A stretch of DNA of 62,251 nt, filler included, from Sluysia triapertura (GCA_046118255.1; 4 parts of 4 records of this genome joined end to end with filler, not necessarily neighbours in it); one strand, 5' to 3'. Counted from the first letter of the whole stretch, positions 1 through 62,251 are shown. Notes: generated by a model from the sequence alone, not told the origin. Translations and numbers: made by a program.

Positions 1-554
1 TTCATTACCTTATCTTGATTCGAGTATCTCATATCATTATATCATATCGACTATATCATTACAATTCATCATAATCCACTATCTCAATTCCTCAATATCA
101 TTTACCTTATCTGTTATCCTGAACCTTGAACCTTTATATCTACCTTTGCCTTTCACTAATCCCAACATCTTGAACAATGATTTTATTTCTCAATCATTTT
201 AAAGATTTTACACACTTCATAAGGTTACTAAAAGATTTCAAATGCTTATCAATATTTCAAGAATACTTACAGGCTGCTAAGGTCTTAAATGATCCAAAGT
301 CTCTAAAGTTCAAAGGTGCTTTAATGCTTTCAAAGGCTTTTCAAGTCCATCTCAAGCTTTCACAAGATCTCAAACCATTATATAGATCTCCAAGGTATTC
401 TTTAACTGTTAACATTATTATAGATGTTTTTACTCTCATTATTCTTATTCCAATAATGTTTACCATATTCAATCCATCACTTTGTATCAGTTTTTCCTTT
501 ATTTTTCCTTTATGTTTTCATTCATCTCCAGATCCAACAATATTTTTAAAATAA
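1..554. repeat. Degenerate dispersed repeat, probably coding-derived; related copies at ~2940-3200 and ~36580-36650
   Basis: ~190-430 aligns by eye with ~2940-3180 (e.g. tttaactgttaacattattatagatgtttt vs caactgtcaacattactatagatgtttt). ~105-167 aligns with ~36585-36647. Confidence 0.5.
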
Positions 555-2045
555 TTTTTGAAATTTATTTCGATTTTTAATATTTATTAATTTAATTTGT
601 ATAATAAAAATAATGTTTAAAAATTGTTAATAATAAAATAATAAATAAAATAGTATCAGTGTGAATAAATATAATAAATAAAATTAACAAAATATTGTTA
701 AAATAAATAATGTAATTTTGAACACAAAATAAATCAACAATCAATGTTTGAAAATATCAGCTAGCGATCCTGGCGATCCAACAATGTTTTTTAATTTTTT
801 TAAAGAATTCAAAGGGTTGTGATGACAAACTAACAAATTAAATTGTATTTCAAATCAATGAAACAAAATAACTAGAAAATTAATAATACATGGAACATGG
901 ATTTTCTTTGGACATATTTGCTATTGCCGTATTCAACTTGTAAAATTGCATATTCTCGTAAAACAAAGTGTGCAAATATTAATGTCTTACAAAATTTTTA
1001 CTTTCTCATTATCTAATCATTGCATTACAACATTCTCTTATACAAATCAATAGAACCTCATTTGAGTATTACACCCGACAATAGCAGCTTTGACAATTAC
1101 ATAAGACGGCCTGTCAAACTTTGAGTAATGATCATCATTATTTTCTTTTACTCTACGCGATATATCTTTACTTAAACTATTAGATTTGTTGTCATACATA
1201 AGAATAATGATTTAACTTTATTTTTTAGAATCAATCTTGTCTCTTAAAATTAATCTATTTTCAGTTTAATCGATTTTATAATTAATCTATTAATCTATTA
1301 ACCTAATTTTCTAATGAGAAATGTTTAAGGTTCTCATTCTTAAACAGATCATTATACAAATTATTCAAACGCACTTCTAGATTCCATTCTTTCATAGTAA
1401 TCATCTCATATTGAATTAATGATCTTTTCATCATTCTAAATACGAAAAATCTAACAGTGTAAAATTAAGAATTCATTAAAATTTGACTTTGTTCATTAGT
1501 AAGACTTTCCTTGCATGAATTCGGTTAAACCATACCTTGGTCAAAACACAGTTATAACTTTGATTTAGAATTCCGCATTCAAACGTTATTCACTTAAATA
1601 TTCTATATGCTTTCATTCTCACATCTCTTATCTATATCAACCATCAATGTGCTGGGAGTTTTCTTAATAAAAGAGCCTAACTTACAGCAAAATAATTTAT
1701 TATTCTGAGTCCGTTTACAGTACACGACTTACTAATGGCGTACCTGTAAAATTACGTGAAAACAATTATTAAGATTAATCGTACAAAAGATACTCTTTGC
1801 CTTAACTTAACAATAATGGGCAAAATCGTCGTTTATGTCAACTGATACTAAATAGCTTATGTAATATTTGAGTTAATGTAAAAATCAAGTTAATAATATT
1901 TGTATAGAAATGTGTTTCTTTTTATATCTTCAAATCTTAATATAATGACCGTTAGATTTTTTGCTTTTTATCAAAATTTAATAAAATTATCCTTCAATCA
2001 ACGTATTTTCGACTTAAAATATATTTAATTATAAATTGATCGTAG

Positions 2046-2897
2046 TGTAAGGTAACTACAAACTTGATTTAAGTTACGACGTTAGTACTAGAACAATTAT
2101 GAGAAAAAGGAACTCGAAAGTCTTTTAATATTTTTATTACACAAAAATAAGATTAAAATAAAATTACTATAAATTTATAATTTATATAACACCAAAAATT
2201 ATAAATAATAAAATTATAATAAAGATAAAAGTTGAGTTATAGTAAAGCTCTAACCGTTAGACTCTACCTTGTAATAATTATTTTATAATTGACCTTCAGG
2301 GCCAACTAAAGTGTCGTGAATTTATATTTTAGATTGATTTTATGATTGGCCTTAAGGACCAATCGTGAAAATTAGTATTTTACTTGTATATTTTAACTCA
2401 ATGTGAGTTTGCAAGCTATGTAGAACAAACTTACGAATTAATTAATAATGAATGTTTGTGTTCTCTGATTGTCCTTCCTTGGAAAATCGTTCCCTCTAAT
2501 CGTTGACTGAATGATGAATTTGAAAATCGCTGGAGCCCTCAAAAAGAATTTGATGCTAGGACTTTAAATTGTTAGTTTTACTGATGATGACTGAATTGAA
2601 TTGTATCTGACTCAAACCCAAATAAGGATGGTTATTCAAAATGGCAGGTATTGTTTCTTTTTGTATGATTTGTGAATGTTTCTTATTTTTGTATGTTCTT
2701 TAAAGACATCTTTTAATATTTAATTTAAATATACAAATTTCTTTCGAGAAATTTCTTTTAAGTTATTTTTTAATTTATAATAATAATTTTAATTTTAATA
2801 TAATAAAAATAAGAATTTTTAAATAATAATAATTTAATAATTTTTTACAAAAAAATATAAAAATTAAAAATATAAAAATTTTTTGTAAACCTTTACA
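2046..2897 (+). mobile_element. LTR-like dispersed repeat (~850 bp); inverted copy at 59743-60585
   Basis: 2290-2450 matches the reverse complement of ~60180-60360. Both copies end ...aaacctttaca. No clean TSD found, and the left boundary is approximate. Confidence 0.5.
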
Positions 2898-3596
2898 AAT
2901 ATATAAAATCCAACTTATTATTAGTAACAATAACTCCACTTCTCAAATATCTTAAAGACCTCAAATATTTTATTAAATTGCTGAAAGGTTTCAACTGCTT
3001 ATTAAGGTTTCAAAATTACTTAACGATCAATACGACTTCAAGTAATCTGAAGGTTCACAAGTAATGCTTCTAGACGTCATCCAAACCTATTTAGAGCCTC
3101 CATAAGGTCTCAAGATCTTATAAAGGTCTTTGGAGCTCCAATGTATTATTCAACTGTCAACATTACTATAGATGTTTTATATCTATCACCTTGTATCAAT
3201 TCCTCCTACATTTTGTAATTCCAGATGTTTCTAACTCGTTCCTTGTTCAACGGTTGGACAATCCCATCATATTTACAAATTATTTATGATAAGTTTGATT
3301 AGTATTGAATAAGTACAACCTTCCAACTTCATATTCATTATGTGCCGTAAATACAAATTCGTTTATGCTCTTCGTTAGAATATGTAGATTCATTAGCATT
3401 ACTTCGTACCAAAAATAGGAACTAAATATTAATTTCAAAAGATCCATTGTATTAAGTGTTTCAATAATATATTTAATATCATTCTTTTATTTATTATTTT
3501 AGATTTGGATGTATCATAAAACATTGAATAATAAAATTTTGTGAAAATTATTGATTTAATGAATGGTTGTTTAAATAATACATACTTTTTTGTAAC

Positions 3597-3845
3597 ATGA
3601 GCAATTTCCATGATGAAGTTGAAATAGAAGACATGGAATACGATAAAGAGGCAGAAATGCTTTTTTATCCTTGTCCGTGTGGAGATTTGTTTCAGATATC
3701 TATGGAAGATCTTCGAAATGGTCAAGATGTGGCTGAATGCCCAAGTTGTTCTTTAATTATACGTGTGATTTTTGAGGAAGATGATCTTGATAAAATTATA
3801 TCAAATGAATCCAAAATTAAGCCAAGAGTTTGGTTACGTTATTAA
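3597..3845 (+). CDS. DPH3: Diphthamide biosynthesis protein 3 (DPH3/KTI11, CSL zinc finger), single exon
   Basis: 82-aa ORF with HDEVEIEDM...[12 protein letters not shown]...[14 protein letters not shown], the CSL zinc-finger signature. Confidence 0.95.
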
Positions 3846-5360
3846 CATTAAATAAATTTTAAATTATTTGGTTTTTATTAATATTTTTGTAATATAATAT
3901 GATTTTAATTTAATGATTAATATTTAGGCTGAATTGAATTTGTTTTTTAATGTCTAACTAGAAATATTCAGAAATGTTGTGCTTTATTTAATTTCTTGTA
4001 TTTACTTTGAATGTGTAATTCTTATTAGATGTATTAATTGGTTAACAAGTTAATAGTTCTTGTTCTTGCAGTAATTTACTACCACATAAGAGAAGTGGAA
4101 TTTTGATTTAAGACCATACTGCCCCATCTAAAATTTAAATAATTCTTGGTTACAAATTGTCAACATTAATAAAATCTATTAATTTTATAATATAATATAT
4201 TTTTAAAATTTGTATTTTCGTTGTCATTGTATTTTAAATTTGGTGTTATTGGTGATAAAAAGTATTAGATTCAGTGAATTTTTATTGATAAATTGGAGTT
4301 GTAAAGATTTTGTAATGAAAACTTTTCGGAATGAAGCCAATTCTAGTTGAATTGTAGTGGCTTTTTAATTTAAAATTCATCAACTAAATTAAGATCAGAA
4401 TTCTTTACTAAGTAATATGAAAAATCTAAAGGGAATCTAAATTATGTCTGATATTGAGTGAAGCTTTGAAGTGTTACCTAATTTAAAAAAATTAGAAAAA
4501 ATTTATCATTGGCTCTCTGATCTTTGTTTATGTGGTCAAGATGGTATAATATCCGTATTAATCTTAAAATATTGGTGAAAATCGTAAAAATAATACAATT
4601 TGTAGTAATCTAATTCCTTATTTTTAAGAAAGCTACATGCAAAGAATAATTTTTAACTAATTGATAATTGTAGAATAACAAAATCGTTTAAAATTAAAAC
4701 AAAATAGAACGGTTCATTAGTAAAAAAATATTGTATTTAGAATTTGAATATGTTGTAGTTGAAGTTTTGAATTACTTGCAGTGTGAATCTCCCATGGAAA
4801 TTACAAATTGTAGAATAAAAAAATTTATATACTTAAAAATTTATAAGTCAAGAATTTGTCTTAGAAATAATGTTTCTAGTTTGCCACATTTTAAATATAC
4901 TGAATAAGAATGTTTATTGTTTTATCTAGCCAAACAATTTGATTGAATATTCAGTCTTAAGCCTTATATATTGTAACGATGTATCCAATAAAATATGTTT
5001 AATATGTTGGAAATTATTGATGAATAACTGTTTAAGTTAAATAATGGTATCTTAATAATTGTATCTTAACTTAAAACTTATAAACTAAAGTTTTGTAAAT
5101 CGATTTAATTACATTTAATTACTTCAGATATAAACGGAGTCTTGTGTTTCATTAAATTTGTGATTATTAACAAAGCGTGGGTATATTTTATGCTCATTGC
5201 TTTGCAATTTATAGTGAGTAATATGTTACGCAAAATGTTGTATATAAATCTTTTCTTTAATGTGTATGATATTTTTTGTAATTAATATATATAGTAGGTC
5301 AAAACCAAAACTCGAAATGGTGAATTATTAATTCTATTAAAAAGTTATAAATGTATGAAT

Positions 5361-5960
5361 CAGGCATGCGCAAACTTTTTAAGTTGTGCCCCATTTTAAT
5401 ATATTAATTATTTGTCGCTCCCAATTTAATAAAAAATCATAACGCCACTAAAAAACTGACTAAATAAAATAAACACCATTTTAATAACAATGTATTTTTA
5501 TGTTTCTTATAAATTAAATATTATGAAAACAACAGCTCTAATTTTCTGGCTAAAATAAAAAAATTAAAATTAAATGTCTGTTAATAGTTCGCTACTGTGA
5601 AATAATATTTTTTCAACACGTCGCTGTTATTTAATAGTTGCTATTTCGCGATTGTGATAAGTCTGCTAACGCTATTTTTAATTAACAGCTAAAAATAGCA
5701 AATACCAAATATCATAACATCTCTAGTGCACATGTATAATTGCTTTATGAATTTGTAAGTATATTTGCTTTGAAATTTTATTCTTGATGATTGTTCTACA
5801 TCAAGATCGTAAATTATGGAATTAGATGATGGAATTACTTGAATTGGTAAAAAACAAAAAATATTCAAATAAAAAATAAAACTGTTTGTAAAGTCTAACA
5901 ATTTTAAAATTTTTAGCGCCATCATCCGGAGGCTCATTCCTTTCGCTTAACCCATCCCTG
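5361..5960. mobile_element. Probable non-autonomous hAT-type element (MITE-like)
   Basis: Termini CAGGCATGCGCAAAC and (reverse complement) CAGGGATGGGTTAAG match 10/15. The 8-bp flanks gtatgaat and gtgtcaac match 5/8. Confidence 0.45.
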
Positions 5961-7070
5961 GTGTCAACTTAGACTTTCTTCTGGGTCGTCTACAAGTCTC
6001 CTTCTGATTGTTCTGGCATTAACGTGAATTCCGCAAGTCTCTAACTGATTCTGCAAAGTCATACTGGTAGAAAGTTTTACAAAATATCTATCATTTCTCA
6101 TTGATTTAGAACAAAGCTATATTAAATATCACATTTTGTATTTTATACATAATATTTCGTAAAATGTACATTCAAAATAAGCAGATATTAAGAAAACCAA
6201 AGAAAAACATATTTTTCCTGTTTTAGTCTAATAATTTGACCTCTAAAAGGAGTCTATTAAATAAACATAGCGAATTGGTTCCATTTGATTGATAAATAAT
6301 AATAAATAAGTTAAACGTATATTCACAACTTGTCATATATCAAACATATAAATGCGCTATTTTTATAGCTTTATAAAAAGTGAAATGCAAAATATTATTG
6401 TATGACTAATTGTTTCTAAAATTAATTTTAAAAATAACGAGTCATTATTGTTATAAATCAAATAAATCAATAATTGTTTAGAAAGTAATTTAATGTAAGT
6501 TATTAAAACAAAGTTACCATTACCAACGCGATAAAATAAAATATACAAACTGATCCATTATCAAAGTATTAAAGGTGATAATTAAAAACGAAAATATCTT
6601 TTTCAATGCTGTGGTTTTTCGTAAATCTAAACCTACGGCAAAATAAAAATTGAGCAAGGTCCGGCGTTCCTGTAATCTTAATCCTGTAATTTAATAATTT
6701 TACTATATTTAATCGAAAAATAAGTTTAATACGTCTTTAACTTAGTAATTACTAAGAATATCTTACAAATGAATATTTTAATCAATCTCAATTTATATAT
6801 ATTACACTTTTATTAACAACAGCAAATATTACAAAACGTTAAAAATGTAAAACATCTACTAAAATAAGATATTAAGAAACAAGTAATATTTAAAATTAAA
6901 ATTCAATTGAATATTTAATTTTTTAATTAAATTTAGTTTACAATGTTACAACATTTCTTTTCCAAAAAATTAATTTAATTTAAATTTATGATTTTTATTT
7001 CCTCTAGGAAGATAAAAACACCTTGAATAAAATAATTTATCATGCTCATGGAAATGGTAGAATAATGTTT

Positions 7071-7800
7071 TGTGGTGGCCAACCTTTTTATTCAAAATTT
7101 AAATTTTTATCACACATACTTAATACCACTTTTCTTAACATTCCACATTTCACTTTTTCAGATTCATTAAAATCCGTTTAAATTTTAAAACATTTCAAGT
7201 TCACAATTTTTCAACATTCAGTCATTGACATCATTAGAAAAACATTAAATCCATAATTCAAAATTATTTTAAAACATCAGTATAATCAAAGTGGAATTTC
7301 TTTAACATCTTTAACTACCTTGTTACCTTATTATTACTATTTCAGTAGTGCAGTAAGACAATAAGAAAAATAATTATTTTATTTTACATTTTAAGAAGAA
7401 ATATGTTTCAAGAAAAGAAAATAAAAGAACTTATGTGTTTGATTAATTTTTCTTATTATTATATTATTTTTATTATCATTATCATTTTTTTCTTATTTAT
7501 TTCACATTATTATTATTATGTACTTTAATTCTATTATTATTATTTATTTATTATTATTAATTTTTATTAGTTTTATCATTATTATGATCATTATTTCGGC
7601 TGTCAGTTTGGACAGTTATTTAAAATTTCATTACATTTAACGTCAACATATCGTCACGTAAATGTTTATTTGTCATTGGTTATATGTATGTATGTATTAG
7701 TAACAATTGAGTGGTGTGACATGAATTTTATTGGCCTTCCAGTCCTATTTCAGGAGACTATTAGTTAAAAATAGTAGCAAAAGTAAAGATAGAGTAATCA
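7071..7800 (+). mobile_element. 5' module of gene-capture cassette, unit A
   Basis: Starts TGTGGTGGCCAACC at 7071, then an A/C-rich tract, ATT microsatellite (~7450-7590) and degenerate inverted-repeat region, then a cargo pseudogene from 7835. Confidence 0.6.
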
Positions 7801-7834
7801 TAAAAAGCATTAACAAAAAATTTAAATTAGATTC

Positions 7835-8640
7835 ATGAACATTTTATCCAATCAAATTACAAAAGTATTGTTATCTTCAATGTCGTACAAAAGATTTAAA
7901 GTTCCTATCAGTTTTGATGACGATTGTGACAATTATAATCACATTCAAAAATACATTATGAGCATAATGTTTATCATCAGGCTTGTATTCTAATGTGTAT
8001 AATGAGCTAACAAGTAATACAAAATGGATAAAGGATGCAAATCTACATGCTAACATCATTAGTAACAAGATGAAATCATGTTATCTTATCCCAACTTCAA
8101 AAGATAATGAAGTATCAACTTCAATTATGTTACAAAAAGTGTTTAGAAATCCCGACAAAATATAGATTTCATTTTGTTAAATAAGTACATCTTGATGATC
8201 AAATATGAACAATATAAACCATTGCAACCGGTGTTCCCAGGTTATCCTGATTCTAGCAATACTGATGATGTCGTTCTAAACCGCCAATTCATTTCGAACA
8301 TTATCTCAACAGATCATGTTTCTACTCTACCACTTAGTAACAATAAAGCTATATCAATTCCTCTTAAATATTCGGTATCATTTAGCCTTAATAATGCCAA
8401 TAATGCAAAACTCAATACTATACAAGATGATGACCATTCATTATTCTACAAATCAGCATTGTGTCCTTACGAAGTTTCAAGTTCTGGTCTATGCATCACA
8501 AACGGAAAAGACTATCATTACGCGCATACAATTCTGGTAGTCAATACAATTAGTCCTTATCGTTTACCAATTGAAGAAGCTGAATCAAACTCAATAACCG
8601 AACATTGTTCTAAGGATACAGAAAAATTTTCCAAAGTAAA
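7835..8640 (+). pseudogene. Frameshifted intronless pseudogene with a CCCH zinc-finger remnant (cargo of unit A)
   Basis: Broken ORFs from ATG 7835 (7983-8165, 8174-). YKSALCPYEVSSSGLCITNGKDYHYAH is C-x9-C-x6-(C>Y)-x3-H at ~8447-8530. Confidence 0.6.
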
Positions 8641-8659
8641 TTTATGTTTAATTCATGAG

Positions 8660-9118
8660 TTATCTATGTTTATTTACCATCATTTTTATTTATTTATTTT
8701 TCTAGTGATAATTGAAAACATGGCTATAGTATGTTCAGGAAATTACGAACAAAATTTTCATATAACTGTTACTAATTACAAAATTAATAAATTTTATAAC
8801 TCTCATGAATTAGTTGAAATAATAATTTTAATGATCTAAAAGACAAATATACTATAAATTATAGGCTTCAATTTATAATATCCCAATAACTCAGTGAATT
8901 GATCGCAAATTATTTTGCCACAGATATCAAAATTGTCCGAAAAGTGTAAAAATGACGAATTAGTCATCGACCAATAGAAATCGACAGAATGTTCTTTTCT
9001 ATTTTTAATAAGGAATTTTCTTTTTTAGAAATTAAGTTATTTTATTGAAAAGCGAGGTTAATTTAGTGGTGTAAATTGTTTTTGAATCTTTAATAGGGTT
9101 GTGATGACAACCTAACAT
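8660..9118 (+). mobile_element. Decayed solo-LTR-like repeat, same family as 53036-53781 and 54151-54734
   Basis: Shares tagtcatcgaccaatagaaatcga... and the terminus gggttgtgatgacaacctaaca with those copies. Another terminus lies at ~814-835. The 5' boundary is approximate. Confidence 0.5.
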
Positions 9119-9494
9119 TACAAGTATTCACTTCTCATTCTAGTTTCTTTTGATAAAATAAAATTCTCAAATTCGCTTTTTACTTAATTTTCGGTCATGA
9201 TTCGATAACAATAAAAACAATAATAATAATAATAGTAATAATAATAATAATATTTTAAATAAAAACCTTACATAATTCATGTCAATCAGTATAAAAATAA
9301 AAATAAAAATAATAAAATAGTAATAGCAACAGTAACGTCATGCCATCTACTTATCCATGGGTCTCTAAATTAATAAATTAATTAAAATAAATAAACAAAT
9401 AATTTGATTTTTCATCAAAAAGCATTCAAAATAATTCAAAAGCGTCGTCAGATATTATTAATTTATATAACTTGATAATTACTTCTTCTTCTCA

Positions 9495-9758
9495 TGTTGG
9501 AATAATGGCTTAAAGTGTCATTTAGAAATACGATAGTAATATTGACTATAATAAAATAAAATTGTTAGATGGGGATGATAGTTCAGTGGAGACTAACTGC
9601 GGAATCCTCGAATAACGTATACAGCAATGTTCCTGAAAGAAGAAATAAAATTGTTCCTAAATATAAGGAGACCTTCATTCTCTAAAAATAGAAGAGATAT
9701 GTTTTTTATTATCATCGAACTACGCAGCGAGAGGATCTGGGTTCGCTGAAGTCTAACA
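9495..9758 (+). mobile_element. Solo LTR of the tRNA-containing TRIM, with an internal insertion
   Basis: TGTTGG...ggcttaaagtgtcattt...ggggatgatagttcagtgg...gaagtctaaca, flanked by a perfect 4-bp TSD CTCA (9491-9494 and 9759-9762). Confidence 0.8.
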
Positions 9759-11329
9759 CTCATAATAATTTAAATTATCACATTTTTCTACTGCAAGCAA
9801 CTAAATATCATTGAAATATTATATTTGAAATATTTTATTTGTAATAAACATTTATTAGTTTTAATATTTCTTTATTGTGTGAAGAACAATTAAAATAGCA
9901 ATAAATAAAAACAACGGTACTCCTTAAAAAAGCGTAAACATTTGAAAATGAGAATGAAATACTTCAAACTCGGAATAAAAAATAATAAAAGTAACTGAAA
10001 AACAGAACAGAATTACCATAGAAATGAATGAAAGTCAATATTATATAAAAGAAAGTGGTGGTACAATTACAAAATTACACAGAATATGATCGTAATTGTA
10101 GAATAAAATTCGATGTACATAATAAAATCACAATAATAACGGACAAAAACAAAAACAGAAAATAATTCGGTAGAAAATACTACTTACTTTTAATAATAAT
10201 AGAAAATAAATGATGATACATCAATTGCCATCTCGGTAAAATAGATTTTGCATTATTTTCACCGAATTTTAAATATCTAAATATAAATAAACACTATCTT
10301 AAATGTCTTTGATTATTCACGATTGTCTTTAGTAAACTTCACTACTTGATTTCCATCACAACTTCATGTATAACAACTCCATAGATAACAGAAGTTGGCA
10401 TTTATTCTAGCTTTTCATAACATCTTCGAGTCCTTGTTAAAGTGAATATCGACAGACTTGAGTTAGAGACTTCAAATTATACAAATAAACTATTTTATAT
10501 TAGTCAATAAATAAAGGTCTTCTTTATTCTAACATTGTAACTGCGTCTCACTTTATATATCAGTTAGTCTTTACAATTCTTAGCTCGATAATAAATTGAA
10601 CCTCTGAAACACACTAAAGCAAATATCGATGACATCCGACGCAACTATATAAATAAAGAAATCGCATATCAATTTGAAATTTAGACATTGTAAATTTTGT
10701 AATTCTCCGATTTATCGAATATGAAATAATTATAAAATTTTCATATTCGGACTAATTCAGATTTCCACTTAATTCCAATAATATTTCCTGATTCACTCAT
10801 TCAATATTTGCCTTCTTTTATATCTTTGGTCAATAAATTCTTCGATTTTATTCTATAATAATTTTTCTACAATCATCATTTAAAATACAAGTTTTATCGT
10901 GATAATATGACATATAATTTATTTATTATATTATTTATATGTTTAGTGCTGATTGTATTCGATTTTTCATTCCCATTTTTATAACATTTTATATTTTACG
11001 TTCTTCCACTTCTTCTGTGTACTCTCCAACTTTCTCTATTTGCTAATTAAGTTTCCTGGTTACACTCTGTGTGTTTCTTACGATTTAATTCTATAAACTT
11101 CTTCAGTTAAGTACATTTTCAAATGGTTCTTTATTTATTTCCGAACTCTTCAATTGTTTTTATTACAGCTACTACGATATTTTATATTTATTTTAAATTA
11201 TAAATTTATTTTCGCACAAATTCTTAAAAAAGATTACAAATTAGAGAAATTGTCATTGGTACTTTCCTAAATAATACTTCATGGGTAATTAAATATATTC
11301 CAGCACAACACTGGCACCATCACTTTCAT

Positions 11330-11459
11330 NNNNNNNNNNNNNNNNNNNNNNNNNNNNNNNNNNNNNNNNNNNNNNNNNNNNNNNNNNNNNNNNNNNNNNN
11401 NNNNNNNNNNNNNNNNNNNNNNNNNNNNNNNNNNNNNNNNNNNNNNNNNNNNNNNNNNN
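11330..11459. other. Assembly gap
   Basis: Run of N. Confidence 0.99.
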
Positions 11460-12629
11460 ACATGTACATATGAATTATTTTCTTTCTAAATATTAATCTT
11501 TTCTATCGTTTTCACAATTCTTCGAAAAGAAAAAAGTAATTATTAATTGCATGAATAAGTTTACATTTCATTTCTCTTATGACTATTCTCTGATTCCTTT
11601 CAGTCTATCTCTGTTTTAAACTTGATGTTCCTAGGGCCAATTATCTATTTCGAATTTAAGTTAATTTTGATTTCTATCAGTTAGCTCGACATTTTCGGGA
11701 TATAATTCTATTAAATCATTTTTGGGATTTGTAATGCATTTCTGTACGTTAATTTAAATCCTATAATTTGTTTTTCACTTTGAATTTAAAATTATCTGAA
11801 TATTTAATATTTCTCTTTTTAACACTTCAAAATCAACATTACAAGCTGCCTCATTCAAAAATACTTCGAATATTTCTTTTACAAATCTTTTCATTCGCTT
11901 TCTAAACTACGATTTCTACTTTCTTCAACACAAAGCTAGTTATGTTGAAGAATTCAGTGTAACCAAAAAATAAGATATTGAATTACAACTTCCATGTGAT
12001 TTGTAGAATCATGTAACTTTTACTTGATAACATGTTACTTTGATATTTTGGTTATTTTAAGGTTTGATGATTTTATATGTTGAACTGTTTAAATATTTAC
12101 ATATTTGATTTGCAACTTAAGCTGTTATAAGTGTGATGTTTTCGTTAGCTTTAGTGGAATATAATTTTATATGAAAATCAATAAAAATCAATAAAATTTA
12201 AATTCACGAAATTGTATAGTGATCTTTATTATCATTTCTATCAATAATACTGCCAGAATAAAAATTATCTTTAGAAAACTAAGATAAAAGTTAAACACAT
12301 TGATTATTAATTCATAATTATTATGTAAAAAGTGAAAATAAAGATAAAGCATTAAAGTATCAAAATCTTCTCACAATTTTTGGGTATTAGCATCACATGT
12401 TTAAAGAGAATCGCATTTTCAATTATTGCTATAGGATATTTCTTCTAAATATAATCTAGATTCAATATATATCAATTTCTTTTAATATTTAACAAAAAAT
12501 TATTAATTTACTAAAATAAATTAATAATTTTCTATTATAACATTTGCATAAAAAGGTATTTGACAAATTTAATATTTATTTTATTTCATTTTTGACATAA
12601 AAAAATATTTTGCCAAACATTTTCAAATT

Positions 12630-13730
12630 ATGTATATAAATACATTAAAATTGTACAAAAAAATACAAATGAATTTAACTGCAGAAAAAATATTATTGTT
12701 AAATGAAAATAATTCTTATACACTTAATCAATATACGTATTTAGTGAAATGTGCTATTGATGAATTAAATAAAGAAAACTATTTAAATTATTATGGAAAA
12801 TCTTGTGCTTTAATTCGAATTATGATTTATTTATCTGGAATAGTTTTACCAATAATGGCAATTATGTGTCTAATTGTAAATACTGCGTTAATTTATTATT
12901 TTTACAAATACAAACCTAATAGCAAATTAAAAGAAAAAATTTATCTAATAATTATTTGTGTTGCTGATATAATTGGTGTTCAATTATGGACATGGTTTTA
13001 TAAATTTCCGTGTATTGGATTACCTGGAATTACTAACGGAAACTATTATTGGATATGGGCAAGGGAATCGGATATAAAATGTAAAATAACTTCATTCATT
13101 GAAACAACTTCGTATCAATTATCATTTTTCTTTATGTTATTTTGGAATATAGATCGCTGTATTGCTATGATAATTCCAAATTCATGCATAAAATGGTCTT
13201 TAAAACATTCACTTAAAGTTTGTATATTAGCTGTTTGTTTTAGCATCGTGAATTACATTCCATATTGTTACGTATATGTTTGGAAATATTTGACACAACA
13301 AAAAAAATATGAATGTTCAATTTTAAACGAATCAACTGAGCAAGAGGTGAATTTTTTTATTCAATATGGTATTTATTTTCATCCATTTGGTATTTTATAT
13401 ATTTGGCTTATTTTTATGAGTTTGGTATCATTAGGCATGTTTTTAGTAAAATCGGACTACTTCAACATGCCTGATTCTGAATATGTGGTAGAAACGAGTG
13501 AAAATTTGCCAAAATCAGAATTAAAGGCATGTGCCAAATCTTTTCTTTTATCAAGTTTAGCTTTTTTATTTTCACTACTTTATCTATGTATGAAATTTAA
13601 TTCTATGCTAATAATAAATCCAGTACGTTCATATGAATACAATGTATTGACTGAAATTTTTGAATTGATTTACGTTTTCCATTTAACTTTCCATATGATA
13701 CCTATCGCTACTTTGAAATTTTTGTGGTAA
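12630..13730 (+). CDS. Intronless class A (rhodopsin-like) GPCR, divergent orphan/peptide-receptor-like
   Basis: 366-aa ORF with about seven hydrophobic segments, TM1 Asn (LIVN), TM2 Asp (VAD), ECL1 Cys (IKCKI), DRY-like NIDRC and ECL2 Cys (YEC). The true start could be Met14. Confidence 0.85.
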   Translation: MYINTLKLYKKIQMNLTAEKILLLNENNSYTLNQYTYLVKCAIDELNKENYLNYYGKSCALIRIMIYLSGIVLPIMAIMCLIVNTALIYYFYKYKPNSKLKEKIYLIIICVADIIGVQLWTWFYKFPCIGLPGITNGNYYWIWARESDIKCKITSFIETTSYQLSFFFMLFWNIDRCIAMIIPNSCIKWSLKHSLKVCILAVCFSIVNYIPYCYVYVWKYLTQQKKYECSILNESTEQEVNFFIQYGIYFHPFGILYIWLIFMSLVSLGMFLVKSDYFNMPDSEYVVETSENLPKSELKACAKSFLLSSLAFLFSLLYLCMKFNSMLIINPVRSYEYNVLTEIFELIYVFHLTFHMIPIATLKFLW

Positions 13731-14201
13731 ATATTGTTATAATAAAATATGACTAGTTTTTATATTTATTTTAGATAAACCAATTATTTTACATAAACCA
13801 ATTAGAAAACAATTTATAAGTATTGATATAAATTTTGCTCATTAAATAGTAATATTTTCAACAATTATTGTTACATAAATGATTTCCACGGTAATTAATT
13901 TATTTTACCTAATATTTTATCTAATAAGAAACATCAATAAAGTCATTTAATTAATGTATTTAATTAATTAGGATTGTTGGAATCAACTGTCAGGTTTGGA
14001 TCTAAAATTAAATTAATAATAAAAACAATATAAAATTAATAATATTCATTATCAATAGAATTAATAATTAAGACTAATAAAAATAATTGTTGGAATTAAT
14101 AAAATAATAATAGTTAATGAAATTAATTTTAATAATGGAAATGATCATGTTATGAGTATATATGATTAATGGACAAATTACATAGGCATGAAAGTTGGTA
14201 T

Positions 14202-14253
14202 TACTACTACGACTACTACTACTACTACTACGACTACTACTACTACTACTACG

Positions 14254-14311
<58 letters not shown>
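14202..14311. repeat. (TAC)n microsatellite with GAC interruptions
   Basis: Seen directly. Confidence 0.95.
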
Positions 14312-15798
14312 ATTAGAAATTAGTAATTAAATAATTTGAAAAGAAACAATATAATTTGAAAAAGGAACAATATAAATGTTGGGATATAGTACTTTGCATT
14401 CTTCAGTGTTAGATTGGTATTGAAAATACAATTTCTAATCCAACTTTATTCGTCCATTGTGGAATTCCTAATCCTGTTCTATTATACTTTTTATTTTAAC
14501 AAAGCAGCTTATTCGGAAAAATAGAATAAGTTGAATGAATTACATATCAAAGTAAAGACTTAAATGCATAAATTAAAATCAGCGATAAGCCTCCAACTCC
14601 TTTTCAAATTTTTGAAGAAATGAATGAAAAACGAATCTAATAAAGGATTGTTTTGTTAGAGAACGAATACAAAAAGTACTAAATGGTATCCAAGTTAAGT
14701 TTTTAAACTTTATTAAAAAAATGATGAATTAGTAGAATTAAACTTATCCTGTCTAATTTACATAATTAATTTAATTAATTTAATTATATTTATTTAAAAA
14801 CGTTAGGTAAAATTTGAATAAGTAAAATATCAAAATTATTTAAATATATTTATTGATTTCTTTAAATTTTCATAAACTATATCACCAAGGTCATATAATG
14901 TCTTTTATCTAGTAAAATAATGATTCTAAAGTTGACATTCTAGTTATTGAAGAATAAATTCCATTTCAACCTAAAACAAATAAACTTATTTCAAATATTT
15001 CAAAATGTCTTAATGTTTCCAAAAATAAATATGTAAGATCAAAAATGGAAATAAAAATATTAGAAACAAAGACAAAAATTATATTGAAAAATTGAGAAAA
15101 TGTGCTAGATTGATAGAAGAAAATATGGAATGTTCCTGAAAGTATCGAAAGTGTTTAAGAATGGAAATATTAAAGAAACAGTATTATTAAAATATTAAAA
15201 TGGAAATATCATATCATATATAATTGATCAGATGAGTTGAAAGATTTAGATTTAGAGATTTAAAACTATTCGGAAGTCCTCATATTTGTAAAATAAATCG
15301 ATGAAAATGTTTAAATCTTTGAATACAAATCTTCCAAAAACGTGAACATACAAATAGGCAAAAACTTCTTAAACACGATGTATATAATGTGGATCAAATA
15401 AGTATATAAATAAAAATATTTTATAGAAAAAGATAGAAGAAAATATACTTCAAGTTAATCTTTAATCCTAATGGATTTACCTATCAATTAATGGATGTAC
15501 TTCAAAAAATGTGTTAATGTAAAAGTATCCTTAATTTTGTTTATTTTCTTGTCAAAAAATCAACAATTATAAAAATTTTATTATGATAGGGTCCGTCTGT
15601 ATATTGCGGTTTATGTTTGAACGAGGACGCAATTACAGATATGTTACAAAAATTAATTTAAAACTTTAAAACGGTGCAAAGAAAGGAAATGGCGAAGTCA
15701 AAAAACTGATAAAACAAAGATTGAATACATAAAATCTCGTAATATACTATTCCAAGCTATTAAAAAGAAAAAAGTGGATTTTTATAATAAGTCGTTTG

Positions 15799-15898
15799 NN
15801 NNNNNNNNNNNNNNNNNNNNNNNNNNNNNNNNNNNNNNNNNNTTAATTAATTAANNNNNNNNNNNNNNNNNNNNNNNNNNNNNNNNNNNNNNNNNNNN
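15799..15898. other. Assembly gap with artificial TTAATTAATTAA spacer
   Basis: N44-TTAATTAATTAA-N44. The same construct occurs at 37949-38048 and 50419-50518. Confidence 0.95.
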
Positions 15899-15913
15899 TC
15901 GTTTACATCTGCA

Positions 15914-15915
<2 letters not shown>

Positions 15916-15953
<38 letters not shown>
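15916..15953. repeat. (AT)n microsatellite
   Basis: Seen directly. Confidence 0.95.
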
Positions 15954-15955
<2 letters not shown>

Positions 15956-18167
15956 TCTTTTGATATTATTATGAGTAACAAAATGAAAAAGATCGCTGAA
16001 CATTAAGATATTTCCATTAAATTGAATAACTAAAAAGACGTACCAAAGTATCAATCCAAAACATAAATTTTACGTCCCATTAATAATAATTTTGAAAACA
16101 GTGAGAAGATATACAAGTAACTGTTACCAATAGTGTTTGTTCAAATTTATTACGAAGTCATGAAACCCATTTAGAATTATCAGATTTACTTTTAATCTAA
16201 CTTTTGCATTTCATAAGTGGGTTTTTATAATAACATTTTTTCTAAGTTGAACATGTAGTAGTTCAAATAGTTTAAAACTTCACAAAAATGTTACACTTAT
16301 TACAAAATATTAAAATAAACAACATTTTACAAAACATGTATGCAATAGGCCCTTCACACTAACATCAAAACCTCCAAAAAACTTAAAATCAGGTTAAGTT
16401 CATAGCAATAAAATTTCTATAGAACACTCTTAATTCTTTCTAACAATCTGTCACATATTTTTCTCTTTCAATTTCTTTAACTCAAACACATTTCGGCTAA
16501 ACACCCTAAGCAGTAATCACAAAATAGTTATTCTGAAATTTCCAATCACCATTAAAGCGGAATATTACAAACAAATAGTCATTATTCAATAAAAAGCCAA
16601 GAAATTATTGATTCAGTAATTCAAAATGTGTTAGATGATAATGATGATGACAACGACGATGTTAAACATGATCCTGATTCAGATAATGACGATATATTTC
16701 ACAGCGTTACAATAGTGAGAATGAAACTCCTGCTTCTACTTATTCGAAAGATGATAATGAAATGTAGTATCTTGAATCTGAAACTAACGACCTTTTTAGT
16801 GAAGATGATCATTGTAAAGAAACAACTGAACCATAAATTTGTAATGACGATGTATATGTCGAACTAAGTGATTATGACACTAATAAGTTAAGAAATAGGG
16901 TGAGTCCTAGAATACCAGACTGTTTAGCACGAACTTCGTTAACAACTAAACGTTCGAACAATGAAATAATAACTGATGACAAAACATCTTATCACGATCA
17001 CTTTCTGTGAATATTGTTTATAAAGCTGAATTAAACAGTTCTGATGAAATAGATTTCCAAGTCACAATGACACTGTTATAAAAGAATTATCACAGACAAA
17101 CAGTGACTAAAATAACAAGATAATCGTATAACACAAAATTTTGAAAATAATTACATTAAGTATGACAGGTATACGTCGTCTTAAAAATAACGAGGAGAGA
17201 GTATTGTTTAAACTCCATAAGCTAAGGAAATATATATCGAAACGGAGCGATCAATTATGACTTATCATCGTCAGGATAAACATATAAAATATAATGATCA
17301 ATTGATAATAAAATATGAAAAAAATTTTATAATTATCAAAGTGAATTAAAGAACAGTTTTTCGCCATCTATAAACGAAAAGTATAATAAGACAAATTTTA
17401 TATTAAATACTGTCGAAAAATTCTTTTTAAACGAACCATGGTTTACCGACATTTTAAATAAAGAAAAAGAAAATATCAAATCTGTTACTTGCACAACAGC
17501 ACTTAATACTAATGTTAAGACAAAATATTAATAGATTTTTTCTTACAAGAAAAGTCATGATTTCATTGCTAATAAAATTGGGAAAATTGTCTGTAAAATG
17601 TAAAAGATAATGATGTTCTTAAGCAGAAACATACTGATTCAGTGAAGTGTTGCGTGTATAAAATTTTATACCATCTTCAGATGGTTTTGGTACTTTTAGA
17701 TGTATTAATGTTAATTTAAATCTAAAAGTATTCGAAAAAATATCTGGTGGAAAACGTATTAAACTAGAATTATTATTAAACAAAGATTCAAAATAAAAAG
17801 AAAATAAAAGATATTATTCCATATGTACCTGAAATTATTTTGGTATTGATGATACCGTTTATATGAATTGAATTTATAATTGAATATGTACATCATGATG
17901 TACAATGTATTGTTAAATTGTAAAAATCCCAAAATTATAATTTACCGCGACGTAAATTATATAAATAGACTACTAAAATTAGTAGTTTACTACAAATCAA
18001 TTTAGAGAGTTGACAATAAGTTTAGAGACACAACAATAAATTTAGTTACAATAAAACTTTACTTACACACATTTGGCTGGCACAAATAGATTTAGTATAC
18101 GGAATAAATTTATTTGGGACAATTAAATAAAGAATATTTTGATTGTCTGATGTTTATAAAGATATGT

Positions 18168-18368
18168 TGATGCTTAAAGTAAATAAAAAGTCAATATCTA
18201 AAGCTGAACTTGTAAATAAAAACTTATTAATGCTTAAAGTTTCAAACATGCAAACCTTTCTTATCCTGTATCTATGTTAGAATTTGAAAATGAAAATTTT
18301 TAATGCTTAAAGTTTGTACATCTATGTTGGAACATCTAAATAAAAATATATTAAAGCTTAAAGTTTTA
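18168..18368. repeat. Degenerate minisatellite with core aatgcttaaagttt (4 copies, ~50-73 bp apart)
   Basis: Cores at ~18170, 18229, 18302 and 18353. Confidence 0.6.
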
Positions 18369-19061
18369 AATGAAGATATTAGCGAAACGATTTTATTGAC
18401 AAGTATTTGGTCGCAACTGCCACTGGTATAATCCATACTAAATCCGGAGTAAATGGAGTGACATTCGAATCAAACAACGGAGTCAAAAGTTGCTCTTCTA
18501 CATCAAATGACAAAGGTAAAAAACGACGTTTAGGTATCAACTTTCTCCTGTTTTCGTGTATAAACTATCTACGTCTTACTTGTTTTCATTCATCCTCCCT
18601 GTTTCGTTTAATAAAATTTTTGTGATAATAATAAAGTTTCGCAAATTTGAGAATTTTCACAATATAAATTTAATAATTAACCAAATACGTAATGTTTCTG
18701 TGTCAGTATTTACCTAACTCAATGATTAACATTTTAAGTAAATAATTAATAATTCACCATCCAAAGAAATGTTTAATACTTCGCTTAAAAATTTATTAAT
18801 AAAATTTATTGATAAGTCATCACAAATTTAAATTTCTCAAAATCTTCCATAATACATTACTTCTAAGTAAATCTTTCATCACATCAAATATTTTAACACC
18901 AAAGAACAAAATTATAATTATGATAATAATAATTATTATTATTAAATCAAATTCACTATGAATATGCAAAATATAAAAGCAATTGATACCTCAAAATTAT
19001 AATTGTATTATCTAATATTTATCTATTGTTTTATTAATATATTATTTTTTATATAATTTAG

Positions 19062-19592
19062 TCTTTCTTTAGAGGTATACGTTTATCTCGATCCGTAACT
19101 AGATTGGATAGTGAATCATCAACTTCTGTAATTGAACCAGCACCTCCATACAAATCTACTAAACCATCATCACCTGGAAATTCTGCTTCGTCATCATATC
19201 AATATTACTTTTCAGATACCAATTATAGTAGTGGTTATGCTAGTGTCATTACGGATATAAATACTAACAATGCCTATAATTCTGGTTGCACTAACAACAA
19301 TGTCAACAAAAAACGAGACGTAAATCTTATAAAATCATTAACTGTACCTATTCCAATTCGAGATACCGCTGTAAAACAAATGACAACATCGTCTCCATTT
19401 ATTACTAATAATAGAAAAAATAAAATTCCAGTATTGTATCATAAATTGGCACCACATCAAAATACTACTGGAGGTGTCAATAAAATTGGTGCATCTGTAC
19501 GTGCTAAACCACTTATTATTTTGAATTCGAATACCAAAATCACTTTACTGCATCAAAGTTTAGCACCATCATTATATCCTCATTGTTTAAAG
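19062..19592 (+). CDS. Internal coding exon of an unidentified gene (Ser/Thr/Asn/Pro-rich, probably disordered region)
   Basis: Open frame SFFRGIRLSRSVTRLDSESS...YPHCLK, bounded by an AT-rich tract plus ttag acceptor and an AAG|GTTAGA donor. GC is higher than in the flanks. Confidence 0.65.
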
Positions 19593-21576
19593 GTTAGAAA
19601 ATAAAAAATATAAATTATTTACATGTTAAAAAAATAAAATTGTACAGCAATACAAATGATATTTTAGTGATATCCCTAATGTTAGAGCAATATTAATAAT
19701 TCTAATAATAACTTGAAACAATAATAATTTTTATAATCCAAAATATAATAATGTTGTGCATTTATAATTATATTTATAATTTGCTATAATTTGTGCATAT
19801 TTATGTTTTACTATTTTTATAACATTTAATTATTGATTTACTTATCGATCTGGTAGATTCATTATTTTCAACATTTTCATTATTTGGATTTTTAATTAAA
19901 TATTTTTTAATGTAAGTTAATTTTTCTTAATTATTTTTCTTAATATAATATAAAAAATTCAATACATAATATAAAAAATAAATATTTAAAATTTAAAGAT
20001 AAAATAAAAAGATTTTATTCTTTGTCTAAAGTCGTTCAAGGACGACTAAAATTAGTATAAATTAAGTTAAGATTAAAAAACAATTTCAAAATTTTATTGT
20101 TTAAAGGTTTTTCATAATTTTTGTCGTTAAAATTTTGGTTATTTATGATCCGGTTATCTAAAAATCCCTGTTGTTCAAGAAGTTATAATCCTTGACAGAC
20201 ATTTATATTTTTTCGTTAGTTTGTTTTCTAATAAGTTTGGTACTTTTAAGGTACATTTTGCAAAATCGACTTAACTTCATTACATAAATTTTTGAAACCA
20301 TTTAATGGTTCATTCGTAAAATTATTTATTAAAATATTCATTATATTATTATTAACTTTTAAGTTAATATCGAAAAATATATTTTTACGTGACTATTATA
20401 AACTTACGTGCCTATATTATTAATTTTGCTTTTTGTTTATTAATTTGATACTGATGATGAAAGATTCAATTACCGAATCTACGTAAATTATGTAGTTTTA
20501 AAATCATAAATTACCTCGTATATAATTTCATTCGGATCCATAAAATCTAAAGTAGATATAAATCCTTTTAATAGGATTTATCGTAAACTTATAATTAATG
20601 TTTGTAAGGAGTTTTGTATCCAATTATATTTTGTACTAAAACAAATTAATCCGAGCAACTAAGTCATAACAAACAAATAAAATTTTGACCTTCATATAAA
20701 GCTTTTCATTAAAACCCAACGCTAACTGTAAGTGGTAAGTCTAGTGTGTTGGTGAACTCACTGTAAGAAATCATTTGCTTTATTCTGTTCTTATTTTAAG
20801 AAAAACCCCAGCAATAATAAACATAGTATTATAACAGTAGTAATTATTAGTTCTAGGTTTTCAGCCTATTAAATTCCTTAAAAATTGTGACATGATGTAC
20901 ATGCCGATATTTACAAATAATAACTGATATTCGGCTATAATTTTCATAATTGGTTTCAATATAATTTTTTTATAAATTTCAATTTGGTTTAAAACAATGT
21001 TTCAACTGAATTTGTTCAAATTTTGTTTATAAAGTTTTCCATGAATTGGTTTTTAATTTTTATGCCATTAGATTTTGAAAACGAATTTTTATAGAATTCA
21101 ACCTTTTCAGAGTTTACGAATAGAATTTTTCGGTTTAACAGTTCATTATAAAAATGACATCACATAAAACTAAACCTCCACCAGGTATGTCAATACCAAT
21201 ACTACGAAGGCCATTACCTGAAAATCAAAAACCAGAAAACCATTAACAAAAGAACGAGATAGACGAAATTTAAGAAAATGTGAAAATGTAGATTGGAAAA
21301 AGCTGGACTTGTATTTCGCAAATACAAAGACGCATATAATTTAAATAAAAAATAAAAACCTATTTTTTATTTTAATTATTTTTGAGATTATGCACTAAAC
21401 TATGAAAAATGACCGTATTTGCGATTTCAACATCCTCTTATTATTTAGTGATATTGATTTCGAAAACATATCACATATTGATAATAATCAAACACGTTTT
21501 TGATACTGTTTGGGTAAAAAGGCCTAAAGTGCCATTTGGCAAAATCGACTTAATAATAAAATAAAATTATTAGACG

Positions 21577-21648
21577 GAGCTGATAGCTCAGTGGTAGAAC
21601 AATCGAACTGCGCAGCGATGGTCCCGGGTTCGATCCACGGTGAGTCCA
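21577..21648 (+). ncRNA. tRNA-Ala-like Pol III unit in LTR1 (not a canonical tRNA)
   Basis: A box TAGCTCAGTGG, B box GGTTCGATCC, partial acceptor stem, followed by TTTT. The anticodon arm is abnormal. Confidence 0.7.
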
Positions 21649-21822
21649 TTTTACGAAGTCTAACATTTGGTGAGCCAACATATCGAATACCCTGATGTTG
21701 AAATTAATGATTTCTAAGATGTTTGAGGTCAAACATAATTGAATTGGGTGAGATATGTTGGGGTAAAAGGCCTAAAGTGCTATTTGGTAAAATTAACAAT
21801 AATAAAATAAAACTGTTAAATG

Positions 21823-21894
21823 GGGCTTATAGCTCAGTGGTAGAGTAATCGAACTGCGCAGCGATGGTCCCGGGTTCGATCCCCGGTCAGTCCA
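21823..21894 (+). ncRNA. tRNA-Ala-like Pol III unit in LTR2 (not a canonical tRNA)
   Basis: GGGCTTATAGCTCAGTGGTAGAG...GGTCCCGGGTTCGATCCCCGGTCAGTCCA then TTTT. G3:U70 pair, and TGC in an enlarged anticodon loop. Confidence 0.7.
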
Positions 21895-22568
21895 TTTTAC
21901 GAAGTCTAACAGTACATATTTCGATAAAAGCATCATTTTATCTTTAGTTTCATCTTGTTGACAGTTCGAAACATTCATCTGAGCTTGAGTCGTCATATGA
22001 TACTGTCTTAACATAGTACACTTATTATAATTTATCGTTTGAGTATCTTTGTCTTTAAGATTACATGATCGATAGCTATCTGAGCAAACCCGATTTAATG
22101 GGTCATTTATCGAGTAACGATTTTTATCGTAATCATCAAAACATTAAAAATTTGTTGAATGAGTTTCGTAGACAATTTTGTCTTTTAAGAGTTCCAAATT
22201 ACAAGGAATACCACAAGTTTTAATAACATATTCTTTGACTTTTTTTATAATCCTATGCTTTATTAAATGCCACTAACGTTTTACCAATATTAACATTACA
22301 CTCTATGTCACAATTATTAAGTTGAATTGATTCTGATACTTTTATTCCAATGGGATCATCATCAGAACTTTTTAATGTTACATTTAAAAATCCATCAGGT
22401 TAAATATTTGCTATAAAGTTCTTTAAATTTTTTTATCAATATCACGGAAATATGGAAGAGACACTAAAATAAATACAGAATTATATAACATTGATTTTTT
22501 TTCATTAATTTTTTAATTTTGAATTTAAATTTCAGGAAATAAATAATAATAATAAAATGTAAAACAAA

Positions 22569-22692
22569 TGTTAGACTTCCTAAAATGGACTGACCGAGGA
22601 TCGAACCCGGGACCATCGTCTGCGCAGTCCGACTGCTCTACCAATATATTCAATTATACTACTTGGCACTTTTTAGGCCTTTTACCCCAACA
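22569..22692 (-). mobile_element. Solo LTR of the tRNA-containing TRIM, internally deleted
   Basis: Reverse complement reads TGTTGGGGTAAAAGGCC...GGTTCGATCC...GAAGTCTAACA. Perfect 4-bp TSD CAAA (22565-22568 and 22693-22696). Confidence 0.85.
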
Positions 22693-23389
22693 CAAATGTA
22701 CACAATGATGAAAATATCTTTATAAATTTATCGATTGTTATGTATACTACCATAATAAAAATTAATTTACGTCAGATGAAACAATATGTAAATATAAAAA
22801 ATAATATAAATATGTTAGTTAAATCCCAAATCTCTAAATAATCGTTTTCAAATTCCACGCATAAGAATTGTGTATCAACAATAAAATGAATAGACTGGAT
22901 TTGTCTGGAACCGTCAAATTTAGTTATAATTTCAGAATTCATAGCAAAGCAATTATCTAGAACAATTATTGTATCAAAAGCTTCTGGAAAAAGCTACTGT
23001 TTTTGTACTGTTCTTATTCGCAATTAAATAATCTTTAATAATTTGCGACTTCTGCAAGTTTATTCATTTACAAGACACGTCAATTTTGAGATTAAAATCA
23101 TAGACATTTATTTCACCATCGCTGGTCAAATAGTAACAAAAATAATTCTCGACAGGGTTAATTTTATTATTATTACTATTTCGAACATCTAAATCGTATC
23201 TCTCGATTAGCGTCTTAGATTTCACGAATATATATGATGTTAATTCTCTATTCCAGCTTTTTTTCTCTCTAAAGTAATTGTGTTTTAGGAAAATTTGAAT
23301 CAGTAATTTGAGTAAAATAAACCATCATTGTCCAAAATAATATTAGTATTATCAACCATAAAAATTTTAAAAACATTAAAAAAAATAAA

Positions 23390-23742
23390 CTTAGATATAA
23401 ATAGAAAGATAGGTTGATAATAAGGATAAAAGAAATAATAATAATAACAATTATGTGGTTATTATGTTTATTATTACAGAATTGTTGATGTTGAAATTTA
23501 TTATGAAATTTATTATAAAAGTTATTATTATATGATCATATTATGACAATAATGACTCTAATTGTTATATATATTTTAATACGATCTGAATTGTAATAAT
23601 AATAGCGATAGTTCATGATAATTAGATGTGATGGTCATGCTTGTTTTTGAATGAGTTTAGTAGTTTGTTTAATAGTCTGTGTACATGTGAAGTGTTTTTA
23701 TGTGATGAATTGTGATGGATTTTATGTGATAAATTCCCTACA
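23390..23742 (-). repeat. Second cassette-like 5' module starting TGTAGGGAA; copy of 29770-30111
   Basis: Clear alignment with 29770-30111. A decayed ORF (MVDNTNIILDNDGYF...) follows on the minus strand. Confidence 0.65.
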
Positions 23743-24049
23743 TAAGTTAAAACAATCTTAAAATAATTTTAATTCGGCAAAATTTACAAATTAATTTTTT
23801 ATAAATGCGGAAATACTACTAGTTATTTTTGTAGTAGTATTTAATCTAAATACTTGAATTTATCTTTAATTAGCAAGTTAAATAAATATAGAAAGTTGTA
23901 GTAATTTTAAATAAAACATTAAGATAGCTAAAATTGATAACATTTAAAGTTTAAACAACTGGCAGTAGATATTTATGGTCTAGCGCAAACTTATGGTTTT
24001 AAGTGACTTGGTACTTTTGATAGTCATCTTAAATTTGGATTTGGTGTTA

Positions 24050-24720
24050 GTAATTGGAAATGATTTTTGATTAGGATGGGCATATTCGCCTTGGGTTTAG
24101 ACTTTTGTGATTGGTTTATTTTATTTTTTGGGTGTATCTTACAATGTCAAGGTTTATATACAATTCAAATAACAATAAATTAATATTAATATATATCACC
24201 TGCAACCATGAAATAAGTGGCATAGAATTTGATGAACATTAAAATACAAAATATTAATAAAACAAAACCATAATAATTACCAATCGGATCCATCTATTAA
24301 GTGTCAGATTTGTAAACAAGCTCTACCTTTATATATTATTCCGAAATTTTAAAATAAATACGACTATATTTATTTATATTTAAAATAAATACCGTCTTTC
24401 AGACTTCACAAAATTAGTTTCGTTATTCATTCTGATGAATGGTTATGTTAAATAACGTTGGATGTAATAAGTTTATTTGGATAATGTTAGTACTGTCTTC
24501 TGACTTAGGTCCAAATGCAGTTGCTTGTATCGTAAATGCGAATAACGTTCTATCTCAAAAAATAAAAGTAAATGAATTTGGTATATTTACATTATATTTT
24601 CAACATCTCGAAATGAATTGAATTGCCTAATTGGATGTGTATTTTCGTATTTCTGATAATATCGATGACAATGATTTTGGTACAGTAAGAATGCATCATT
24701 TGTTAAATCAATTTGTACTT
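24050..24720 (-). pseudogene. Decayed membrane-protein gene, possibly cadherin-like, probably continuing at ~26.7-28.6 kb beyond the hAT insertion
   Basis: Minus-strand fragments DRTLFAFTIQATAFGPKS and a TM-like GFVLLIFCILMFIKFYATYF. Many stops. Confidence 0.3.
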
Positions 24721-24867
24721 GATTCGTTGTAAGCGGAATATTATTAAATAGAAAAGTAATTTATATTTGTACCAAATTTCTAAATGTTTAGAGGAATATA
24801 AAAATTTTCTAGAGTACAAACAAAGGAATTGTTTAGTCATTATTATTACAAAGGTCACGTTTTAGAT

Positions 24868-26675
24868 CAAGGTTCGGCAACCTATTGCCCGCGAATATTT
24901 TCGTTAAAATTCAATATTTAAATTTTAAATTAACCCATGAATTCAAAGATGAGAAAAGTATATGACAAATGTCGAATTTTCAAGATACTTGGACGTTTGA
25001 TTATTTTTTTATCGAGCAAAATAGAAAGCCAACATATCTTATTTGACTTGAAAGGTTGCTTCGAATATCAGGCACCATTACATGACCCACAATTTTGAAA
25101 ATTAAAAAAAACTATTAGGAAAATCAAGGAAAGATGAAGTTAAGCAGCATAAATCAAAGTTTGAAAAGCAGACATAATTTTTAAAGATTAAAAGAAGTGA
25201 ATATGAGGCTAGGATTGTCAAAGGCGTATTGAAGAGATATCATCAAATGTTAAAGGTTGTTTAATGAACGCCTGCAGCGAATTGCAATATTTTTCAATTA
25301 TAGTTGATGAGAAACAAACTTAAATGACACTGCTCAGCTTAGAGTATTCGTGCGAGGAGTGACTTCGAGTTTCCATGTTTGAAGAATTTATCTTTGAAAT
25401 AGTTATTAATTACCACATCTTTGAAGTAGTAATTAATATGATATCCAAAATGAACTTAAATATTTCAAAACTAATTGGCATCACAACTGATGGAGCACCG
25501 GTAATAGAGGGAAATAAAAAAGGCTTTGTTGCACTATTACAGGAACATATGAACAATCTTGAAATTCTACAGAAGCTGGTGAAAATTTATTGATTTATTC
25601 ATCAAGAAGCTTTATGTTCCAAATCTTTGAAACTGAAGAACGTAATGGAATTGTTGTGAACGTTGTTATCCCGTGGATTAAATCATCGCCAATTTAGGCA
25701 ATTTTTGGTGGATACGGAGGCTGAATATGGAGACCTTGTCTATTTTTCCAAAGTTCGTTGCTCAAAAGAATATTAAAATTACATAATGAAATTGTAATGT
25801 TCTGTGAATGCATCACATTTTCGGGATCCCGATTGGCTTGCATTTTTGGCGTTTCTTGTGTACATTTAAATAACTTGAATTTACACTTGAAAGGTAAATC
25901 TCAGCTTATAAGTGAAATGATTTGTCATATTTTTGTATTTGAAAGAAAACTACACTTATGGGAATATCAGCTTCAGTACATTTTCCATCCCTTAAGAATA
26001 TAAACAACAAAATTCAGAAATATTTGTGAATGTGATCAAAGATCTAAAGAGTGAGTTTTCATCTTCTTTGACTGACTTTCGCTTGCTTTCAAGCTTATTG
26101 CTAATCCTTTTGATATGGAAGCGTGTACTGTATTAGAGTGATTTTAAATGGAGTTGACTGAAATGCATTGTCACACTTATTGAAATTAAAATTTCACTCC
26201 GACTATGTTTCTTTGTTTGATTTGTTTAGAAAATACATTTATTCTAATGGAAAGTATTTAGTGAACCATGCAAAAGGATGACGTCTCTGTTTGGAAGTAA
26301 TTACCAATGTGAGCAATTATTTTCAACATTGAAATATACTTCTCAAATAAACAATTTGAGAACAAGATTAACCGATAACACTTTGAATAATGTTTTGTTG
26401 TTTGTCATCGACAGAACTGACACCCAATATTGAGAAGCTTTCAAGTGACAAAGAACATCAAGCTTCCCACTAGTTATTCAAATTTTGGATTTTTGAATAC
26501 AAAAGATTTTTAAAATACATTGTTTTTGTCAACTTACTTGCTTATTATATATAGAACTAAAATATTTTATAGAATCTTCATTATTTTATTGATTTTAAGC
26601 AATTGGAAAAAAACGCTTTTGATAAGCTTTTTCTTATAATATTTTTAAGAACCCCTACGGGCTGGCCGACTCCTG
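24868..26675 (+). mobile_element. hAT transposon fossil, Buster/SPIN (GTF2IRD2-like) group
   Basis: TIRs CAAGGTTCGGCAACC and (reverse complement) CAGGAGTCGGCCAGC. Perfect 8-bp TSD TTTTAGAT (24860-24867 and 26676-26683) with the central TA typical of Buster elements. Confidence 0.9.
24937..26473 (+). pseudogene. Disrupted, internally deleted hAT transposase
   Basis: Fragments MNSKMRKV..., DTAQLRVFVRGV, ITTDGAP, IHQEALC, LNNLNLHLKG, SLFGSNYQCEQLFS, QASH*. Many stops and frameshifts. Confidence 0.9.
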
Positions 26676-28699
26676 TTTTAGATGATTTTAGTCATTTAAA
26701 GTTTATTCAATGAAATCCAAAACATTATGAATGCAAATTAAATTATTATTCATTGGTATTTTTTCGAAAATGATAAATTCAGAGTTTTTTTGACTGCAAT
26801 AGAATATAATTTATAACCAATCAGAATTCAAACATATTGCAAAAATTTATGCATAGTCATTAATATGTACAAGTTATTAACTACACTTGATAACTAATGC
26901 ACTATTTCAAATAATCCTTTGTGGACCAATATTTTTGCTATTGGTTTATTTGTTGTGTCTGGAATTAAAAACTTGCAATTCGCTGAAGTGGTAGAAAAAT
27001 TAAAACTATTTGATAGCTCATTTATAATTGGATAATTAAGATCATTGAAAGATTAGATTAATATAATGCAAAAATGGAGATTTCATCAGACTGTCGTACA
27101 ATTCTTAAAGAGTGTAATGACCATCGCTAGAAGATTAAGTTCATATTAAAAGTAGGGCATAAAAATATAATATTAGATACAACATTCTTTCATAAATTAT
27201 GTGTGATAGCAGATTATAACAGATTCTTTAGTGCTGCGTGATTCATTATACGATTAATTAGGTCATAAATCAAAATGGACTACTAGTAAATTAATATTAA
27301 ATAAACCATACTCATATATTTAACCCATGGTATGTACAGATTATGAACATATTTAATTTTTAATATTATAATTAGCAGAGTGATTAGCAGTTCAAACACC
27401 GATAATAAATAAAAAACTAATGTGCTTATACCAAGCAATCAAAATCTAAATGTTTCTAATGTTCATTATTAAAGACATCAAAACCTTATTAATTTTTGAT
27501 ACATGATATGTTACATGTTATCCGAAATAAGGTAACGGGTGTTTTTAATGCAATAGTAGACTATATTGTATTACGTATCTTAGAAACTTTAGCTGGATAT
27601 ATTTTTATACGAAATTTATTGCGTAAAGCAATTGATTTTTTATTTAATATTAAATTTAATAATAATAATAGTAATAATAATAATAATTGTGAAAAATTAA
27701 ACAAATAACTGTTAAACAAATAAATGAATATTTTATTAAAATTACGAACTCGAGATTTGCTTTGAAAAGAATCATGCTATTTGATAAATAAAGGTGAAGA
27801 AGAGTCTTCCGGGCAATAAATTTCTTCAAAAATGATTGGCTGATCCTGAGATTCTCCATTTATATCCGGACATTCTATAGTATAAGATATACTATAATAC
27901 GGTAATACTAGTATTTGCATGTTGATAACGTCTTCTTTATCCATAACGCTATTGCATAATTGCAAATGAATCATCCACTTATTCCAACTCTTTCACAAGA
28001 AATATTTAATCCATATTTTAGATAATTGTTTAATATTTTAAGAGTTACTGCATATATATCCAGAATTTAGCAGCAAAGTAACGTTGGATGTCTAAATTTT
28101 ATTTCATTCTTTTTGCAACAAAATTGTATGCCATTTAAAGAATTATGAATGTAAGGATTAGATCGTTTTATAGTATAGATACGTACTACCGTATCGGATG
28201 AAAAGCTTTAAAAGAGCATAATATTAATGCTGAATTTCCGGTTTATTAAATTCTAATAATGTAAGCTTCAGCATCAATGTTTATTTTACATTTTATTTTG
28301 CATGATTTATACAATATTGAATATTTAGTTTCGCTGAAAAAGATATAACTATAACAATTATCAATTCAGATGTATTAGATGTTGATTGTAATTCAACATA
28401 CTTTATATAAACTGATGTGAGCAAACATACTTCCAATTTTTATAAATAAGTCCACTAATAAAACAATTTGACGAATTATTAGTTGGAAATGTAGATTCGA
28501 ATTTATATTCAAGGTACTGTAACAGGCTTATGAAATACTAAATCAACTAGTTCAGAATTACCACCACATATAAGCATTAATATTAACAACATAAATTTAA
28601 AATCGATTCTTTTAGCCTGTAATAATTAGTTGCATAATATTATTTTTGAATATGATTTTCAAATATCAAGACTATGTTTGGTTTATAAAATATCATGTT

Positions 28700-29700
28700 T
28701 TCCAAAATAAGTTCATTAATAATTCTATCATGATCCAATTTATCCAGTTTGATTTTTTGTTGTTAGGGTACTCTTTTTGATATTCTATGAATCCGCAAAT
28801 GTACATGTTAGATCTCCTCTGTATTTTATTTTAAAAGTTATTTGATTATTTGATTTAAGCAATAAATTTTTCATTTTGGCTTTTCGATGACATTGAATAA
28901 AATAATCTCTACTTTTGTGTACACTTATACCATTTACTGAATAAATCCTGCATTTTGGTAATGAACTTCGGCGTCGTTCGTTATTTGGTGGAACTGATGA
29001 ATTATATTTTTGTGTTTTATTAGACATTATAGATAAAAAGTTATAAAAAATCCATTTAGTAATACGTTCTGTTTTTCCATTATTGCGAGTTCGTCTAGGA
29101 TCTAAATTAAGCTTTTGTTTCACCAATTTATTGGTATTAATGAATGAGATATATTATTGATTATTTTACGATATGAATTTATAATCACATAATTTGATTG
29201 TTCTAATTTCATTGTAAAGTAAGGATTATGAAACACACTGATATCTTCAGAAAAATTGCGCCTCAGAATTGCGTTATCAATTACATTTTCACTTTGTGAA
29301 ATAACGGCTGCACAAATATCATTATTTTATAAATGAACACAATTATGGGTCTGATGTGAAATTTCAAAAGAAATATAAAAGTAATTCAGTTTAGAAATAT
29401 ATATATCTATTTCATTATTTTCGATATGATTTGATAAACTCGGTAAAACTTGAAAGCATTTAGACTAGAAATAGAACTTGAATTGTTTCAAAGAAATCGA
29501 GTCGTTTGCAAGCGTTTCGTAAAGTGTGTAATGGCAAAAATACGTATAATTATAATTTATTTGATTTTGAATGATGAAACAAGACACGGATGTATAATAA
29601 GTTACATGTAACTGCCCTTGATACAAACATTAAGCCGGTGGTATATTATTGTCAAAAAACAAGGAATCAAGAACAACAATAAATAGCAGTTATTAAAAGA
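28700..29700 (-). pseudogene. Decayed gene with CCCH-finger-like remnants, downstream of the 30111 module
   Basis: ORF 28785-29126 contains LPKCRIYSVNG and YRGDLTCTFADS, resembling C-x-FAH finger ends. Confidence 0.35.
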
Positions 29701-29769
29701 ACAAATTTTATAACAGATATCAAATGCATACTTTATCGATTAACGCATAAATAAATATATACATAAACT

Positions 29770-30111
29770 GGGAAAACAAAAGAATAAAAAGAAAGGTTGA
29801 TAATAAGAATAAAGAATTAATAATGGTAACAATAACGTGATTAATATATGTTAAAAAATATTGGTATTGTTGATGTTAATATGAAAGTTATTATGTGACA
29901 ATCGTGGCAATTACATTATACGATAATAATACTAATAATTATTATTTTAATACGATTGGATCTGTAATAACAATAGTTATAGTTCGTGATAATTATGTAT
30001 AATGGTTATGTTTGTTTTTTGAATGAGTCTAGTTGTTTGTTTAATAATCCGTGTAAGTAAGTGATGTTTTTATGTGATGAAGTGTGATGAATTTTATGTG
30101 ATTTCCCTACA
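29770..30111 (-). repeat. Second cassette-like 5' module starting TGTAGGGAA
   Basis: Paralogue of 23390-23742. A/C-rich then ATT-rich on the minus strand. Confidence 0.65.
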
Positions 30112-31734
30112 CTAATTAAGTTTGGTGAGTTCATATCTATATTTTCTGCAGTTTAATTTTACTTTTGATTTCAGGACACTTTAAGAAGTTTGGTGTGAAA
30201 TTACTAAGATATTTTAGGATTATTAAGGTGTTTTTGAATTTTCATTTTACGTAAACATCAATTAATTAATAATAATTATTATTAAGAAAATTTAATGTCT
30301 AATAATTGTTGACTTTATTTCATTGGACAAATATTTGACAAAATTTAGAAATTGTTGTAAAATATAAGCATATTTCGTAAAGTTGAAACTGTCTTTTAAC
30401 GAATAAAATTAATATTACTAAGTTAATGTAATTATAGGCTACAATTCAAGTATATGCTTTCACTAAAAATAAACTATCCAAGCTAACCATAAATTTTCAT
30501 TACTATTAATTTTATTTATCAAGATCATGCAAGGTAGGTTGTATTTGTTAAGGTTAAATTCACATAAATAAGTAAGATGCTTATTTCATTGATCAAGATT
30601 GATTTATTTATAATTAATATTTATAAATTGTTTATCGAATTTATAAATATTTATCAATATTTATCGCATGAAATTCGATTGAAAATAGTTCAATAAAAAA
30701 AACAAATATTTCAAATCTAAATAAATATATTTATTTTCATTGACTGTATGAAAATAATTCAAAATAAATAAGTTTTAAAACATTATACCAAATTAACGAT
30801 TTATTGATCTAAACAAAGTAATCAATAAATTGTATATTAATAATAAAAATTAACTATCATTTTAAATTTTAACATTTAAATGAAATACATATCTTACAAA
30901 ATGAAATTAATATTCATTAACAAAATTACTTTTGTTCATATAATTAAATAATGATAATTATTATGAACAGGAAAATTATTTTAAGAATACATATTTGTAT
31001 TCTTATTAAGTAAAGTTTCTCGAAATTTATACAATAATGTACCAAATAAAAGTAAAGTTGAAGAAATACACAAACGCTAAAGTTTGCTTTTATTTCTAAT
31101 TATTAAAAATCAAATTAAAATTGTTTAATTTTTAAAGGGCTTTTGGTTAAAATATATTATGTTTTATAATATTTAATAAAAATAGATTTAAAAAAATGTG
31201 ATAAAATACAAATTAACAAAATAGTTGTATTTGTCCTATACTTTTTGCTAAAAATCAAAAAATGGCATAATAATACTTAAAATTATTTAAAAATTTCAAT
31301 AAAATAAAATATAATATTTATATATAACATTTTTAGCTATGAATATAGTAATAATAATAATGATAATAATAAGAAAATAACTAATTAAAAATTATAAATT
31401 TAGAAATAATTAAATAAATGCTTAATGACAGATTAAAAAACCATAAAAAAGGAATAATTAAATATATTTAATTAATTAATAATAAATTAAATATTTAAAT
31501 ATATAGAATGATATACTGTTTCAAAATGATCATGGAAGAAAAAAAATTAACTGTATTTGTTAATTTTGAATTAAATTTAGTTTATACTTCTTAAAAAATT
31601 ATTAGCTTTATCACATTCTTATTTTTTAAATTTACACGGTGTTGAAAACTTTGACAGACATAACTAATAATAAATAAGTAAAAAATACAAGAAGATTTAT
31701 TTAAAACATATTTAATATTTATTATTTTAATCCC

Positions 31735-32943
31735 TTAGATGCCTTTTAGTAGTTCACACATTTTGCCATCTAAATAAAAATCAAAGATTATAATATCATT
31801 GGTAAAAAGATAAAAATTATTTAATTCACGTTCATCCATACATAAAAAGTTATTGAACAAATTTCGAGTTGGTAATCCAAGACTCTCGAGGATATTTTCA
31901 AGTCTGGAGAAGTGATCAATATATCGTGTAACTTCGGTATTAAGAGTTGTTAATTGGTTGACAGTGTGGGCATATTGGCAATAGATCCAAGACTTCATAC
32001 AAATAACGTTTTGGTCACAGTTGAATGGACAGAACACTATTTTGATAAGTTTACATTTTTCTGACTGAAAGCTGTCTTGGGAATTACTATGATGTAAACT
32101 GCTATCATAATTCTTAATACTTTCTTTACTTTCTAATATGTCATAATATATGAAATTGTTTGATAATCATTTGCATCGCTTAGTGATTTATATTCTACAG
32201 TATAATCGTTTATATTCATCATAATCTTCACTAGAACTGAGAATGGCATTTGCATGTTTTGAGAAAAAATGTCACCATCATTAATAATTATAATAGATTC
32301 CAAATTCATTGATTCATAATCAAAATTAAGATATTCGAACGAATTAAGAGAGATATTGTTCAACTGAGGTCAATTAAATTATTTGATATTATATCTAAGT
32401 CCGATAATTTTAACGCATCTGAATTAAACCATATATTTAGTAAAGGTGATATTGTATCTAGCTTGAAATGTAAAGCTTTAATCAACTTTAACAATGCGCA
32501 AAATATTTCAACAATTTCAAGATCTCTTAAATTAAATTCTTAGAATAAAAATGATTCAGAAATTTCGTATCAGATTTTACTAATTCAATATAACGATTTA
32601 ATGTTATTTCATTGATAACATGCATAATCCAAATTCTACTATAACCAATATTTGTAACAGAGTTACTGTCATCATATAGGTTTTCACAAAATTCTTTCGA
32701 AATTAACTCTTTTATAACTGTCCGAAATTCGTAATCAAAAACCAGCTTGGGTATATTAAACTTTCGGAAAATAATAGATGTACATCTAAGTTGCTGATTA
32801 AGGAGCATTGCTTCTAGGGCAGAACAGCAATTAAATGAATAACTAAAATATGATTTTTCTTGAAGGTTTCTACCTTCTTTATACATTAATATAGCTTGTA
32901 CAGATTTATTCAAATGTTCTATAATCAGCTCTTTATCAATCAT
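31735..32943 (-). pseudogene. Intronless RUN-domain (PLEKHM1-like) plus CCCH zinc-finger gene with three 1-nt frameshifts (cargo of unit B)
   Basis: LEAMLL...IGYSRIWIMHVINE...FY-/-LRDLEIVEIFCALL...FKLDTISPLLNIW is a RUN domain. The C-terminal CPFNCDQNVICMKSWIYCQYAH is a CCCH finger. Confidence 0.7.
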
Positions 32944-33009
32944 TTAAATTAGCTTTTAAGATTATCCTCAAAAGTAAATGATATTGTCTTTTATTTATTA
33001 ATTTTTACA

Positions 33010-33533
33010 ATACTAAGATAATAACAGAAACTGCAAAATTTTTTACTACTAGTAATTATAATTGTTGCATAAAAATTTTTTTTCATGCACGTTTTTTAGT
33101 GTATGAAAATATATGATGATCTTTTATTGGTTGCCCAACCAGAGCAATAAAAATAATGAACATAGCCACTCTGGTTGGACAACCAGTAATAACACAAATC
33201 ATTTTTATGTTGAAAAGGCAACCACTATCAATGGTGACAAGAATTTATACATGGCAACCAACAGTTGCACCACTGATAGTGGCAATAACAAATTAAATAC
33301 TAAATTAATTAAAAATGGCAAAAATATAAATGATATAATAATAAGAATAATAATAATGATGATAATAATAATCATACAGTGTTATTATTATTATTATTAT
33401 AACTACATAAGTTTCTTATTTGAACTTAACGTAATCTTTCTTTTGATTCTTTTAAATTTCTTAACATATTTAAAAGTTAAAAATGATGAAATTAGAATGA
33501 TAACATTAATAACAAGAACAACAATGTTTTCGC

Positions 33534-33593
<60 letters not shown>

Positions 33594-34716
33594 ATAAAGC
33601 CCTTAGATTCTTTTAAACATAATCTTTCCTTGTACTCTTTAATATTTTTTACATATTTAAATTGTTAAAATAGATGAACTTATCAGAATTGTGAATTTGT
33701 GGTGTTACAGCTTAATGTTACATGTTTTGGATAAGGTTTTAAGGTGTAATAGTGACGCTAATGTTATGAGATAATGCGTAAAGCGTTTTAGTGTAATTTT
33801 AAATGCTATTTACTAATTTTAAGTGAAGAAAACTTTAGGTGTTAAATATTTTGAAATAATATATATGTTTTATGTGGATGTTAAAACACACCTTGATGTT
33901 CTGAATGAAATAGTGTTTTTAGCTGAAGATGAGCATACGTATTGAAAGGTTATGATTTAAATATTTTGAAATAACATGAATGTTAAAAATGAATGATAAA
34001 TATACGTTGGATAATAATAATGTTGAATGAAAATAATGTTTAGTTATTTGGAGGTGTGACTTAAAATGAACTGAACAAAAGTATAGTTTAGTGTATAAGT
34101 TATAGTCTAGCTTTTAGTATGTTCAAAAGGTGATTGTGCTGTGTTGAAAATATGATTTATTTTCTTGCTATTTTTAAGTGATATTGTCTTTCTGCGATGT
34201 TAGGGATAAAATGATAAAGGATTAAGAATTTGGATTGCTTGAATTGATTTGAGAATGTCTGGTAGTTAATTTCGAATGTGGATGAAATTGAATTGTTAAG
34301 AAATGAAGAATAAAATATTTTAGATGAATTTTTTAATGTAAATTGACGGTTTTGAATGTCATTGTGGTTTGGATGTTATGAGATTGTCGATTTAAAATGT
34401 TTTGATAAATGGTAATTGATTTTGGTGGATCTGAAAAAGAAATAAGATGTGGAAACGGTTTTGACCAATTCTAAAAGGTTGTTGTGTGGTGTTGAAAAGG
34501 ATATGATTTTAGTTATGTTTGTATTGAACTGTGAATTTAAAAGTGTGAGTTGTAGATTTTGAGGGTGAGTGTGATATTAAAGTATATGATTTTGATTATA
34601 TTTACACGGAATTATGTATAAAATGTATATTGTATATTTTGAAAGTGTACGTGATTTTGTAACGTTCAAAAGATTTTTTAATAAAATTTGTCAAAAGTAA
34701 TAGGTTGGCCACCACA
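33010..34716 (-). mobile_element. 5' module of gene-capture cassette, unit B
   Basis: TGTGGTGGCCAACC on the minus strand from 34716. Aligns with 43287-43960 and 38750-38910. Contains (TTA)n 33533-33592 and twin inverted repeats at 33128-33282. Confidence 0.75.
33128..33282 (-). promoter_or_regulatory. Twin inverted-repeat module (candidate promoter) upstream of the cargo
   Basis: IR1 33128-33144 with 33169-33185 (16/17 match). IR2 33222-33236 with 33268-33282 (14/15 match). Confidence 0.45.
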
Positions 34717-36715
34717 ATAACGTGGGCATAAATAAAAAAATCATTGAATAGAAACCATAATTACGAATCACTAAATTGAAAATTACAGTTTCCATTTGAT
34801 ATTGTGAAACGAAGATTTTAAAAAGGACGTATTTTCAGAAGACTTGTTAAAAACACATTAATGCTTTTCAATTAAATTTTTATCAATACGTTAGTTTTTA
34901 TAAATTGTTAAGATTAATTTTAAAAATAAATAATAAAATTATACTTTAAACTCGAATTACTTGAAATAAAATTTCATTAAGGAAATAAAAGTTTTTGCAA
35001 TATTAGTGAAGCTGATTATTGTAAAAAATAATAATTAAATTTACAACTGAATTTATACTTTATTGTTTTTTATTACGTCATTACGTTTATGATAATATTG
35101 TTCGATTATTCGAACATTGTTGATTTCAAAACCTAATATTTAACAATAACTTTTTGTTTCATTTGATATTTTAAATTTTTTGTATCATTTGTTTAACATT
35201 ATATTATTAATATATAATATATAATTTGCAAAATATATAATTTATATTTTGAATATAACTGATAATTTTTATATAATTTTACCTTGTAAATTGTTTTAAC
35301 GTGAATTAAATTATTTCATAAATTTTATTTTAATATTAAATAAAATACTTATATAGAGAAACAAATATTTAGAAGATAGATTAAACAGTCAAGTTAAACA
35401 TTAATTTATACGTGATAGACAAAGCATACAATTTCGAAGATAAATTGATTTTACATTAATATTGAAGCGACTTTTATTTTGAATACATTTTTAAAAGTTA
35501 ATGTAATATAATTCTTAGACGATTATTGCGTTCGGTTACTTATTTACTGATATCCCTAAAAATCTGCAATTCTTTGACAATCGTATAGAAACAATTTATT
35601 TAGGTGTAATTTAATATAAAATATTCGAATAAATAGTAAAATTTCTTGTTGCAATAAATCTAAATATTCACAAATAATAGATCTTCTTAGATCTCATATA
35701 AACTAATAATCTCGCTGAATATAGCGGACACCTAATCTAGATTTTTTTGACCTTCATTACTTGCAACCACATTCTTACGATGACATCTATATCGGCTCTT
35801 AAGTGTGTAAGCGCGATGTCGTAGAGGACTCATAAAAACATAAAACATAAGTAAATAAACATAAATATATAAAATTAAAGTTTAAACCTAAAATCCTTAC
35901 TAAACATATATTAGAGAATTACTTCTAATAATAAATTATCATTTATTATTAATTGTTTATTTGTTTTTTTCATTTAACAATTTTATTTTTACATTCGTTT
36001 ATTGTCGTATCCAATAAATCTTCCAAGAGAATTTATTTATTGATTTTTTAAAAATTAATAAATTGCATAAGGATTTACAAAGTTGATCATAAGATTAAAT
36101 AGAAAATAAAATTGATAAATTGAAATTAATAAAAGAATTATTTAGAAGGAATTAAATAAAACGAACCAATATTGACAAAGAATTAAAATAAAAAAATTAT
36201 TGACGTAATAAATAGAGGAAGAATTGTAAACTAGTAAGATTGCCATTAAACTAAAATGCTAAATACTAAAATATACTAAATAAGCTGATATACTAAAATA
36301 CTAAAATAGTAAAAAATCACGATCACAATAAGTTTTATTTTCGGTAATCATTAATTGAGATAAATCATTTAAACCATTAATATATTACTGCCAAAGTTAG
36401 AACAAAATTACTTCGACATGTTTATTTCACCAAATGATTGAATATTTTCATACCCTCATTAAAATACTTAACAAATCCTTCGAGAGCGTCACGTTAATAG
36501 TAGGCGAACCTATCAGATATTCTAATTTACCATTAGTTAAGAAAAACACTAGCAATACCTTATCTTAATTTTTTAATAATGTTAACCTTATTTGGTTATC
36601 CTGATTCCTGATCCTTTTATCTACCTTTATTCTTCACTAATCCAAACAGTTTTACTGAGTTCGTGAAAGAAAGCCTTAATATTGAGAAAGGTCAAACTAT
36701 AGAATTTTTCATCTA

Positions 36716-37090
36716 TAGAATAATGAAAGACAATGAACTGAATATAATATAATTGTTATGAAAGAAGAGAAAATATAAATGAATTTGAAATGTTTATGGA
36801 AGTCTCTTTCAGAATGAGTACCTTAAACCGTTCTATTAGAAAATTTGGTGTGAAAAATTGATAAAGTCCAATTTTAATTATGGAGTGTTGAATTTTTTAC
36901 ACTTAGAATGATGAAAGATAATGAATTGAATATGAGATGATTGCCATGAAAGAGGAAAATCAAGAAGTAAGTTTAAAATGTCTGTAGAGTGGTTTGTTTG
37001 AGAATAAGAACATTAAACAGTTTTCATTATAAAATTAGTGTGAAAATCTCAGAATCAATTAAATTCTAAAAACTAAAGTTAAATTTGTTA
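36716..37090. repeat. Two tandem ~188-bp degenerate repeats
   Basis: tagaataatgaaagacaatgaactgaatat at ~36716 recurs as tagaatgatgaaagataatgaattgaatat at ~36904. Confidence 0.7.
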
Positions 37091-38048
37091 TTTTTGGATA
37101 TGATGACAATACCAATGGTTGTTATTTTAATTTGAGAAATAATTTAAGTAAAAGTAGATAGAGTAAAGTAAAGGAAAATAATGGTTAACCATTAATCAAT
37201 ATTTTGTCTTCTGTACCTAATAAAGTCTGATTGGGTTTACAAAGTAATTGTCACAATTGTTGTTGTCAGTCTAATCTTAAAAGAAAGTTGTAAAGATTTG
37301 TGTGAATTTTTTACTGTAAAATTCAAGAATGATTGGACGATGAGAAAGTATAAAAGGAATACTTAAAAATTTTACAACACAATAAGAAACAGTACAACAA
37401 GGTAGAAAGTGAACGTTCTATGTATAAGTTAAATTGTTATTTTAATATTTTATTTTATTAATATTAAAATTTTATTTTTGGGAATTTGAGAAATATTAAA
37501 AGCTATCTGTGTTTGAGATAAATATAATAGAATAAAGATTAAAAGATTAAAAGCGTGAGTTCACCAGCATACTTGTTAGGGCTAGCCGTTGGATTTTTTT
37601 ATGAAATATATCACTAAGCTATAACCTTGACTAAATTTCCTTTTAATTGCGATTGAAGCGTCCTAAATCGTCAAAGAATGTTTAGATGTTTAATACAAAT
37701 ATTTTACACAAATCCTATTAAAAGGATTTTCAAGAATCTTCTCTTAATATTAAACTAAAAGAATTAACTATCATAAAAATTTATTATAACAAAGTGTAAT
37801 GATTGTTATAATTATTTAGCATATAAAATAATATAACATAATATTTCACCAAGGAATTATTTATAAATTCTTGATTTTTCTTCGTATTTTATAAATAGTA
37901 TTTTACAAAGGATCTATGAAAAGATCCAAATTAATGATTAATAAATAANNNNNNNNNNNNNNNNNNNNNNNNNNNNNNNNNNNNNNNNNNNNTTAATTAA
38001 TTAANNNNNNNNNNNNNNNNNNNNNNNNNNNNNNNNNNNNNNNNNNNN

Positions 38049-40634
38049 TTTCATTTAGGACATTTTAACTCATAATCTCACAACATTAGAACTACAATTT
38101 ACATCTTAAACTATCAAATATACATATTTAAAACTAATTCTATACATTTTCAAGTTCCAATATTCTATATTCAAACCTTACCTTCTTTCAAAATCGTCAA
38201 ATTATATTTAAAAATTCATAAAAAACACTTCCAGTACATGCCTTACAACATTAAAATTACATTCAAGTTCATATCCTTAATATACATTAAAACCCAGCTA
38301 AAACATTTCATTCATCATTTCACAACACCAGAATTACAATTACACCTTCAAAATAATTCAAAACTTCTCAAATTCATATGATAACCACATAGGAATCACA
38401 AGCATTTTCAGAAGTAACAACTTATAAATAAAAACTTCATAAAAACATATTATTCACAACGCATAACCTTAAAGGCACAACATAATCCGTAAAAGTAGCC
38501 TAAAACTCTATAAGTTCATAATTCTTTAATTCTCATCCACACTAAGAAAATCAACTATATTAAGATAATTTAAATATAGAAATACAAGAACTAAAAGAAA
38601 GATCTTATGTTATTATCATTTTTAAAAGATTTATGCGGTTTATAATAAAAATAATAATAATAATAATAACATTATTGTTATTATTATTATCATCATTTTT
38701 ATTTTATTTTATTAATTTTATTTTATTCAAATAACTAATTTTATTAACTGGTTATTACCACTATCAATGGTGACATTGTTGGTTTCCATGTATAGATTGC
38801 TGTCATCATTGGTAGTGGTTGATCACTCAATGTGAGACATTTTTCAGTACATTATTGGTAGTCCACCCAGAGTAGCTCTTTTTATTATTTTATCACTCTG
38901 GTTGAACAACGGATGAGGAGAGTTTAACAGTATTTACTCATTAGAGCTATCAATTTTATATAGTTAAAAAAATTTAACTTGACATTTAACAGTTATTCTG
39001 TATTTTATTGTTATTCACTCATCAATATCGTACATTCGCCTTATACTTATTCTTTGAAACAATATTGAGATTTAATAATTTGATATTCTAATAGTAAAAA
39101 AACAGAATAAGATAACTGACTTTAAAGATTTAATGTTTCATAAAAATGTTCAACGAATTAAATTTAGATAGTCAATTGGTAATTAATGATAACGGAGACA
39201 TCAAGTTTAGATTAGAAGTTCTTTCTGAATCAACAGATGTTGGAATTAAGGATAAAGGAAATGTTGAAATAACTATTATACGATAGTATGCTACAACTGA
39301 TGCCCACAAAGTACAAATTCAATTCAAATATAAATGGTAAAATAGATGTCGAAATATGCGATTTAAGTATTAATTCATTAGTTCTAGATGAAGATGATTT
39401 TATGTATGTCCAATTTGGTGACACTAAAACTCTAGAAAATAATATTCGCTTTGTTGGAAACATTGTTAATCGAATCCAGGAAGATTATTTAAGTATTTTA
39501 CCTTATTTTAGATATTTTGAAACAACTCTGGAACAATCTGATTTACAGGTTTAAGAAATTTTATTTGAGGACAACAAGAATGTTGATGTTCTAAAAAATA
39601 TTAGTGGCGAACGAAATTGCGCAAAAGTAAGCAAAGTCATTGTAGATGAACATGTATGTCATAGATTCAATTTACAGTTTGAAATATATTTATATATAAA
39701 AAATTATATAATGTTATTTGAAAATAGATTTAAAATTAAGAAAAAAGATTTCGTGAGTTTGATGTAAATTATCAAAAAGATGATCCTCAAATTATTGATT
39801 TTAATAAGACAAAGTGATTATAATGAAAAGTGGTTACAAATTAAGTTTAGTAATAATGACTTATTCAATCAGTGTTATTTATTTGATAAAATTTATACAA
39901 AAGCTACATTCGAATTTTTGCTAGATAATTTCATAATGTATCAAATAAAAATCGAATTCAACATAATCGATTACAAAGGTGTCGATACGAATCTTTGAAA
40001 TTATTAGGAGGACCAGAAATAATGCAAGAATATTCTCTAAAAGAGAATATCATTCAATTTGATGTTAACATAATGCCATTAATCCGATCAGACTTGGACA
40101 ACAAATCACGAATCATGAAGTCCGGCTTATGTCTTTGTGCAACGACTCAAGATGGAAAATTTGTAAGATATTACAGCAACTATTGGTTTGTACAAAATGC
40201 AGCTGAATTCACGGACTTCTTTTTGACTTCGAACTTAACGAACCATATTTCTAGAATAAAACAAATGATGTCATCATTGGACACAAAGCCATCCGATAAC
40301 AACAATCATGTTGACTCAAAAGTAATTGTTAATTTTAACCTGATTCATAACTTTATTATTTTGTTTTCTCTGGAATCTTCTACGAAGTGAATCCAAAACA
40401 AGCTCGAGATAACGTAATCAAAAAAAGAACTTTAATATTAAATGTTTATTTTTCTTCTAATCATAATAAAAATTTTGTTAATATTTTCGTGTTTCTTAAC
40501 GCTACTAAATTTCTAATAAATTTAAATAAAAATGTTAAAGCATTCTCGTTACTGCAATATATAAAATTATATTCTCTTAGCAATATGATAAAATTAAATT
40601 TTTTAAATATTATAAATTATTTCATGTCACCACA
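38049..40634 (+). mobile_element. Gene-capture cassette, unit C (5' end lost in gap)
   Basis: A/C-rich tract, AAT repeat, IR module 38757-38910 homologous to unit B, cargo 39146-40400, ending GTCACCACA at 40634. Confidence 0.7.
39146..40390 (+). pseudogene. Intronless, disrupted gene of unknown family (cargo of unit C)
   Basis: Chain of coding-like frames from ATG 39146 (39288-39554, 39780-39998, 39995-40390) with in-frame stops and frameshifts. Confidence 0.6.
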
Positions 40635-40657
40635 ATAATAATAACAATAATAATAAC

Positions 40658-40717
<60 letters not shown>

Positions 40718-40718
40718 T
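40635..40718. repeat. (AAT)n microsatellite
   Basis: Seen directly. Confidence 0.95.
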
Positions 40719-41273
40719 GTAATAATACGTGAAACTGAGTCATTTATAAATCTACTTTGTTTAAATAAATTTATTACATTCAAACAAGAACAAACTGAGA
40801 GGTTTTAGAACAATTTACATTGACAATTTAAATACTATTTCATGTTATGTAATTCTAACGTTCCGTTCAATATTTAAAATAATTTATAATTAGAAATTAA
40901 ATTCATCCAATCAATTATAATACATTCATCCATATATCGTAAATTATGTATTTAACTATTCATATTCATTAATTACATTACAGAATTATAATTTAATTTC
41001 AAGTTTCATTTAATTTTATAGTTTACTTCTTCAGTATTGTACATACTTTATAAACAAAACAAATATCTAAGACAAAGTTTGTTCTCCTATTCTTTCTTTT
41101 ATAAATATCATTAGCGCTTTTTCTCTTCTTCATTCAGTTAATCCAATAGTATCTGCAGGCACATATGACATTTAAGTAAGCAAACCAATGAGTAATTTTT
41201 TAATTAATTATTTAAATTATATAAGGATAATATTTTTATTTAATTTAGTTACTCATAAAATTGTGATACTATT

Positions 41274-41584
41274 TTAAACCACAGTAATTGGTAAATCTTC
41301 TTTTGTATCTTTACTACTTGGAGGCGACAACAAAAGTTTGTTACCATGAATATAAGGAATAGTATTATTACTAATACTGTTTGTACTTGTATTATTATTG
41401 GTATTTATGTTTAATTCTGATGTTTGTTTATCATTTGCCCAGTGTTGTTCCTCACATGACCCAAACCATAAATACATAGACATGGAAAAAAACTGAGTTA
41501 CTGCAGCCAAACAAAGGGCTATTAACCAGCCATTACCATGGATATTGTGAACAACTAATGATGCAATTACTGTACTTCCAATAC
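41274..41584 (-). CDS. Terminal exon of an SLC17-family MFS anion transporter (VGLUT/sialin-like)
   Basis: Pyrimidine tract plus catcag acceptor. GWLIALCLAAVTQFFSMSMYLWFGSCEEQHWA matches the SLC17 TM12-SGExQxWA motif. Confidence 0.8.
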
Positions 41585-43286
41585 CTGATGTAAAAAAATA
41601 AAATAAAATAAATTTCAATCACTAAATTATCTACTGCTTATAGTAAACAATTTGTTATTTAAAAAAATTTTATTTAATACATTTTTTATATTACAGTTCA
41701 ACTGCTACTTGATTGATGAAAAGCATTCTTGAAATTGGCATATCGTTTATAATTTTGATTTTTATATCTTATTTATTAATAAACTATTTTGTAAAATTTT
41801 AGAAAATTTAGTAAATATTAAATTACTGTTTTGAAATAAATTGCTTATAAAAATGTTAGATTAATTTAAATGTATATTTAAGAATGTTTTAATTATTTGA
41901 ATATTGTAATAATATAATGTTTTAGTGTCAGATAATATCGAATACCTTTTAAATTAAAAATATCATACATTCATTTTGTTGTTCCAATTTGAAATCCTTT
42001 GTTTTTCTTTACACAATGAAAAGACAATTACATTTAAGCAGTACATTTAAAAATTTATATCCTTTTTTATATTGATAAATTTTAATTTAAAAAATGTAAA
42101 TAAATTATCATCCTTATACAACTAATTTTATTTTTAGATATTGGACTTAGTTCATTATACGATTATTGAAGGTTAAATAAAAATTTTAAATTTCATAAAG
42201 AAATTTTTTATTTTCAAGTCTATTTTACATATTTGTGGACATTTAGAAACCATGATGAATATTTCATTGAGACTCCACAGTGATAATAAGCTAGGTGATA
42301 AGTTGTATACCATTTATGTTTAACAAATAACAATCAGCTATTATGGATGCAATAGTTATTTCTTAAGTTAATCATTGATTTAATTAGTTACTTTTTAAAT
42401 TATTCTTCGGTACCGATGAAACATGTAGATCTTCCGAAAAAGTTATGTTATGGGCATCTTTGGTAACTTCAAAATATCTAATATCCTTAACGTTATCCTT
42501 AATATCTAATATCCTTGACAATTTCACTGTTAAATTCATAAAATCTATGTAAAATCATTTTACTTTTCTTTTTATAATTTGATTAAAAAATTCTTTTATA
42601 TCTTGATAGTGAATCACTAAAGAAATCATTGTCTACCATAAACATCTTTTAACATATACAAAAGTTCCACTTTTTTAGATCATTAAAATGCCTTTAGTTG
42701 ACATAATATTAAGAATATATTTAGTAACTTTAAAATCTCTTATATTTTAAATTAACACAATATTATAAACATCCCTTAAATCAAAATTAAGAATAATTTC
42801 ACAGTTAATTTCATAAAAACAAACATAAAATCTTTTTTACTTTTATCTTCTATAAAATGAAACTCTAAATAAATGCAAGAATATCTAAAATATGTAAACA
42901 TCTTTTAAAATGCTCATAAATACATCTACAACTACTTTAACAATATTATCGAGTAAGTTCTTAACATTTAAATCTACGCAAGACGTTGGAATTAAAATAT
43001 CTTTACAAAAAGATCATTATACATAAATCGTTTATTGTAAATAATTCTGAATGTTAATTATTTATTTCCAAACAAGTATCGACTTGAAGTTTTAATTAGT
43101 TAACGAAAATTTTTTTTAATCATAAAATTTTCAAAATAAACTTGACAATAATTTAGTACCGTTTTGCCTGCTATTATGATTGATCTATGAATCTATGATA
43201 TTGTGTGTTTATAGATTAATTTTATAAAGTATATTGTGTATTATTATCGATTATTTATTAATTTTGTAATTATTTTGTAAAGTTAT

Positions 43287-45672
43287 TGTGGTGGCCAACC
43301 TATTACTTTTAACAAATTTTATTAAAAAATTTTATTTTGGACATTACAAAATATACAATAAACATTTTTACAATTCATTAAAAACATTTTATACATAGTT
43401 CTAAGTCAGTATAATCAAAACCATGTGTTTCAATATCATACTCACCCTCAAAATCTACAACTCACATTTTTAAATACTAACATAACTATAATCACACAAT
43501 TACTTCTTACAATGTACTAAATCATCAGCCATAATTTATCTTCTTTACATTCACTAAACTACTCTTTTTGAACATAGTTATAATTCACAATCTTTTTACA
43601 TCCAAACATTACGTTCATTCAAACACCAATATACATTTATAATCCATTTCAAACATTTATATTATTTCAAAATACTTAACACCTAAATTTATCTTCACTT
43701 AAAACTAGTAAACAGCATTTAAAATACATATTAAAATGTTTTGCGCATTATCTTATAACATTAGCGTCATTATTACACCTTAAAACCTTATTCAAAATCG
43801 TAACATTAAGCTGTAACATCACAAATTCACAATTCTTTAAGGCTCGTCTGTTTTAATAATTTAAATATGTTCAGAAATATTTAAAGAATGTTTAAGGAAG
43901 CTTGTGTTGTAATTATTCAAAGATTTTATGCGTTTTATAACAATAATAATAATAACATTGTTATTATTATACTAAAGTTTATTTGATTCATTTGGACTGA
44001 CAGTTGACTGGATGTCCAATTATAATCATAATTTCACAAAATCTTTGTTATCTTGAACTGAACATCCAATCACTACGAGCGATTTATAACTGGCATGAAA
44101 AAAAATCATGATTGTTCAAAAATCAGAAAATAAAAAATTTTTGTAGAATACGTTCTTAAAAGATAAGTTAAAAAATCAAGTTATCAATAAATTACACTAG
44201 TGGTAAATTAAAAAGCCAGTTTCATGTTTGTTAATAATTTAAAAGTTAAAAGAGATCAGTGCAATTAAAAGTTAAATTAGATCAGCTCAATCAAAATTTA
44301 ACAATTTTAAAGAACAAAACTTCGTTATAAAACGTTAAATAATTATTACAATGTTAAGTTTAATTAAATATGCAAATTGTAGACGTCATAATCACATGAC
44401 ATGATCACTTATTATCATTATGATTATATATTTTAGTGCTTCCACTACTATTACAACTACTACTTCTAATAATGCATCTGTTTTACCAAAAATTAAAATC
44501 ATGCCTGATCCCGAGGATAAGTCATTTAGTCATGAATTTAATGAAGATAATTTTGAGTTAGATGTTAAAGAAATTTATGATTCGAAACATTCGACAAGAT
44601 CAACAAGCTTCACTAGTAACAAGTTGCATTCATGTATAAATAACTATAAAAAAATGATAATAGATACAATAATCAAACTGTATATGAACTTGAGTATAAT
44701 GTCAAAACTGATTTTATGATGGAATTTAAAAATAATATTTCTTTAGATAAGTTTGTTAGTTATCAATCATTTTATGAAGATCAAGATGAAAATATACAAC
44801 CTATTACAATTCCAGAACTAAGAAGCAGATTGATATATTAAAAATTTTAATGTGGTATCATGGCGAAGTCAAACTTCAACTTGTAAAAGAACTTAATATA
44901 CCCCATAATGAAAATCGTTGGCTACGTTACAGTAACTCGAAATATGATTTCCCTAGTATCATTAAAGTTATAAATTTTAATCGTAAGCAACGATTTATTA
45001 TTACCAAAGTCAAACGTAGTAATATATCTTTCAGTAGATAAAGATCGTAATTTTGGTGCTAATGAATTACAAGTTATGTCTCGCAAATTCAGATACCGAA
45101 ATGGTAGTATGTATCAGCTTAATCAGAGTTATTGTTCAACGTTCTTATCAAACTCATTTTATAAAAGTTCTAATGAAACAATTATGAATAAGAACCTGTT
45201 TATTTGTCAAATATAAATACAGAATACAACCATACCAATTTTTATCCTTTTGGTTTGTTATTAAATGATATTACAGAAGGTAAAGCACAATGCCCTTATT
45301 AATCAAATGCTTTTGGAAAATGTACCATCTTTAGCAAATTTTATAGTTTTTATCACAATATCTTTCAAATTAATGGAGATGATCATGAAGCTGATGAACA
45401 TAGACAAAGACTGGACAAACTATTGTTATTAATAAGTTCAAATTATCCGTACAGTAAGCCCCAATTCAGTGATCTTTAGAATCTTCCACATTACGAAAAC
45501 ACTAAATCTTCCGTGGTAAATGATCTAATACTAAATATAACTTTCGTTTTTTTCCTATGATCACAACTTTTACCTGTATTTATTATATTTCAGAACTTCA
45601 AAACAGAATCCTATAGCAACATTCAAAAACATAGACACCAACAAAATTAACATAAATTTTTCTATTATTATA
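43287..45672 (+). mobile_element. Gene-capture cassette, unit D
   Basis: GTTAT|TGTGGTGGCCAACC start, homologous to unit B. IR 44006-44021 with 44056-44071. Candidate end TTATTATA|GTTAT gives a 5-bp TSD, but this end is uncertain. Confidence 0.6.
44437..45530 (+). pseudogene. Degenerate SH2 plus tyrosine-kinase (Fer/Fes-like) gene remnant (cargo of unit D)
   Basis: WYHGEVK...RWLRYSNS is SH2-like. Downstream YPFGLLLNDITEGKAQCPY and LLLLISSNYPYSKPQFSDL resemble kinase subdomains IX and XI. Confidence 0.55.
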
Positions 45673-46599
45673 GTTATAAATGTTACTTATTGTATGTTTA
45701 GTAATAAAATCTTATGTAATGTTTTAATCTTTTATTTATGCGATGAAATTTTATTTTGAATTTTTTAAAGGCTAAATTTAATAATATCATGTACGTTTCT
45801 AATTTTGGTAAAGATAATTTGCACTTTTGTTATCGTATATGTTTAAATTTAACGCCCTATAACATAAAAAACATAATCATTATAATGTCAAAACAACTAA
45901 TTCCAAATATATATCATCTAAAACTAATAACTCCAAATATGCAATACCTAAATTGTTTATTATAAATTAAGTTTTATACTTTCACTTTATTTTAAAACAA
46001 AACGAAGTCAATTGAATGTATAATATTACATATAATTTAGTTATTAGAAAAATATTTAAAATCTTCAGAGGGTTATGTACTTGATTTGTGAATTCAAATA
46101 TTGAAAAATATTGGTAATGAATGAAGAGAGTATAGATTGATCTTTATTTTTATCTTACATTTCTATTGACCAAATCCTTGTGCCTATATTGTTTTTATTC
46201 TTATCAAACTATATTGATAAAAATGACAAAAGCTGATTATAACATTAATTTGATAATATAAATTTTTTAATAATTTAAGTTATAAACTACAATTTGCAAT
46301 TATTCCACGTTTGATTACTAATTTTAACTTTTCTTTTTATTTGTTTATGTATATGTATTTACTGTTAAATAAATCTTTTATTTATTTTTTACTTGGGTAA
46401 GTCTAACTCAAAGAATAATAAGTCACTTAATCAGTTTTAAGAGTAATTAGTAAAATAAAGTTTAAAAACATTAAAATCGAATATAAATTATCCGACATTT
46501 AGATTGAAAGAAATTTGAACCGAAGTTTATTATTAAATAATGTTAATCAAATTAATAATTAATAAACAGAGAATAAATCAAAAGAGGTGAACAATTTAT

Positions 46600-47500
46600 A
46601 TCCAATTACAGTTTCATTAGATTCACCTGTAAATATTCATAAGGACTTCTATTCTACCAGCTACACAAACACACCTAATCAAAATCTAAAACATCTTGAT
46701 AATAATACCCTAAGCACAAGATTCGTTTTGTGCGACTTGATATTATTCACCTTACTATCTTGCCTTTAAACTCAATTATTATTAAATATTTTAGATCATT
46801 TTCAAAAAGCAGTATGATAGTTCAGTGATAGCGACTCGGTTAGTCAATATAGCACACATGGAAAATATTATGTCAGTCTCAAATAAATTTTTAATACCTA
46901 GAACGGTAATTTCAATAGTAGGATTAAAAACAATAATAAAATTACATAATATAGAAAAAATATTGAAATTATTAAACAAACTTCTAAATCTTTGATAAGC
47001 CATTCAAATTGATTAAACAATTGTGTTAAACCGTAGTACACATAGAAATAATATTCAGTCGAAATTGACACTATATGAACAGGTCCCACGTTGTAACTAC
47101 AATTAATTAATTAATTATTATAATAATTTTCATATTATAAACTATTATTAATTGTAAGACTTTATGCACTATTCATCTGAAGTGATAAAACCGATAAAAG
47201 CACAAAAAAAACACCATGATATGATAAATTGAATTAATTTAGAATTAGAATTTAATTAATATCAACAATAATAATACTATTTGTAAATTGTTATGTACTG
47301 ATGTTTGTCAGTAGATAAGGTTTTCACAAAATTAAGTAAACTTAACATTAATATTTATGCTAAATAATTTAGCAAAAATTCCTGAATTCAAATTATTCAT
47401 TTTTTCAATGATATACATCCATTTTTCCTAAGAAACATGCACATTAGTTTTAACAAAGCAATGATGTAACAAATGTTGCTATGGTAGTTGAACTCTAAAG
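46600..47500 (-). pseudogene. Possible decayed multi-pass membrane (7TM-like) gene
   Basis: Overlapping hydrophobic broken ORFs at 46791-47089. No clear motif. Confidence 0.25.
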
Positions 47501-48448
47501 TTTACAAACTGTAATAAATAAAAGATTACTAGTAAAATTCAAAAAGTTCTCAAAATTTTATTATTGTTACTTTCTAATTTAGATTGTTTAAGCCAAAACT
47601 ATAATAAAATAAAATTTAAAAATTCATGGTTTTTATAAAATTAAATAAAACATAATTTTAAGTAAAAATAGCAAAATAAATGATTTTGATTTTTAATTTT
47701 TAATATTATATTTCATTTGTACATAATGTTAATAAGTGAAAAATGAGAAGATTCTTAGTTTCTTAATTCTTAGCATGAGTCCCCTATAATTTTAGACTTA
47801 TACACTTAAGGGCTAAAATTATAGGCAATATTAAGAGAAACGATGGAGGTATTTGAATAGAATGTTTTGATATTTCGATAAGAGGATAATTCAACAAATT
47901 TAAAATGCGGTAAAATCAAATTTAAATAGACTTCTTTAATACTTTGACAAGAGGATAACTCAACAATTTTAAAATTCTTTATAAAGTGGAATCAATTTTG
48001 AGCTTCTGTATTCAACGTATCTTTATGTAAATCTGGAGTAAAAATTCAACGTTCTTTAACAAATCTATATTGTGAATGTTTTAAACTATAAATTTCAAAG
48101 ATTAAGTGGATTTTACGTCCGTATAAAAACGGCGTCCCTTAATTACTTTATTCTTTATTTTAATGATTTTATCGTAAGATTTTTCCACCGAATAAAAATT
48201 TATCAAATATAATCATTAATTAAAATAAAATATATTAATTCGAATAAAATATATTATTTAAAATTTATACAACATAAATTATGTTACAATACAAATAATA
48301 AAAAGAATGATAAAGATTTTGTATGATTATGATATAATCAGATTTACAACTTTTCCACCTTCTTTTAAAAAATGGGAATAAAAAAATAACTGGAGTTTAA
48401 AATAAACAGTGAGCTTATAAAACAGTCAAAGCTTACCAAAAAAAATAA

Positions 48449-50418
48449 CGTGGTCAATATATAATTTATCTAGCTGTAATAATAATTGGCTCCTCTTGTA
48501 GCAAAATTTTTAAAAGATTTTCTTCTTCTGTTATACGAATCACTTGAAGAACGTTTGATTTTAAAAGATTTTTAAAAAGAAATGCTGTCTAAACAACTTG
48601 TGTGAGATTTATGTATTTTATGCAGTTTATATATACTTTAAGATTAGTCCTTGTATGGAGGTAATGTTAAAATACCTTTCTATGGAGGTATGTTGTAAGT
48701 TTGGAAATTCAACATTAGCTTTGTCGTCATGCGACTTAGTTGTAGCGTTATTGAAGTAAATGTTATAAATGGCCTTTTGAAACTTTTGATCTTTGTTTAA
48801 TTTAAAACATTGCTGATTTATTTTAATGTTGGTATGAGCTAAGTCTATTATTATATCGTGTAATTTACAATTTAGAAACAAATTATAATAACGAAATGAA
48901 TAAAATGATACATTTATTAAAATTTTGTATTTTATAATGTAATGGAAATGATCATTCGCGTGCTGGATCAACTGTGTTTCTCTCCACATAGCTCCGGTCC
49001 TGTTAGGCATTGATCTATAAGTAAAACAAAAAGGTATATAATATATAATATAATCGGAATTGATAGATATATTGTTAAAGTGAAATTCATTACCTCGTAG
49101 GCAGGATGTCTCCCGGAAACCTCCGATCAGCTTGCTATCAGTAGTCCTCCATGATTGTTTTACTTTGTTCGCGAGTGTTACATCGACTGCATCATCTTTT
49201 TCTAATTTCAAATTATTTACATACGTTGTATTATTTACATCATCTCTATCTTGCCTAGTGCTAATCAAGAATACTGAATCATCTTTATCGAACTTTACAT
49301 CATTTATATACATTGCATTATTTACATCATCTCCATCTTGCCTGGTGCTAATCATGAGTACTAAATCATCTTTATCGAACTTTACATCATTTACGTGCAT
49401 TGTATTATTTACATCATCTCCATCTTGCCTGGTGCTAATCATGAGTACTAAATAATCTTTATCGATAATTTGAGCTTTTGTTTCTAGATTAGCTCGTCTT
49501 GCCATAAATATATTTGTAGTTAGATCGTAGAAGATTTCTAAAACTTTTGCTGTAACTGAGAAATTATTTTTATTTCACACAGTAAGAAAATTTTGTGGTA
49601 TAATAGTTTTTGCTAAAACTATCTTTTTTTAACTGTTGCTTTCGATTATCGAGACAATTGATTTTGATAATTGAGACTGTATAATTCACTAATATTTTGT
49701 TTACAAGAATTTTCAATTTCTCTTTTACTCGCTGTGTACCGTGAACTAAGATGTCTGCCGACTTAATAATTATTGTGATGAACAATTTGTGTCTGACTTT
49801 TTTGAGATTAATTTTTTATTTTTTACCTATAGCTGTTAATAATCTTTTTTGTATTGAATCATTAAGACAAGAATGTCTGTCTATTAATTTATTGGTCGTT
49901 ATTTCTGTCTACTAATTAATAAATTTTCGCTTGCCAGCTGTTTTATTAATGGCTGGTTTATTTGTCTGTATCACATATGGATTTCATAAATCAATATGGC
50001 TGATTCATAATTGCTTGGAATGTGCAATAACCAATGGCTGGTATTGATTTTTATTTTAACCATGTTTGCCAAATTACAGCATTTTACCAATGGTTGGTAA
50101 TGAATAATAACATTGTGTGTCTGCCCAATCAGATTCGTTGTGATTATGATAATGTGGTAATAGTCTGATTGGGCGATGTGCATAACAAATGTATTTGATA
50201 TTGTTAATTATTACGTCACCATATTGATTTTTATGTTAGCTAGGATTGAATTTTGGTTAGTCATAATAATAAATAGTAATAAGAATGAATAATAATAGTA
50301 CTATTAGTACTAATGAATAATAATAAGAATAATAATAGTAGTTAATAATAATAATAAAAGGAGATAATAATAATAATAACAGTAATAATAAGAGAAATGA
50401 TAAAATGATAATAATAAT
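48449..50418 (-). mobile_element. Gene-capture cassette, unit E (5' end lost in gap)
   Basis: AAT tract 50260-50418. IR GCCCAATCAGA with TCTGATTGGGC (50123-50174). Cargo ORF 49505-48627. The end gataaattatatattgaccacg resembles the unit C end ataaattatttcatgtcaccaca. Confidence 0.55.
48627..49505 (-). CDS. Hypothetical 292-aa ORF with three 29-aa tandem repeats (cargo of unit E; may be a pseudogene)
   Basis: DKDDLVLMISTRQDGDDVNNxMxxNDVKF x3 (87-bp DNA repeat, ~49190-49463). Confidence 0.4.
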   Translation of the reverse strand: MARRANLETKAQIIDKDYLVLMISTRQDGDDVNNTMHVNDVKFDKDDLVLMISTRQDGDDVNNAMYINDVKFDKDDSVFLISTRQDRDDVNNTTYVNNLKLEKDDAVDVTLANKVKQSWRTTDSKLIGGFRETSCLRGNEFHFNNISINSDYIIYYIPFCFTYRSMPNRTGAMWRETQLIQHANDHFHYIIKYKILINVSFYSFRYYNLFLNCKLHDIIIDLAHTNIKINQQCFKLNKDQKFQKAIYNIYFNNATTKSHDDKANVEFPNLQHTSIERYFNITSIQGLILKYI

Positions 50419-51199
50419 NNNNNNNNNNNNNNNNNNNNNNNNNNNNNNNNNNNNNNNNNNNNTTAATTAATTAANNNNNNNNNNNNNNNNNNNNNNNNNN
50501 NNNNNNNNNNNNNNNNNNGTTTTGTTACCATACAACCCTGACATTATTTATTTATTTATTAAATTTACTGTGCTATGTCATATGATGTTTCAACATTTTT
50601 TAAGTAGACATGATACTTTTCTATTATTTTGTTTTAATTTAAATGCAAATAAAACTTTAATTTATAGGTTTCAAATTTAATCACAAAACAACACCAATTT
50701 TGTATCAAAGGAATTTATAAATAAATTTTATTTATTTTTTGGTGTCACTTTAACATTTTTTCAATTTTATTTATTTAAAACAGTTTCTTATAATTTTATT
50801 CTTGTAAAATTATATGTTATCAGACTTATGCCATAAATTCATTTAAATTACTAAATTCAATTATTATTAATTACAGTCTAATAAATTATCAATAAAAATA
50901 TTATTTAGATTAGTTTTTTCATTGATTAAACAAATTAAGGTATAGTAAAAAGAATTGAATAATTTTAGTTTTTAATAGATTAAGTTTAAAGGCTATTGAA
51001 GTTTGTGTTGCAAGAAATAGTCTAAACTGTGTTAATTTAGATATCTATAGATGTGATGTATAGTGCATGTAAATAATTTACATTAAATCTTATAATTACA
51101 GCAAAATAAGATGTAACCGCGTTTATATTCTCAATTAGTAGAGAAGTGAACTGGTCTTTATAGTAAATTTTTAATCACATTTAACCCTATGATCTATAA

Positions 51200-52620
51200 T
51201 TAACAAATAACGCATAATGAAAACACATTTAGTTTCTTTGTTTTCGCGATGAAACAAAAATAAAATGAACGTATTCTTTTTTGTGTTGAATCAATTATTG
51301 TTGTTGCTCTATATTTTTTAGGTGCCAACTACATAAAAAAATTTTATTGTGATCACTACTAATTTTAGTAGCCCATATATAAATTTATTTGCAACATTTT
51401 ACATTGCTTTAAAATAAAGTTTTCGTTTTTCCAACGTTTAATTCGATATGTAGGTTCAGTATTTAATTCTTTATCAGTATGTTTGTCTTGAAAAGAACTT
51501 ACCTTATCATCTATACCATTTCCCTTCTAGAATTTCGAAATGAAAAAAGTCTTTCTCAAGAATAGATCCGTTATGTTGACATCGATACATTCTATTCTAA
51601 TTTTTTACCGCAGCAAATAATATCATATTTCATTGATATTAGTAAGAAAAAACGAAAAGAAATGATTTCAACTCTTCAAAATCGAACGGTGCATCAATTT
51701 TAATAATAAAATATTTTAAATTCTGTTAGATTTATAATTAACTTAAGTTTAACTGAATTTGCTTCAGGTAAATAACAAAATAATTGATTATTAAGTTCTG
51801 TTGTAAAACGATTTTTGATTATCTCAATTGGATTTGAAGACTTAATATATTGATAAACTAACATGCAATGATACCCTGAATGGCTTTTACATTAAGTTAT
51901 TCTTATGTAAGAGAATGTTTAAAATGTTTAATTTCTTATTTGTTTTTGTTTTACAGAAAACAGATCCGATTCCGTTGTTATATTCGAGAGAGCATGGACG
52001 AAGTTGAGGAGCTCTTTCTTGCAAACAAATGCATTGCTGTAAAGATAAAATGATAAGTCTGATGGTGATTTTCTTTACTTTCGCAATCATATTAATCTGC
52101 TTCTGTTTCTTTTTTTGAGTTTTTGGTAAGCAATTGCAAATGCTAAATAAGCTCTAGTAAATGCATCACAATTACTAGATTTAATTTGACTAGTTCCTTG
52201 GTGAGATTTTGGTTGTCATGATTTATCGTTCTTAGAACACCGTTTATCATTAATAAAATTATTTCGTTTCATGTTATACTTGGATTGAGACTATTGAGAA
52301 CGAGAGAAGAAAGAAAAAAATGATATATAAGTTATTAGGCGTAATTTTTCTTAATCAAAATGTATTCCGAATATATTAACGGAATCTGAGAAATTCTGCC
52401 ATATCCCAATTATAGTACGGATATTGTTCTTCTAGATCAGTTACTTTTCTTGTTACACTCCTGGAAAGACGTGGAATTTGATAAACAACTGTTACAAAAT
52501 ATATTGATTGCATGACTAAAGGTATTTATAGCTGCAGATAAAAATTATCATCAAAATGACGGAAAGTCATCGATATTGACCAAATATATTTGGAATTTAC
52601 AAATAAATGTATTATTATAG
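51200..52620 (-). pseudogene. Heavily decayed coding-like region (possibly a secreted/LRR-like protein)
   Basis: ORF 51887-52090 with a signal-peptide-like start and Cys residues. Surrounding frames look coding but are full of stops. Confidence 0.2.
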
Positions 52621-53035
52621 ACTGCTTTTTTTCGTATACTTTCTTTCTAACATAATTTATATTTTAATTTAATGTAAAAAATTAATAAACACTAAATAAT
52701 TCAGCATTACAATAATTAATTTTTGTAAATAAGATCTTATCAAGTGCTATTGTGAAATTTTATTTAAAAAATTTATATAAAATTTATATAAAAAATTATT
52801 TCAAATATAAATTTCAAACAAATTATTATATGTTTTTATGTTTTTATTTTTAATTTCGACACATTTAAGATAAATTAAATTAATTGAAATATTATAACTA
52901 AGTTAAAAACGTTATTTACGTTATAAAAATCATGTTTAACACTAAACGTTCCAAGGTTTCATGTGTACCTATTCATACCATCACCAGTCTTCAGATTTAT
53001 TATATAATTTTTTTCATAATATAAATTTATTTGTT

Positions 53036-53781
53036 TGTATTACGTTGGTTTTTGTAGTACTTAACCTATAGAAAAATATTTTTGAGTAGGATCAGGTTAC
53101 AGTGAAGTGGGCATTTCTGTAACGGTATACACTAATATTTTATCAAAATAGTAGTGCTTATCAAACGCTCAATTAATTACGTAAATACCTGTTTCAAAAA
53201 ACTTCGTTTAAGTAAAAATTCTAATTCTAATGAAATTATGAAACTATAAACTCAGGTACATTTATTAAAATCACAAAAAGATTTAAAATTTACAATTTAC
53301 CTATAATATAAAAAATAGACAGAAAACTAATAAAATTAAATTTTAATATAAATTTATGTGGATTTTGCCCTTCACTATGTCGGGGAATCTTAATATAAAT
53401 TTAAAAATAAAGTTCAGTGGATTTTAAGATATTAATTTTCGAAATTAGTATCACCTTAATAAAAATAACTTAAGATAAACATGGAATGGAAAGTTGGTTC
53501 TGATTGAATAATGTTTCCACCATTATTGATTGTTCATTGTTTGATTGTTGATCGATATACCAAAAATATGTAATCCAAAAATTTTACAAATAAATAAATA
53601 AAGAAGATTTTCACTAAACTGATGCTAGTCATCAGCCAACAGAAGCTAATTTCCTTTTTTCGAAAAATAATTTCTTTTTTGGAAAATAAATATTTTAAAG
53701 TGATTTTAAAGATTTTTAAATGATTCTAAAGTGTTATGATGGCATTTTCATGATTTTAGAGAGTGTGATAACAATCTAACA
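53036..53781 (+). mobile_element. Solo-LTR-like repeat
   Basis: Inverted homologue of 54151-54734. Ends gataacaatctaaca. Confidence 0.55.
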
Positions 53782-54150
53782 ATATGTAAAATTAAGTCGT
53801 ATTATAAATGGTAAAAAACAATATAATTTCATAGTATTTTTAAAGTAAAAACTAAAAACTGTCATTTGACCTGTCGTGGTACGTTTAGTATTAATACAGT
53901 GATAGAAAAATATTAAGGACAAATAAATAATCAAAGAAATTAGACAAATGTAAGGATTCAAATAAAGGAAACTTCCAGAGTTTCCTATCCACAAACATCT
54001 TGACATTTTTTCTAGATGTTATTAAACGGATGAAATGAAAATTTGCAAATGAGTCAGTGTATGATGTGGTGAAGAGTTCCTGTTTTCAGAATGAGTTTGT
54101 ATGTCATTTATCTCGTTAGTAAATGATCGAACTAATACCGAAATGCATTG

Positions 54151-54734
54151 TGTAAGGTTGCCATTACAACCCTCTAGAATCATTTAAAATCCAATTATAA
54201 CACTTTAACATCGTTTTAAAATTACTTTAAAAATATTTATCTTCTAAAACGGAAAATTAGCTTCTGAAAAGAATAGAAGCCTCTTGAACATTCCATCGAT
54301 TCCAATTGGCTGATGACTGGCATATAAACTAGTATCAATCTAATGAGAATCGCTATTTTGAATTTTTACAATTTGCTACAATCAATTTTAGTTCCAATCT
54401 TATTTTTGCTCTCGCTGTTTTTTCCAACAATATCTGGTTTTGTTAACTTTTCGCACTAAAATTCAAGTTGCATTCAAGATGTGGCATTATTATTAGTTCA
54501 GAACTTGCTTTTTATTCCATGCGTATCGTAAGTTATTTTTTTAAGGTGATATTAATCATTGAAGATTGGTATTTTAAAATAAACTTAAACATTACAATTT
54601 AGATAAAATATTAATTTTTGCAGTTACAGAAACACCCTCATCACTACATAAGACGTTTACTGTAACCTCACCCTGCTCAGAAAATATTTTGGCACAGATT
54701 AAGTGTTAGGAAAACCACAGGAATTGGTGTTACA
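54151..54734 (-). mobile_element. Solo-LTR-like repeat
   Basis: Minus strand TGTAACACC...gggttgtaatggcaaccttaca. Flanks cattg and tatta are a possible decayed 5-bp TSD. Confidence 0.6.
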
Positions 54735-55635
54735 TATTAGTCAAGAACCAATTATATTTCAGTATTAGTTCATGTAAAGAAAGTATATTGGAAAAATAGA
54801 TGTATAAAATTTTTTATCCTCCAATCAGATCGAGAAGTAAAAAAGTAACGTCTTTCAATAACATAATTTTGAAATTCGGTGTAGCTTCGCAGCTGGAGCG
54901 ACTTGAAATTTTTTACATGCTTTAGAAGCTTACTAAATTGGAACGGAGTTTGTTGCATGATTGTTTTAAAACCATCATTAGTAACAATTTTTAAATTAAT
55001 GAAATTTTGGCGCAAAAATTGCTTATTATTTCAGTGAAGCACCAAATTAAATTTCATCAATCTTTATCGAATGAGTTCCAATTTATTATTGGTATGACTA
55101 ATATTGTCACAATAATTAAAAAACCAAAAATATTATCGTTTTTCAACCATAAATTAATATCCTATCAAATCAGAAATATACAAAAACATTTATTAATAAT
55201 ATTACTTCTTAGAATACTTGGATATTTTTGCTGTATTCTTCAACTTCTCGAAATACTTCCACAAATATTAATTTAACTAGATCATTGTATTCATTAGAGC
55301 TTCAACATTTTTTCACATTCATTTTCGACTTTCTCGATATTGCGAATTTAACGACTTCGATAAAATTTTGTCAGTGTTTTGAATCATGTTTTCAACGGCA
55401 AAAAACAAATAATTATCATTATACTTGTACTATAACTGCATTAATTGTGTTTTTAAAATATATAGACTTTTTATCTATTTCAAAAATTTATCGTTTCACA
55501 TATCGTTGAAATTAATTTTAAATTTGCAAAGTATTGTTATTCCGCAAAAGAAATACCACAATGATTTTAGTGGAAAGTATCTTGGTGCAGAACTCATGAA
55601 TGTAATCTTTCTCGCATATTTATACTAGTTGGTCT

Positions 55636-58248
55636 TGTAGTGACTAACTCAATATCTTAGAATTTTATTTAAAAAATAGACACCAAATCACCTTTCACAA
55701 CATTTCATAATTCATAATATTTCCAAACATAAAATCACATAACATACTAACAATTTTCTATCAAAACCTTTTCTTTTCATATTTTATTTCTTCAGATGCA
55801 CCAAAACTATTTTAATACCTTACAACAATTTTTAATTCTCAATCTGACATCTAAATCATAATTACATTCAAAACCATCAATCTACAATTCAAGTTCATCT
55901 CAAACATTTCTTATTTATAAAGTTACAACACCAAAATCACTTCTACATTCAAAATAATTAATGTACAATAAATTTTAACTAAGACATTTTATTCACAATC
56001 TCATAATTGCAGAATTACATTATACATCTTAAATCAATCCAAAACATTACAAGCTCACAAACTTTCAACATCCAGTTCTGAACATCATCAAAAAAAAACT
56101 CTAACTTAGCATTTTAAAACCATTTTTACACATTCTATTTAAAATACTTTAGTTAAAAAGATTACATTAAAAGAAATCTATTTATGTCAAGAAAAGTTTT
56201 CGTGATTAAGAAAAGATTTATGTGTTTATTTAAATTTTTATTATAATTATATTATTCATTACTATTATTGTTTTTATACATTACTATCTTTTATTGACTA
56301 ATGTAATTAACTAGCCTTCACCAGTTGACAGTACATTAAACTAAATCATTATATTGCATCAAACTGTCAACAGGTGACTGTTACTATGCGTTAATTGCTT
56401 CAGTTAATTTGACGTCCAATTGGTTGTCTCTCTGTTTTGTGTTTTCTTTCATCTAATTGGACGTCCAAAAATCGACAGACTTAATTCTCATTATTTATTG
56501 TACAGTTTAGTGTGCGGAAGAGAGATTGCTGTTTGTTTTGTCAATAAACATTTTTTATTGGATTTTAATGCAATACATTTATGTTGACGACGACTATAAT
56601 GGTTATCTCTGTGTCAAAAAATGGACAATTACTCTAACAATAAAAATTGAAAATTTTCTAATGTGAAATTTAACTTTAATAATTTTTTTTAGTTCAATAA
56701 TGATAACAACTGCGGTTAAAATATCCACAATTTTAGATTATATTTCAAAATTATATTTCAAAGTCGGCCCAAGTTCAGCAACATACTATGCCATTATTAC
56801 TGAAATGTAAAGATGATATTAGTTTATCTGAAACCAGAAATGGAAAAATTGTTCTTAATGTATTCCATTTGTTCAACAATATGTGGTCAACGATCCACCA
56901 TTAATGTATATAATGACTTTAATTCCCACAGTTGAATGAGCAATGCAAAAATATGTTCAATTAATAAGAATGAGTAAAGGATTAAATCTGAAAATAATGC
57001 GTTCAACTAGAGATATAGATATGACCGATAAATTAACGGAACTTACTATTTTAGATGTCGACATTGTAGCAGCAATCCCTGGTCGAATTTTAATGTTTCG
57101 TCATCATACAAATCAAATTAAAGAAATTGTTTTATTCTATATAATATGCGATAATTGCGAAGGCAGATAGAATGATGCGTTATATATTAGATAAAGAGAT
57201 CGAAAGAGTTTTACGAATATCACCACTAAAATTAAGTAATAAAAGAAAGGAGAGAGATGAAAAGATGTTCAAACGAATACAAATTCATCCAGCAACATGT
57301 TATGGTGAAGTTGAAAAGAAGTATGGAATTTTGGGTTATGGTTTACGGCTTGTTGATGTCACATTAAAAAATAATTTTCCAACAAAGCTGAAACCTTATG
57401 TTTGGACTATGTCAAATGATACTGAAGATAAAGTTAATTTTAAAATAATATTTGAAACATTAATGCATTATATTGATGAAACATATATGTTTAAAGTTTT
57501 GCCTTTGTTAATGATGGTTCTTATGCATGGAATTACGAATCCAGAATAAGTAAAATCAATGTTAAATTGATTTCAGCATCATGCTCTGATCCAAGAATGC
57601 TCCTCCAAAAAAAAGAACAAAACAGAAATTCTTTTGAACTGAGGGATGCACAAGTTATGTGTCCAGCAAAGCATTGGATGTCAAAGTTATCGTCAACCTC
57701 AGCATTCTAAAATTTGTTGATCCTTATCGTTAGAGAGCTAGGCGAATTGCAAAAGACATTAAATCATTTTATGTTCTGGCTTTCGTGTTTCGTGAAATCG
57801 AAAGGTTGCAATCAAGTTCAGACTATTCTACAGCACAAGATGGTTATATGAATCAATGATTGCGAAATCTTACAATCGGATAAATCGACATCTAATAACA
57901 CAAAAGTAAATTTTACTTATTATTATTTAATTGATAAATTAATTTCATCCGTTTATTTATTTAGTGATATGAAGGGTAGAAATCAATGGCATATTCGAAA
58001 AAGCATCAGCATCAGTTTTAAAAATTTTATTTTATTCTGTATAAATAAAAGTAGATTGTCGTATGTTTTATTGTTCTTTTATAAGAAATCTAAATTATAT
58101 TGCGTAATTAATACTACAACAAAGTTTAACCGCAATTTTCAATTTTATGTTACAATATTTGATAATATAAAGAAAAATTTTAAAATAGATGTTTACAATC
58201 TAATGTCATTTATATTTGTAATAAGCTAAAATACATTATCTCATCATA
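55636..58248 (+). mobile_element. Gene-capture cassette, unit F (both ends visible)
   Basis: GGTCT|TGTAGTGACTAAC ... TCATCATA|GGTCT gives a perfect 5-bp TSD. Contains an A/C-rich tract, ATT repeat, IRs at ~56324-56370 and 56411-56465, then the DEAD-box cargo. Confidence 0.75.
56730..57900 (+). pseudogene. Intronless DEAD-box RNA helicase pseudogene (cargo of unit F)
   Basis: Motifs in order: Q (QVQQHTMP), I (SETRNGKI), Ia (IPTVE*AMQ), Ib (DIVAAIPGRI), II (AKADRMM), MHG, VI (YR*RARRIA). Stops and frameshifts. Confidence 0.8.
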
Positions 58249-58905
58249 GGTCTTTCATAAATTAAGAGATTATGATATTAACCATATTTTTAAATACGTA
58301 CTTAAATTAACATTCAAATTGAGATGTATGTTGCATTTCATAAAGTCAAAAAAATTTATTAAAACTTCATTAAACAATTCAAAATTTATTGATATTTTTA
58401 AAATTTTTAATATCTTCAATTCCAAAAACTGAAATTAAAATTGAGAAATATGTTTCTTATACCTAATAAAATTGAGCGATAAACCCGAAAAGTTATTTTA
58501 TAAAATCAAACATAATTTGTTGAAATTTTGAAAAGTTAATGCTTGAATTATATAATCATATTCTAAAAGCATATGCTATATATACAAGTTCAGTTCAATT
58601 TAAATAGATGATGAAAATTGCCGACAACTTGATTACACTTCTCGGTATTGGACATACTGACTCATATCGGATAGGTTGTATTATATTTGAGTAAAGCTTT
58701 CCCATATGAGTTGCTATACTAAGTGAGTGGGTTGCGCCAAGTCATTGGGTCTGACTTTTTCCTTTTTTGTGGGTCTTTTCCTTCATCTAATAAAGAAGAT
58801 TATGTTAATAGTATAAGTTTTATAAAATTGAATACAAACAAATTAAATAATAATTTATAAATATTAGTTTATAAAATAAAACCAGTGTATATTATTTAAA
58901 TTTAG

Positions 58906-59117
58906 CATATTACCAGTGGACTCCGATATTGCTAGGTGCTCAATGTATAATATGTTATGCTCCATTTATAATTTGGAAAACATATACATATACAAATGAA
59001 GGTGGGGATTGGAACTGTTTCATGAAAAGAGCTGCAGATGCAAATTATTTAAACGTTGATGACAAAAAAAGAGCAACTCATGAATTGGCAAAAATATTAT
59101 TGGAAACATTATCTCAA
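58906..59117 (+). CDS. Innexin internal exon (TM2 and intracellular loop)
   Basis: ttag acceptor, then YYQWTPILLGAQCIICYAPFIIWK...EGG, the innexin signature. Likely donor CAA|GTTATT. Confidence 0.9.
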
Positions 59118-59742
59118 GTTATTATCTGATTGTTAATATATCTAATATTTATTTTAATTTCCTACATATTTAACAATCAATGAATTTTATAATATTTTAT
59201 TAGTCAATATCTAAAATAAATTATTAATTATTTTAAATTATTTAATTTATAAGTTACTATATAAAAATAAAATAATAATAATAATAAACGTCAATTATCT
59301 CACAAATCAAAATTTTTCGAAGACAAATTCAGCTAACAATGTTTTACTATATAATCATTATAAATAAGTTTAAAAATCATGAAAATTAAATTAGAATATG
59401 AAAGTTAATAAAATAATTATTAACACATTTAAAATGATTAATTGTATTTCTTACTGTAAATAATATAAATATAATACGTAGTATATAACATAGTAAATAT
59501 AGTAATAACAATTATCTTTGCACACATTACAATTATTGATTTTAATATAATTAACACAATGATTAGTTAATAAATTAACTTTATATTATAATTGTCAATT
59601 ATTGATTTTTAATCGATTTTAAATTGTTAATTTTGGAACAATATTTCAAAAAAGTAAGTATTAAATTCAAATTATTTTAAAATATAATTATTAAATTATT
59701 ATAATTGAAAGAAATAAAAAATTTTTTTGGGATTATAAAAAT

Positions 59743-60585
59743 TGTAAAGGTTTAAAAAATTTTATTTTTATGTTTTTTTATGTATGTTTAAAAATTTTGT
59801 AAATTTTATTAAAATTACTAAAAATTATTTAGTTTTTTAAAAAAATTTAATTATAATTATAATTAAAATTATAAAATTTAATTATCAAAAGAATGTTCCA
59901 GAACAAGGAAATTGTTTTACTAAATTAAGTTTAATTTAATTTTGAAGAATAGACGCCATAATTTATTTGCCATATTTTAAAAATTACAAGAGCAGACGCC
60001 ATTTGTTAATTTACCATTATTGATTCAAACGCAGTAATAACTCCATCCATCATTTCTGGTTATCCTCTGTGCTCAAGAAGTTATCATTTCAATCAATTAT
60101 CAAGTAGAATTAAATCCCGCGTATTCGATTAAAGGGATCTCAACTCCAAATTCTTTGCAATCCGTTCAATCAAACAACGAAAAAAAAACTTCCTGATTTC
60201 GAATTAATTTTAATTAAATTAGTAAGTTTGTTTTACATAAATTGAAAAACTCGCTAGAGTTAAAATCTATACCTAACATATCTAATTTTCGGTTGGTCAT
60301 TAAGATCAATCATAAAATCATTTTAAAATCTAAAATCATCATCTTTTAGTGGGCCCTTAAGTTCAATTACAGATCGAGTTTTTCGGCTGGTTCTTTATTA
60401 TAATATAAATTACTATCGTTATTATATTTTTATTATTATTGTTTTCGGATAATAATCATTGTATAAAATTTCATCATTTTGTTTGATTTTATTAATATAT
60501 TTTTCTTGTAATAATTGTTAATTTAAATTTAAAAACTAAAGTAATTCACGTTAATTAAGGTTACTATAAAGTTCTAGTTGTAACA
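59743..60585 (-). mobile_element. LTR-like dispersed repeat, copy of 2046-2897
   Basis: Minus strand TGTTACAACTAG...aaacctttaca. Aligns with 2290-2897. Confidence 0.55.
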
Positions 60586-61618
60586 CATTTTTCTGCCAAA
60601 ATATAGTAATGTGGAAATTAGATATGTGATTAGAATGTAATTAAGATTTTGGATTTAAATGTCTTATCCTTAATGTAAGTTCTCTATGATACTGGACTTA
60701 CTCACTGAAAGGCCAGCACATAGATTCGCAGCTTTTAAGAAAGAAAAGATAAGAACTGGAGGCTTATGTTGATATTTAATTTTGATTCTACCTGTTTCTT
60801 AGATCCAAATACTTATTGGTTTGTTAGGTTAAAGTTTAATTGTTTAAGTTTAAAAAAATTTGTTTAAATTTAGTAATTTGATTTTTAACAACATAATTTG
60901 TCGTTCATATAAATCAATATTTCAGTTAATTATAAATGTTTAATTGATTAATTATATTTTGATGTTTTCAACAAAATCAAATAAGTATTTTTTGAGTATT
61001 TTTTAATATTTAATTTAATTAAAATAATCAATATAAAATGTACAAGTATTTTTTAAATGTTTTTAATTTTTGTTAAGGGAATATAATAATTATTATTAAA
61101 ATTATTTTAGTTAAAATTTTTATTATTTGTTTAAATGTTTTGACCTCAAGGTCATCTCTTTAATATATAATCAATTTTTTGATTAAGAGTCATTTTTCAT
61201 AAGTAAAACATTATTTAAAGCATTATCTTTCATAAGTTAAAAAACATGAACTTGTAATTCTTGAGATTATACTTATAAGTTATTCTCCGATTCAACGTGG
61301 AAAGAGTACCATCAAATTCTAATCTTTCGCACAATTTTCCTTAAAACTATTGTCAAGAAATTATCGTTAATTTCTTTATATAAGTTTTATGCAATTTGTA
61401 ATATTACCTTTATAAAATGTACTCAAAATTTTCACTTGATTAACGTTACTATTTAACGGTAACAAATTAAATTATTTTATTTAAAATATAAAGTTAGGAT
61501 TAATCAATTATAAATTAATCCCACTAACATTTTTCTTTTATCTATAATTGTACATATTTACGATTATTTAATAAAAGCCATTTTAATTTTATCTCTTTTT
61601 CATTTAATTAAACTCTTC

Positions 61619-61787
61619 AGGTTCAGTACAAGAACCTTATTAAAATAACTAACTATAAAAATCTAATTCAAATTTTTAGAAGGTTCAGTTTCAGAACCTG
61701 ATTAAATTTATTTTAAAATTTAAGGTTTGTTTCAGAACCTCATTAAAATACTTAAATAAGGTTCGATTTAAGATCCAGATTAAATTA
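61619..61787. repeat. Four short hairpin repeats AGGTTC-N6-7-GAACCT-attaaa
   Basis: Copies at ~61619, 61681, 61722 and 61759. Confidence 0.6.
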
Positions 61788-62251
61788 CTAATTATTAGAA
61801 GTTTATTTGACAGTTAGACAAGTAACATAAATTTATATAACTGTTGCGTCTTTAAAACTTATGAATTATTAAGACTCACTATTATTATCTTGATCGTTTC
61901 AAGCCGTAATAATTTCAATAGATAGTATATCAAGTGTAATTTTATCGTAATCTTATTTTATAGCTATGTCAATAACTATTATACCAACTTCAAATTTCTT
62001 GACATTTAAATCAAAACAAAAATAATGTGCTATTAAATAAAAACCAAAAATAAAATTTGCTATTATTATTAATATGAGTTTTCATAAAATAAAACTAAAA
62101 TGGCAAAAGTAAAACAGCGATTATAATAATAATGAAAGTATTACAATTTCTTTAAAAATAGACAGACACTAATTATATCAAAGAACTAATGGTAATTATG
62201 TTATTCAAATATTTTAGGCCAACGAAATAAAAGTGAACACGATTACAATAA

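Follow-up and report, generated by a model that had tools for sequence, protein, structure and literature searches.

In animals, mobile elements are considered to capture genes only rarely: 370 Pack-TIRs, almost all of them single-copy, are counted in 100 genomes (PMC8277862), and LTR-flanked retrocopies number a few per species (PMC5131818). Against this rarity, the locus described here holds a different gene in each unit, and at least two of these cargoes are themselves amplified. Several systems share part of this arrangement. LTR-mediated retrocopies (Tan et al. 2016, PMC5131818) likewise hold host sequence in non-autonomous, amplified elements with TG...CA, integrase-type ends, but there an mRNA-derived copy replaces the internal ORFs between two LTRs, whereas our units hold the gene inside a single TG...CA unit, with no LTR pair seen and an intron candidate usually kept. 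The Cassandra, Helenus and Ajax TRIMs (PMC10886601), also non-autonomous and with TSDs of 4-5 bp, carry host-gene-derived sequence within the LTR; their cargo, however, is short, 5S- or tRNA-derived and constant per family, in a miniature two-LTR element with PBS and PPT, whereas ours is protein-coding, about 1-1.3 kb long and different in each unit. In CsRN1-clade Gypsy elements (PMC3601003) the 5' att and integrase motif TGTGGYG fits three of our four visible starts (A, B and D) and the ends have only short inverted repeats (about 7 bp in table 3 of that paper), although the training LTRs average 330 nt against some 2,600 nt in the units, and no internal domain was found here. Ginger1 and Ginger2/TDD transposons (PMC2836005) offer a TGTNR start, lengths from about 2.6 kb, a 5-bp TSD in the TDD type and introns in Ginger1; their TIRs, however, measure 40-270 bp (297 at most in TDD-5) and they encode a transposase, and we found neither here. 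Finally Pack-TIR and Pack-MULE elements (PMC8277862) include multicopy captured host sequence with introns, but require long TIRs of a known family and are rarely multicopy (4 among 370, plus Ssk-FB4), unlike the six or more units of similar size and sense bias in 62 kb here. Among the titles and opening lines of abstracts searched in the open literature, we found no match for this layout.

The locus comes from the AT-rich genome of an invertebrate, Sluysia triapertura (GCA_046118255.1). The window, meaning the whole stretch of DNA analysed, has 62,251 nt including filler and consists of four parts joined end to end, not necessarily neighbours. Read evidence stems from one sequencing run and covers positions 40730-50270, that is units D and E only and none of A, B, C, F, G or H; 6 of 1695 loose ends and 15 of 97 joints are listed in it, and the mapping skipped the AAT tract where module and cargo meet. 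The run behaves as DNA, with a 1603-nt contig of the locus itself spanning intergenic and intron-bearing sequence at a depth of 12.7. Six units, A to F, and two further candidates, G and H, were considered, and the units make up about one quarter of the window, at six or more per 62 kb. With a high-copy module that starts with TG and a decayed gene behind it, they are likely to be mobile cassettes that duplicate host genes in bulk.

The common TG start proposed in the first-pass annotation is well supported. Four unit starts (7071+ in A, 34716- in B, 43287+ in D and 55636+ in F) match TGTRGTGRCYAAC, against 0.14 expected in the window, and none of 100 shuffles reached four. The pattern was built from these same four sites, and the independent test is provided by the reads at D, where 109 contigs have their loose ends directly in front of 43287 (median 255 nt; agreement between them 0.42). 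Since these contigs end exactly at the start of D and their flanks are unrelated, this is a real mobile terminus, and both a mobile 5' terminus of integrase type and a common module are supported. The starts read TGTRGTGRC, with the TGTNR terminus in all four; the exact start was absent from the metagenome contigs and viral contigs searched. We rejected TGTGATGAC at 818, 9100 and 54168 as unit starts, as the homology there lies upstream and ends a few bases past the motif.

Behind the start, the expected G-poor tract rich in A and C, followed by an AAT/ATT tract, was recovered in A, B, C, D and F (G-poor, C-rich stretches at 7076-7300+, 33851-34700-, 38001-38475+, 43301-43825+ and 55626-56175+), each with an AAGA..TTATG motif just 5' of the AAT/ATT tract. 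The module of A (7071-7600, +) has the TGT start, a short C/A-rich tract, the motif at 7425 and an ATT tract. That of B (33290-34716, -), in which motif and AAT tract are duplicated internally, is about 80% alike to that of D (43287-43975, +), and that of C (38049-38990, +), with its start in an N gap, the C/A tract, the motif at 38626, an AAT/ATT tract and an inverted repeat at 38757-38819, is 72% alike to B over 354 nt. Unit E (48627-50418, -), its start also in a gap, has an ATT tract, inverted repeats of its own (50123-50174) and a high-copy ORF with 87-nt repeats. At the AAT tract of D the summed read depth drops from 4469 to 135, so that hairpins and cargo recur far less often than the module does.

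The twin inverted repeats, by contrast with the first description of them as part of a shared module, are homologous in sequence in only one of 28 pairs, B and C (z 36). Those of B lie at 33124-33282 (-; arms of 15 and 21 nt around spacers of 31 and 24 nt, respectively), and those of F, at 56318-56465 (+; arms 15 and 16 nt), cannot be aligned to B or C. Folding z values were -7.6 in B, -3.8 in E, -3.3 in F, -3.0 in C, -1.5 in D and +1.0 in A. The modules are mosaic, the 5' part of B being common to D and its hairpins to C, and between B and C the module and hairpins are common as one continuous stretch, but the cargo is not. A fixed cargo slot was not borne out, as hairpins and cargo vary together, B and C excepted, and the junction falls within the repeat that read mapping skipped.

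Gene-like sequence on the strand of the module, different in each unit, was confirmed: sense gene scores exceed antisense in five of the six units (the exception being C, sense 14 versus antisense 20), and no cargo matched another by tblastn at E<0.05. The reading frames are broken or frameshifted. Of the identities first given, CCCH, RUN plus CCCH and DEAD-box stood, all below Pfam gathering cut-offs. The cargo of A (7870-8839, +) has a UNK-type CCCH finger (E 2e-4; in the Atlas search only a zf-CCCH lead, score 0.75), that of B (31735-32943, -) a RUN domain (E 3e-4) and UNK-type CCCH (E 0.01), and that of F (56693-58030, +) is a DEAD-box helicase (E 7e-4) that matches CGH-1 (E 9e-6), although the PDB search gave no support for its middle or C-terminal frames. 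The SH2-kinase proposed for D (44437-45650, +) found no support in Pfam or PDB, and its kinase C-lobe look is a resemblance only. No identity was assigned to C (39130-40413, +), for which the Atlas search gave no usable match, or to E, and the predicted fold of the second frame of B was too poor for use (pLDDT 37). An alternative genetic code was rejected as the cause of the broken frames: with TAA/TAG taken as sense, frames open throughout, on either strand, and the standard code serves well for resident genes.

Host origin of the cargoes is suggested by their Pfam domain types, and no parent gene turned up in the sets searched: for A none of 434 candidates among longer proteins qualified, and the frame of F, compared with 1.84 billion representatives, gave one repeat-protein artefact and no stretches. 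A resident GPCR-like ORF was likewise without a database match, so the lineage is missing from the databases. As for the mass gene-duplication system first envisaged, cargo amplified in many copies was found in D and E, both multicopy in the reads, but the parent genes were not.

The cargo had also been described as intronless and always a spliced mRNA copy, and here the results differ. In five of the six units one GT-AG candidate is kept (8636-8705 in A, 31829-31770 in B, 45516-45593 in D, 49093-49015 in E and 57906-57964 in F), and these top sense candidates score 15.8-30.8 versus 7.9-13.6 for the antisense tops, with resident introns at 15.2-15.6 on the same scoring. Shuffles gave medians of 9-11 and maxima of 17-23, and B and D alone fail to beat every shuffle; a cruder scan showed no strand separation (4 sense versus 5 antisense). 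The 78-nt intron of D is confirmed by a paralogous contig from which it is missing with exact net length, and is independently backed by a read joint (45510 to 45597, among the 15 of 97 joints listed). Intron-bearing and intron-less paralogs of this cargo are thus both present in DNA, and one of them lacking exactly this intron in a DNA-like run implies an RNA step somewhere. By eye a weaker 5' candidate was seen in D (44379-44436), as was an intron-like stretch in C (about 40322-40373) with a non-canonical acceptor, which scoring did not recover. Processed retrocopies are recognised by having no introns, whereas five of these six units keep a candidate.

Among the far ends proposed for C, D, E and F, those of C and F proved defensible. 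Unit C ends in GTCACCACA (40626-40634, +), a nine-of-nine match at the top of a blind motif scan, and the complete unit F (55636-58248, +; 2613 nt) in the decayed TCATCATA. These are the only two objectively picked ends, and their distances from the module motif upstream are 2009 and 2035 nt, respectively. In D, coverage by paralogs dwindles similarly far from the motif (45834-45915, +), its likely right end, where an end-like motif without a TSD was seen by eye (45887-45895). The blind scan found no right ends for A, B, D or E. The end of D at 45672 was rejected, being bridged by a paralogous record (record 4, 45556-45824), and the candidate GTTAT duplication there is of a quality reached by chance in about 18% of trials; the end of E at 48449 fell outside the top 6 sites of the scan. 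The perfect 5-bp GGTCT of F stood (chance about 2%), and F is the one unit among the four with a visible start that has a TSD-matched right end at motif score 7. In A, with candidate ends at 9782 (one TSD mismatch) and at 12397 (perfect TGTTT, across an N gap), the candidate TSD has a chance of about 8%, and there is no defensible TSD in B or D. Ends placed post hoc at 9782 in A, about 31419 in B and 45895 in D fit the 2-kb spacing; they were not top hits of the blind scan and were not counted.

The likeness between start and end of a unit extends over about 9 nt only, and TG...CA ends with the short inverted att motif are present in C and F only. An extended TIR of at least 40 bp was rejected: past their first 10 nt, these ends did no better than AT-matched controls (p 0.11 in C and 0.22 in F). 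Between units, no 3' homology clearly exceeded shuffles, the highest z among the 36 pairs of each test being 3.0-4.5, with resident controls at 2.9-3.3. That the vehicle includes a common intron or last exon at its 3' side was also rejected, the signal not exceeding resident controls. An AATAAA motif lies 204 nt before the end of F.

We tentatively favour, at rather less than even confidence, the reading that the units are oversized (about 2.6 kb) solo-LTR-like cassettes with 9-nt CsRN1-like ends and no long TIR, placed by a Gypsy-type integrase and holding partly spliced host genes. The ends fit giant solo LTRs with embedded genes, an alternative already named in the first-pass annotation, better than Ginger/TDD. 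The 9-nt end likeness, the CsRN1 motif, the TSD of F, the 109 flanks at D, the spacing of the C and F ends with the similar point at which D coverage fades, the intron-less D paralog and the AATAAA motif all count towards it. It is possible, though doubtful, that a retroelement lineage has turned its LTR into an expression cassette of fixed size (about 2.6 kb), with a promoter module and, behind it, an interchangeable whole host protein-coding gene (about 1-1.3 kb). In the favoured reading, a U3-like promoter may be formed by the C/A tract, the AAT tract and the hairpins, the captured gene occupying the stretch between promoter region and CA end. Read-through or template switching would bring in a host transcription unit there, its RNA unspliced or spliced in part, and mosaic modules such as that of B are as expected of template switching. 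Two-LTR elements with cargo would then be copied by an autonomous partner, recombination between the long LTRs would leave solo units that decay, and in the expression-cassette version each capture would found its own multicopy subfamily. Solo to full LTR ratios can be very high (22,666 to 541; PMC6563192). Against the solo-LTR reading, a canonical sense intron is kept in five of six units, contrary to repeated RNA cycles. We know of no precedent for an R/U5 region above 1.5 kb. No paired LTR, PBS or clear PPT was seen by eye beside any unit in the window, nor a direct pair of any one unit, and no contig joining module and cargo at another locus was seen in a mapping that skipped the AAT tract. 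An autonomous partner with the same termini was not found in the parts of the window scanned, RT, integrase and gag families being absent from 71 stop-free stretches (at least 62 aa, GC at least 24%) and the X-read regions.

The kept introns, the drop in depth at the AAT tract, hairpins that differ in 27 of 28 pairs and right ends that are weak and not homologous would also fit a one-ended element, of which only the 0.5-1.4 kb 5' module moves; it would land upstream of genes and there either sit beside members of multicopy pseudogene families or take along some 2 kb of the genomic DNA behind it, as far as a cryptic CA-like end. Helitrons are documented to bypass the 3' end and form ends de novo (PMC4778049), but the same source has Helitrons making no TSD. 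Helitron-type capture itself, which would leave no TSD and a hairpin 3' end, was rejected in view of the TSD of F and the TGT of the conserved end. The continuous module and hairpins common to B and C, with cargo that is not, the perfect TSD of F and the nine-of-nine end of C at nearly equal distance, and the lack by eye of any consistent TSD around the module alone speak against mobility of the module by itself, which we regard as somewhat unlikely. Retained introns equally suit Pack-type TG...CA DNA transposons with a Ginger-like integrase, in which template switching at replication forks would capture genomic sequence together with its introns, for later multiplication by cut-and-paste. Multicopy Pack-TIRs in animals do arise by capture and transposition (PMC8277862), the Ginger termini TGTNR fit all four starts and TDD-4/5 make 5-bp TSDs, the length seen in F (PMC2836005; Ginger TSDs measure 4 bp, either CCGG/CCGT or inside RTATAY, with 5 bp in TDD), and an end-like site at 18824 is similar to the starts across some 45 nt (AT-matched p 0.02). 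However, neither F nor C has a TIR of 40 bp or more, no transposase with these ends was seen, the intron-less D paralog would require a separate retroposition, and the sense bias and promoter-like slot are left unexplained; cut-and-paste capture is in our view unlikely. Very improbable are units of programmed excision, or segments integrated from a virus-like, multipartite agent limited in size to about 2.6 kb: C, F, D and G have similar lengths, and a common region plus one gene is the layout, but the genes carried are decayed and of host type, the start is absent from the viral contigs searched, and among the 15 of 97 joints listed none removes or circularises a unit (contigs show presence, not absence).

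If the solo-LTR reading is true, protein-coding genes ride within the LTR, and the principle of Cassandra and Helenus extends from small-RNA pieces to whole genes. Were the LTR an expression cassette, at the density of the window cassettes would form a large share of the genome, with bulk gene duplication via the LTR itself. Having copies both with and without introns would permit a direct test of intron removal by RNA-based copying, and in this lineage gene counts and family sizes would come out too high through such decayed copies.

Two further candidates lie on the minus strand. The start of H (23400-23742) is 75% alike to G over about 350 nt, and the sequence behind it is not above shuffles in gene-likeness. 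Candidate G (27421-30111; 2691 nt) begins with TGTAGGGAA and has a C/A tract, a gene-like cargo in sense orientation and a possible 4-bp TTAG duplication.

The sharp start that the first-pass annotation had ascribed to its six cassettes (units A to F, beginning at 7071+ in A, 34716- in B, 43287+ in D and 55636+ in F) is a real 5' terminus, as indicated by the TGTRGTGRCYAAC starts, with 4 matches in the window versus 0.14 expected, and by a test independent of this pattern, in which the match to the window broke off immediately before 43287 in 109 contigs; their loose ends (median length 255, agreement 0.42) represent many different AT-rich flanks. These contigs come from one public sequencing run containing the region, with 40730-50270 covered at 80% likeness, and since the run's own-locus contigs showed 0-2 differences from the window at a depth of 10-14, the run behaves as DNA from the same individual as the window, or from one very close to it. 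High-copy repeats have two further boundaries, at 47776 (99 loose-end contigs, with a hairpin close to the start) and at 42270 (45).

Behind the start, the shared 5' module runs through a G-poor C/A-rich tract and the AAGA..TTATG motif to an AAT/ATT tract, and the modules of B and D are approximately 80% alike. Summed depth, which does not equal copy number, was 4,469-10,991 over the D module versus 64-87 in the quietest neighbouring bins, and at single module positions 20-62 contigs differed from the window. At the AAT tract of D the depth fell from 4,469 to 135, and therefore the constant part ends there, the hairpins and the cargo (the decayed gene behind the module) being subfamily-specific. 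As for the twin inverted repeats proposed for the common layout, inverted repeats were present in B, C, E and F (arms of 11-21 nt, spacers of 23-31 nt, folding z -3.0 to -7.6); the hairpin of D was weak (z -1.5), A had no inverted repeat (z +1.0), and the hairpin sequence was common to B and C only (z 36; 1/28 pairs). Because its 5' part resembles D and its hairpins resemble C, B reads as a mosaic. The left flank GTTAT is common to B and D (34717-34730, 43282-43286), and CCAC followed by GTTAT precedes B and makes up the proposed end of E (48440-48456), recurrences that could reflect a preferred junction or target.

The right ends fared unevenly. F ends in TCATCATA with the perfect GGTCT duplication claimed for it, equalled by random pseudo-starts in 2.3% of 1500 trials, and the proposed end of C, GTCACCACA, was the top match of a scan whose motif came solely from the starts; the distance from the module motif is 2035 nt for F and 2009 nt for C. 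Coverage by paralogs of D was at background in the bin from 45834, one paralogous contig extending to 45915, so that it fades at about the same distance behind the motif. The end proposed for D at 45672 was not sustained, since another paralogous contig (record 4) bridges the site and its duplication has a chance of about 18%; that of E was not a top match, and the scan established no right end for A or B. A possible further unit occupies 15899-18824+, with a C-rich tract at 16276-16550, a gene-like segment at 16559-17054 and an end-like GTCATCACA at 18824, the inner 45 nt of which resemble the starts (AT-matched p 0.02).

When the window was scored with a coding model trained on resident ORFs only, 12 segments looked gene-like; five of these fall within units, candidates included (A, D, F, 27421-30111- and 16559-17054). 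The coding score was higher in sense than in antisense for 5/6 units. The cargoes differ from unit to unit as described, none matching another when compared. Pfam matches, all below gathering cut-offs, were to UNK-type CCCH in A, RUN plus UNK-type CCCH in B and DEAD in F, the last collinear with CGH-1 over 90 residues. Domain and structure searches gave no identity for C, D or E; the D cargo, labelled SH2-kinase, may at most have a kinase-like look. Stops or frameshifts interrupt the reading frame in five units (A, B, C, D, F); in E an ORF of 292 aa is preserved and runs across the intron candidate. The D cargo is multicopy (6-21 contigs differing at single positions, depth 220-544), and that of E more so (depth 1,399-2,204).

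The cargoes had been described as intronless, which did not hold. A generic short-intron score picked as top sense candidates 8636-8705+ in A, 31829-31770- in B, 45516-45593+ (GT-AG) in D, 49093-49015- in E and 57906-57964+ in F, with scores of 15.8-30.8; the antisense strand gave 7.9-13.6, and three introns of resident genes scored 15.2-15.6. In shuffles the maximum rose to 17-23, so the candidates of B and D are individually not significant. C had a decayed candidate only, and a cruder intron rule did not separate the strands. Decisive was a paralogous contig (depth 23, short side 52 letters) joining 45510 to 45597 with 8 letters between, the 8 exon letters expected, a net loss of 78 nt that is exactly the GT-AG segment of D. 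Since record 4 retains at least the 3' part of this intron, intron-bearing and intron-less forms of the D cargo both exist as DNA. Residents can themselves be intron-poor, as in a GPCR-like ORF (12630-13730+, intronless over 1.1 kb), and therefore a long open stretch is never proof of mRNA origin.

Beyond this anatomy we infer, tentatively, that each unit is an oversized solo LTR with a host gene inside it, captured and spliced in part. An LTR-like unit would have passed through an RNA step, a proposal made because of the 5-bp duplication, the tandem-like 5' tract, the mosaic modules and the precisely intron-less paralog. Against the solo-LTR reading, the parts of the window that were scanned revealed no LTR pair, PBS or gag-pol, and intron retention is common across units. 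There was no clear 3' homology among the units. Among the rival readings, a one-ended module, transducing or merely neighbouring multicopy pseudogenes, seems rather unlikely. Pack-type capture of DNA, with a Ginger-like element as the vehicle, is unlikely; no TIR beyond about 9-10 nt was found at unit ends, short of the long TIRs described in PMC2836005. Excision units or virus-like segments are very improbable.

The units work like a gene-capturing integrase-type element, a likeness in workings that need not mean membership of a named family, and at their ends, which are short and att-like, they fit the motif TGTGGYG of CsRN1 Gypsy LTRs (PMC3601003). Known LTR retrocopies are located between two LTRs (PMC5131818), LTRs are known to contain small-RNA pieces of host origin (PMC10886601), and a multicopy Pack-TIR is a rarity among animals (PMC8277862). 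In searches of the openly accessible literature, no report of the present layout was listed. That an LTR has turned into an approximately 2.6-kb expression cassette with an interchangeable whole host gene, duplicating genes in bulk, is doubtful; the observation in the first-pass annotation is confirmed in part and its interpretation supported in part.

The window is approximately 75% AT with four N gaps. Those at 15799-15898, 37949-38048 and 50419-50518 are each made up of two blocks of 44 N around a 12-nt spacer with stops in all frames. They are a scaffolding artefact, and the parts on either side are not certainly adjacent. Residents include an intact DPH3 (3597-3845+, no intron in the coding part), a transporter-like exon (41274-41618-) and an innexin fragment (58875-59126+, E 6e-9, ~630 nt behind F). 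The best relatives of DPH3 reach no more than about 70% identity, over part of its length; given this, the innexin fragment and a GPCR-like ORF with no database match, the host is a divergent invertebrate whose proteome is absent from the databases searched.

Several other repeats were observed. A second family (about 700-835+, 8962-9117+, 53046-53781+, 54151-54717-) includes two facing copies ~400 nt apart and one copy that follows cargo A immediately, on the same strand. Its terminus is a purine-rich run and, after it, a TG...CA stretch of 18 nt that has a small hairpin and resembles the unit start; this may represent a PPT with a mini-LTR, or else an end of Helitron-like type. Decayed transposase-like sequence at 24300-26670 had no Pfam match and presumably resembles hAT of the Buster/SPIN type. 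Copies of a dispersed repeat at 1121-1473 and 36561-37199 are 74-79% alike and mutually inverted, with an internal duplication, and of the tRNA-derived SINE-like copies (21502-21911+, 22565-22643-, 9536-9600+) one is scored as a tRNA, its anticodon loop being odd.
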